Shown: one piece after another, positions 1 to 64,000 of the stretch | How positions within the stretch are numbered: the first letter of the stretch is position 1 | Layout of the letters: each line of letters starts with the position of its first letter | Origin: Mustelus asterias | Taxonomy: Eukaryota | DNA: 64,000 nt | Assembly: GCF_964213995.1 (NCBI RefSeq) | Contig: NW_027590141.1 | Location: 1,178,001 to 1,242,000, forward strand | Reading direction: 5' to 3' | Notes under the pieces: generated by a model | Database searches by the model: none | What the model was told of the DNA's origin: nothing | The model's input: the letters and a program-made list of their open reading frames with translations, nothing else | Program-made: the position numbers and the translations under genes

Positions 1-169
1 TCTGGAATGGGAGGTGCAGAGGTAGTTTGAGAATCTGTACATGAACATTCCTCTTCCACTCCCACAGCAGAGTCAACTGGCAAAGCTGGAACCATTTCCT
101 GGTGAACATCCACAGCAGCATGACCCTCTGCCATGTTCTCAGTAATGGTTGCTGACTCTGAAACTGTTC

Positions 170-960
170 CTGACACGGGGTCACACCGCAAGCGAATATG
201 GTCTTGGTGTCTGCGAACAACTCTTCCATTTTACAGTCTCACCACCCAAGATACTGGACCACTTTGGTTTAAAATTATTCCCGGTAACCACCTTTGGTTC
301 CTCCCAAAGTTTCTGATGTAAACCTGATCACCCGGTTTGAACTGCCCCTCTTTGGTGCGGTAGTCGTGTCCCTCCTTCTTCTCTTGTCTCCTGCTCACTT
401 TTGCTCTGAGATCTGGGTGAAGCAGATCCAGATGAGACTTCAACCTTTCCCCGAAAAATTCCGCAGGAGAGAGTCCAGTTGTGGATTGTGGTGTGATGCG
501 AAACTGGAACAAAAATCTTGAGAGCTTGTTCTTAAAGTATCGCTTGCCATTCTCTTCAATCCCTCCTTCAGTGTTTGAACAGCTCTTTCTGCGAGACCAT
601 TTGTAGCCAGATGAAATGGTGCAGTACGCACATGGCGTAGACCATTCCTTTACAGGAATTCCTGAAACACCTCACTTGTAAACAGAGTGTCGTTATCTGA
701 AACAAGCCAATCTGGTAACCCAGGGCTTGTGAAAATTTGACAGAGCTTCTCTATTGTCACAGGAGCTGGAATATTACTCATGGTCTGTGCTTCCAACCAT
801 TTTGAATGCACATTTACAACGACCAAACACACGTGATTCATGAAAGGCCCCCAAAGGCCACATTTAGTCTGGACCACGGCCTATCAGGCCACTCCCAAGG
901 ATGAAGTGGTAATGTACCCAGTGTGTTGTGCCTGATTCAATCGACAAACAGTTTATTGAG
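170..960 (-). mobile_element. Degenerate Gypsy-type LTR retrotransposon integrase fragment
   Basis: Frameshifted ORFs 650-877, 440-631 and 231-512 give SKWLEA..GLPDWLVSDNDT.FTSEVFQEFL, TAPFHLATNGLAERAVQTLK and TPQSTTGLSPAE..FKPGDQVYIRNF..WLPGII..GPVSW (integrase core plus GPY/F-like region). Confidence 0.85.
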
Positions 961-3020
961 TTACGCCAGCGGGGAGAAGCCACAGGGCTGATCATGTGTA
1001 ACTCCACCCAACAAAGAATATCATCAATTCTTATCCAGTTACTCAGCCCATCCCGGCTGGACACAATCCAATCAGAATGGTGATAGATTACACACATTAT
1101 AGGTTCAATAAAATTAGTATCTGGGCATTATGGGGCTTTGTGATCATCTCATGGACAAGTTCCCCTATCATGATGCTTTCCAGACCCCCCATTGGGGGGG
1201 TCTTTCTTTGTACATAGACTCCCTTAGTTAGAAATGGGGTGGATTAAAAGTTCTCAAATGGACGTCAGCACTCTTCCTTTGTTTTAATCTAATGACCACA
1301 TGGTCTGGGAACATTTCTATTTAATACTCTTTCTTTGTAAACTCTTTTCTTCAGTATCCAATTCCAGAATTTTCCTTTTCTTTGTGTTACTTGCGTCAGG
1401 AATAAATCTTTGGACCTGACAGGAAGTTTAACCCAAGATCAATCCAACACAGGATTGGTCAGAATCATTTCACATGTGTCAAATTTTAAATAACCATTAC
1501 AAATTAAAACTCTCATTCTCACATGGGTGAATTGTATCCGGATTAAAGTTTCCACATGTTTAGTAAAATACCCTGGAATCCTGTCTCTGGCCAGTAAATA
1601 TGGCTCCAAGTTCATAACTTCTGAACAAAAAAAGTTTTATTGATCACACTTTCTTTGTTAAAAATCTGTTTGATTTAAATCACAGACAGAAAACCTCAAA
1701 GCTTGAAGCGTTCAACCCACAAATATCATCCATACACAAACAGAGAAACTTAGCATGTGCTTTACAACAACAATAACCAAAATTAATTACTTAAGCGTTC
1801 TTGTGATCCTGTTTTTAAACTTCCAAAAATGCCTTTAATTAAAGATTCAAGATCAGGTTAATCCACCAGAAAGATAAACCGTAACAAATGTAGCCCAAAA
1901 CAATGATAAAACACATCTACAAACATCCACATAAAACAAACAAAACACACAGATTCTCACAGCTCATAAATTTCAAACAATGAATCCTCAGCATTCTCTC
2001 TCGCAGCTATAGCTTCTTAAAGCGACAGAGCACTACAAGCTCACAACTTCTTGATTAAAATAAGATGCAAGATCCTTCATTATAACTTAACCTTTTTTAA
2101 GCCAACTTACAAGGACTGATTTTAGAGGCAACATCTTTTGTTGATTTAAAACCCCAAACACGTTCCACCCAAACACTGGCAAAATCTTTGTTCTTTATCT
2201 GGGGATAAAATTCTCAGTTATTCCAAATTCCTCCAGGCTATGGTTAATATTTCCGCATTTAACTTATTCCCAGAAATCCTCAATTATAAACTAAAATAGA
2301 CACGTGTTTCCGGGCAGTCACAGGAATATGGTCAAGATAGTCCAGTCCCACAATGCCTCACATTCAATCTGCAGTCCTTCAATTATAACAGAATATGTGG
2401 CTGTATGTAGCTGCCTTGGCCATGGTCAACCCCAAGGGTGCCTTCTTGAACTGCTGCAATGCCTGAGGTGTACGTACATCCACAGTGCTGCGAGGAAGGG
2501 ACTTCCAGTTACTGAGAGAGACAAGAGATGAAATTGCTGGGCCTCTGACAGAAATCTTTGTTTCTTCATTGGACACAGGTGAGGTCCCAGAGGATTGGAG
2601 GATAGCAAATGTGATCCCGTTATTTAAGAAGGGTAGCAAGGATAACCCGGGCAATTATAGGCCAGTGAGCTTGACGTCCGTGGTCGGGAAATTGTTGGAG
2701 AAGATTCTTAGAGATAGGATCTGTACACATTTAGAACTGAATAATCTCATTAGCGATAGACAACATGGTTTTGTACGAGGGAAATTTGGTTGAGTTTTTT
2801 GAGGAGGTGACAAAAATGATTGACGAGGGAAGGGCCATGGATGTCGTCTACATGGATTTTAGTAAAGCATTTGACAAGGTCCCTCATGGCAGGCTGGTGC
2901 AAAAGGTTAAATCTCACGGGATCAAAGGTGAACTAGCTAGATGGGTACAGAACTGGCTTCGCCACAGAAGACAGAGGGTAGCAGTGGAGGGGTCTTTTTC
3001 TGATTGGAGGGCTGTGACTA

Positions 3021-4137
3021 GGGTGTTCACAGTAAGAGTTTTAACAACACCAGGTTAAAGTCCAACAGGTTTATTTGGTAGCAAATGGCATTAGCTTTCG
3101 GAGCGCAGATAGTGAGGAACATTGTCAGAGGCTACAGAAGGATTTAGATGGGCTGGAAATTTGGGCAAAGAAATGGCAGATGGAGTTCAATCCTGATCAA
3201 TGCGAAGTGATGCATTTTGGGAGAACTAACGTAGGGGGGAGCTATACGATAAATGGCAGAACCATAAAAGGTGTAGATACGCAGAGGGACCTGGGTGTGC
3301 AAGTCCACAGATCCTTGAAGGTGATGTCACAGGTGGAGAAGGTTGAGAATAAGGCATATGGCATGCTTGCCTTAATAGGACGGGGCATAGAGTATAAAAG
3401 TTGGGGTCTGATGTTACGGTTGTATAGAACGTTGGTTCGGCCGCATTTGGAATACTGCGTCCAGTTCTGGTCGCCACACTACCGGAAGGACGTGGAGGCT
3501 TTAGAGAGAGTACAGAGGAGGTTTACCAGGATGCTGTCTGGGATGGAAGGGCTTAGTTATGAGAAGAGATTGGGTAAACTGGGGTTGTTCTCCCTGGAAA
3601 GACGGAGGATGAGGGGTGACCTAATAGAGGTGTATAAAATTATGAAAGGCAGAGATAGGGTGAACAGTGGGAAGCTTTTCCCCAGGTCGGTGGTGACATT
3701 CATGAGGGGTCATAGGTTCAAGGTGAAGAGGAGGAGGTTTAACACAGATATCAGAGGGACGTATTTTACACAGAGGGTGGTGGGGGCCTGGAATGCGCTG
3801 CCGGGCAAGGTGGTGGAGGCAGACACACTGGGAATGTTTAAGACTTATCTTGATCGCCACATGAACGGAGTGGGAATGGAGAAGTACAAAAGAATGGTCT
3901 AGTTTGGACCAGGGAGCGGCGCGGGCTTGGAGAGCTGAAGGGCCTGTTCCTGTGCTGTATTGTTCTTTGTTTGTTCGCTGCTCCTTCGTCAGATGGAGCA
4001 GGTGGTCGAAAGGAGCAGCGCTCCGAAAGCTAATGGCATTTGCTACCAAATAAACCTGTTGGACTTTAACCTGGTGTTGTTAAAACTCTTACTGTGTTTA
4101 CCCCAGTCCAACGCCGGCATCTCCACCTCATGACTCA
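3021..4137. mobile_element. Penelope-like element end with an inverted second copy, split by a nested CR1
   Basis: cagtaagagttttaacaacaccaggttaaagtccaacaggtttatttggtagc at about 3030-3082 and its reverse complement at about 4042-4095; ggtgttc flanks both sides. Confidence 0.8.
3107..3975 (+). mobile_element. Nested young CR1 3' fragment with an open ORF2 C-terminus
   Basis: ORF 3075-3902 is CR1 from DSEEHCQRLQ onward; tgttctttgtttgtt tail. Confidence 0.92.
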
Positions 4138-4343
4138 GGTGTTCTGCAGGGCTCTGTACTGGGACCTCTGCTGTTTGTGATATATATAAATGATTTGGAA
4201 GAAGATGTCGCTGGGCTGATTAGTAAGTTTGCGGACGACACAAAGATTGCTGGAGTTGCAGATAGTGATGAACATTGTCAGAGAATACAGCAGGATATAG
4301 ATAGGCTGGAAAATTGGGCGGAGAAATGGCAGATGGAATTTAA

Positions 4344-4485
4344 GATGTGGAGATGCCGGTGTTGGACTGGGGGAAACACAGTAAGAAGTCTAACAACACC
4401 AGGTTAAAGTCCAACAGGTTTATTTGGTAGCAAAAGCCACTCGCTTTTGGAACAGGCTGTCACTTCATCAGGTAGGTGGGAGTTC
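4344..4485 (-). mobile_element. Penelope-like terminal fragment with a mutated hammerhead
   Basis: Same family as 3021, 10546, 20761, 38411 and 60411; minus strand reads CTGATGA agtgacagcctgttcc AAAA gcga, so the GAAA core is mutated. Confidence 0.8.
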
Positions 4486-5459
4486 CAGATAAATGCGAAG
4501 TGATGCATTTTGGTAGATCTAATGCAGGGGGAACTATACAATAAATGGCAGAACCATCAGGAGTATATACACACAGAGGGATCTGGGTGTGCAAGTCCAC
4601 ATATCCTTAAAGGTGGCAGCACAGGTGGAAAAGGTGGTGAAGAAGACATATGGCATGCTTGCCTTTATTGGACGGGGCATAGAGTATAAAAGTTGGCATA
4701 TGATGTGGCAGTTACATAGAACGTTGGTTAGGCCACATTTGGAATACTGTGTCCAGTTCTGGTCGCCACACTACCAGAAGGATGTGGAGGCTTTGGAGAG
4801 AGTGCAGAAAAAGTTTACCAGGATGTTGCCTGGTATGGAGGGTATTAGCTATGAGGAGAGATTGAGTAAACTAGGGTTGTTCTCCCTGGAAAGACGGAGG
4901 TTGAGGGGGCGACCTTATAGAAGTTTATAAAATTATGAAGGGAATAGATAGGGTGAACAGTTGGAAGCTTTTTCCCAGGTCAGAAATGACAAACACAAGG
5001 GGTCACAAGTTCAAAGTAAGGGGGGCAAGGTTCAATACAGATATGTGGGGGACGTACTTTACACAGAGGGTGGTGGAGGCCTGGAATGCACTACCAAGCA
5101 AGGTGGTTGAGGCAGACATGCTAGGATCATTTAAGACTTATTGAGATAGCCACATGAACAGACTGGGAATAGAGGGATACAAACGGATTGTCCAGTTAGG
5201 AAGACGTGATCAGTGCAGGCTTGGAGGGCCGAAGGGCCTGTTCCTGTGCTGTATTGTTCTTTGTACATTTTTCAGACTTTCACTGGACTGTTGGTGGATA
5301 TCAGATTGATATTTTCCATTCAACCACACCCAAGGTGAGTTATTCCAATTCCTTTATTGTCCAGGACAATATATCCACAATATCTTTAAAACAGAAATTA
5401 AACATTCCCATTTGATTTCAGACAGTAACATATTCTGTTAGTTTGTTCTTTATTGTCAA

Positions 5460-5805
5460 TGTCAGGCTGGGGTTGTTCTCCTTGGAGCAAAGGAGGTTGA
5501 GGGGAGATTTGATAGAAGTGGACAAGATTCTGACAGGTTGAGATAAGGTGGACAAAGAAAAGCTGTTCCCATTAGCTGAAGGGACAAGGACGAGGGGGGA
5601 CACAGATTTCTTGTTTTGGGTCAAAGATGCAAGGGGACCGGGCCGGGGGCGGGGGGGGGGGGGGGGGGGGGGAGTGGGGGAGATGTGAGGAAGAATATTC
5701 TGATGCAGCGAATGGTAATGACCTGAAACTCGCTGCCTACGAGGGTGGAGGAAGTGGAGACAATAAACAATTAAAAAGGAAATTGGATGGATATTTGCGG
5801 TGTTC
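5460..5805 (+). mobile_element. Degenerate CR1 3' fragment containing a poly-G tract
   Basis: LGLFSLEQRRLRGDLIEV-type sequence; G-rich run at about 5645-5680. Confidence 0.75.
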
Positions 5806-5814
5806 CAAACAGAA

Positions 5815-6860
5815 TGAAGAACAAAGAAAATTACAGCACAGAAACAAGCCCTTTGGCCCTCCAAGCCTGCAGCAACCATGCTGCCCGTCTGAACTAAAAT
5901 CCCCGACCTTTCCGGGAACATATCCCTCTGTTCCTATGCTATTCATATATTTGTCAAGACACATCTTAAAAGTCACTGTCGTATCTTCTTCAACTACCGT
6001 CCCCGGCAACGAGTTCCAGGCACCCACCACCCTCTGTGTAAAAAACCTGCCTTGTACATCTCCTTTAAACCTTGCCCCTCGCACCTTAAACCTATGCCCC
6101 TAGTAACTGACTCTTCCACCCTGGGAAAAAGCTTCTGACTATCCACTCTGTCCATGACCCTCAAAATCTTGTAGACTTCTATCAGGTCGCCCCCCTCAAC
6201 CTCCTTCGTTCCACTGAGAACCAAGCAAGTTTCTTCAACCTCTCCTCATAGCTAATGCCCTCCATACCAGGCAACATCCTGATACATATTTTCTGTACCC
6301 TCTCCAAAGCCTCCACATCCTTCTGGTACAGTGGTGACCAGAATTGAACACGAGATTCCAAGTGCGGTTTAACTAAGGTTCTATAAAGCTGCAACATGAC
6401 TTGCCAATTTTTAAACTCAGTGTCCCGGCTGATGAAGGCAAGCATGCCGTGTGCCTTCTTGACTACCTTCTCCACCTGCGTTGCCACTTTCAATGACCTG
6501 TGTACCTGTACACCCACATCCCTCTGCCTATGAATACTCTTAAGGGTTCTGCCATTTACTGGATATTTCCCATCATTATCTCACAATTGTCTGGATTCAA
6601 CTTCATCTGCCATCTCTCCGCCCAAGTCTCCAACTGATCTATATCCTGCTGTATCCTCTGTCGGACCCCATCGCTATCCGCAATTCCACCAACCTTTGTG
6701 TTGTCCACAAATTTACCAATCAAACCAGTTACATTTTCCTCCAAATCATTTATATATATTACAAACAGCAAAAGTCCCAGCACTGATCCCTGAGGAATGT
6801 CACTTGTCACAGCCCTCCATTCAGAAATGTACCTTTGCACTGCCAACCTCTGTTTTCTTC
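5815..6860 (-). mobile_element. CR1 LINE 3' portion
   Basis: ORFs 6556-6846, 6182-6517 and 5737-6084 (PQGSVLG, KFVDNTK, FFTQRVVGAWNSLP). Confidence 0.92.
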
Positions 6861-7097
6861 TGACTAAATATCTCGAAACCTCCTAACACCCTGTCACTCT
6901 GTGATCCTTGTGACATTTGAAACCAGGTATTCGCAACAAGACTCAAAGAGCATCAGCCCACTGGAGGCTGAGACCAGCCAGTCCAGCACAAAGAAACCCT
7001 CTGACCCTCCCCATTGACCAACTGTGAGAATGAACAAAATGCAGTCCTGGATGTAACTGAGAGCAGAAACAATAACAGCAGAATCCAACCCCTGGAA

Positions 7098-8276
7098 TCA
7101 CTCGTGAACTTGTTGGTGTCTCAGCAGGTGGGATGAAACTCTGAATCCCTTCCCACATACAGAGCAGGTGAATGGTCTCTCGCCAGTGTGAACTCGCTGG
7201 TGTATCCGCAGGTCAGATGACTGAGTGAATCCCTTCCCACACTGAGGGCAGGTGAATGGCCTCTCCCCAGTGTGAACTCGCTGGTGTGTCCGCAGGTGGG
7301 TTGACCGAGTGAATCCCTTCCCACACTGAGAGCAGGTGAACGGCCTCTCCCCTGTGTGAACTCGCTGGTGTGTCAGCAGATCAGATGAGTTTGTGAATCC
7401 CTTCCCACACTGAGAGCAGATGAATGGTTTCTCCGCAGTGTGAACTTGCTGGTGTGTCTGCAGGTGGGTTGACCGAGTGAATCCCTCCCCACACTGAGAG
7501 CAGGTGAACGGCCTCTCTCCTGAGTGAACTCGCTGGTGTGTCCGCAGGTCAGATGACTGAGTGAATCCCTTCCCACACTGAGAGCAGGTGAATGATTTCT
7601 CCCCAGTGTGAACTCGCTGGTGTATCCGCAGGTGGGATGACTGAGTGAATCCCTTCCCACACTGAGAGCAGGTGAATGGCCTCTCCCCTGTGTGACGTAG
7701 CTGGTGTCTCTGCAGGTCGGCTAACTGAGTGAATTCTTGCCCACACTGAGAGCAGGTGAACGGTCTCTCTCCAGTGTGAACTCGTTCGTGTGTCCGCAGG
7801 TTGGATGACTGAGTGAATCCCTTCCCACACTGAAAACAGGTGAATGGCCTCTCCCCAGTGTGAACTCGCTGGTGTCTCTGCAGGTGGGATGACCGAGTGA
7901 ATCTCTTCCCACACTGAGAGCAGGTGAATGGCCTCTCCCCAGTGTGAACTCGCTGGTGTCTCTGCAGGTGGAATGACCGAGTGAATCCCTTCCCACACTG
8001 AGAGCAGGTGAACGGCCTCTCTCCAGTGTGAACTTGCTGGTGTGTCTGCAGGCTGGATAACTGTATGAATCCCTTCCCACACTGCGAGCAGGTGAATGGC
8101 CTCTCCTCAGTGTGAACGCGCTGGTGTGACTGCAGGTGGGATAACTGATTAAATCCCTCCCGACAGTGAGAGCAGATGAATGGTCTCTCCCCAGTGTGGC
8201 TGCGCCGATGAGTTTCCAGCTCTGATGGGGCTCTGTATCCCTTCCCACAGTCTGCACATTTCCATGGTTTCTCCAT
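7098..8276 (-). CDS. ZNF-A: tandem C2H2 zinc-finger protein, 14 fingers, no effector domain
   Basis: Intact ORF from accATGGAGAAACC (MEKPWKC), 392 aa = 14 x 28, with TGERPF linkers; acceptor ttttccag near 8628. Confidence 0.9.
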
Positions 8277-8763
8277 GGTGCAGGTGTCCTTACCTGTCTC
8301 TTGAGTGGACAATTAGTTGAAACTTCGTCCACACACAGAACAAGATTACAGTCTCGACCCGCTGTGAATGTTGTGATATTTATTCAGGCTGTGTAACTGG
8401 TTAAAGCTCTTTAGTCCATGCACTAGAACACTCTCACTCGAGTGTGGCAGTGTGTTGATGCTTTTTCACTCACACTGACATTTCAAATCCTTTCAAATCG
8501 ACAGACTGGACAATCATTTCTCCTTCTGGATTCAAAGTCCGATGATATTGAGGTCCCAAGGAATATGACTCTGTCACGTCTCGACGTGACGTTTGAGATT
8601 TCAGCCTGTGATTCCTCTTTCAATATCCTGGAAAATGAGTTTCCAAAAGTCATCAGTGTCAGTACAGGATAGAAATTCAGAACAGACAATTTCTATGGAA
8701 CATTCTTTCCTCTCTCATTCCCCAAAAGCTGTAAATCTCCATCCCACACACTCTCTCCCCATT

Positions 8764-8950
8764 CTCAGCAGGTCTGGCAGCATCTGCATGGAGAGAAAAG
8801 AACTGATGTTTCAGAGCTTTGACAAAGGGTCATCTAGACAAGAAACATCAGCTCTTTTCTCTCCTTACAGATGCTGCCAGACCTACTGAGATTTTCCAGC
8901 ATTTTCTCTCTTGGTTTCAGATTCCAGCATCCGCAGTAATTTGCTTTTAT
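8764..8950 (+). mobile_element. Second Penelope-derived short repeat family: inverted head plus degenerate hammerhead
   Basis: 8764-8812 is the reverse complement of about 8842-8890; 8814-8854 reads gagct TTGACAA agggtcatctagacaa GAAA catc agctc. Confidence 0.6.
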
Positions 8951-9590
8951 AAGGCTGCAGATACCTCCTCCCAGGTAACATGCGTGTGCCCAAGACATCA
9001 CCACTTGTTTCCCTTATTTCTTTCGCACCCATGGTGCTCTCCGCAGTAAACACAGAGGAGAAGTATTCATTAAAAATCTCACCCATCTCCTGCGGCTACC
9101 CACACAGATGGCCAGACTGATTTTTAAGGGGATCTATTCTCTCTCTAGCCACCCTTTTACTCTTAATATAGCTATAGAACCTCTTGGAATTTTCTTTAAT
9201 CTTACCTGCCAGATCCATATCAGACCCTCTTTTTGTCCTCCTGATTTCCCTCTTCAGTATTTTCTTACACTTTTTATAGTCAGAGTGATTCACTTGTCCC
9301 CAAAGAACAATACAGCACAGGAACAGACCCTTCGGCCCTCCAGGCCCACGCCGCTCCCTGGTCCAAACTAGACCATTCTTTTGTATCCCTCCATTCCCAC
9401 TCCATTCATTTGGCTATCTAGATAAGTCTTAAACGTTCCCAGTGTGTCCGCTCCACCACCTTGCCTGGCAGCGCATTCCAGGCCCCCACCACCCTCTGTG
9501 TAAAATACGTCCTTCTGGTATCCGTGTTAAACCTCCCCCCCTCACCTTGAACCTATGAGCCCTCGTGAATGTCACCACCGACGTGGGAAA
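8951..9590 (-). mobile_element. Two CR1 fragments (internal ORF2 piece and a 3' end)
   Basis: KENSKRFYSYIKSKR and EIFNEYFSSVFT; 9300-9590 is a near reverse complement of the 3' end at 3680-3970. Confidence 0.85.
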
Positions 9591-9730
9591 ACCCTCACCC
9601 ATTCCATTGTGACATCACACCCTCACCCATTCCATTGTGACATCACACCCTCACCCATTCCATTGTGATGTCACGCTCTCACCCATTCCATTGTGACGTC
9701 ACACTCTCACCCATTCCATTGTGACGTCAG
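9591..9730. repeat. 28-bp minisatellite x5, each unit with a CRE/ATF-like palindrome
   Basis: Unit accctcacccattccattgtgac(a/g)tcac starting at 9591, 9619, 9647, 9675 and 9703. Confidence 0.95.
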
Positions 9731-9769
9731 GGCTTCACTCTCCGATCACAATCCCTGCCGGCCTCCCAC

Positions 9770-10160
9770 ATGCAGCCTCAATGGCGGCAGTCAGCCCGGG
9801 TCTAACACTACAAGCTGCCGCTCCATTGGGTACAAAGGGGGGGACCGGGAAGTTCATTTCCGGGGTTTGGGTTTGAACAACATGTTTACAAAGTCTTTCC
9901 ACCCACCCGCCACATTTATCATTCCCCGCGCGCCGCCCTCTACCTCGTATTGATCTCGCTTCCAGGTTAAAACCATCCGCCTTTCCGTCGCCATTACCCG
10001 CACTGCGCATGCTTCAGATCCCGCCCCTCATTCACTCCGATTGGTTGGAGGACCAGCCGCTCCCGCTCGGTCCTCCAGCCCCGCCCCCTCCTCCTATTGG
10101 TCCGGAGCTGCCGTCAATCAGTGCCCGGGCATTGTGATGTGGAGCATGCGCAGTGTCATT
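9770..10160. promoter_or_regulatory. Promoter P1: CpG-rich, probably bidirectional between ZNF-A (-) and ZNF-B (+)
   Basis: YY1-like aatggcggc at about 9780; NRF1-like tgcgcatgc at about 10004 and 10143; GC boxes; ATTGG at about 10040 and 10096; module paralogous to P2, P3 and P5. Confidence 0.8.
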
Positions 10161-10545
10161 GCTGTCCTTGGCGCTTGTTTGTCCCGGAGAAGCGGAGTCA
10201 GCGTTAGGCGGTGGCTGGGAGGATTTGGAAACCCTTCAGAATCATTGTCAGCTCCCTGGTTTCTCCCTCCCTCCCTCCCTCCCGGGAACAGGCCCAGGTT
10301 AACGGCCCCATCCTGGCTCAGCCACTGGAGGATGGTTCACATCAGAGGATGGGGGAGGGGGACAATAAATAAGAGGTTACACTTTGGCCTCAAATCAATG
10401 AGGACTCTGATCTCTGGGAAGGAAGGAAACCCTGGGAGGTGGGCGGGGAGGATTCACAAACACCCGCTGGAGGCCCCAACACCCCCAATAAGACCCATTG
10501 GTTTTACTGTCATTCTGCAGACAGCAGCTGGAGATTTGAACCCAG

Positions 10546-10835
10546 TAAGAAGTCTCACAACACCAGGTTAAAGTCCAACAGGTTTATTTGGTAGCAAAAG
10601 CCACTCGCTTTCGGAACACTGCTCCTTCATCAGGTGAGTAGGACTTGTGTTCATAAACGGGGCATATATATTGACACAAACTCAATTTACAAGATAATGG
10701 TTGGAATGCGAGTCTTTACAGGTAATCAATTCTTAAAGGTACAGACAATGTGAGTGGAGGGAGAGTTAAGCACAGGTTAAAGAGATGTGTATTGTCTCCA
10801 GCCAGGGCAGTTAGTGAGATTTCCACATCAAGAAC
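10546..10835 (-). mobile_element. Penelope-like 3' end with a 9-bp TSD and a variant hammerhead
   Basis: TSD tgaacccag at 10537-10545 and 10836-10844; minus strand 10601-10637 reads cac CTGATGA a ggagc agt gttcc GAAA gc GA gtg (U16.1 changed to G). Confidence 0.85.
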
Positions 10836-11322
10836 TGAACCCAGACAGAGGAGAGGGAGGGAGAAAATGGAGTGGAGGAAAGAAATGGTGGAGATGTTGA
10901 GATGGGTTTGGATTTCAGCCCAGGGGAGGAGGGAGAGTGTGTGGGACAGGGATTTATAGATTTGGGGAACAAGAGAGGAAAATATGTTCCAGAGAAATTT
11001 CAGAATTTCTATCCTGGACTGACAGTGATGGTACCCTGTATTTGTAAACTGTTTTTGCAGAGTATTATGAAGGAAGATTTACAGATATGAAACTCAAACC
11101 AAACTTCACATCAAGATCTGTTTCAGTGATTTGATTAATCAGAAACTGAATATCGTCAGCCTTTGTCTACAGAAGGAGAAATGTTTATTCTGTCTGCGGG
11201 CAAAGATTTCAAACATCAGTGTGACTGAAAAAGCACCGAGACACACACACACCTGTGAGTTTCCAATGTGCTGAATGTGGAAAGTGGTTTAACAAGTCTG
11301 AAAAATAATCACATCATTCTCA

Positions 11323-12549
11323 GTGAGTCGTGACCCGACACATATTCTGTGTAAACGAGGCTTCAACTCATCATCCAACCTGGAGTCACATGAGGACACC
11401 CGCAGCACAGAGAAACCATTAAAATGTGGGGACTGTGGGAGGGGATTCAATTACCCGTCCGAATTGGATATTCATCGTCGCATTCACACTGGAGAGAGGC
11501 CGTTCACCTGCTCTGAGTGTGGGAAAGGATTTGCTTACTCATCCAGCCTCTATACACACCGGCGTGTTCACACTGGTGAGAGGCCATTCACCTGCCTCGA
11601 ATGTGGGAGGGGATGTCATGCTATATCAAGCCTCCTGATTCACCGGCAAGTTCACTCCGATCAGAGACTGTTTCAGTGTTCTGAATGTGAGAAAAGCTTT
11701 AAAAGCACAAAGGACCTCCTGAGACACCAGCGCACTCACATGGCGGTGAGACCGTTCACCTGCTCAGTGTGTGGGAAGGGATTCACTCAGTCATCCCACC
11801 TTCTGACACACCAACTTGTTCACACTGATCAGAGACCATTTCAATGTTCTGACTGTGAGAAGAGATTTAAAAGTAAAAATGATTTACAAGTCCATCAGCG
11901 CACTCACACTGGGGAGAAGCCATTCACCTGCTCCGTGTGTGAGAGGAGATTCGGACGTTTATCCCAGCTGCAAACACACCAGCGAGTTCACTCTGATAAG
12001 AGACCATTTCAGTGTTCTGACTGTGAGAAGAGCTTTAAAAGTAAACAGGATTTGGTGACACACCAGCGAGTTCACACTGGGGAGAAACCGTTCACCTGCT
12101 CGGTGTGTGAGATGGGATTCACCCATTCATCCCACTGTCTGAGACACCAGCGAGTTCACACCGGGGAGAAACCATTCATTTGCTGTGTGTGTGGGAAGGG
12201 ATTCACTGATTCAGCCCACCTCCTGATACACGAGCGAATTCACACTGGGGAGAAACCCTTCGCTTGCTCCACATGTGGGAAACGATTCACTCAGCCACCC
12301 CAGCTCATTGCACATCAACTGGTCCACACTGATCAGAGACCTTTTAAATGTTCTGAGTGTGAGAAAAGTTTTAAAAGCAGTAAGGACCTGCTGAGACACC
12401 AGCAAATTCACACTGGAGAGGGATCATTCACCTGCTCCATGTGTGGGAAAAGGTTCACTCAGGCATCCCACCTGCTGAGACACCAGCAAGTTCACAAGTC
12501 ACTGCAGGGGTTGGATTCTGCTGTTGCTGCTAACCCCATGCAGGACTGA
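11323..12549 (+). CDS. ZNF-B: 13-finger C2H2 ORF; paralogous ATG lost and stop codon lost
   Basis: Open frame of 13 fingers; ACA at 11407 replaces the ATG of MEKP; TCA at 12499 replaces TGA; acceptor tttttgcag ends at 11060. Confidence 0.75.
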   Translation: MSRDPTHILCKRGFNSSSNLESHEDTRSTEKPLKCGDCGRGFNYPSELDIHRRIHTGERPFTCSECGKGFAYSSSLYTHRRVHTGERPFTCLECGRGCHAISSLLIHRQVHSDQRLFQCSECEKSFKSTKDLLRHQRTHMAVRPFTCSVCGKGFTQSSHLLTHQLVHTDQRPFQCSDCEKRFKSKNDLQVHQRTHTGEKPFTCSVCERRFGRLSQLQTHQRVHSDKRPFQCSDCEKSFKSKQDLVTHQRVHTGEKPFTCSVCEMGFTHSSHCLRHQRVHTGEKPFICCVCGKGFTDSAHLLIHERIHTGEKPFACSTCGKRFTQPPQLIAHQLVHTDQRPFKCSECEKSFKSSKDLLRHQQIHTGEGSFTCSMCGKRFTQASHLLRHQQVHKSLQGLDSAVAANPMQD

Positions 12550-12564
12550 ATCATGTTCATTCTG

Positions 12565-13870
12565 TTATTAAGGAGGCTGGGAGGGTGGCACACATGGATA
12601 ATCTCTGTACAATCAGGCAGAGTCAACATGGTTTTGTGCAAGGGAAATCACCTTTAATTGATTTATTGGATTTCTTTGAGGAAGTTACAAGCAATGTGGA
12701 TAAAGTGGAACCTGTGGATGTGGTGTATTTAGATTTCCAGCAGGCATTTGACACATCAAAGTTTACCACACTAAATAAGAATTCATAGCATAAGGCATAT
12801 TAGCATCCCATCCACATCGCTTCTTTATATTAGCATGGATAGAGGATTGATTAGCTAATGGGAAACAGAGAGGAGGGAGAAAGGAGTAATTTTTGGGATG
12901 GCAAGATGTCGCTTGTGGAGTGCCACAGGGATCAGTGCTGGGGCCTCAACTATTTACAAACTATTTTCATGATGTGGATGACAGGATCAAAATTTGCTGA
13001 CACAAAGGTAGGTAGAAAAATGAGATGTGAATGACCATAACAAGCCTGCAAAGCGACATAGTGAGTGAGTGGGTAAAAGGTTGGCAGCTGGAACAAGATT
13101 TTTGGATAATGTGAACTTGTCCATTTGGACAGGAAGGATGGAAAAGCAGTTGATTATTTAAAGAGAGCGATTGCAGGTACAGAGGGATCTGGGTGTCCTG
13201 GTACTGTAATCAGGAAACATTAGTGTGTGGACACAGCAAATGATTAGAAAGGTAAATGAATTGTTGTTTATTGCAGGGATGTTTTGCTGCATTTGTTCAG
13301 GGTATTGGTGAGACCACATCTAGAGCACGGTGTACAGTTTTGGTCTCCTTACGTAAGAGAGGACTTGTGTGAGAAGTAGTTCAGAGAAGGTTTACTTGAC
13401 TGATTCCTGGGATGAGGGAGTTATCATACAAGGAAAAGTTGGACATGTTCGGCCTGTATCTATTGGTGTTTAGAAGAATGAGAGAGGATCTGATTGAAAC
13501 ATATAAAATTCAGAGGGGACTTGACAGATGTTGATTGTAGAGAGAGGAGAACTAGAGGCACAGTTTAAAAATAAGGGGTCTCCCATTTAATGAGGAGAAG
13601 AAACTTTTTCTCTCAGAGGGTTGTTACAGTGTGGAATTCTCTTCCACAGAGAGTGGTGGAGGCTGGCTCACTGAATATTCTGAAGTCTGAATTTAATAGA
13701 TTCTTGATTGACAAGAGAGTCAAAGGGTATGAGGGGTAAGAAGGAAAGTGGAGTTCAGACCACAATCAGATCAGCCAGGATCCTATTGAACATGATTGAA
13801 CACTATTGAATAGTGGTGCAGGATCGAGGGGCCGAATGGCCTTCTCCTGGTCCTAATTCACATGTTCACA
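12565..13870 (+). mobile_element. Old degenerate CR1
   Basis: SQHGFVQGKS..VDVVYLDFQQAFD, gtgccacagggatcagtgctggggcc, CR1 3' tail. Confidence 0.85.
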
Positions 13871-14649
13871 TTATGAGAGTTGGAGTTTGTTTCTACTGAC
13901 TTTCATTTCCCATAAATCTGAGCTGCAGCTTAATCTACAGAATAGAATCAAATAAATCTTGATGATAAACTAATTGATCAGCCAGAGTCTAACTGAATGA
14001 CAGAGCAGACTGGAAGAGCTGAACAACCTACTCCAGTTCCTGTGTAGTTTCTCCCCATGATTCTCCCACTCTCTAACTCTGCTCCAGTGCTGGTTTCTGA
14101 TGAAGTCTCTTCTCCCCAGGTCTCCCATCACTTTCCATTCATCAGTTGGTGTCTGAGTCCAAGTTTACCAGGAACAGGAGGAGGTCATTTATCCCCCTCG
14201 AGCCTGTTCTGTCATTCACTGAGGTCAGGACTGATCTGAGACCTAACTCCATTTACCCAGATATTGTTTTAATCTTGACTTCCCCGGTCTGTTACAATGT
14301 GATTTAAAAATAACTTTCATTTCCATCAGACCGTTAATGTAGGAGAGTGTCCCAAAGTGAATCTCAGAAACATTAACTGACACTGAGTCAAAGAAGGGGA
14401 TGTTAGGAGGGCTGACTAAAGACTTGGTGCAGTGTAAAGGGTTCATGTTAAATTTGTAAATATTCTACACAGTGATGTATGATCAGATGACAAGAGCATG
14501 CTGAGAGTTGGTTCTCTGTGAAGCCTCATGCTGATCTTGTATTGTACATAGTTCGAAGAATGTGTAATTAAAGGTTACGTTTATCAGCAGCCTTGCCTCC
14601 AACAGTCTCGAGATTCTGACCAATTTCCTTCTTCACTTGATCTAAACCC

Positions 14650-15868
14650 ACAAGGCTGTGTTCTCAGCCCCCTTCTATACTCCTTATACACCTATGACTG
14701 TGTGGCCAAATTCCCCTCCAACTTGATTTTCAAGTTTGCTGATGACACCATAGTGGGTCGAGTCTCAAACAATGACGAGACAGAGTACAGGAACGAGATA
14801 GAGAATCTGGTGAACTGGTGCGGCAACAATAATCTCTCCCTCAATGTCAACAAAATGAAGGAGATTGTCATCAATTTCAGGAAGCATAGAGGAGAACATG
14901 CCCCTGTCTACATCAATGGAGATGAAGTAGAAAGGGTCGAGAGCTTCAAGTGTCCAGATCACCAACAACCTGGCCTGGTACCCCCATGCTGACACTATAG
15001 AACAAAGAACAAAGAAAATTATAGCGCACGAACAGGCCCTTTGGCCCTTCAAGCCTGCACCGACCATTCTGCCCGACTTAACTAAAACCCTCTACCCTTC
15101 CGGGGACCATATCCCTCTATTCCCATCCTATTCATGTACTTGCCAAGATGCCCCTTAGAAGTCACTACCGTATCCGCTTCCACTACCTCCCCAGGCAACG
15201 TGTTCCAGGCACCCACTACTCTGTGTAAAAAAATCTGTCTTGTACATCTCCTTTAAGCCTTGCCCCTCACACCTTAAACCTATGGCCCCGAGTAATTGAC
15301 TTAGTTAAGGAAGCCCACCAATTCCTCTACTTTCTTAGAAGACTAAGGAAATTTGGGATGTCAGCTACGACTCTCACCACCTTTTACAGATGCACCACAG
15401 AAAGCATTCTTTCTGGTTGTATCACAGCTTGGTATGGCTCCTGCTCTAACCAAGACCGCAAGGAACTGCAAAAGGTCATGAAATCCATCACGCAAACCAG
15501 TCTCCCATCCATTGACTCTGACTACACTTCCCGCTGTCTCGGCAAAGCAGCCAGCATAATTAAGGACCCCCCGCACCCCGGACATTCTCTCTTTCACCTT
15601 CTTACGTCGGGAAAGAGATACAAAAGTTTGAGATCACATACCAACCGATTCGAGAACAACTTCTTTCCTGCTGCTGTCAGACTTTTGAATGGACTTCCCT
15701 TGCATTAAGTTGATCTTTCTCCACACCTTAGCTATGACTGTAACACTACATTCTGCACTCTCTCGTTTCCTTCCCTATGAACAGTATGCTTTGTCTGTAT
15801 AGCGCGCAAGAAACAATACGTTTCACTATGTTAATACATGGGATGATAATAAATCAAATCAAATCAAA
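14650..15868 (+). mobile_element. Rex1/Babar-like LINE 3' part with a nested CR1 tail (about 15000-15300, minus)
   Basis: PQGCVLSPLLYSLYT..KFADDT..NLSLNVNKMKEIVINFRK; FYRCTTESILSGCITAWYG..NNFFPAAVRLLN; (aaatc)n tail. Confidence 0.85.
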
Positions 15869-16167
15869 CCTGCCATAATGGTTTTCACCTCTATCAGATC
15901 TCCCCTCCACCTCCTTCATTCCAAGTAGAACAAATTCAGCTTCTCGAACCTGAGCTTGGAGTTAAAATTCCTCATTGCTGGAACCATTCTGGTAAGTCTC
16001 CTCTGCACCTTCTCAAGGACCATCCCATCCTTCCTGAAGTGTGCTGACTGGATATGAACACAATACTCACATTGTGGTTTAAACACTGCTTTATAAAGCT
16101 TCAGCGTAACAACCTGCTTTTAACAGAATGGCCCAATTGAAAACCAATGTATTATCTCAATGTGCAA

Positions 16168-16485
16168 TCATAGAATCCTACAGTGCAGAAGGAGGCCATC
16201 AAGTTTCCCACAATCTGACCACAATCCCACTCAGGCCCTCTCCCCATAACCCCATGCATTTACAATAGTTAGTCCCCCTGACACTAAGGGGTAATTTAGC
16301 ATGGCCAATCCATGTAATCCGCACACCTTTGGACTGTGGGAGGAAACCGGAGCACCCGGAGGAAATGCACGCAGACACGGGGAGATGTGCAAACTCCACA
16401 CAGACAGTAACCCAAGCCGGGAATTGAACCCGGGTCCCTGGTGCTGTGAGGCAGCAGTGGTAACAACTGTGCCACCATGCTGGCC
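16168..16485 (-). mobile_element. HE1-like tRNA-derived V-SINE
   Basis: Head ggcacagttgtta..gggttcaattcc (A and B boxes), V-domain ..ccgggtgctccggtttcctcccacagtccaaag, CR1-like tail. Confidence 0.88.
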
Positions 16486-17659
16486 CAATCAGTTGTAACT
16501 TGCTTATTTCTTTTATATTAAGTGTAGATGGGTTGCGGTGGGACCCTGTGTGGAGACTGTCTCATGGTGGTAACATGGAACATCGAGGGTGATAGAAGAA
16601 CCCAGACCGAGGATATCTGAAGAACTGCACTGAACTGCATTGTGGGTTCAAAATGGAGTGCATGCTGGTCATTGTAGTCAAGTCGCAGCCTTGCCGGAAT
16701 TAGCAATGTCTGCAAAATGAGTTAAATTGTGCAGGAGAACTGGCCTCAAACTGTGAGAATGATGTGTTGGTTTGAGCTAATAAAGATGTCTGTAGCAGCT
16801 TGGGGATTGAAACAGTGTCAGAGGTAACACAGTGGAGTCAGGCTGACTCTATTCCTTCAAGCATAACCGTGGAATAGGCCCAGGACATAAGAACAAAGGA
16901 GAAGGCAATGCTGTCATTGAAATTCAATAGCCTAAAAACAGATATTACCTTATTTTTTATTCATTTACAGAGGCCAAAGCCCACAGCCTTTCCTGAATAA
17001 TAAAACGTGGCGTCACCGGCTAGGCCAGCATTTATTGCCCATCTCTAATTGGCCTAGGGAAGCTGTTGGTGAGCTGCCTTCTAGAACTGCTGCAATCCCT
17101 GTGGTGTAGGTACACCATAGTGCTGTTAGGGAGGGAGTTCCAGGATTCTGACCCAGTGACAGCGAAGGAACAGCGATATATTTCAAAGTCAAGATGGTGA
17201 GTGTTACAATCCCAGTTGATGTTATAGCTGGACAGGAAGATCCCAGAATGGAACCCTGGCTCAAAAGACCATAACTTTTATTTTCTTTGAAAACATAGAG
17301 GAACAGAGTCACAGGACTGCCAATTAGATTTTAACAATAAAATATTTATTAAATACGAAGAGTTTGATCATAAGACAAGACTTCTTCACTCCCACTTACC
17401 TTCACAAATGTACACAGATTTCAAGGATAACACAGGTAGAAAATTTCTTATGCTATAATGTTCTCAGTAAACACACAGTCCCTTTAAACCCACAGGTTGA
17501 CTGTAACCAGACAACCCCTTCTGAAACTAAGTGGCAGATGCAACTCAATTGATCCTCTGTGGATTTCACCTCAAATTTCCCCTGAAATTATTGTCACTCG
17601 AGTGTTTCCAAACTCCGCTCTCAAAAAGGTACACTTTACAATCTTCTTCCAAACCAATG

Positions 17660-18200
17660 GATGATGTCACCCAGTGGCAGCATGGGAAATGGGAGGGGCC
17701 AAGGAAAGATCCTTGGGAGACACAAAGTTCAAGGACTTTGGAGAGAAACCGGAGGTTGGAGTTGGGACAGTAGTTTGTAACGACAGTGCGGTTAAGGGTT
17801 TTTTCCTTAGGATGGATGATGAGGGTGAATTACAGGTGAGATGGAGAGTATCAGAAAAGACAGGTCCATTAACAGTACCAGGTAATGTGGGGAAGTTGGG
17901 TTATCAGTGGTTTAGTGGGAAAAGGGTAAAGGGAGTTGAAAGCAGGTCTCATGGACACGATGGGCAATGAGAGGGTTTGACAGGAGATAGGAGAGAAACT
18001 GCAAAAAGATGTGAGCTCAGAGCTTGGATACAGAGGAGCTTTACAGAAAGTCTGGCCCAGAGGCTAGTGGAAGCGAGGGAAGCAGCAGAGGCAGCTGGTC
18101 AGATTGTCTCAATCTTAGTGACAAAAAAACTCCATGAGCTCCTCACACTTTGTTGTTAGAGGTGAAGATGGAGGAGACAAGAGAAAGGGAGAGTCCTTCA
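17660..18200. mobile_element. Old L2-like remnant downstream of ZNF-C, shared with ZNF-E and ZNF-K
   Basis: atgtcacccagtggcagcatg..gaggggccaagga.agatcct also at 29581; gaagcagcagaggcagctg.tcagattgtctcaat also at about 30090. Confidence 0.6.
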
Positions 18201-18396
18201 AAAGGAACTAATTTGTGTTAGAGATATTAAGATGTTTTGAAAAAGCATGTTTAAATCAAAGACAACATATTTGATTTTTGTCCAGAATATTAGCCTCTAT
18301 AACTGACCTGAAGTTTATTAACATCAGCAGAAACAGACCCGAATGGACATAGCTCAGTTCTCAATCTGATTGACAAACACAATCCAATCTCTGTAG

Positions 18397-19434
18397 TTAA
18401 TTGTGAACTCGCTGGTGTCTCAGCAGGTTGGATGTCTGAGTAAATCCCATCCCACACTCAGAACACGTGAATGGTCTCTTCCCAGTGTGAACTCGCTGGT
18501 GTGTCAGCAGGTTGGATGACTGAGTGAATCTCTTCCCACAATCATTGCAGATGAACAGCCTCTCCCCTGTGTGAACTCGCTGGTGTCTGAGCAGTGCTGA
18601 TGATTGAGTGAATCTCTTCCCACACCTAGAGCAGGTGAACGGTCTCTCTCCAGTGTGAACTCGCTGGTGTCTCAGCAGAATGTATGACTGAGTGAATCCC
18701 TTCCCACACTGAGAGCATGTGAACGGTCTATCTCCCGTGTGAGTGCGCTGGTGAACGGTGAGATGAGATGATCGCTTGAACCCAGTTCCGCAGTGAGAGC
18801 ACCTGAACGGTCTCTCGTCAGTGTGAACTTGTTGATGGTACATCAGTTTCTGAGAGGTTTTATAACACTTCCCACAGTCCAGACATTTAAATGGTCTCTC
18901 GTCAGTGTGATTTCTTTGGTGTGTCGTCAGGTTGGATAAATTAATAAATCCTTTCCCACACTCAGAGCAGGTGAACGGTCTCTGCCTAGTGTGAACTCGC
19001 TGGTGTGTCAGCAGGGTGGATTGGTGAGTGAATCCCTGCCCACAGTCAGAGCAGGTGAAAGGCCTCTCCCCAGTGTGAATTCGCTGGTGTGTCAGCAGTG
19101 TGGATGATTGAGTGAATCCCATCCCACACATAGAGCAGGTGAATGGCCTCTGCCCAGTGTGTGTGCGCTGGTGTGTCAGCAGGGTGGATGACTTTGTGAA
19201 TCCTTTCCCGCAGTCAGAGCAGGTGAACGGCCTCTCCCCGGTGTGACTGCGCTGATGAGTTTCCAGCTGGGATGGGTAATTGAATCCCTTCCCACATTCC
19301 TCACATTTCCACGGCTTCTCCCCATCATGACTGCATTTATGTTTTGACAGGCCAGATGATCGATTGAATCCTTGTCCACACACAGAACACAAGTATGATT
19401 TATTTCCACTGTGAACGGTGCTTTTTCCTTCCAT
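18397..19434 (-). CDS. ZNF-C: 12-finger C2H2 protein (MEGKS-type start)
   Basis: Intact ORF from aacATGGAAGGA; acceptor ttcacag near 19541. Confidence 0.9.
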
Positions 19435-19759
19435 GTTCAAAATATGACAATGTTCAGGTTACGATAAATTGGTCGACTTTATCAGCCCCTGATGTGATGT
19501 TTGGTTTGTTTCCCAATTGCAAATCGTCCTCTTCTAAACCCTGTGAAATTGATTTGAAATAGAAAAAAAGGAGTGAGAAAGAACCTACAAAAACACAAAG
19601 GCAGGTTGTGAAATTGAGCTGAATGAATCTGGTAATATGTGGGGCCAGCACGAGGAAAAAGTGACCATGAAACATGCTTGATTCAATTGATGCACTCATG
19701 TGCTTCAGGGAAGGAAACTTGCCAACTGGTCTGGACTCTGCACTGAATCTCCAACAAAG

Positions 19760-19980
19760 CTTCCCACCCAAGTCCTATGCCCATAACCCCACATATTTAT
19801 CATGTTACTTCCCCTAATATCTTGGGGCACTAAGAGGCAATTTAGCATGGCAATCCAGCTAACCTGCACATCATTGGACTGAGAGGAAACCGGAGCACCT
19901 GGATGAAAACCCACGCAGACAAGAGGGGACAGAGTCACACATGGCTGGAGCTGTGAGACAGCAGTGCTAACAACTTGCCA
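19760..19980 (-). mobile_element. Degenerate HE1-like SINE
   Basis: Reverse complement of the V-domain and head, with a deletion. Confidence 0.75.
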
Positions 19981-20069
19981 CCCCTTTTCAAAGAACTGCA
20001 ACAATTTTGAGGAATATCTAGGAATATTATATTTTGTTAAAGAGACTGTATGATACAAATGATTATATC

Positions 20070-20660
20070 GTTGCTCTGCCTCATCAGTAAGAAATTGGAA
20101 GTGAAAGAGCGAAGCAGTTTGATGGACAAGTTGTTCACATTCTGTCACTCGGGCGAATTTCAAAATCATTGCCCCTCATAAAGAGGGCGGCTGCGCATGC
20201 GCTTCTAATAGAGGGCTATTGCTCCTAATAAAGATGGCAACCGCGCATGCGCCATATTGGTAGTGCCCGGATAAAAATGGCGGCAGTTAACCCGGGTCTG
20301 TCGCGGGAAGAAAGCAGCGGCCTTGCTCTGTGCAAACGGCCGGGACCATCTTCGGATAGCGGTCGGTTTTTTTTGCAGAGGTTTGTTGTTCATGATTACG
20401 AAGCCTCTCTCATCCCTCCGCCTGATTCATCGCTGCCTCCGCCCGCCATTCCCACTTTTTCTGATTGTGGATCCGAGAAATCCTCTCTCCATCGCCATTA
20501 ATCACACTGCGCATGCTTCACTCAGCCCCGCCCCTCATTCAGTCTGGTTGGAGGACCAGCCGCTGCCGCTCGCTCCTCCAGCCCCGCCCCTTCCTGCTAT
20601 TGGACCGGAGCTGCCGTCAATCAGTCCCCGGGCATTGTGAGGTGTCAGGTGAGAGGTCAG
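20070..20660. promoter_or_regulatory. Promoter P2 between ZNF-C (-) and ZNF-D (+)
   Basis: NRF1 tgcgcatgcgc at about 20192, 20242 and 20508; YY1 aaaatggcggc at about 20274; core 20505-20640 closely matches P1. Confidence 0.8.
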
Positions 20661-20760
20661 TGTCGTCGGGGGGGGGGGGGGGGGTTACGACTATCACTGT
20701 CCGCCACTTCAAACTCCAACAAAGAGAGCAGGGGGACGCTGACCAAGTGGCAATGTCAGT

Positions 20761-21001
20761 GTAAGAGTTTTAACAACACCAGGTTAAAGTCCAACAGGTT
20801 TATTTGGTAGCAAACACCATTAGCTTTCGGAGCACTGCCCCTTCGTCAGATGGAGTGGAAATCTGCTCTCAAACAGGGCACAGAGCGCTCCGAAAGCTGT
20901 GGCTTTTGCTACCAAATAAACCTGTTGGACTTTAACCTGGTGTTGTGAGACTTCTTACTGTGTTCACCCCAGTCCAACGCCGGCATCTCCACATCATGAC
21001 T
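20761..21001. mobile_element. Penelope-like element end with inverted copy
   Basis: 20761-20832 is an inverted near-copy of about 20885-20960. Confidence 0.85.
20817..20853 (-). ncRNA. Minimal type I hammerhead ribozyme motif, intact core
   Basis: ccau CUGACGA a ggggc agu gcucc GAAA gc UA augg: stem I ccau/augg, 5-bp stem II, palindromic AGCU stem III. Confidence 0.75.
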
Positions 21002-21349
21002 GCATAAGTAATACAGAGAGACAGCACATTGTTATGGGGACAGGGCTTGAAATCCATTCAATCAATAAAATCTCGAATTCAAAATTAGTCTCAATGATGG
21101 TGACTGAGGCTCCTCTGAGAAAATCAGTTCTGGACACAAGGTTAACGTCTGTGATTCTGTCTGGTCAGTCAGGGTGATTCAGATTCATGTTGTCACAAGT
21201 AATTCATGAAATTATCTGCTTGACAGATGCATGAACAGGAAGCGAACAGAGAGATGGAAACAGCGTATCGGTGCAGGCTTGGTGTGCCGAAGGGCCTTTT
21301 CCTGTACTGCATTGTTCTTTGTCCGAGCACATTGATAGATCTGTGGACA

Positions 21350-22780
21350 TAGGAATATAAGAATTAGGAGCAGAAGTAGGCAAATTCAGCCCTTCGAGCC
21401 TGCTCCGCCATTCAATCAGATCATGGCTGATCTCTCCCTGGTCTCAAATTCACCTCCCCACCTCTTCCCCATATAAAAAACATAACATAAGAACTAGGAG
21501 CAGGAGTAGGCCATCTGGCCCCTCGAATCTGCTCCACCATTCAATAAGATCATGGCTGATCTTTTTGTGGACTCAACTCCACTAACCCATCCGCTCACCA
21601 TAACCCTTAACTCCTTTATTGTTCAAAAATGTATCTATCCTTGCCTTAAAAACATTCAATGAGGTAGCCTCAACTGCTTCACTGGGCAGGGAATTCCACA
21701 GATTCACAACCCTTTGTGTGAAGAAGTTCCTCCTCAACTCAGTCCTAAATCTGCTTCCCCTTATTTTGAGGCTATGCCCCCTAGTTCTAGTTTCACCCGC
21801 CATTGGAATCAACTTCCCTGCTTCTATCTTATTTATTCCCTTCATAATCTTATATATTTCGATAAGATCTCCCCTCATTCTTCTGAATTCCAATGAGTCT
21901 AGCCCCAGTCTACTCAGTCTCTCCTCATAAGCCAACCCTCTCAACTCCGGAATCAACCTAGTGAATCTCCTCTGCACCCCCTTCAGTGCCAGTATATCCT
22001 TTCTCAAGTAAGGAGACCAAAACTGTACACAGTACTCCAGGTGTGGCCTCAGCAGCACCTTATACAGCTGCAACATAACCTCACTGTTTTTAAACTCCAT
22101 CCCTCTAGCAATGAAGGACAAAATTCCATTTGCCTTCTTCATTACCTGCTGCACCTGCAAACCTACTCCTTGAGATTCCTGCACAAGGACACCCAGGTCC
22201 CTCTGCACGGCAGCATGCTGCAATTTTTTTACCATTTAAATAATAGTCCATTTTGCTGTTATTCCTACCAAAATGGATGACCTCACATTTACCAACATTG
22301 TACTCCATCTGCTAGACCCTCGCCCACTCACTTTGACTATCTATATCCCTTTGCAGACTTTCAGTGTCCTCTTTGCTCTGCCACTCATCTTATTGTCATC
22401 TGCGAATTTTGACACACTACACTTGGTCCCCAACTCCAAATCATCGATGTAAATGGTAAACATCCACTTACATTTTTAAAATTAGAAATATATCTATCTC
22501 CTTGAAACATTCAACGCTTCAGACTGCACAGCGCTATGAGCAGCGAGTTCCACAAATTCACCACCCTCTGAATGAAGTAGTTCCTCCTCATCTCAGTTTT
22601 AAATCTACTGTCTCTCGACTTGTACCTGTGACCTTTTACACTCCAACATCCCTCTGTTCTTCTGCAATTTTCACAGTCCTGCCATTTATCAGTAATCCTT
22701 TGCCTTGTTTTCCCCTCCAGTTTTCTGCCTCACTATCAAGCGCACACATTTTTTTGTGTCATTGGTGAACCTATATTTAA
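21350..22780 (-). mobile_element. Nested CR1 copies (younger copy about 21475-22460 inside an older 3' end)
   Basis: ORF 21582-22235 is a CR1 ORF2 C-terminus; two tails at about 21350 and 21480. Confidence 0.9.
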
Positions 22781-22859
22781 CTTCAAATCAATTATATAAA
22801 CCAGGAATGAAGGACCTAGCAATGAGCCCTATGAAACCCCTTCTGGAAACAGCCTTTTG

Positions 22860-23230
22860 ATTTTCTTTATTCTTTGTGGGGTGTGGGTCTCACTGGCAAG
22901 ACCAGCATTGTTGCTCAGTCCTAATGGCTCTTAAGCTGAGTGGCTTGCTGTGCTTTTTCAGAGTGCAGTTCTGGAAGTCAACCACAATGCTGTGGGTCTG
23001 GATTCACATGTAGGCCAGATCAGGTAAGGGCATTGGTGAACAGGATGGGTTTTTACAACAATTGCCAATGATTTCATGTTCACCCAGGGACTAGTTTGCA
23101 ATTCCAGATTTATTAATTCAATTTAATTTCCACCAGCGGCCATGGTTGGATTTGAATGTATTCCCCAGACCATTACCCTGAGCCTCTGGATTAACAGCCC
23201 AATTACATAACCACTGCATCACCATCTTCC
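22860..23230 (-). mobile_element. Old SINE-like repeat (tRNA-like head, L2-like tail)
   Basis: Minus strand gatgcagtggtt..ttcaaatccaaccatgg..tggttgact..tgctggtcttgccag; related pieces at 26555-26725, 19655-19735 and 31478-31565. Confidence 0.55.
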
Positions 23231-24057
23231 AGTCACAAAAAAACACACATCAACTGTCATTCATCACTTCGTGCAACTGAGGCAATTTTGAATCCAAAAT
23301 GTAACTTGCTCTTGGATCTTTATTTTGCTGCCCAGTCCACCATGTGGAACCTTGTCGATATGGAGAGAATGTTTCCATTTGCGGGAGAATCCAAAACAGG
23401 GGGGCAGAAATACAAGATAGTTACTGTTAAATCCACTTAGGAAATAAGGAGATGTTATTTTACTCAGAATAATTAGAATGTGGAATTCATTACCAAAGGA
23501 AGTGGTTGTGGCAAAAGGCTGAGATCCTTTCAAAAGGAAACTAAACGAGTACACGAGAGAGAGAGAGAGAGGAATAGAAAAACCAACTGAAAGATTGAGC
23601 TGAGGGAGATGCAATGGAGGAGAAGTGTGTGGAGTTTCAACACCAGCAGAGACAAGCTGGGCAGAATGACCTGTTTTTATTCTATATGTTCTATGTAATT
23701 TTATATAAACTCTATTGACAGGGTATTAGAAGAGGAGGATTTACAGACAGGAAAGTAAAACCAATTATGAGGATCTTATCGTGACTCAATTTATCAGGAC
23801 CTGAATATTTGAATGTGGAAGGAGAAATGTTTGTCTGTTCTGTCTGTGGGAGAAGATTTCAAATATCAATGTGACTGGAAAAGCACCGACACACACACAC
23901 CGAGTGAGAGTGTTCCAGTGAGCTGACTGTGGAAAGACTTTTATCCAGTTACACAGCCTGAAAATCATTCACAGCGAGGAGAGATCATACACATTCTGTG
24001 TGTGGACCAGGCTTCAACTGATCATCCAACCTGGAGAGACATAAGAACAACTGCACC

Positions 24058-24984
24058 ATGGAGAAACCGTGGAAATGTGAGGACTGTGGGAAGAAATTCA
24101 AATACCAGTCACGGCTGGAATATCATCAACACACTCACACTGGGGAGAAACCATTCCCCTGCTCCACGTGTGGGAAGGGATTCGCTCGGTCATCTGACCT
24201 TCTGAGACACCAGCACATTCACACTGAGGAGAGACCGTTCACTTGCTCCACATGTGGGAAGGGATTCATTAATTCATCTGATCTTAGGGTACACCAGCGA
24301 GTTCACACTGGGGAGAGACCATTCACCTGCACCGCATGTGGGAGGGAATTTACTCAGTCAGCCCACCTGCGGACACACCAGCGAGTTCACACCGGGGAGA
24401 GACCATTCAACTGCTCTGTGTGTGGGAAGGGATTCTCTCGGTCGACCCACCTCACTGCCCACCAACTGGTTCACTCTGATCAGAGATCGTTTCGCTGTTC
24501 TGACTGTGAGAAGAGCTTTAAAAGCAGGTACCAGATGCTGACACACCAACGTACCCACACTGGAGAGAGGCCATTCACCTGTTCCGAATGTGGGAAGGGA
24601 TTCATTCATTCATCTGACTTTCTGATACACCAGTGAATTCACACTGGGGAACGACCATACGCCTGCTCCATGTGTGGCAAGAATTTCTCTCGATTATCCC
24701 GCCTTGCTGTACACAAACTGGTTCACACTGATCAGAGACCTTTTAAATGTTCTGATTGTGAAAAATGTTTTAAAAGCAAACGTGAGGTGCTGTCACACCA
24801 ACGTACCCACACTGGGGAGAGGCCGTTCACCTGCTCCAAATGTGGGAAAAGATTCGCCAATTCATCCAACTTTCTGAGACACCAGCGAGTTCACACTGGG
24901 GAGAGGTTGTTTACCTGCTGTGTCTGTGGGAAGGGATTTGCTCAGTCAAACAACCTGGTTCGACACCAGCAAGTTCACAAGTGA
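24058..24984 (+). pseudogene. ZNF-D: 11-finger gene with an in-frame nonsense codon in finger 7 (or a truncated 6-finger gene)
   Basis: ATG at 24058; TGA at 24634-24636 where HQRIH has CGA; the frame continues uninterrupted to the family stop at 24984. Confidence 0.85.
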
Positions 24985-25299
24985 CTGTAGGAGTTGGATT
25001 CTGCTGTTATTACTGCTGTTAATCACATTTGGGTCTAAACCATGTTCATTCTGACTATTTGTGTTATTTCTGCTGATAATAATTGAACTGAAGCTTAATA
25101 TACTGGGTATATCTCAAATTAATCAGCTTTGGTTTAAACACATTGTTGTAGATTTTGTCTTTCCCACTTGAGTGTTTGACATCACCTGTCTGGAGCTCAA
25201 GAAAGGACAGTCTTGGGGAGGATCATATGGCAGGAACAGAACTTCAGCCTGTACACAGTCCAGGAGCACAATGACCATACGCATCTTGTCCCTGTGATA

Positions 25300-27200
25300 A
25301 AATCAAACAGTGTTTATTCTCCGTCTACTTATCTGACCTTTTAGTTTTGTACAGTTTACACTCATCTCCATGGTAACACATATTGTGTTTCCTTCCTTCA
25401 TTTCCAATTTGCCAGTATCAGATTTGTTTTTTCCAATCTATCGAGAACACGATGTGGACCTTCCCAATTTTCCACCTGGCCCACCTTTTTTTAACAATGT
25501 TTTTGACATGACCTCATCACCTGTTGAATGATTAATGTGTGAGGTGTTCCTCCATGGAGGTGTTGAGATGGGCAGCATCCAACCTCTCCACTGTCTGTAG
25601 CAGGGAGGATGCTAAGATTTGTTGGAAATTCTGGAAAACTGCTCATGAGTCTGTCGAGTAGCATTGGGGAGTGGGACCCCGGTGGGAATCACAATCTGGA
25701 TTAGCTGACCCGTCATGACCTGAAATGGACTGTGACCGGGATCATAAACAGGAGGGGAGTGAATGGTCATTGAGATACCAGGCAAGGCAGTGACCCAGTC
25801 ATTGGCCTTAACGAGATCATCAGCTCCCTTCACGATGGCTTTTTTCAATGTTGTTTCTCCAGAGTTATTGAAGCTCTCAACCATCCCACTAGATTGCAGG
25901 TAGATTTGGGAATGTTGTTCCAGACCCACAAGATGACACAGCTGCTGCATTGTTTCTGCAGTGAAATGAGAACCATTGTCACTCTCTGCCCTTTTCCAGA
26001 AAGCCCCATCTGGTAAAGATCTGTTCCCACAAGGTTTTAGCTGTAGTGACTGCTACATTGTTTTTACAAACAGCGCAAGCTTCAGTCCAATAAGTAAACA
26101 TATATATAACTGCCGGTCCCCTCTTAATGTGGAGCGTGGGTCTGTATAATCAATCTGCAGTGTTTCCTTGGGAACATCAATAATATGGGACGTGTTATGG
26201 AACAATACATTTCACAGGGTCTTATTAGTTTGGACACAGATGAGGCACAGTTTCAGGAGGTGATGGACATCCTGATGCATCCTCAGCCACTGATGGTATC
26301 ATAATTATGTATAATATTGAGCACTCAAAAAACAGAAATATTCCCTGCTTTGATCCATCAAATATACTAATTCTTTTTGAAGCTTTCGAGGATTGACTGA
26401 AGTAAAATTTAAACACTGCTTGTGATAGAAAACCTCATTATATCAAATACGTGAGATGCTATGAGGGATGAAAGAAAGTTTCCTCTGGTCTGCACCCTCT
26501 TTGGCCACAGTCATGGGACTTGGCTTCGCATCCAGCCATTTCAGAAAAGAAATCTGGTTCACTAATATTCTTCAGGGAAGGAAATCTGCCGTCCTTACCT
26601 GGTCTGGCCCACATGTGACTCCAGAGCCAGAGCAATGTGGTTGACTCTCAACAGCCCTCAGGCAATTAGAGATGGGCAGTAAATGCTGGCCAGCCAGCAA
26701 CACCCATGTCCCATGAATGCATTTTAAAAAGTCACATCAGGGTGAGAGTCCTGACAAGTTTTTAAATCAGGTTTAATTGGACTCTATCATATCGGTGACA
26801 TTGATTGTGTTTTGGATGGAATCCCTTCCAAAGCAGCTTTCCTGGTGAGTCATTCTGCCTGGTTCTTACCATCACTCTCTTCACTAACTCCTGCTGCTGA
26901 TCTACCTTCACCTGACAAATAGCAGTTTATTGTGGACTCTAACCAGCAACATCCCCAATCATTCAGAGTTGGATTGATGAGGAGTGGCTTCCTTTCTGCT
27001 GTGGAGAAGCTGCATTTCAGAATATTTAGTAGTTACATCAGTAACGATTTGAAGGGCTGTGATCACAATAATGTGAGATTTCTGGGCTAACTGTTGCAGT
27101 TGTGGTGGATATTTAGTAAGGACACTACAACTGCTACAGAGAATCAAAGACACAGCTCCAGTCTGATACAGACCTTGTTCATAAAACTGAGACCTGATCA
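25300..27200 (-). mobile_element. Degenerate ERV/Gypsy-like pol remnant (RNase H plus integrase)
   Basis: QSSGMVESFN..TLKKAI..DWVTALP..GHSPFQVMTG (25612-25950); AICQVKV..GVSEESDGKNQAE*LTRKAALEG at about 26825-26925. Confidence 0.65.
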
Positions 27201-27267
27201 CATAAGCCCCAGGTCAATCTCACAGTGATTTGTCTTTAACAGGTCCATTGGACACGACCCCTTTCAA

Positions 27268-27470
27268 GTTTTAAAGTTTAAACATTTGTGTCACAAGTAG
27301 GCTTACATTAACATTGCAATGATGTTTCTGTGAGAATCCCCTAGTCGCCACACTCCGGCGCCTGTTCGGGTTCACTGAGGGAGAATTTAGCACGACCAAT
27401 GCACCCAACCAACACATCTTTCGGACTGTGGGAGGAAACTGGAGCACCCGGAGGAAACCCATACTGACAA
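27268..27470 (-). mobile_element. V-SINE variant with a non-CR1 tail, 5'-truncated
   Basis: V-domain followed by cccgaacaggcgccggagtgtggcgactagggg..tgtaagcctacttgtga..tttaaactttaa; same tail as the copy at 57456. Confidence 0.75.
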
Positions 27471-27694
27471 GTACATGGGATTCTTTCATTCTGAAACATC
27501 CCAGCTAAGTGATAATTATGAAGATTCAGGACATGAATGTACAATTCTAGAATTCATCCTCTCTTAACACAACAGAATACTTCCTTAACCCTTTATTGAT
27601 AAAGTCACTGTAGTGTATGGGGTCTGCAGAAATATTCAATTAAACTCTACCAGGCACTTTGTGTGCTTAACTAGCCAATGGACACTGATTCCCC

Positions 27695-29360
27695 TTTGTG
27701 TTCACTGTGGAGAAAGACATGACTTGGGAACCTTGGAAAGTTAGTGCCGATTATATTGGGGAAGTTCGCATTACAATAGAGGAGGTGATGGATGTGTCAA
27801 AATGTATGAAGGTGGATAAATCTCCTGGCCCTGACCAGGTATATCCAAGAACACAGTGTGAGGCTAGAGAAGAAATTGCGGGAGCCCTGGCTGAGATACT
27901 TGCATCATTGTTAGCCACGGTGAGGTACCAGTTGACTGGAGGGTAGCAAATATTGTGGCCTTATTTAAGAAGGGCTGCAAAGAAAAACCTGGGAATTATA
28001 GACCGGTAAGTCTAACATCTGTGGTGGGTAAGTTACTAGAGAGGATTCTGAGGGATAAGATATACAGACATTTGGAAAGACAGGGTTTGATTCGGAGTAG
28101 TCAGCACGGCTTTGTGCATGGGAGATCATGCCTCACAAATTTGTTAGAGTTCTTTGATGAAGTGACCAGGAGATTGACGAGGGTAGGGCGGTAGACAGTC
28201 TATATGGACTTCAGTAAGGCCTTTAATTAAGTTCTACATGGTGGGCTGCTCTGGAAGGTTAGATCACATGGAATCCAGGGAGAGCTGACAAATTGGATAT
28301 ACAATTGGCTTGATGGTAGGAAGCAGAGGATAATGGTGGAAGGATGCATCTCGGACTGGGCGCCTGTGACTAGTGGTGTGCCTCAGGGGTCAGTGCTGGG
28401 CCCATTGCTGTTTGAAATTGATATCAGCGATTTGGATGAGAATGTACAAGGCATGATCAGTAAGTTTGCAGATGACAGTAAAATAGGTGCTATTGTAGAC
28501 GGTGAGGAAGTTTATCAACAATTGCAGCAGGATCTTGATCAGCTGGGGAAGTGGGCTGAGAAATGGCAAATGGAGTTCAATACAAATAAGTGTGAGGTGT
28601 TGCATTTTGGAAAGTCAAATCAAGGTTGGGCTTTCATGGTGAATTGCAGGAGTATCGTGGAACAGAGGGACTTCGGAGGTCAGATCTATGGTTTTCTAAA
28701 GGTGGAGTCATAGGTAGATAGGACAGTGAAGACTTTTGGTGTGCTGGCCTTCATCAGTCAGTGCATTAATTATAGTAGTTTGGAAGTATGTTGCAGTTGT
28801 ACAGGACATTGGTGACGCCACACCCGGAGTACTGTGTTCAATTTTGGTCGCCTTGCTACAGGAAAGATGTTACTAAACTGGAAAGAGTGCAGAAGAGATT
28901 TACAAGAATGTTGCCAGGACTCAAGGGACTGAGTTAGGGAAAGATTAGACAGGCTAGGACTTTTTTCTTTGGAGCATAGGAGACTGAGGGGTGATCTTAT
29001 AGAGGTGTATAATATCATGAGTGGCATTGATAGAGTAAATGCACTTATTATTTTTCCCAGGGTTGGGGAATTGAAAACTAGAGGGCATAGGTTTAAGTTA
29101 AGAGGGGAAAGAATCAATGGGAACCTGAGGAGCAACCTTTTTAAACAGAGGGTGGTATGTATGTGGAATGAGCTGCTGGAGGAGTTGAGGCAGGAACATT
29201 GACAACATTTAAAAGCCATTTGCACAGAAGCATGGATAGGAAAGGTTTAGAGGGCGATGGGCCAAATGCAGGCAAATGGGGTTAGTTTAGATGGGCATTG
29301 GCATGGACCAATTTGGGCTGAAGAGCCTTGCTCCGTGCTGTAAACTCTCTGATTCTATGA
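27695..29360 (+). mobile_element. CR1 LINE, frameshifted
   Basis: DKSPGPDQVYPR, PGNYRPVSLTS, GVPQGSVLGPLLF..KFADDSK, tail at about 29350. Confidence 0.92.
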
Positions 29361-29389
29361 CCACACACACTGGGCAGTTAGGGAACGGA

Positions 29390-29650
29390 ATTTGTCGTGG
29401 TGACTGAAGATTTTGGTCTTCCTGAATTTTAACTGCAGGAAATTTCTGCTCATTCAGTACTGGATGTGGGATGAGCAGTTTGGTAATTTAGTAACAGTGG
29501 AGGAATGGAGAGGGATGGGAGTGAGGTAGAGCTGGGTGTTGTCAGTGTACAGGTGAAAACTAACACGGTGCTTTTGGATAATGTCACCCAGTGGCAGCAT
29601 GTGGATGAGAAATAGGAGGGGCCAAGGATAGATCCTCGGGGGACACTGAG
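29390..29650 (-). mobile_element. L2 RT fragment
   Basis: Minus strand reads PRGSILGP..HMLPLGDIIQKHRVSFHLYTDNTQLYL. Confidence 0.7.
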
Positions 29651-30391
29651 TTCAGGGGTTTTGGAGAGGAAAGGCAGGTTGGAGATGGCACAATAATTCG
29701 CAAAGGTGGTGCAGTCAAAAGATTTGATGACGGTGGATTTAAGAGAGACAGTGCCAGAAGAGAGAGAGTAGGGTTGTATTTTTCAAATCTGTATGTAAGG
29801 TAGAGAGGTGGGGAGAACACAGAGGCAGATATAGAGATAAAGACTGAGCGAGAGATGGGGAGAGAAACACAGATGGCAATACTCTGAGATAAAGAGGGGG
29901 AAAGACAACAATAAATAATGAAGGAGCGACAGTGGGTGAGCTAGAGGGGGAGAGAGAGAGAGAGAGAGCTATTGACATGGGGAAGTTGGTTGTCCTGCAG
30001 GTTAGTGAGATTAGGATCAAAGGGAGATGTGAGTTCAGAACCTGGACAAAAACAGACAGTTTACCCCAGTGGTCCAGTGGAAGGGAGGAAGCAGCGGAAG
30101 CAGCTGATCAGATTGTCTCAATGTTTGTGTCAAAGAACCTCCTGAGCTCTTCTCAGTTGTTGGAGGTGAGGATGCAGGAGACAGGGGAGAGGGAGAGCCC
30201 TTCAGAAGAATCTGATTTGTGTTAGAGATATTTTTTAAAAACTGGCCAGTGTTTGATTAAAATGAATCTAATTTAATTGTATTTTGAATCCAGAATACTA
30301 TCTATTATAACTGGATAGGAGTTTATGAACATCAGCAGCAACAGACCCCAATGAACATGGTTCAGGCCTGGATGCGATCCAATCTCTTTAG

Positions 30392-31261
30392 TTACTTGTG
30401 AACCTGTTGGTGCATCAGTAGGTTGGGAAACTTAGTGAATCCCTCTCCACACTTGGAGCAGATGAACAGCCTCTCCCCAGTGTGAACTCGCTGGTGTCGA
30501 TGAAGAGTGGATGACTGAGTGAATCTCTTCCCACACTTGGAGCAGATGAATGGTTTCTCCCCAGTGTGAACTCGCTGGTGTCTCTGCAGAGTGGATGACT
30601 GAGTGAATCTCTCCCCGCACTCTGAACAGGTGAATGGTTTCTCTCCACTGTGAGTGCGCTGGTGTACAGTGAGATGTGACAAACGTCTGAATCCTGTCCC
30701 ACAGTGTGAGCACCTGAACGGCCTCTCCTCAGTGTGAAGACGTTGATGGTACATAAGTTCCTGGGAAGTTTTAAAAGATTTCCCACAGTCTGGGCATTGA
30801 AAAGGTCTCACGTCAGTGTGAACTTGTTGGTGTGTCATCAGGTTGGCTGAAAAAGTGAATCCCTTCCCACACACTGAGCAGATGAATGGTCTCTTGCCGG
30901 TGTGAACTCGCTGGTGGGTCAGCAGGTTGGATGACTGAGTGAATCCTTTCCCACAATCGGAGCAGGTGAATGGTCTCTCCCCAGTGTGAGTGCGCCGGTG
31001 TGTCAGCAGGGTGGAAGATTTAGTAAATCCCTTCCCGCAGTCCGAGCAGGTGAATGGTTTCTCCCCGGTGTGACTGCGATGATGAATTTCCAACTGGGAT
31101 GGGTAATCGAATCCCTTCCCACAGTCCCCACATTTCCACGGCTTCTCCTCAGTGTGGTGACATTGATGTTCTGACAGGGCAGATGGTTGGTTGAAGTCTC
31201 GTCCACACACAGAACATGTGTATAGTTTCTCCCCACTGTGAACAGTGCGTTTTCCTTCCAT
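30392..31261 (-). CDS. ZNF-E: 10-finger C2H2 protein, close paralog of ZNF-C
   Basis: Intact [15 protein letters not shown]; shares the [21 protein letters not shown] and CSHCGTGF fingers with ZNF-C. Confidence 0.9.
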
Positions 31262-32196
31262 GATCAAAATCCAATGATATTCAGGGTACGATAAAATAAT
31301 TGACTCTCAGATTTTGATGTGATGTTTAGTTTCCTGTTCCATGACTGCAATCCTTCCCTTCTGTTACTCTGCAAAATTGATTTAAAACAGAAAAAAGGAA
31401 GTGAGAGAGAACCCCCAAAACACAAAGGCAGGTTGTGAAATTGAGCTGAATGAATCTGGGGCCGGCACGAGAAGAAAATGACCATGAAAGCTGCTGGATT
31501 GTTGTAAAAACCCAACTGATTCACTAATGTCCTACAGGGGAGGGAACCTGCCACCTGGTCTGGACAAGACTTTGGCCTCTGAGGGAGGAGAAGGAGGGAG
31601 AGAGGGAAGAAGAGAGAAGTGGAGAGGCAGGAGGCGAAGAAGAGGGATTTTATACATAAACCACTCAGCCAGAACTTTGACCGAATCATTAAACACTGAA
31701 CCTCCTCACCTCAAAGGACCAGGGCAGCGGGATTATGTGAACACTATCACCTGCAAGTTCTCCAACACATACACTGCACTGACTTGTCTGACAATCCACT
31801 TACAGATTAGGAAGTACAAAGCCATTGCCTTCAGTCTCTTCTACAAACTCCATCCCCTGGACATGGACTCCATCCCTCCCACTGGTAACAGTCTGAGGCT
31901 CAACCAGACTGTTCACAGCCAGGGAGTATTTTGTGTAACTGAGATGAGCTTCCAACCACATATCAACATCACCCAGAGCATCTATTTCCACGTCACTGAC
32001 GTCATTGACTCCACCCCAGTCTCAGCTTACCTGCTACTGAAACAATCATTCTTTCCTTTGTTACCTCTAGATGTAATTATCCAAATGCACTCCCAGCCGG
32101 CCTCCCACATTCAACCTCTCTGTAAACTTGAGCTCATCCAAACCTTTGCTGCCCATGTGCTTACTCACATCAAGTCTTGTTCACCCATCACCCCTG

Positions 32197-32615
32197 TGCG
32201 CACTACAAAAGGAACTACAAAAGGTTGTGAATGTAGCCCAATCCATCACGCAACCCAGCCTCCCATCCATTGACTCTGTCTACACTTCTCGCTGCCTTGG
32301 CAGAGCAACCAGCATAATTAAGGATCCCACGCAGCCCGGACATTCTCTCTTCCACCTTCTTCCTTTGGGAAAAAGATACATAAGTCTGAGGTCACGTACC
32401 AACCAACTCAAGAACAGCTTCTTCCCTGCTGCCGTCAGACTTTTGAATGGACTTACCTTGCATTAAGTTGATCTTTCTCTCCACTCTAGCTATGACTGTA
32501 ACACGACATTCTGCACTCTCTCGTTTCCTTCTCTATTTGTATAGCTTTGTATAGCACGCAAGAAACAATATTTTTCACTGTATGTTAATACATGTGACAA
32601 TAATAAATCAAATCA
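32197..32615 (+). mobile_element. Rex1/Babar-like 3' end inside an L2 remnant
   Basis: ELQKVVNVAQSITQ..KNSFFPAAVRLLN; (aaatc)n tail; matches 15460-15868. Confidence 0.85.
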
Positions 32616-32744
32616 AAAATCATGACCTACAAAGGTTCCAGATCAATAAACAAACTATTTCTTTTTAAATTCTCAAGCTTATTTTAAAATTCTTCCATGG
32701 CTCCTACCTATCTCTGTAATCTCCTCGAGACACTCAAAACTCTG

Positions 32745-32922
32745 AGATAGAATCATCGAATTCCTAAATGTGGAAGGAGGCCATTTGGCCCATTGATCCT
32801 GCACTGACAACAATTCCACCCAGACCTTATCCCCATAACCCCACATATTTACCCTGCTAATCCCCCCTGACACTAAGGGGCAATTTAGCATGGCCAATCC
32901 ACCTAACCTGCACATCTGTGGA
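32745..32922 (-). mobile_element. HE1-like SINE 3' half
   Basis: Reverse complement of gatgtgcaggttaggtggattggccatgctaaattgcccc.. plus tail. Confidence 0.75.
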
Positions 32923-33089
32923 GTTGGATCTTTGGAGATCTCTGTACTCTTCTTTCCCTGACCATTCCTTATTTTAAACTGTTTGACCTTTGGAGGCTGC
33001 ATCTTCAGCTGCCAAGCCCACAAGCTGTGAAATTTCCTTCCTAAACCTCTCCCGCATCTCTCCCTCACCTTCCTCCTATAAGATTCTCA

Positions 33090-34030
33090 AAGAACAAAGA
33101 AGAAAGAAAATTACAGCACAGGAACAGGCCCTTCGGCCCTCCAAGGCTGCAGCGACCATGCTGCCCGACTGAACTAAAACCCCCGACCCTTCTGGGACCG
33201 TATCCCTCTATTCCCATCTCATTCATGTATTTGTCAAGATGCCCTTAAAAGTCATGATTGTATCTGCTTCCACTACCTCCCCCAGCAGCAAGTTCCAGGC
33301 ACCCAACACCCTCTGTCTAAAAAAAAAATTTGCCTCATGCATCTCCTTTAAACCTTGCCCCTCGCACCTTAAACCTGTGCCCCCTTGTAATTGACTCTTC
33401 CACCCTGGGAAAAAGCTTCTGACTATCCACTCTGTCCATGCCCCTCATAATCTTGTAGACTTCTATCAGGTCGCCCCTCAACCTCCGTCGTTCTAGTGAG
33501 AACAAACCAAGTTTCTCCAACCTCTCCTCATAGCTAATGCCCTCCACACCAGGCAACATCCTGGTAAATCTTTTCTGTACCCTCTCCAAAGCACCCACAT
33601 CCTTCTGGTAGTGTGGCGACCAGAATTGAACACTATATTCCAAGTGCAGCCTAACTAAGGTTCGATAAAGCTGCAACATGATTTGCCAATTTTTAAACTC
33701 AATGCCCCGGCTGATGAAGGCAAGCATGCCGTATGCCTTCTTGACTACCTTTTCCATCTGCGTTGCCACTTTCAATGACCTGTGTATCTATACACCCAGA
33801 TACCTCTGCCTATGAATACTCTTAAGGGTTCTGCCATTTACTGTACATTTCCTATCTGTATTAGACCTTCCAAAATGCATTACCTCACATTTGTCAGGAC
33901 TAAACGCCATTTGCCAACTCTCCACCCAAGTCTCCAACTGATCTATATCCTGCTGTATCCTCTGATGGTCCTCATCGCTATCCGCAAATCCATCAAACTT
34001 TGTGTAGTCTGCAAACTTACTAATCACACC
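33090..34030 (-). mobile_element. CR1 3' part
   Basis: ORFs 33788-34027 and 33335-33775; close to the copy at 5815-6750. Confidence 0.92.
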
Positions 34031-34394
34031 AGTTATCTCCTCAAAACCTCAAATCAAACCTCAACCATCTGTCCTCATAACTCTTTATATGACTGTGTCA
34101 AATGTTGCCTCATAGAACTCTGTGAAATACCCTGAAATGTTCCATTGCACAAAAAAAAAGTGCTGTCAATACACGTTGTTATTACTAATTTGGAGATATT
34201 TCACGGTTCCTTCATCGTCACTGGGTGAATAATCTGTATCTCCTTATCTAACAGCATTGTGGCAGCACCTTCACCACACAGACTGCAACGGTTCAAGAAG
34301 ATCAAAATTAATCTTCTCCACATGTAACTAGAGAGGGGAGTATTTGCTGCTGGTCTTGTTAATGATGCCTAAATTCCAAAATTAAATTTTAAAC

Positions 34395-35565
34395 ATATAG
34401 AAATAGAAACATAGAAAAACTACAGCACAAAACAGGCCCTTCGACCCCACAAGTTGTGCCGAACATATCCCTACCTTTTAGGCCTACCTATAGCCCTCCA
34501 TCCTATTAAGTCCCATGTACTCATCCAGGGGTCTCTTAAAAGACCCTATTGAGTTTGCCTCCACCACCGCTGACGGCAGCCGATTCCACTCGCCCACCAC
34601 CCCCTAACATTTCCCCTGTACCTACCCACCAGCACCTTAAACCTGTGTCCTCTCGTAGCAGCCATTTCCACCCTGGGAAAAAGCCTCTAAGAGTCCACCC
34701 GATCTATGCCTCTCAACATCTTATATACCTCTATGAGGTCTCCTCTCATCCTACGTCTCTCCGAGGAGAAAAGACCGAGCTCCCTCAGCCTATCCTCATA
34801 AGGCATGCCACTCAATCCAGGCAACATCCTTGTAAATCTCCTCTGCACCCTTTCAACCTTTTCCACATCCTTCCTGTAATGAGGCGACCAGAACTGAGCA
34901 CAGTACTCCAAGTGGGGTCTGACGAGGGTCTTATATAGCTGCATCATTATCCCCGGACTCCTAAACTCAATCCCTCGATTGATAAAGGCCAGCACACCAT
35001 ATGCCTTCTTAACCACCTCCTCCACCTGCGGGGCCGATTTTAGAGTCCTATGGACCCGGACCCCAAGGTCCTTCTGATCCTCTACGGTACTAAGAGTCTT
35101 TCCCTTTATATTGTACTCCTTCATCCCATTTGACCTGCCAAAATGGACCACTACGCATTTATCTGGGTTGAAGTCCATCTGTCCAGTCTTGCATCCTATC
35201 TATGTCCCTCTGTAACTTCTGACATCCCTCCAGACTATCCACAACCCCACCAACCTTCGTGTCGTCGGCAAACTTACCAACCCACCCCTCTACTTCCTCA
35301 TCCAGGTCATTTATGAAAATGACAAACAGCAAGGGTCCCAGAACAGATCCCTGGGGCACACCACTGGTGACCGACCTCCATTTAGAAAAAGACCCATCTA
35401 TACCCACTCTCTGCCTCCTTTGGGCAAGCCAGTTCTGGATCCACAGGGCAGCAGCCCCTTGGATCCCATGCCCTCTCACTTTTTCTCGAAGCCTTGCATG
35501 GGGGACCTTATCGAACGCCTTGCTAAAATCCATATAAACCACATCTACCGCCTTCCCTTCGTCAA
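34395..35565 (-). mobile_element. CR1 3' part with small deletions
   Basis: ORFs 35159-35590 and 34687-35178. Confidence 0.92.
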
Positions 35566-36799
35566 CGTATGTGTGAAACAGAAAAATCACATCTGCAGGA
35601 ATACCTGTTCCTCTAACAATATCCTTTTCCTTTGTACAGATAGTGATTGTTTCACAACCTGATCTCCCTAGAATCTAACTCTCCTGACAATTTCACATTG
35701 GAAATTGCTGGATCCGACTGAGTTCATAAGTTTTTGCGGTTAAACCCAACCGCTTCTCCTATATCTCCATTCCAGCTCCAACTGATACAACAAGGAAAAG
35801 GGAACTGGACAAGACCCCGGAGAGAAAGAAAATGCTGGGTTGTGAGGAAAAGGCAGGGGAATGGGTCTAACTGCCTTGTCCTTGCAGAGAGCCACAAGGG
35901 TGCAACATGCTAAAGGACAGCACTTGTATTGTAATCATTCTGTGATGCTATGAATCAACGAAAAAGGACCTGCACTGGAGGCAAGGGTCCACCCTGATAT
36001 AGATTAGTTCTTAAGTAGTTCCTCTCAATTACTAGACTCAGAAATGTCTGCAATAAAATAAAAGCCCAATACTGATGCTGCTGGAAATCTGAATTAAAAA
36101 GAGCTAATATTGGAAATATTCAGCAGGTCAGGCAGTAGCTGGGGTGAGAAAGACAGAATCAATGATCCAGGGTGTGCAGAATGAACTATGTGGAATAAAA
36201 ATGGTGCCAAATGTAATGTAACCTCAGAAATAGGAGAAGTGGACGAGAACACAGGAAAAACAATTCCTGACTATTCACGATACTGTGGGAAGCTGGTAAG
36301 CCAGCAGCGCATCATTCATTACAATTGGGAACCTTCTTTAGACACAACTGGCAGAAGTGACAGTGAAATACTGAACACAGCTGAAATACACCCATTATTA
36401 GAGAGAGGAGTTAGACACTGGCCGAGAGATGATCAGGGAAAGCAGAGGTGAAACAGAGCAATGAATGCACATGGAGTCAGATCCACAGTAAAGGAGTCAG
36501 ACCAGCCACAAAGACATGGAACCTCTCACAGAGAACAAAGCTCAGCACGAACAACTCTCAATTGAAGAACAATGGTCACAAACATACATCTGTGAAACAA
36601 TTTCACTGTTATAAATTTAAACTCTTCTGTTGGGACCTGCAGCTGGAAAGATATCAGAAACACTGGAGTCAGAGAAAAGTCTCCCAGTTGAGGAAATCCC
36701 TGGGGAGCGGGGGTGATGTCACTGTGGAATTGTGGGTGTGAGATGAGATCACAAGGAGGTACACAGAACATCTGGGTCTGTGCAAACCAGTGATCACCA

Positions 36800-37285
36800 C
36801 ACATTATGGAGGATGTGAGGCTCCTTAAGAGGGTGCAGAGGAGATTGACCTGAATGAATCCAGGGATTATAATTACAATGTTAGGCTGGAGAAACTGGCG
36901 TTATTCTCCTTGGAGCAAAGGAGATTGAGGCAAGATTTGGCAGAGGTGTACAAATTTATGATAGGTTTAGATAAGGTAGATAAAGTTTAACTATTCCCAT
37001 TACACGACAAAGATGCGCGGGTTAGGTTGATTGGCCATGCTTAAATTGCCTCTTAGTGTCCTGAGATGTGTAGGTTAGAGGGATTAGTGGGTAAAATATG
37101 TAGGGATATGGGGGTAGGGCCTGGGTGGGATTGTGGTTGGTGCAGACTCGATGGGCCGAATGGCCTCTTTCTGTACTGCAGGGTTTCTATGATTTCTATG
37201 ACACAGATTGAAGATTTTGAAAAAGATCTACCGGGGGATATGAGGAAGAAATTTTACGCAGTGAGTGGTAATAACCTGGAACCCG
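36800..37285 (+). mobile_element. Degenerate CR1 with a nested SINE 3' half (about 37008-37200)
   Basis: ctggagaaactggcgttattctccttggagc..; aaagatgcgcgggttaggttgattggcc..ctatgatttctatg. Confidence 0.7.
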
Positions 37286-37779
37286 ATGCTTCCACTCAAA
37301 GACCGATAACATCCAGGTGCTGTTAATCAAATGGCGCTCTCAGATATTGATGACCTTTCCATAAATCCTCTTCCAATATCCTGTAAAAGAAATTTACAAA
37401 TCCCAGCACTGTCAGTTCAGAAATGCAATTCAGAAGAGACAAACATTTTTCTTGGTATTAGTTTTGCTGGGTGTAAATTCTCCCCATCTTACTCCCTGTA
37501 AAAGGAGTTTCCAAATCCATCACCGTCAGTCCGGGATGGAAATTCACCATATTCTCTTCTGCTGACAGGGAGCACTGCCCACATGCCCTTCTGCACTTTG
37601 CCCAGTGAAAGTTGGTGGTCAATAACCTGGGTCTGTGATCAGGACACATCCCACAGCTCATGCCTCGTTCAGTGCCAAGGCGTGACTGGTAGCAGACTTG
37701 CAGATCTTTAGACACATGGGGAAGGACATCCCATGAGACAGTGGGATCTGGAGAGCAGGATTTATTTTTCTTTCCTTCT

Positions 37780-38360
37780 CTGCCGCCGCTCTGCCTCATC
37801 AATAAGACATTGGGACTCAGAGGATTGATGCAATTTGATGGACAAGTTGTCTCCATTCTGAACAATGGGAAACAAGCTCCTCCCACTCGACAACTTGCCC
37901 CCTACAAAGATGGCGGCCACGTTGCAGCCCTGTTCCACATTATCCCCGTTGCACATTGGCCCCAATAAAGATGGCGGCCGTTAACCCGGACCGATCACTC
38001 GGAGCTGGAGACCCACTCAGTGCAGCTGGAGGAACCTGGAAGCTCTTTTTCGAGGATTGCGGTTACACAACATGTTTAGGAAACATCTCCGCCCGGTAGC
38101 TGGATCCATCGCTCCCTCCCATCCACTATTTTGTCCTAGATATTGTGGATCATAACAATCACCTCGCCAACCGCCATTAACCACACTGCGCATGCTTCAC
38201 TCCCAGCCCGGCCCCGCCCCTCATTCACTCCCGGCCCCGCCCCTCATTCACTCCCATTGCTTGGAGGACCAGCCGCTCCCGCGCGGTCTTCCAGCCCCGC
38301 CCCGCCCCTCTCTCTCTATTGGTCCGAAGCTGCCGTCAATCAGCCAGACATTGTGACGAT
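37780..38360. promoter_or_regulatory. Promoter P3 (paralog of P2), probable promoter of ZNF-E
   Basis: 37790-37860 matches 20074-20143; two aagatggcggcc YY1 sites at about 37907 and 37968; core at 38183-38357. Confidence 0.75.
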
Positions 38361-38410
38361 TTCAGATGGTGAGAGTGGCCACAGACTCAGGCTGACTTGC
38401 TGATTATTGT

Positions 38411-38812
38411 TAAGAAGTCTCACAACACCAGGTTAAAGTCCAACAGGTTTATTTGGTAGCAAAAGCCACAAGCTTTCGGAACAGGCTGTTCCTTCATCAG
38501 GTGGGTGGGAGTTCTGATCACAAACAGGGCACAAAGACACAAACTCAATTTACATGAATAATAATTGGAATGCGAGTCTTTACAACTAATCAAGCCTGTA
38601 AGGTACAGACAATGTGAGTGGAGGGAGCATTAAGCACAGGTTAAAGAGATGTGTATTGTCTCCAGACAGGACAGCCAGTGAGATTTTGCACATCCAGGCA
38701 AGTTGTGGGGGTTACAGATAGTGTGACATGAACCCAATATCCTGGTTGAGGCCATCCTCATGTGTGCGGAACCTGGCTATCAGTCTCTGCTCAGCGACTC
38801 TGCACTGCCGTG
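38411..38812 (-). mobile_element. Penelope-like element 3' end including the C-terminus of the ORF
   Basis: Minus strand 38811 to 38712 encodes RQCRVAEQRLIARFRTHEDGLNQDIGFMSHYL*, which resembles the end of PLE GIY-YIG endonuclease domains; UTR matches 10546-10835. Confidence 0.85.
38466..38504 (-). ncRNA. Minimal type I hammerhead ribozyme motif, intact core
   Basis: ccac CUGAUGA a ggaacag c cuguucc GAAA gc UU gugg. Confidence 0.78.
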
Positions 38813-39395
38813 AACCTCCACTCCACAAACAAGCCATCCAGCCAACTGAGCTAACTCTTGTCAACATATAATAATCCCTGAAATATTAGCTATTGCCTAT
38901 CTCCCATTATACCTTTTGATGCAGTTTCCCAATCCATCTCAGATACAGGATCTCATATTTTAGTTCTCTTCTGTGAGAAACACCCAGATAAATTAAACAA
39001 AAGAACCATATAAGTACCACAGCCCATCTCCATGGAAATGTCACATACTTCAGTGGGGTTCCAAACAGAATTACGAATGAAATATCTTTGAACTGACAAA
39101 CGTGCTTCACTCTTGTGATCCTTGTGAAATTTGAAGACAAGAAATGTGCTCTTCCAGGCTCAAAGAGCATCAGCCCACTGGAGGCTGAGACCGGCCAGTC
39201 CAGCATCAAGAAACCCTCTGACTCTCCCCGTTGACCAACTGAGAGAATAAACAAAATGCAGTCCTGGACATAAGTGAGAGCAGAAACAATAACAGCAGAA
39301 TCCAAACCCTGGAATCACTTGTGAACTCGCTGGTGTCTCAGCAGATGGAATGAGTAAGCAATTCCATTCCCACGTTGAGAGCAGGTGAACGACCC

Positions 39396-40829
39396 CTACT
39401 CTGTGTGAACTCGCCAGTGTTTCCGCAGGGAGGATGAATCACTGAATATCTTCCCACATTGAGAGCAGGTGAACGGTTTCTCTCCAGTGTGGATTTGCTG
39501 GTGTGCCTGCAGTTTGAAAAGCCAAGAGAAGACCTTCCCACAGTGAGAGCAGGTGAATGGTCTCTCCCCAGTGTGGATTCGCTGGTGTATCTGCAGGTTG
39601 GATAACTGAGTGAATCCCTTCCCACATTGAAAGCAGGTGAATGGTCTCTCCCCAGTGTGAATGCGCTGGTGTATTTGCAGAGCGGATGAATCGCTGAATC
39701 CCTTCCCACACTGAGAGCAGGTGAATGGCCTCTCCCCAGTGTGAACCCGCTGATGTCTCAATAGATTGGCTGACATGGTGAATCCCTTCCCACACACAGA
39801 GCAGGTGAATGGTCTCTCCCCAGTGTGAACTCTCTGGTGTGTCAGCAGCTGGGATGAGAGAGGGAATCTCTTCCCACACTGGGAGCAGATAAATGGCTTC
39901 TGCCCAGTATGAACTTGCTGGTGTCTCTGCAGGGTTGATGGATCAGTGAATGCCTTCCCGCACACAGAGCAGGTGAACGGCCTCTCCCCGCTGTGAACTC
40001 GCTGGTGTCTCCACAGGTGGGATGAATCACTGAACCGCTTCCCACACTGAGAGCAGGTGAATGGCCTCTCCCCAGTGTGAACTCGCTGGTGTACCCGCAG
40101 GTGGGATGAATAACTGAATCCCTTCCCACACTGAGAGCAGGTGAACGGTTTCTCCCCAGTGTGAACTCGCCGGTGAGTCTGCAGGGAGGATGACTGAGTG
40201 AATCCCTCCCCACACTGAGAGCAGGTGAATGGTTTCTCCCCAGTGTGAACTCGCCGGTGAGTCTGCAGGTCAGATGACTGAGTGAATCCCTTCCCACACT
40301 GAGAGCAGGTGAATGGTTTTTCCCTGGTGTGAACTTGCTGGTGTATCAGCAGGGAGGATGAATCACTGAATCCCTTTCCACACTGAGAACAGGTGAACGG
40401 TTTCTCCCCGGTGTGAACTCGCTTGTGGGACTGTAGGAAGGATAGCCGAATGAATCCCTTCCCACACTCAGCGCACGTGAATGGCCTCTCCCCAGTGTGA
40501 ACTCGCTGGTGTGTCTGCAGGTGGGATGACTGAGTGAATCCCTTCCCACACTGAGAGCAGGTGAATGGTCTCTCTCCAGTGTGAACTCTCTTGTGGCACT
40601 GTAGGAAGGATAGCCGAGTGAATCCCTTCCCACACTGAGAGCAGGTGAACGGCCTCTCCCCAGTGTGAACTCGCTGGTGTGTCAGCAGGTGGGATGACTG
40701 AGTGAATCCCTTCCCACACTGAGGGCAGGTAAATGGCTTCTCCCCAGTGTGAATGCGCTGATGGATTTCCAGTTGTGACGAAAACCTGAATTCCTTCCCA
40801 CAGTCCCCACATTTCCATGGTTTCTCCAT
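39396..40829 (-). CDS. ZNF-F: 17-finger C2H2 protein; an 18th finger lies beyond a premature TAG
   Basis: ORF of 477 aa from MEKPWKC; after the TAG the frame continues [26 protein letters not shown] to about 39315. Confidence 0.9.
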
Positions 40830-41374
40830 GGTGCTGGTGTCCTTGTGTCTGTCCAGGTTGGACGATCAGTTGAAGCTTCATCCACACACAGAACGCAGGT
40901 ACAGTTGCTTGTTTTTGTGAATGGTGTGATATTTCTTCAGGCTGTGTCACTGGTTAAAGCTCTTTCCACAGTCAGTTCACTGGAACACTCTCACTTAGGT
41001 GTGTGTGTGTGTGTGTCTCGGTGCTTTTCCAATCACACTGATGTTTGAAATCTTTTGAAACCGACAGACCGTGACTCTGTCAGATCGAGATGTGACATTT
41101 GAGATTTCTGTCTGTGATTCCTCCTCTTCTGATATCCTTTAAAAACAATTTACAAAAAACATCACAGTCAGAACAGACAATTCTCGCTTCTATGGGAACA
41201 TCCTTTCCTCTGTCATTAATGAAAATCTGTAAATCTCCATCCCACACATTGTCCCTCCATTCTCACGCTGCCGGATCTAACATTCAGCCACCCAACACTC
41301 CTGATGGTGCTGATTCAGGATGAATGACAGATCCATGCTCACTGCTTCCTGTCCTGGACACCGAGGTCAGAACA

Positions 41375-42322
41375 AATAGAGTTGTCCTATCCAGAGAGGC
41401 TAAATAGTCTGGGTCTGTATTCCTTGGAGTTTAGAGGAGTGAGGATGACTTTATTCAAACATATAATTTGATTGATTTGATTCATTATTGTCACACATAT
41501 TAACATACAGTGAAAAGTATTGTTTCTTGCGCACTATACAGACAAAGCATACCATTCATAGAGAAGGAAACAAGAGAGTGCAGAATGTAGTGTTACAGTC
41601 TGTAGAGAAAGGTGTAGAGAAAGAGCAACCTAATGCAAGGTAAGTCCATTCAAAAGTCTGACAGCAGCAGGGACAGAAGCTGTTCTTGAGTCGTTTGACA
41701 GGGGCGGCACGATAGCACAGTGCTTAGCACTGCTGCTTCACGGCTCCAAGGACCTGGGTTCGATTCCTAGCTTGGGTCACTGTCTGTATGGAGTTTGCAC
41801 ATTCTCCTCGTGTCTGCGTGGGTTTCCTCCAGGTGCTCCGGTTTCCTCCCACAGTCCAAAGATGTGCGGGTTAGGTTGATTGGCCATGATAAAAATTGCC
41901 CCTTAGAGTCCTGAGATGTGTATGCTAGAGGGATTAGTGGGTAAATATGTAGGGATATGGGGGTAGGGCCTGGGTGGGATTGTGGTCGGTGTAGACTCGA
42001 TGGGCCGAATGGCCTCTTTCTGTACTGTAGGGTTACTATGTTTCTATGAAGTTAAAGGGCCAGTCATTTAAAACTGAGGTGCGGTGAAATTTCTTCTCGC
42101 AGAGGGTGGTGAATCTCTGGAATTCTCTGCTCCAAAGGATGGTAGAGGCTGAATCATTAGAAATATTTAAAATGGAGGTGGATAAATATTTGATAGATTG
42201 AGGAATAGAGGGCGATGGGGAAATGGCTCACAAAAGGAGGCCGGCATTGATGAGCCAGGATTGTACTGAGTGGCAGGGTCGCTTGAAGGGCCTGGTGGCC
42301 TCTCCTGCTTCTATTTCTTGTG
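41375..42322 (+). mobile_element. CR1 3' fragment with a nested Rex1-like tail (41466-41695, minus)
   Basis: ttggagtttagagg.. resumes at about 42050; (gattt)n tail. Confidence 0.75.
41701..42048 (+). mobile_element. Full-length HE1-like V-SINE
   Basis: A box tagcacagtg, B box ggttcgattcc, V-domain, CR1-type tail gactcgatgggccgaatggcctc. Confidence 0.92.
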
Positions 42323-42323
42323 A

Positions 42324-43220
42324 TCAGTTGCTGCAAGTCCCCAATTTCCCCCAGAATGAGAAAAGAAATGGAAAGGGGGAGAAAAAAAAGTGTTTTACTC
42401 ACAGATGTTGGTCTCTTTTAAGGTCAAACCAAATAAACAAACAGGAGGAAGTTTCAGTCAGTCTGAAGCGCAATCTTCTTTCACACAAAGCCCGTCCTGT
42501 GATTGGCTGGAGGACCAGAGTCCTTCCGGTCCTCCAATTCTTCCCATTGGTCAACACCTCAGCGTGAAGGTCAGGGGGCGGGCTCTCCCCTGCACATGCG
42601 CAGTTTCCCCTCTCCCTCAGTGCCGGGTGCCTGGAAACCTTGGCTCGTGGAGGTGCCGGGGGAGGGGGCACAACGGGTGGGGGCGGGGCTCCCATGTCCG
42701 CGCGTCCGGGCCTGCGCACTGGGATCCATCCAAGGATGTTGGCGCGGAGCAGAGTGATTGCTGTTGGCTGATTGAGGCAGGGCTCCATTGTGCCGTCACA
42801 ATGACTCAGAGGGGCGTTCCCAGCACACAGTGTCCCATTGGCAGCAATATCACTGGTTACAGAAGCAGCACACTGCGGATTGGGCACCAGCTCAGCGCGG
42901 CTGGCAGTCAAAGCCCCGCCCACCCCCACGTGGGCTCGTTTCCGCCCCCTTATTGTCTACATGCGGCAGATTGACCAATGGCAATGCGTGGAGGACCGGA
43001 TCAGCCCTGGTCCTCCAGCCAGTCAGAGTCCGGGCCTTGTGTCAATGGCTGCACGAATGTTCCTCCATTGTTTGTCCAACAAATTGCTGCTCATCCTCCT
43101 CCTCTCTCTGAACAAAGATTGAGCTTCAGATAGATTCAAACTTCCTCCTGTGGCCAACATCTGTGAGTAAAACACCTTATTTTTTCATTCTGGGAAAAAT
43201 TGGGGACTTGCAGCAACTGA
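42324..43220. promoter_or_regulatory. Promoter P4: mirror-image (inverted-duplicated) promoter and first exons for ZNF-F (-) and ZNF-G (+)
   Basis: ccaacatctGTGAGTaaaaca at 43153-43173 is the reverse complement of 42391-42411; 42324-42359 mirrors 43185-43220; mirrored GGAGGACC modules and CCAAT boxes. Confidence 0.82.
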
Positions 43221-43271
43221 AGGGAAAGGAAATGAATCCAGTCTGTACATTTCACACATTTTTAGTCCAGT

Positions 43272-43410
43272 GATTTGATTTATTATTGTCACGTGTATTA
43301 ACGTACAGTGAAAACTATTGTTTCTTGCGCACTATGCAGACAAAGCATACTGTACGGAGGGAAGGAAAGGAGAGAGTGCAGAATGTAGTGTTACAGTCAC
43401 AACTAGGGTG
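43272..43410 (-). mobile_element. Rex1-like 3' tail
   Basis: gatttgatttattattgtcac..gagagtgcagaatgtagtgttacagtc. Confidence 0.75.
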
Positions 43411-44124
43411 CAGAGAGAATCGAGTTTTCAAAGCATAGAACAAGTGTAAAAGATAAAATTAGAAGGTATCCTTGGCACAGTCTGCAAGAAGTCACCTTGC
43501 TCCGGTGCCATCTTGAGTATATCTGTCTGGCCGCCTGCATGGAGATTTTCAACTGTGTCCAGGACAGGAAGCAGTGAACATGGATCTGTCGATCAGCCTC
43601 AATCAGCACCTTCAGGAGAATTGGGAGGGTGAATATTAGATACAGCAGAGTGAGAGTGGAGGGAGAGTGAATATTAGATACAGCAGAGTGAGAATGGAGG
43701 GAGAGTGTGTGTGGGATGGAGATTTACAGCTTTTGGGGAATGAGAGAGGAAAATAGGATTGTTAGTTCTGAATTTCTATCCTGTACTGACCGTAATGGCA
43801 TTTGTAAACTACATTTACAGGATATTGTGACAGGAGCATTAACAGACAGAAATCTCAGACGTGACGTTCTAGATTTGACAGAGTCACTCGATTCCTTGGG
43901 ACCTGAATATCATCAGTCTTTGAATCTAGAAGGAGGAATGTTTGCCTAGTCTCACCCAAGTGAGAGTGTTCCAGTGCACTAACTGTGGAAAGAATATCAA
44001 CCAGTTACAGAGGCTGAAAAACCATCACACCATTCATAGCGGGGACAGACTGTACATGTGTTTGTTGTGTCGATGAGGCTTCAACTGTTAAACTGACCTG
44101 GATTGATACAGCGGGACCTAAAAC

Positions 44125-44631
44125 ATGAAGAAACCGTGGAAATGTGGGGACTGTGAGAAGACATTCAAAGCTCCATCAGAGCTGGAAAACCATTGGCGCA
44201 TTCACACTGGAGAGAGGCCATTCATCTGCTCTCAGTGTGGGAAGGGATTCACTCTTTTATGCAACCTGTTAAGACACAAGCGAGTTCACACCGGAGAGAA
44301 GCCATTCACCTGCTCTCATTGTGGGAAAGGATTCAGTGATTCTTCTGGCATGCAGACCCACCAGCGAGTTCACACTGGGGAGAGACCATTCATCTGCTCT
44401 GACTGTGGGAAGGGATTCACTCTGTCATCCCACCTGTTGAGACACCAGCGTGTTCACACCAGTGAGTGGCCCTTCTCCTGCTCTCAGTGTGGGAAGGGAT
44501 TTAATGATTCATCCAACCTGGAGAGACACCAGCGAGTTCACACTGGGGAGAGGCCATTCACCTGCTCTCAGTGTGGGAAGGGATTCACTCTTTTATCCAT
44601 CCTGTTGAGACACAAGCAAGTTCACAAGTGA
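44125..44631 (+). CDS. ZNF-G: 6-finger C2H2 protein
   Basis: Intact ORF MKKPWKC..HKQVHK*; acceptor tttacag ends at 43820. Confidence 0.85.
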
Positions 44632-45011
44632 TTACAGGTGCTGGAATCTGATATTGTTTCTACTCTCAATTATCTCCAGGACTGCTTATTGTTCATTCTC
44701 AATGGGGAGGATTATTTGATGTTGGACTGGCTGATCTCACGACTTTGCCTCCAGTGGGCTGATGCTCTTTGAGTCTTGTTGCAAATACCTGCTTTCAGAT
44801 TTTACAAGGATCACAGAATGAAAGGGTGTTAGGAAGTGAAGAGATATTTAGTTCTTATTTCTGTTTGGAACCCCCAAAGCATGCCACATTGCCATGGAAA
44901 TGGGCTGTGGTTGTTACATGGTTCTTTTGTTGAATTTACCCGAGGTGTTTCTCTCAGAAGCGAATTTAGAGCAGGGGTAGGCCACTTGGCCCCTTGACCT
45001 TGCTCCACCAA

Positions 45012-47505
45012 GACTGAGGGTCTTGAGCAAATTGACATAGAGAAGGACAAGGCCTTTTAAAATGGATAAATCTCCAGGTTCAGACGAATTGTACCCTAGG
45101 CTGCAGTGGGAGTCAAGGGAGGAGATTGCAGGGACTCGGACCCAAATTTTCAATTCCTCTCTGGCGACGGGACAGGTGCCAGACGACTGGAGAACAGCTA
45201 ATGTGGTTCCGCTATTTAAGGAGAATTGTAGAAACAAACCAGGCAACTACAGACCAGTGAGTCACACGTCAGTGATAGGGAAGCTATTGAAGAAACCTCT
45301 GAAGGAAAGTATCTATCTCCACTTGGAGAGGGAAAGCTTGATTAGGAATAGTCAGCATGGCTTCGTCAGAGGGAGGTCATGCCTAACAAATTTGATTGAA
45401 TTTTTTGAGGAGGTGACCAGGTGTGTTGACGAGGTATGGAAGGGGATTCCTCATCAACTCATAAGATTTAGAGGCAGAATGCAGTCTTTAAGAGGACAGG
45501 AAATCAGTAAAGAGTTAAATGATTATTGGGCAAGCTAAAACAAACAGTTTACCAACATATGTAAATGCAGAAAGTGAATCAAAACAAGTAATTATTATTT
45601 AAAACATATACGCTGATATTTTAAATGTATTTTAATGTAGTGTACACTTTGGTCAAGCAAAGGTACCGAAAGGCATGGTGGTAAACGACATTAATTTAAT
45701 GTCAAAGGTCTGGGAACTGGTTAATCAGCAATTGTCTTATCAGTGGGATTCCGATGAGGGTACGTATTCTGCAACATTTATGAATAGATGTATTCACTGC
45801 CCAGACACAAGGATAGACACGCCCCTGGATGCAGGATCACATGTCTATTCAACTTGGCAGTGAGCTGGAGGGAATGTCCATTTTGACCTTGAGGTAGCGT
45901 CTGCTGTTACCAGGCAACAGAGATGTAGTTAGAGCCAAAAAGGGAAAGACGTCCGGATTTGAAGGATGAATAGATTATCACCATGATATCAAGTATCATA
46001 TGGTTGGCTGAGGTACTTGACAGAGATTTGTATTGATGTATGACTGGCAAATGAAATTGATTTTAAGCTAATGAATTCATTATGAAAAAGTATAATTGAT
46101 CTTTATTTGATTCTGTACTTCAGATCTTTCAGAGTGGTTCGATGGCTCTATGCCTCAGAGCTATTTAAACCTTTTGGAAGTCTCCGGTCAGCTGTACTTT
46201 TGTTTTCGTTTGTTTTATGTTCAATAAATTTTGTTACGTCTTTGCGAGTTTTGAATTGTCTAAGTTAAGTCACAATTGGCCTTCTTGAAATTTCCCCACA
46301 ACAGGAGGGTAGTGCAGTCGATGTAGTTTGTATGGATTTCAGCAAAGCCTTTGACAAGGTTCCACATGGGAGACTTGTAAAGAAGGTATATTCACATGGG
46401 ATACAGGGTAATTTGATAAAGTGGATTCAAAATTGGCTCAGTTGTAGGAGACAGAGGGTGATGACTGATGGCTGCTTTAGTGACTGGAAGTAGGTGTCCT
46501 TTGGCATACCACAGGGATCTGTGTTGGGTCCACTATTATTCATCATTCATATAAATTACATAGTTATCAATGTAGGGAGTAGGATTAGTAAGTTTGCGGA
46601 TGATGCAAAGATTGGCCAGGTAGTTAACAGTGAGGTTGAGTGTCTTGGGCTACAAGATGATATAGACAAGATGGTCAAATGGGCAGATAAGTGGCAGATG
46701 GAATTTAACCCTGACAAGTGTGAGGTGATACACTTTTTTGAAGGAGTAATTTGACAAGAAAGTATTCAATGAATGGTAGGGCACCAGGAAGTTCTGTGGA
46801 ACAAAGGGACCTTGGTGTGTTTGTCCACAGATCTCTGAAAGTGGAAGGGCATGTTAGTAGGGTGGTGAAAAAGGCATATGGGACACTTACCTTTATCAAT
46901 CGAGGCATAGATTACAAAAGCAGGAAAATCATGTTGGTGTTGTACAGAACTTTGATGAGGCCCCAGCTGGAGTACTGTGTGCAGTTCTGGACACCACATT
47001 ATCAGCAGGATGTGATTGCACTGGACGGGGTGCAGAGGAAATTCACCAGGATGCTGCTTGGGGTGGAACATTTAAGTTATGAAAAGAGGTTGGATTGGCT
47101 TGGGTTGTTTCCGTTAGAGCAGAGAAGACTGAGGGGTGACCTGATCAAGGTGGACAAGATTATGAGGGACATGGACAGAGTGGATGAGGAGCAGCTGTTC
47201 CCCTAAGTTCAAGGGTCAGTCACAAAGGGACACAGGTTCAAGGTGAGGCGCTGGAGGTTTAGGGGGGATGTGAGGAAAACCATTTTTGCCCAGAGGGTGG
47301 TGATGGTCTGGAATACGGTGCCGGGGAGGGAGGTAAAGGCAGGTTGCCTCACACCCTTTATCTGGATGAGCACTTGGCACATTATAACATTCAGGGCTAT
47401 GGGCCAAGTGCAGGCAGATGGGATTAGATGGGAGTTCATGTGTTTCTAATGTGTCGGAGTGGACTGGATGGGCTGAGGGACCGCTTCTGCACTTTATGGT
47501 TCTAT
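45012..47505 (+). mobile_element. CR1 LINE interrupted by a solo LTR-like insert
   Basis: ORF 45062 onward reads ..EVTRCVDE and resumes GSAVDVVCMDFSKAFDKVPH after 46304. Confidence 0.92.
45435..46303 (+). mobile_element. Probable solo LTR (869 bp)
   Basis: Clean insertion in CR1 RT with flanks cgagg and ggagg; ends TA..AACA; tatttaaa at about 46162 followed by aataaa at about 46223. Confidence 0.65.
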
Positions 47506-50500
47506 GAAATTAGGAGCAGGCGTAGGCCATTTGGCCCTTCGAGCCTCCTCCACCATTCCATATGATCATGGCTGCTCCTCTATCTCAACACCATGCTCCG
47601 TGCCCTCTCCATACACCTCGACACTTTTAGAGTCTAGAAATCTATCTATTTCCTCCTTAAATATATTTGGTGACTTGGCCTCCACAGCTTTCTGTGGTAG
47701 AGAATTCCACAGGTTCACCACCCTCTGAGTGAAGAGGTTTCTTCTTGTCTCATTCCTAAATGGTCCACCCTGTATTAAGAACAACAAAGAACAATACAGC
47801 ACAGGAACAGGCCCTTCGGCCCTCCAAGCCCGCGCCGCTCCCCGGTCCAGGATTGAATCCTGAATCCAGGATCCCCGCCCAATTTTCCAGCCTATCTACA
47901 TCCTAATATCCTATCCACCGAGCTGTCCCTCACAGCTACGATGCTTTGTTCATCACAACCTATTAACTCACCCCCACCCCCCCATTCCAGACCATGTGAT
48001 CTCCAGGGAGAGGCGAAAACCCAGAGTGAAAACCCCAGGGCCAATATGGGGAAAAAAAAATCTGGGAAATTCCTCTCCGACCCCCTGAGGCGATCGAAAC
48101 GAGTCCAGGAGATCACACTGGCCATGAACAGAAAATGCTCCCCAACCCTATTCTGAGACTGTGATCCCTTGTTCCAGACACCCCCAGCCAGAGGAAACGA
48201 CATCCCTGCATCCAGTCTGTCCGGCCTGTCAGAATTTTATCCATTTCACTGAAATCCTGTCTCATTCTTCTGAATTCCAGTGAATACAGGCCCAGTCAAC
48301 CCAATCTCTCCACATACGACAATCCTGCCAGCACAGGAATCATATCTGATGAACCTTTGCTGCATTCGTCTGTGGCAAATATATCATTTCTTAGGTAAGG
48401 AGACCAAACCTCCAGGTGTGGTCTCACCAAGGCCCTGTACAGCTACATCCTTGCTCCTGTACTCATGTCCTCTTGCAATGAAGGCCAACAAACCATCTCC
48501 CTTCCTAACTGCTTCTTGTTTTTGCATGCTTGCTTTCAGTGGCACCCAGGTCCCTTTGTCCATCAACATTTCCCAATCTATCACCTTTTAAATTATACTC
48601 TGCTCTCCTGTTTCTCCGTCCAAAATGGATAACGTCACATTTATCCATATAAAAACAAACAGAGGATAACAAAGAGAGAAATAAGGAAGGAGAGGATCAA
48701 ATATGAAGGTAGGCTAGCCAGTAACATTAGGAATGATAGTAAAAGTTTCTTTAAATACATTAAAAACAAACGGGAGGCAAAAGTTGACATTGGGCCGCTC
48801 CAAAATGACGCTGGTAATCTAGTGATGGGAGACAAGGAAATAGCTGAGGAACTTAATAAGTACTTTGCGTCAGTCTTCACAGTAGAAGACATGAGTAATA
48901 TCCCAACAATTCAGGAAAGTCAGGGGGCAGAGTTGAATATGGTTGCCATCACAAAGGAGAAAGTGCTAGAGAAACTAAAAGGTCTGAAAATTGATAAATC
49001 TCCGGGCCCAGATGGGCTACATCCTAGAGTTCTAAAGGAGATAGCTGAAGAAATAGTGGAGGCGTTAGTTATGATCTTTCAAAAGTCACTGGAGTCAGGG
49101 AAAGTCCCAGAGGATTGGAAAATCGCTGTTGTAACCCCACTGTTCAAGAAGGGAACAAGAAAAAAGATGGAAAATTATAGGCCAATTAGCCTAACCTCAG
49201 TTGTTGGCAAAATTCTAGAATCCTTCGTTAAGGATGAGATTTCTAAATTCTTGGAAGTGCAGGGTCGGATTAGGACAAGTCAGCATGGATTTAGTAAGGG
49301 GAGGTCGTGCCTGACAAACCTGTTAGAGTTCTTTGAAGAGATAACAAATAGGTTAGACCAAGGAGAGCCAATGGATGTTATCTATCTTGACTTCCAAAAG
49401 GCCTTTGACAAGGTGCCTCACGGGAGACTGCTGAGTAAAATAAGGGCCCATGGTATTCGAGGCAAGGTACTAACATGGATTGACGATTGGCTGTCAGACA
49501 GAAGGCAGAGAGTTGGGATAAAAGGTTCTTTCTCAGAATGGCAACCGGTGACAAGTGGTGTCCCGCAGGGTTCAGTGTTGGGGCCACAGCTGTTCTCTTT
49601 ATATATTAACGATCTAGATGACGGGACTGGGGGCATTCTGGCCAAGTTTGCCGATGATACAAAGATAGGTGGAGGGGCAGGTAGTATTGAGGAGGTGGGG
49701 AGGCTGCAGAAAGATTTAGACAGTTTAGGAGAGTGGTCCAAGAAGTGGCTGATGAAATTCAACGTGGGCAAGTGCGAGGTCTTGCACTTTGGAAAAAAGA
49801 ATAGAGGCATGGACTATTTTCTAAACGGTGACAAAATTCATAATGCTAAAGTGCAAAGGGACTTGGGAGTCCTAGTCCAGGATTCTCTAAAGGTAAACTT
49901 GCAAGTTGAGTCCGTAATTAAGAAAGCAAATGTAATGTTGTCATTTATCTCAAGAGGCTTGGAATACAAAAGCAGGGATGTACTTCTGAGGCTTTATAAA
50001 GCACTGGTTAGGCCCCATTTGGAGTACTGTGAGCAATTTTGGGCCCCACACCTCAGGAAGGACATACTGGCACTGGAGCGGGTCCAGCGGAGATTCACAC
50101 GGATGATCCCAGGAATGGTAGGCCTGACATACGATGAACGTCTGAGGATCGTGGGATTATATTCATTGGAGTTTAGGAGGTTGAGGGGAGATCTAATAGA
50201 AACTTACAAGATAATGAACGGCTTAGATAGGATGGACGTAGGGAAGTTGTTTCCATTAGCAGGGGAGACTAGGACGCGGGGGCACAGCCTTAGAATAAAA
50301 GGGAGTCACTTTAGAACAGAGATGAGGAGAAATTTCTTCAGCCAGAGAGTGGTAGGTCTGTGGAATTCATTGCCACAGAGGGCTGTGGAGGCCGAGACGT
50401 TGAGCGTCTTCAAGACAGAAATTGATAAATTCTTGATTTCTCAAGGAATTAAGGGCTATGGGGAGAGAGCGGGTAAATGGAGTTGAAATCAACCATGATT

Positions 50501-51530
50501 GAATGGTGGAGTGGACTCGATGGGCCGAATGGCCTTACTTCCGCTCCTATGTCTTATGGTCTTATGGTCTTAAACTGCATCTGCCATATATTTATGAGGG
50601 GTGTTGATTATGAGGAGAGACTGAGCAGATTGGGTTTGTACTCGTTGGAATTTAGAAGGCTGAGGGGGGATCTTATAAAGACCTATAAGATAATGAAGGG
50701 GCTGGACAGGGTAGAGGTGGAGAGATTCTTTCCACTTAGAAAGGAAGCTAGAACTAGAGGGCACAGCCTCAAAATAAAGGGGGGTCAGTTTAGGACAGAG
50801 TTGAGGAGGAACTTCTTCTCTCAGAGGGTGGTGAATCTCAGAATTCTCTGCCCACTGAGGTGGTGGAGGCTACCTCGTTGAATATGTTTAAATCACGGAT
50901 AGATGGATTCCTGATCGGTAAGGGAATTAGGGGTTATAGGGATCAGGCGGGTAAGTGGAACTGATCCACTTCAGATCAGCCATGATTTTATTGAATGGCG
51001 GGGCAGGCTTGAGGGCCGAGATGGCCTACTCCTGCTCCTATTTCTTATGTTCTTATTTACCCATTCACTCAACTTGTCTAAATCGCCTTGAAGTCTCTTG
51101 ACATCCTTCTCACCACTCACATTCCTGCCAAGTTTCATGTCATCAGCAAACCTGGAAATATTACATTTGGTTCCCTCATCCAAATTATTGATGTATATTG
51201 TGAGTAGCCGGGGTCCAAGCACTAACCCCTGCATGACCCCACCAGTCACCACCTGCCACTTTGTAAAAGATCCATTTACTCCCACTTTCTGTTTCATGTC
51301 TGCTAACCAATTCTCAATCCATACCAATATATTACTCCATTCTTTGGTCTTTAATTTTGCACACTAATCTTTTATTTGTGTCTCTATCAAAAGCTGTCTG
51401 AAAATCTAAATACACTGCATCCACTGGTTCACCTTATCTGTTTTACTGGTGACATCCTCAAAAATCTCCAGTATATTTCTGAGGCGTGATTTCCCTTTCG
51501 TAAATCCATGTTGTCTTTGTCTAATCCCTT
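47505..51530 (-). mobile_element. Old CR1 hosting three younger CR1 insertions (about 47780-48125, 48650-50570 and 50590-51056)
   Basis: Host pieces join across the inserts (..catttatccata | taaactgcatctgcca.. | tttacccattcactc); ORF 50971-51327. Confidence 0.8.
48650..50570 (+). mobile_element. Young 5'-truncated CR1 with an uninterrupted RT and C-terminal frame
   Basis: ORF 48822-50486 (554 aa) has all RT motifs including KFADDTK; (cttatggt)n tail; endonuclease region absent. Confidence 0.95.
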
Positions 51531-51569
51531 TGATGTTTTCTCTGTATTTTCAACAAATTCTGGTCTAGG

Positions 51570-51800
51570 ATCTGAGCATTCGGTGTCCAAGGGCACCGTT
51601 AACACCTTCTGTGTCTGCTGGGCACCGCAGGGAGACAGGGGTGCATCATTGACCCCTTTAATCACATTTGATTTGATGTTTTAAATTTCCTTTCCAGTTT
51701 GTCTTTTGTTTTGGGTGGTTGCCCTCCTTTTGGGAGATGCCCATTTTAATTTGTTCCCTCGTTAATTTGATTTAGTGTATTTGGTTGGCCAAAAAGATTG
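51570..51800 (+). mobile_element. Possible Tx1/L1-clade LINE 3' end
   Basis: EHSVSKGTVNTFCVCWAPQG..CIIDPFNHI followed by a T-rich UTR. Confidence 0.4.
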
Positions 51801-52445
51801 AATCTAAACATAAGTTTTTAGTCTCGCAGTTTGCATCTAGATTTTCAGGGCTGCATCCTCGACAAGAAGCAGTGAGCATGGAGCTGTCAATCAGCATGAA
51901 TTGTCACTCTCTGGGGAATTGGGAGGCTGAACATTGGGACAGCAGAGTGAAAACAGAGAGGGAATCTGTGGGATGGAGATTTACAGCTTTACTTAGAATG
52001 AGAGAGGAAAGAATGTTCCACAGAAACTAGAATTGCCTGTGCTGAATTTCTATTCCAACTGACAGTGATGACTTTTGTAAACTCCTTTTGCAGGACATTA
52101 GGAAGCAGAAAATTCAAAGCAGACGTCATGCCAAGACCAACCAGAATCCTTCACTTCACTCGGAGCTGAATATCATCGGCCTTTGACTCTCAAAGGAGAA
52201 ATGTTTGTCTGTTCAGTTTGCTTCAAAAGATTTGAAACACCAGTGTGATTGGAAAAGCACCAAGACCCGCACACACACCCGAGTGAGAGTGTTCCAGTGA
52301 ACTGACTGTGGAAGAGTTTAATGTGGTGACAGAGTCTGTTAAAACCTCGCACCATTCACAATGCGGAGAGATAGTACATGTGTTTTGTGTTGATGAGGTT
52401 TTAGCTGATCCTTGAACTTGGGAGAGGCACAAGGACACCTGCAGT

Positions 52446-52952
52446 GTGGAGAAACGGTGGAAATGTGGGGACTGTGGGAGGGGATTTTGTACACCCTCTG
52501 CACTGGAAACTCATCAACGCAGTCATGTCGGAGAGAGGCCATTCACCTGCTCAGACTGTGGGAAGGGATTTGCGCAGCTGTCCAACTTACTGAGACATCA
52601 GCGAGTTCACACTGGGGAGAGACCATTCTCCTGCTCTGACTGTGGGAAGGGATTCAGTGATTCATCCAACCTGCAGTCACACCAGCGAATTCACACTGGG
52701 GAGAGGCCGTTCACCTGCAATGAGTGTGGGAAGGGTTTCAGTCATTTATCTAATTTGCTGAGGCACCAGCGAGCTGACAGCAGGGAGAGAACTGTCACCT
52801 GCTCTCAGTGTGAGAAACGATTCCGTGATTCATACACTCTGCGCTTACACCAGCGAGTTCACACTGGGGAGAGGCCATTCATCTGCTCCGACTGTGGTAA
52901 AGGATTCACTCAGTTATCCAACCTGCTGAGACACCAGCAAATCCATAAGTGA
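52446..52952 (+). CDS. ZNF-H: 6-finger ORF with the start changed to GTG and a defective finger 4; possible pseudogene
   Basis: agtGTGGAGAAACGG in place of accATGGAGAAACCG; HQRADS lacks the last His; acceptor ttttgcag ends at 52093; no promoter module nearby. Confidence 0.65.
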
Positions 52953-53229
52953 TGACAGGAGTGGATTCTGCTGTTACTGCTGCTGTTAGTCGCATCCAGG
53001 ACTGAACCATGTTCATTCAGACAGTGGGTGAAGTGGGAGGGTCGGAGGGTTTCTCTCTGTTGGACTGGCCGGTCTCATGACTTTGCATCCAATGGGCTGA
53101 TGCACTTTGAGCCTGGGAGTGCACACTTCCACAAAATGATCCACAAAAACTAATGGAATGTTTTACCCTGGATAATAAATAGTGTTTTTCTACCACTACA
53201 GGTAGATCTAAAATAAATACATTTGTCTC

Positions 53230-55150
53230 TGTTCCATTGAGTCTACAGCACAGGGCCGGGCCAGTCAGCTCAATTGGTCTATGTCAGTATTTATGCTCCA
53301 CATGAGCCTCCACCCACCCCTCTTCATCTCCCCCCATCAGCATATCCTTCTATTCCTCTCTCCCTCATGTATGTATCTAGCTTCCCCTTCAATGTATTCA
53401 TGCTGTTCACCTCAACCACTCGCTGTGGTGGTGAGTTCCACATTCTCACCACTCGCTGGTAAAGAGGTTTCTCACTGAAATCCCTATTGGATTATTGAAC
53501 CCCTTCATAATCTTAAAGACTTCCATCAGGTCACCCTTCAGTTTTCTCTTTTCTCGAGAAAAGCAGCCCCAGTCTTTCCTGAGGGTTAAATCCTCTCAGT
53601 TCTGGGATTATTCTTGTGAATCTTTGTTGCTCCTTCTCCAGTGCCTCTATTACACTTTTCTAAACGGAGATTATGAATGTTGACAGTGCTCCCAGTGCAG
53701 TCTAACCCTGGTTCTGAACAAGTTGAACAGAACCTCCCTGCTTTTCAATTCTATCCCTCTAGAATGGAACCCTGTATATGGGCCATTGAAGAAAAGTTCT
53801 TTGAGAGCTGGAGAGTGGATTTATAAGAATGGCACCAGGGATGAGGGACTGGAGATCTTGAAATTTCTCTCCTTAGATCAGAGAGTCATTAGTGTAAGAA
53901 ATGAGGCCATTCACCTGCTGAATCCGTGCCAGCTCTGGAAAGCAAACCAGTCAGTCCCATTGTCCCAATATATCCCCGTAACCCTGGAAGTTTATTTCCC
54001 ACAACTTCATTCCCAAAATGTTTGTTTTCTCTCCTTCCATTCCCCTCAGGGGCAGAGTGTTCCAGGTCATTGCCACTCGCAGTGTAAAAATATTCTTCCT
54101 CACAGCCCCTTTACATTTCTTGACCAAAATCTTCAATCTGTGCCCCCTCCTCCTTGCACCATCGGCTAATAGGAACAGGTTTTCTTTGTTCACCTTGTCT
54201 AAACATAAACTTCTGCACCTCCATCAAATCACCCTGCAACCCCCTTTTCTCCAGAAAGAACAAGCTCACTTTCTCCAACCTAACCTTGTAGCTACAATAG
54301 AAACAAAATGCTTGGGTTCAGGGGAATGGCACCAAGCCATAATGCTCCTTTGGAGAGCTGGTGCAGATGCAATGGGCCAAATAGCCTCCTCCTCCGCCTT
54401 AATCATAGAATAGAAATCATAGAAACCCTACAGTGCAGAAGGAGGCCATTCGACCCATCGAGTCTGCACCGACCACAATCCCACCCAGGCCCTACCCCCA
54501 CATATTTACCCACTAATCTCTCTAACCTACGCATCTCAGGACTCTAAGGGGCAATTTTTAACCTGGCCAATCAACCTAACCCGCACATCTTTGGACTGTG
54601 GGAGGAAACCGGAGCACCCGGAGGAAACCCACGCAGACACGAGGAGAATGTGCAAACTCCACACAGACAGTGACCCGAGCCAGGAATCGAACCCAGGACC
54701 CTGGAGCTGTGAAGCAGCAGTGCTAACCACTGTGCTACCGTGCCGCCCTAGACAACGCCCTTAACAACTCTGCAATTCCTCAACCCCGGAACCATTCTGG
54801 TAAATCTCCTCTGCACCCTCTCAATGACCCTCACATCCTAAAGTGCAGTGAGCAAAACTGGACACAAAACTCTAGTTGTGGCCTCACCAGAGTTTTATAA
54901 ACATTCAGCATACTTTTGCCGCCTTTGTAATCAATATCTTTATATCTGAAGCCCAAGATCCCATTTGTTTTGCTGATTTTTCTCCTGACAGCTCTGCAAC
55001 CTTCAATGAGCTCTGCACATGAATCCCCAGCTCCCTCTGTCCCTGCTCATTCTTTAGAACTTGTCATTCAGTCTATATTGCCTCTCCCTGTCCCTTCTGC
55101 CAAATCACATCCGTCACACTTCTTGTTAAATTCTATCTGCCACTTCCAGA
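53230..55150 (-). mobile_element. Several degenerate CR1 fragments
   Basis: RRGHRLKI..NIFTLRVAMTWNTLP; repeated ctctgcaccctctc motifs. Confidence 0.7.
54405..54748 (-). mobile_element. Full-length HE1-like V-SINE
   Basis: gggcggcacggtagcacagtggttagc..gggttcgattcc, V-domain, (tctat)n tail. Confidence 0.93.
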
Positions 55151-55899
55151 AGAGATTTGTATTAAACTAAACATAGAGAGAAGAGGAGACGCTGTTTTCT
55201 TTAATGTCATCCACAATTGAAGACAAGCCTCTGCCTTTCAATGCATGAGGCTCAAAGAGCACAGACAGAGGTCATTCAGCCCATTGTGCTCCTGCCAGCT
55301 ATTGCAACTATCTAGTTTCATCATTCATATGTTTTGGAAAATAGGTCGGAGATTGGAATTCTTTTAAATGAAGAGACATGGAAACATTTGTTGACAAACT
55401 GGTAAACACAGCTCTGATGTAAATGTATCGGAAACAGGCCTGTGTTAATTAGAGTTAAGAAGCAGCCTTTGTTGATCCAACAAGTCAGAGCTGATGGTGA
55501 GGACACGTAAACAATGAATGACCCCTCATGACTTTTTCTTTGCCTCACAGGGAAGTTTGCAGGCAGCTTGGTCAATCAGCAGGAACTGTGGCACCAGGAG
55601 CTGTGAACCAGCTGTGAGACTAGAAGCCTAGAGGGTCATTAGGAACCAGGGGTGTTCCCAATGTTTAAATCCCTCAACAAGAAGGCAGTGAAACCCATGC
55701 TTAAACTGAGGAGTCCACAGTTTTGAGATCTCAATGGAAAGGTTGACTTTTTTTTTAGCCAAAAAACAATAGCAGCTCCCCTGTAAGATCTTGGAGCTTG
55801 GAGAATATCTGGAAAACTGAGGATAATTAAATTGAATTCTGGGAGCTTTGGCATATCTTCAGGATGGTCCCAGGAACAGAAGTGAATGAACCTTAAAGA

Positions 55900-56660
55900 T
55901 ATTAGCAGGACTTACTCAGTTAATGGTAGGGCGTTGGGGAGAGTTATAAAAAAGAGAGATCTAGGGGTACATGTTCATAGCTCCTTGAAAGTGGAGTCAC
56001 AGGTGGACAGAGTGGTGAAGAAGGCATTCAGCATGCTTGGTTTCATCGGTCAGAACATTGAATACAGGAGTTGGGACGTCTTGTTGAAGTTGTACAAGAC
56101 ATTGATAAGGCCACACTTGGAATAGGGTGACCAGAACTGTGTACATTATAGAAAGAACATTATTAAACTAGAAACAGTGCAGAAAAGATTTACTAGGATG
56201 CTACCAGGACTTGATGGATTGAGTTATAAGGAGAGGCTGGATAGACTGGGACTTTTTTCTCTGGAGTGTAGAAGGCTGAAAGGTGATCTTATGGAGGTCT
56301 ATAAAATAATGAGGGGCATAGATCAGCTAGATAGTCAATATCTTTTCCCAAAGGTCGGGGTGTCTAAAACTGGAGGGCATAGGTTTAAGGTGAGAGGGGA
56401 GAGATACAGAAGTTTCCAGAGGGGCAATTTTTCACACAGAGGGTGGTGAGTGTCTGGAACAAGCTGCCAGAGGTAGTAGTAGAGGCGGGAAACTTTGTCT
56501 TTTAAAAAGCATTTAGACAGTTACATGGGTAAGATGGGTATAGAGAGAGATGGGCTAAATGCGGGCAATTGGGACTAGCTTCGGAGTTTTAAAAAAAGAG
56601 GGCGGTTATGGACAAGTTGGGCCGAAGGGTCTGTTTCCATGCTGTAAACCTCTATGACTA
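55900..56660 (+). mobile_element. CR1 3' part
   Basis: ORFs 55886-56125 and 56177-56449. Confidence 0.9.
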
Positions 56661-56949
56661 TATTAAGTACAAGGGAACTCTGGTTGGTGGCAAGATTTAA
56701 AATGTAGAACTGGGTTCATACCATAAATCTTTATAAACTAAAGTGCTGGTTTTTAATATTGTTTTATAAATAAATTTTGGTCTTGTTTAAAAATGTGGAA
56801 TCTTGTAGCATAATTCTTTGTTAATGACTGGCTATTTGAATTTCTCAATCGTTAACAATCCAGACTGGTGTCATCACAACACACAGCAACATATTTCACA
56901 ATGAATCGAAGACAAAATATGATTTTCCTTATTTTGTACAAAGTGTTAC

Positions 56950-58260
56950 ATGACAAACAGCCTCTTCTCGGATCCCCACTTAATTTCTCAATTTAAGCAC
57001 TTCTTTTCATGAAACAATCTGATAATTGATGATTAAAAATGGAACAAATTGTATCCCTACTAAAGCAGGAAGTCCATCGCCCGGCACAGAGGGTAATTAG
57101 GGATTTCTGCCATGGACCAATTAACAGGGATTATATCCTCCAACCATCTGAAGTGAATTCTTTCCCTGAATCGTCCAGGCCAGTGCAGTTATCAACTTGT
57201 AGTTTGGTTGATCAGCTGAGATTTTCTGCAGCATTTCATCGGTCACTGCGTGATTCCTTTCACAGCGTCCATCACTGAAAGGATTTTCAGCTGCCGTGTT
57301 CATGACCAGAATACTCATGTTTTCACACACGTCTCCAAACTCATCATTAACAAATTCCCCTTCGTTACCAGTCAGAAACTTAGCTGGTGCCCCAGGTCCA
57401 GTCCCTATCTATTTCTCCATGACTTTGGCTCGAATCAGCCTTTTGTCCTTGACATGGGGCGACACGGTAGCACAATGGTTAATACTGCTGATTCACAGTG
57501 CCAATGGCCTGGGTTCGATTCCCGGCTTGGGTCACTGTCTGTGTGGAGTTTGCACATTCTCCCTGTGTCTGCGTGGGTTTCCTCCGGGTGCTCTGTTTTA
57601 CTCCCACATTCTTAAAGACATGTTGGTTAGGTGCGGTAACCCGAACAGGTGCCAGACTGTGGCAACTGGGGGACTTTCACAGTAACTTCATTGCAGTGTT
57701 AATGTAAGCCTTACTTGTGACTAATAAATAAACTTTAAAACTTTAAGCGTATTATTGGAGAAAGACTAAGTCGAGTTACCATGTCTTTAAGGTTCTGAAT
57801 AAAAATATTTCTTGTCTTTGTCTTGTACCTTTCGACCCACGGTAACTTCCTCATGAGCTAAAGGAAAGATGTAATGGGAGCCTCCGATACTTTTCACACA
57901 TTCCACACTTTGCGCTACTCTGTCCAAGAGCCTCATGTACTCTTCGTCATCACCCTGCTTCTTTTAGCAGGATTTTTAATCTTTATTAAAAATGGGTGAG
58001 CAGTTGCTTGTGCAGTTTTAAGACAATTTGCATTTTTTTTTTCTGGTTCTTTTCACCTGAAAAATTAACAACCCTTTCTAATTGGAGATAGAAATCAGTG
58101 GAACCTCTCAGACACTGAATTGTAGATTTTGCATCAGAGATCAATTAAGCATTGATGGAAAAGTTCATAATTTTATTGTGAACAAGTTCCTGTTGAGAGT
58201 TCTTGAATTATGTGTGAAGATCACAGATGGTGCATTTAAAAAGCGGCACTGCAGCCCCGA
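56950..58260 (-). mobile_element. Degenerate Copia-like integrase remnant, split by a SINE
   Basis: NTAAENPFSDGRCERNHAVTDEMLQKI..ALAWTIQGKNSLQMVGGYNP; zinc-binding region KCGMCEKYRR at about 57880-57910. Confidence 0.6.
57456..57746 (+). mobile_element. V-SINE variant with a non-CR1 tail
   Basis: tRNA head and V-domain, then cccgaacaggtgccag..aataaataaactttaaaactttaa. Confidence 0.85.
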
Positions 58261-58394
58261 AGGTCAATGACATCTCCAGAATATTAAACTCCAGACTGTT
58301 ATGTGGTTTGTTGATATCAACAGAAACAAACCAAATATTGTCAGACTATCAGTCCAGGAACAGCAACAATAACAGCGGAATCTAACCTCTGGAT

Positions 58395-59061
58395 TCACTT
58401 ATGAATGTGCTGGTGTGTCAGCAGGTGGGATGACCGTGTGAATGCCTTTCCACACTCAGAGCACATGAATGGCCTCTCCCCACTGTGAACTCGCTGATGT
58501 GCTTTGAGGTCAGATGACTGCCTTAACCTCTTTCCACAGGAAGTGCAGTTGAATAGTTTCTCCTCAGTGTGAACTCGCTGGTGTCTGAGAAGGTGGGATA
58601 ACTGAGTGAATCCCTTCCCACACACAGAGCAGATGAATGGCCTCTCCCCAGTGTGAATTTGCTGATGTTCATTGAGCTCAGATGACTGCCTGAACCTCTT
58701 TCCACAGGAAGTACAGCTTCTCCACAGTGTGAATTCTCTGATGTGTGCAAAGTCCCGAAGACTGAGTGAATCCCTTGCCACATAGAGAGCAGGTGTATGG
58801 TCTCTCCCCACTGTGAATCTGCTGGTGCCTCAGCAGGGTGGAAGTGCATTTAAACTTTGTTCCACATTGAGTGCAGCTGAATGGCCTGTCCTCAGTGTGG
58901 ATTCGCTGGTGTAAAATGAGTTTGGTTGTCTGAGTGAATAATTTTCTTCATACTGAGCAGGTGAACAGTCTCTCCCCAGTGTGGCTGCGTCAATGAATTT
59001 CCAGCTGGGATGGATAATTGAATCCCTTCCCACAGTCCCCACATTTCCACGTTTTCTCCAT
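58395..59061 (-). pseudogene. ZNF-I: frameshifted C2H2 pseudogene (about 8 fingers)
   Basis: ATG GAG AAA ACG TGG at 59061; fingers are spread over several frames; family 3' UTR follows. Confidence 0.85.
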
Positions 59062-59516
59062 GGTGCCAGTGTCCTTGTGTCTCTCTCTTGGTTTGATGAT
59101 CAGTTGAAGCCTCATTCACACACACGAGTACAGTTTCTCTTTGCTGTGAATGCTGTGGTGTTTTTTTCAGACTGTAACTGGTTAAAGCTTTCCATGGTCA
59201 GTTCACTGGAACACTCTCACAGGGATGTGTGTGTGTCTTAGCACTTTTCCAGTCACACTGATGTTCGAAATCTTTCCCCATGGGCAGAACAAACATTTCT
59301 CCTTCCACATTCAAGACCAATGATATTCAGGTCCTGATGAAGACTGACTGTCAGAACCAGCTGCTGAATGCTTTCTCCACAGTGAGAATTCCCTGGTGTG
59401 TGTGCAAAGTCCCGAGGACTGAGTGAATCCCTTGCCACATACGGAGTCGATGTATGGCCTCTCCCCACGTGAATCTGCTGGTGCCTCAGCAGGGTGGAAA
59501 CTCATTTAAACTTTGT

Positions 59517-59842
59517 GGGCAGCACTGTGGCACAGTGGTTAGCACTGCTGCCTCACAGCGCCAGGGACCGGGGTTCAATTCTCAGCTTGGGTCACTGTCT
59601 TTGTGGAGTTTGTACCCTGTGTCTGCGTGGGTTTCCTCCGGGTGCTCCGGTTTCCTCCCACAGTCCAAAGATATGCAGGTTAGGTGGATTGGCCATGCTA
59701 AATTATCCCTTGTTGTCAGGGGGATTAGGGAGGGTAAACACGTGGGGTTATGAGGATATGGCCTTGGGGAGGATTGTGGTTGGTGCAGACTCGATGGGCC
59801 GAATGGCCTCTTTCTGCACAGTCGGATTTTATGATTCTATTC
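59517..59842 (+). mobile_element. HE1-like V-SINE
   Basis: tggcacagtggttagc..ggttcaattc, V-domain, CR1-like tail. Confidence 0.9.
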
Positions 59843-59974
59843 TAACCTGATGTGATGTTTGCTCTGACTTTCCCGTCTGTAAATCCTCCCTTTCTCACTC
59901 CCTGTAAAAGGAGTTGAGGAAACTTTTCACTGGAAGGACAGGATGGAATTTCTGAAGAGGTCTTGCAGCTCAAC

Positions 59975-60240
59975 ACCCGCACTGCGCATGCTTCAGTTAC
60001 AGCCCCGCCCCCTCATTCACTCCGATTGGTTTGAGGACCAGCCGTTCACCCCCCTCTGTTTCTATTGGTCCGGAGCTGCCGTCAATCAGTCCCCGGGCAT
60101 TGTGAGGTGCCAGGTGAAAGGTCAGTCTCGAAGGGGCGGGGTTTACAGTGAACATTCTCCACTCACTTCTGCCACTTCCGGCTTCTCCCCACAAATCACC
60201 TCAAAGAGACCTGCTCCCTCCGAGCATGCGCCAGCCACAC
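59975..60240. promoter_or_regulatory. Promoter P5 (left YY1 part deleted) between ZNF-I (-) and ZNF-J (+)
   Basis: cgcactgcgcatgcttcag..ccccgccccctcattcactccgattgg..ctattggtccggagctgccgtcaatcagtccccgggcattgtga; ETS-like cacttccgg at about 60173. Confidence 0.75.
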
Positions 60241-60410
60241 GCACAACCCGCCGATGTAGAGCGCTTTCCGAGGCGCACGGGACTGTGGGTAATCCTGCTG
60301 CCATTAGAGACCCAGTATCAGATAATCTTTCTCTAAATCTGGAGAAGTGAAGGTGAGATTCTGTTCACATATGGATAGCATAATCAGAAGTATCAATGTA
60401 TTTCTCCTAC

Positions 60411-60511
60411 CATGATGTGGAGATGCCGGCGTTGGACTGGGGTAAACACAGTAAGAAGTTTAACAACACCAGGTTAAAGTCCAACAGGTTTATTTGGTAG
60501 CAAAAGCCACA
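60411..60511 (-). mobile_element. Penelope-like terminal fragment starting at the hammerhead cleavage position
   Basis: catgatgtggagatgccggcgttggactggggtaaacacagtaag..ggtagcaaaagccac(a), then unrelated sequence. Confidence 0.85.
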
Positions 60512-60534
60512 CCAAAAGTGAGTGAGTCCTTTGC

Positions 60535-60860
60535 AGGTTCAAAGATTCAAAGGCGCCATTCGGCCCATTGAGTCACCGACAAAGCATACCACCCAGGTCC
60601 TATTCCCATAACCCCACATATTTACCCCGCTAATCTCCCTAAACTATATGTCTTGGGACACTAAGGGACAATTTAGCATGGCCAATCCACCTAACCTGCA
60701 TATTTTTGGAGTAGGGAGGAAACTAGAGCACCCAGAGGAAACCCACGCAGACACAGGGAGAACATGAAAACTCCACACAAACTGTGACCCGAGGCTGGAT
60801 TCAAACCATGGTCCCTGGCACTGTGAGGCAGTAGTGCTAACCACTGAGCCAATGTGCGGT
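60535..60860 (-). mobile_element. HE1-like V-SINE
   Basis: tggctcagtggttagcactactgcctcacagtgccagggacc.. plus V-domain. Confidence 0.85.
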
Positions 60861-60861
60861 T

Positions 60862-62405
60862 AGCAACATAAAACATAGAACATAGAACATAGAAAGCCAC
60901 AGCACAAACAGGCCCTTCGGCCCACAAGTTGCGCTGATCATATCCCTACCTCTAGGCCTATCTATAGCCCTCAATCCCATTAAATCCCATGTACTCATCC
61001 AGAAGTCTCTTCAAAGAGCCCAACGAGTTTGCCTCCACCACCACCAACGTCAGCCGATTCCACTCACCCACCACCCTCTGAGTGAAAAACTTACCCCTGA
61101 CATCTCCTCTGTACCTACCCCCCAGCACCTTAAACCTGTGTCCTCTCGTAGCAACCATTTCAGCCCTTGGAAATAGCCTCTGAGAGTCTACCCTATCCAG
61201 ACCTCTCAACATCTTGTAAACCTCTATCAGGTCACCTCTCATCCTTCGTCTCTCCAGGGAGAAGAGACCAAGCTCCCTCAACCTATCCTCATAAGGCATG
61301 CCCCCCAATCCAGGCAACATCCTTGTAAATCTCCTCTGCACCCTTTCAATGGCTTCAACATCTTTCCTGTAATGAGGTGACCAGAACTGCGCGCAGTACT
61401 CCAAGTGGGGTCTAACCAGGGTCCTATAAATCTAATGAGAGGTGTGCCAGAGGGATCAGTGATGCGGCCTTAACTTTTTACAATTGATAAAAATGACTCA
61501 GATGAAAGTCTGTTTGGGATTGTTGCCAAATTTGTTGATAACAAAAAAGTAAGTGTGAAAGTAAGTTGTGAAGAGGACAGAAGGAGGCAACAAAAACATA
61601 TAGATGGATGAAGTGAGTGGGCAAAGATCGAGCTATAATGTGGGAAAATGTGAAATTGTTCATTTTGCCTGTAAGAATGGAAAAGCTTATTATCTAATTG
61701 GAGAGATTTCAGTGCGCTGAGGTGCAGAGGGATTTGGGTGTTCCAGTGCACGAATCACAAAAGACTAGTATGCAGGTACAGCAAGTAATTAGAATAGCTT
61801 TTAGAATGTTATCATTTATTGTGAGAGGAATTAAATACAAAAGTTTATGCTTCAATTGGTAAGACCATGTTTGGCGTAATGTGTACAGTATTGGTTATAC
61901 TATTTAAGGAAAAATGTAGTTTAAAGAATATATATGGAGGAATTTCAGATGTTCACCAGACTAATGCCTGGAATGTGTGGGTTGTCTTATGCTGAAAAGT
62001 TAGACAGGCTAGACTTGTATCTGCTGTAGTTTAGAGGAGTGAGAGGGAAATCCCTTCATATTCTAAGGGGTGTTGAGATTGTGGACGTGGAGAGGATGTT
62101 TCCTGTTTTTGGAGAATCTAGAAATAGAGGTCACTGCTTAAAAATAAAGGGTCACCCAATAAAACAAAGATGAGGTGAAATGCTTTGACTTGGAGCAACA
62201 TAAGTCTTTGGGACTCATTTCTTGAGAAGGTTGTGAAAGCAAAGTCTCATTATTTTGAAGGCAGAGGTGGATATGCTATTGGTTAGCAAGGGTGTGATAG
62301 GTTACTGTGGGCAGACGGGATGTTGATTTGAGGTTATTATCTGATCAGTCATGACCATATTAAACAGTGAAAAAGGCTCGAGTGGCTGAATGGCCTACTT
62401 CTTCA
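60862..62405. mobile_element. CR1 3' end (60862-61430, minus) next to an old CR1 (61435-62405, plus)
   Basis: ORF 60958-61404; ggtgtgccagagggatcagtg..aaatttgttgataacaaa. Confidence 0.85.
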
Positions 62406-63158
62406 TCTGTATCATCTGCATCCTGCAACAATGGAGCTGTTGGCCAATGTTGGCAATGAATCTGTGTCATGAGGTCTGTAACAAAGTAACAGCGTTGTCG
62501 TGCAATGCATTGCATTTTAATTGTAATTAGCAGACTGTTTTTACCACCATGAGTTTGCATTCTGGACTATAATATTTTTATTCTTCTGTGTTAATCTTAT
62601 CCAGATGGGCTGGTGTACAAGATAGAGTCGCTGTGAATGTGACAATGGAACATTTTTCTTTCAAAATTCAATGGCACCTCGTCACTTACCCAATGAGTGA
62701 GTGTGTGAAAATGTAACTCAAATACTCACAATTCCTTCAGGTGATTCTCTGGCTACAATTTGATAGACAAGAAGGGAAATCAGAAATCTGCAGCCCCATC
62801 AGCTTACCAACAGTGGTGAGACATTGAAGGAGGATGGTTTGGTCAATGGTGTCAAAGATTTGAGACTGGGTGGGAAGGGCAATGAAGGGAAGTTTACCAT
62901 TGTCACATTCGCAGAGGATGTAATTTATGAGTTTGATAAGAGCTATTCTGATATTGTGCAGGAACAGAAATGTTATTGGAGTTCATAAGTTCATAAAATA
63001 TAGGAGCAGAATTGGGCCATTTGGCCCATCGAGTCTGCTCCACCATTCGATCATGCCTGATATGTTCCTCATCCCAATTTTCCTGCCTTCTCCCCATAAC
63101 CCTTCAACCCATTACAATTAAAAATCTGTCTAACTCCTCCATGAATTTACTACCTGGT

Positions 63159-63500
63159 GCACCAGCAAATTCACTCTGGGGAGAGACCATTCATCTGTAC
63201 CCAATGTGGGAAGGGATTCATTCCGTCATCTCACCTGCAGACACACCAATGAGTTCACATTGATGGGAGACCTTTTAAATGTCCGGATTGTGGACAATGT
63301 TATAAAAGCTCCGGGGAACTGATGTAGCATCAACTTGTTCACTCTGATCAGAAACCGTTCAGGTGCTCTCACTGTGGGACTGGGTTCAGGCAATCATCTG
63401 TCCTCCTTGTACAGCAGTGAATTCACACTAGGGAGAGGCCGTTCACCTGTTCTGACTGTGGGAAGGGATTCGCTCAGTCATCTGACCTGCTAACACACGA
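63159..63500 (+). pseudogene. ZNF-J: C2H2 pseudogene fragment of C/E type (about 4 fingers)
   Basis: [40 protein letters not shown]; in-frame stops at 63250, 63325 and 63418. Confidence 0.85.
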
Positions 63501-63869
63501 ACAGTAAATGGTGCTGGTGCAACAGTAAATTTCCCAGCATCCACCACATTTTGGGGGGATTCAAATATGGAGTTCCAGAAAAGATGGACATGGATTTAAG
63601 AGGTGACAGGGACTTTGCAGAAGAAGGGGTGATGAGAGATGGGGTACAAATTTCCAAGGAGATTGGAGTTCAGAGTTGATTTTATTGGGGAGGGGGTAAT
63701 GAAGGCAGATTTGAAAGAGAGAAGGACAATATGTATATATAGAGAGAGAGACTGTTAACAGTATCAGTAAACATGATGAGATTGAGCGATCAGTAGCTCA
63801 GTGGGAATAGGGTGCATGAAGCAGAATGAGAGTCTCATGAGTGAAATGAGCCTGAGAGGGCATGAAGGA

Positions 63870-64000
63870 ATATTAACTATAACTGGGCTGGAGTTCATTA
63901 ACATCAGCAAAAACAGACCCCAGTTCAGTCCTGGATGTGATTAACAGCAAACTCCAATCACGGTAGTTAGTTGAGAACTCACTGGTGACTCAGGACATGG
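63870..64000 (-). pseudogene. ZNF-K: 3' end of a further C-type gene running off the window
   Basis: Minus strand LSHQ*VLN* (ZNF-C has LRHQRVHN*); ttaacatcagcaaaaacagaccc matches 18318-18340. Confidence 0.6.

Follow-up and report, generated by a model that had tools for sequence, protein, structure and literature searches.

What accounts for the fact that each of four copies of a CpG-rich, promoter-like core in a shark genome has the minus-sense end of a Penelope-like element (PLE) just to its right? The window, i.e. the whole stretch of DNA analysed, comprises 64,000 nt from Mustelus asterias (GCF_964213995.1, NW_027590141.1, 1,178,001–1,242,000, forward strand). The first-pass annotation had described one such core four times, together with element ends at 10546, 20761, 38411 and 60411, and these positions hold, as do its statements that the 10546 copy has its own target-site duplication (which measures 14 bp) and that only two further insertions of the family occur in the 64 kb. 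The relevant features are as follows.

3016–4135, no strand assigned: two-armed insertion, with a tailless arm (3016–3104) and a tailed arm (4010–4135) around a LINE fragment
4344–4485, minus: one-armed tailed insertion in a LINE
9981–10141, no strand assigned: promoter-like core 1, CpG-rich, putative promoter
10532–10545, plus: left-hand copy of the target-site duplication (14 bp); when empty, this site is a perfect CTG-N16-CAG, and insertions recur there (hot spot)
10546–10830, minus: PLE insertion with tailless start and mutated hammerhead core
10831–10844, plus: right copy of the 14-bp duplication, pairing with 10532–10545
20485–20644, no strand assigned: promoter-like core 2, a copy of the same CpG-rich core
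20761–20880, minus: tailless arm of a two-armed insertion, minimal hammerhead intact
20884–21001, plus: tailed arm of the 20761 insertion, AATAAA on the plus strand
38236–38356, no strand assigned: promoter-like core 3, a copy of the same core
38392–38409, plus: left part of a hot-spot site, perfect CTG-N16-CAG, 55 exact copies of the site
38411–38812, minus: PLE insertion comprising the last ~100 nt of the ORF and a pLTR whose minimal hammerhead is intact
59975–60109, no strand assigned: promoter-like core 4, a copy of the same core
60411–60512, minus: tailed arm that stops at the predicted hammerhead cut

Core 1 is flanked by a minus-strand zinc-finger (ZNF) array at 7166–8258 and a plus-strand one at 11425–12433. 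Genome-wide, a first look gave about 1,500–1,800 core candidates, and exact 27-mers number 613.

Judged from its sequence, the family is an EN+ PLE of the Neptune/Nematis type, Neptune and Nematis being taken together. It combines reverse transcriptase (RT) with a GIY-YIG endonuclease and has 171,007 exact end motifs genome-wide, or one per 21.5 kb, a density at which the four in the window exceed uniform chance. The single ORF, of 892 aa in locus L288 (3826–6501), matches Pfam RVT_1 with an E-value of 4e-9, above the cut-off, and the linker upstream of the endonuclease reads C-x4-C-x2-C, fitting the CX2-5CxxC of the Neptune/Nematis type. Pfam returned no GIY-YIG match in the endonuclease fragment or the ORF; by eye a C-terminal GIY-YIG with CCHH can be recognized (VY...YIG, two Cys between, two later His). 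The pLTRs stand in partial tandem at L288, with two start classes about 37 nt apart, and target duplications measure 10–16 bp. The strict site specificity of R2-like elements is absent, the ends being dispersed and the target motif holding about 8 bits.

Head-to-head pairs of arms were resolved in 47 cases (37 pairs from the chromosome-scale contig C1 and 11 long copies from other large contigs, the false pair L278 being left out), and all 47 combine one tailed with one tailless arm. Insertion favours a palindromic target, (C)TG-N16-CA(G): TG-N16-CA is found at 26 of the 37 two-armed insertions on C1, against 0.71 expected, and at 6 of the 11 long copies, against 0.23 expected. Junctions show microhomology of 1–4 nt, with an overlap of at least 1 nt at 38/42 tailed and 23/30 tailless junctions among those without extra bases. 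The 10546 and 38411 sites are perfect CTG-N16-CAG motifs and rank, respectively, among the best 0.07% and 0.18% of background positions on a weight matrix built on 47 targets, repeat-borne sites among them; the 20761 and 60411 sites fit the motif poorly, with a spacing of 17 nt. This palindromic motif, lying within duplicated gene-flanking sequence, is the main cause of the arrangement and had been overlooked in the first-pass annotation.

The four insertions had been held to be independent, and empty paralogous sites for 10546, 38411 and 60411 bear this out; for 20761 a homologous empty site exists in diverged form, which also supports independent insertion. The 10546 insertion terminates in an 8-nt tip (10823–10830) of an inverted tailed arm and recurs as the same insertion in 9 of 100 paralogous sites. 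The one at 20761 is a single event common to 5 co-duplicated loci. Likewise common to 5 co-duplicated loci, the 38411 insertion has lost its right flank and therefore borders directly on the minus-strand ZNF array, at the 3' side of the latter. At 60411, where three close paralogues are empty and the insertion is again a single event, the inverted arm and the right flank are missing; both are present in the duplicate on contig C157 (locus L091). Neither of the two further insertions has a core nearby, and that at 3016–4135 sits at a LINE-borne motif site.

Copies of the target sites elsewhere in the genome reveal how often they are used. The 10546-type site (site 1) has 471 copies; among the first 100, 38 are filled, by 13 different insertion structures, and 62 are empty. 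For the 38411-type site (site 3), 24 of the 55 exact copies are filled, by 19 insertion structures (16 once suspected conversions are merged), and 31 are empty, so that the empty share is 56–62% at the two sites. Both are true hot spots, filled repeatedly and independently, at about ten times the rate at other motif sites. The LINE-borne motif site, which may be younger than the ZNF sites, has 22,245 empty copies and 373 with a one-sided tailed junction, i.e. roughly 3–5% filled, and the average perfect motif site is filled, by a rough estimate, in 2.5–3.7% of cases. A 63-bp motif-bearing minisatellite 0.5–2 kb from type-3 cores is filled in 6 of 34 listed units (~18%), and two motif-like sites within the type-1 core are never filled (37 and 35 empty copies).

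Co-duplication does raise the raw counts, the 38 filled copies of site 1 going back to 13 events and the +44 copies found on small contigs looking like a single one. A single ancestral insertion that was co-duplicated, or pure chance, is nevertheless scarcely credible as an explanation, given the four differing junctions and sites in the window and their empty paralogues; for the hot sites it is refuted by the many distinct insertions at one nucleotide, and 16 of 55 against 5% gives a p of 7e-9.

As a general rule, the four-of-four arrangement does not hold. Only 14 of 60 unselected cores on contig C71 carry a minus-sense end within 520 bp, and when the 30 closest relatives of core 2 and of core 4 are examined, 25 and 28, respectively, lack one within 1.5 kb. 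At the 14/60 rate, four of four has a probability of 0.003, and one such window is unsurprising because 613 exact cores give about 150 groups of four. Enrichment on the promoter side, on the other hand, is supported by sampled loci: along a distance gradient taken from C71 alone, co-duplicates included, independent events per kb around the 60 unselected cores amount to 0.18 within 1 kb versus 0.064 beyond (22 events versus 29, p 3e-4). Between 0 and 520 bp, 8 of the 9 independent events fall on the two hot sites. Without these two, the right side is not enriched (3 events in 60 kb, p 0.74) and the excess within ±2 kb is marginal (p 0.07); the left side taken alone, where no such hot site exists, has 10 events in 60 kb (p 0.013). 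CpG-island-like DNA on chromosome arms showed no enrichment in a weak test (9/171 insertions versus 10/198 windows).

The concentration on two sites could mean that sequence alone decides, the hot sites being near-ideal substrates (motif, A/T-rich middle and 3' ends that pair with the RNA starts) and their closeness to promoters incidental. A neighbouring site, 70 bp off and with a similar score on the matrix, has 1 event against 18 empty copies, the primer end of site 1 agrees with the region of the tailless start in 8 of 9 positions, and the frequent junction overlaps mentioned above point the same way; finer sequence context could account for the excess because the matrix has 47 targets, including repeat-borne sites. 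We nonetheless regard this as rather unlikely, since the LINE site scores higher (14–16 bits, partly as a member of the training set) and yet is filled far less often, the left flank of the cores is enriched without these sites, and the minisatellite, a third ZNF-linked motif, also exceeds the usual rate of filling.

The explanation that we favour, and consider probable, is that an abundant PLE prefers (C)TG-N16-CA(G), and that two such sites beside ZNF cores are refilled at about ten times the usual rate, likely by way of accessible promoter-flanking chromatin; the open-chromatin part of the earlier idea is plausible for the residual excess. Against accessibility speak the unfilled motif-like sites inside the type-1 core, the missing right-side excess once the hot sites are set aside and the result for CpG-island-like DNA on chromosome arms, and the poor motif fit at 20761 and 60411 also counts against the explanation. 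A dimeric GIY-YIG endonuclease would nick the two strands at a distance of about 13 bp, with reverse transcription primed from either nick at one of two RNA start sites, whereby the promoter-proximal end right of a core would be minus-sense by construction. Germ-line accessibility would supply the excess over the motif, and the inserts would be tolerated passengers with no terminator role. Filled sites have spread through gene duplication. More tentatively, the element may read the palindromic motif, through its dimeric endonuclease, together with open promoter chromatin, so that single nucleotides would serve as landing pads where dozens of separate events have filled about 40% of several hundred gene copies.

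The common orientation of the four copies had been taken as a property of the insertions. It stands for all four core-facing ends but not for whole insertions: that at 20761 has a plus-sense arm (20884–21001), and traces of an inverted arm are found also at 10546 (the 8-nt tip) and in the C157 duplicate of 60411. The shared orientation is largely a matter of geometry, because a two-armed insertion right of a promoter always presents its minus-sense end leftward. Plus-sense arms with hammerhead and AATAAA are present at the same sites, and 13 insertions at the 38411-type site with both flanks present comprise 10 two-armed, 2 plus-only and 1 minus-only.

With this composition, the proposal that one orientation is purged finds no support at type-3 sites. 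It supposes orientation-neutral insertion followed by loss of plus-sense copies, since the ZNF transcript of the plus strand would acquire a ribozyme and a poly(A) signal from them. Among the 13 structures at site 1, 6 either are minus-only or end in a tip of at most 10 nt, a search by left flank found none that is plus-only, and a plus-strand gene lies at the right of 35 of the 37 type-1 cores with an array. However, that count is biased, as the search needs the left flank and plus-only copies may have lost it, and one plus-only copy (L240) is known; moreover, 7 of the 13 structures have a real plus-sense arm, two of them with an intact plus-sense hammerhead. Genes at filled and empty copies of site 1 are equally intact (12/25 versus 10/19, leaving out 6 filled loci that have no array within 4.5 kb and 2 empty ones whose fingers number fewer than 3), and we judge purging unlikely.

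The hammerhead states were correctly described at the outset: an intact minimal core occurs only at 20761 and 38411, that at 10546 is mutated in the conserved U after GAAAGC, and 60411 keeps only the post-cleavage part. On the minus strand, the minimal hammerheads at 38500 and 20849 conform to the expected pattern, and stems I and II form in their folds; the 10546 copy does not conform. Rfam gave no hammerhead match; minimal hammerheads probably fall outside its models. Among 166 arms, a sample blind to a class of a few percent, 5' ends do not accumulate where the hammerhead would cut, and the arm ends cluster 25–45 nt beyond that point. Both arms of L091 stop at the predicted cut.

The first-pass annotation had also proposed, as a candidate for an undescribed system, that the inserts are kept because RNA entering the promoter on the minus strand is cleaved by the hammerhead or terminated at AATAAA. 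At type-3 cores the setting would suit such a role: on the right of 5 of the 6 cores with an array lies a minus-strand ZNF gene, with its 3' side towards the core, the element's AATAAA at 38448 is the only minus-strand AATAAA/ATTAAA in 38400–39330, and 13 of 14 minus-sense arms have an intact core. The insertions are real; their retention as ribozyme/poly(A) terminators finds no support among the paralogues, which lack the fixed position and orientation that a terminator would show. Most sites are empty, most resolved type-3 insertions carry both orientations, and intact cores are no better kept at the 38411-type site than elsewhere (13/14 versus 80/106, p 0.11) and worse kept at the 10546-type site (1/6 versus 80/106, p 0.004). 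According to PMC4209133, cleavage by single minimal hammerheads was undetectable in vitro. We consider the proposed system very improbable. Contigs from four sequencing runs guessed to be RNA, which carry other organism labels, yielded no usable information on splicing or RNA ends. One contig is joined to foreign sequence at L029:2081, beside a candidate acceptor situated 30 nt ahead of the site, which is no more than a weak hint.

To our knowledge, target choice and cutting by PLEs in vivo are poorly known. Motif, strict pairing and hot spots lead to sharp predictions for a purified protein, namely a pair of nicks within TG-N16-CA, separated by about 13 bp, and one RT start per strand, and hundreds of near-identical filled and empty ZNF 5' regions allow a direct test of chromatin steering and of the effect on expression. 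If the more tentative reading is true, ZNF 5' regions would be a shared retroelement niche and would provide a natural replicated experiment on the effect that an inserted ribozyme and poly(A) signal have on gene output. It also follows, as a caution, that two-armed insertions can produce an apparent strand bias of PLEs in the vicinity of genes.

In the literature covered, mostly outside subscription papers and Repbase reports, we found neither a palindromic PLE target nor PLE hot spots at zinc-finger promoters, and the accessible part of bioRxiv 10.64898/2026.07.22.740005 contains nothing on targets. Neptune/Nematis-type EN+ PLEs, as far as described in the available portions of PMC8557442 and PMC3846280, share with the shark family a single ORF with RT and C-terminal GIY-YIG, the CX2-5CxxC linker and CCHH, as well as partial-tandem pLTRs, an adjacent inverted 5'-truncated copy, a tail of 30–40 nt at one end and short target duplications; those portions mention no palindromic spaced target or promoter-side hot spots, and give microsatellites as the targets of Naiad/Chlamys. 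In comparison, the pairing of tailed with tailless arms is absolute in the shark family (47/47). For the anole Poseidon element PAc, both strands are cut and extended in vitro from two starts by a predicted dimer (PMC11167929). PAc is alike in having a tail defined by two RT start sites and a hammerhead in the pLTR; it differs in belonging to the Poseidon clade, in preferring an ATT motif in A/T-rich DNA and in reportedly starting without homology to the cut DNA, whereas the shark family has the (C)TG-N16-CA(G) target and 1–4 nt junction overlaps. The minimal type-I hammerheads of metazoan PLEs, in the part of PMC4209133 available, likewise lack a stable helix III and have the palindromic 15.2–16.2, an extra base between A9 and G10.1 and stem covariation between subfamilies; the shark copies show no notable difference from them, and action on host RNA is without support in the shark.

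The Drosophila P element prefers promoters. Like the shark element, it has a loose palindromic motif around its duplication, according to the accessible part of PMC2577343. The P element is, however, a DNA transposon with a DDE transposase, whereas the shark element is a retroelement, whose own promoter bias is likely.

The window, positions 1178001–1242000 of contig C109 in an assembly of 3.68 Gb, has C2H2 zinc-finger arrays on both strands, ten in all, together with four CpG-rich cores which, compared within the window, are copies of one sequence. Their position between arrays and their CCAAT-, GC- and NRF1-like motifs suggest that these cores (1–4) are putative promoters. The coordinates at which the first-pass annotation had placed Penelope-like element (PLE) insertions beside them all hold, the four are separate events as it had proposed, and the hammerhead is intact in two of the window copies. 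A search of the window found no nearby family member at another promoter-like region (~42450–43000). The features concerned are:

10546, minus-sense end, right of core 1: second arm reduced to an 8-nt tip
20761, minus-sense end, right of core 2: two-armed insertion
38411, minus-sense end, right of core 3: right flank lost
60411, minus-sense end, right of core 4: one arm and ~80 bp of flank absent relative to the duplicate on contig C157 (L091), where the second arm is present
3016–4135: two-armed insertion around a LINE stretch of ~900 bp that is 79% similar to the adjoining LINE (4377–5264) and was either captured or inserted later
8764–8891: long, near-perfect inverted repeat with weak microRNA-family hits, probably the remnant of a small transposon
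9591–9729, left of core 1: five copies of a 28-bp unit carrying a CRE-like motif, their number differing between paralogues
10134–10150: sequence directly after core 1 (and after all type-1 cores) that agrees with the element tail start in 14/15 letters, allowing one additional base, and lies at a motif-like site; perhaps what remains of an early truncated insertion, perhaps coincidence

The block 20480–60410, with cores 2–4, has duplicates on contigs C157 and C91. The C91 duplicate has the core 2 and core 3 insertions in common with the window but an empty site at core 4, hence the 60411 insertion is the latest.

As a general rule, the association between promoter and PLE does not survive a wider sample: for 60 cores sampled along contig C71 in genome order, a minus-sense end lies within 520 bp of only 14, and alignment of the same cores reveals 16 insertions at 15 of the loci. 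Among the 30 nearest relatives of core 2, five share one insertion and 25 have none; among those of core 4, two carry the insertion and the three next-closest have an empty site. At a rate of 14/60 the probability of four out of four is 0.003, and with 613 exact cores genome-wide one such window is expected about once. Some 20 near-identical core-bearing units on separate small contigs (C28–C67, L123–L143), with insertions in common, reflect either a large recent amplification or assembly redundancy.

The four core-proximal ends are indeed minus-sense, but this shared orientation is largely a matter of geometry. On the chromosome-scale contig C1, two-armed insertions, their arms head to head and flanked by a common target duplication, account for 74 of 132 ends. 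PLE ends fall into two classes, tailed and tailless, starting ~37 nt apart, and one of each is paired in 37/37 pairs on C1 and in 11/11 among long copies (25 loci on other contigs); dropping one false pair (L278) from these sets leaves 47. Since both 3' ends point outward, a two-armed insertion lying to the right of a core necessarily presents a minus-sense end to it; upstream of the 60 C71 cores most of the nearer ends read plus-sense. At the 38411-type site (site 3), 13 structures retain both flanks: ten are two-armed, two plus-only and one minus-only. At the 10546-type site (site 1) the plus-sense arm is present in seven of 13 structures and absent in six, so that a mild skew is possible there, in a search that required the left flank. 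In L091 (~1940–2140, minus strand) the predicted hammerhead cut coincides with the end of both arms, as expected if the template were self-cleaved RNA.

Targets rebuilt on C1 read TG-N16-CA in 26/37 (0.71 expected) and CTG-N16-CAG in 12/37 (0.06 expected), with a spacing of 17 nt in six; in the second set (long copies, other contigs) TG-N16-CA occurs in 6/11 (0.23 expected). Target duplications measure 10–16 bp (mode 12–13). The insertions at 10546 and 38411 both occupy what, when empty, is a perfect CTG-N16-CAG. Site 1 exists in 471 copies, and 38 of the first 100 (by eye, then checked) are filled, with 13 different structures among them. For site 3, every one of the 55 exact copies was read, three automatic "other" rows being placed by eye: 24 are filled and 31 empty, with 19 structures, or 16 if copies with common odd junctions, possibly gene conversions, are merged. 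A perfect site carried by a LINE is empty in 22,245 copies and bears a tailed junction at the left half in 373, which makes it ~3–5% filled assuming tailless junctions equally common; rough totals give ~2.5–3.7% for the average perfect site. Motif and duplication explain the recurrence of sites 1 and 3, which are about tenfold hotter than predicted from the motif alone. These site-level hot spots are real and strong. A third lies 0.5–2 kb right of type-3 cores, in a 63-bp minisatellite with a perfect CTG-N16-CAG per unit (L183, L184, L336, L341, L345; 6/34 units filled among those listed). Identical junctions enclose differing internal subfamily variants among the 303-bp site-1 insertions (L003, L228, L373, L394, L395), L308/L314/L316 and L342/L343, which suggests that element ends have undergone gene conversion.

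Near the 60 cores, independent events (two rows, +123 and +131, merged into one) number 0.18/kb within 1 kb versus 0.064/kb farther away (p 3e-4). Taken by itself, the left side has an excess (10 events in 60 kb, p 0.013); on the right side there is none once sites 1 and 3 are set aside (3 events in 60 kb). The reading we adopt is accessibility close to promoters, with a finer sequence context about as probable. Motif-like sites within the core are never filled, which speaks against accessibility, as does, in a weak test, the lack of CpG-island bias of insertions on chromosome arms.

The proposal that inserts are kept as ribozyme/poly(A) terminators is not supported. The majority of sites have no insertion, gene intactness is the same behind filled sites as behind empty ones, and single minimal hammerheads are described, in PMC4209133, as lacking detectable in vitro cleavage. 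Nor does hammerhead intactness (80/106 ordinary arms, 13/14 at site 3, 1/6 at site 1), any more than occupancy or gene intactness, support retention. The best local case for such a function would be 38411: with the right flank lost, no canonical signal other than the element AATAAA occurs on the minus strand from the zinc-finger array to the core; this is a single event present in five duplicates. One site-1 insertion type has lost its right flank (L351, L364, L371, L389, L396); four of these loci were tested and lack a plus-strand finger array within 4.5 kb, so that the gene may have been lost through the insertion.

Overall, the PLE belongs to a known class of element with strong site-level hot spots, and there is no evidence for a terminator system. 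Our literature search found no paper on PLE hot spots beside zinc-finger promoters. The 29-nt end motif has 171,007 exact occurrences genome-wide, and several full-length copies (L287–L290) have open frames of 880–940 aa, which suggests a young family that may be active. As in known Penelope-like elements (PMC3846280), the tail is on one side only, and the hammerheads are of the minimal kind covered in PMC4209133. Targets and junctions would fit a dimer that nicks both strands and primes twice, a scheme compatible with the in vitro results for an anole element (PMC11167929). That element prefers ATT, whereas the present one favors TG-N16-CA, and its start is reported without homology, whereas most junctions here overlap the element by 1–4 nt.
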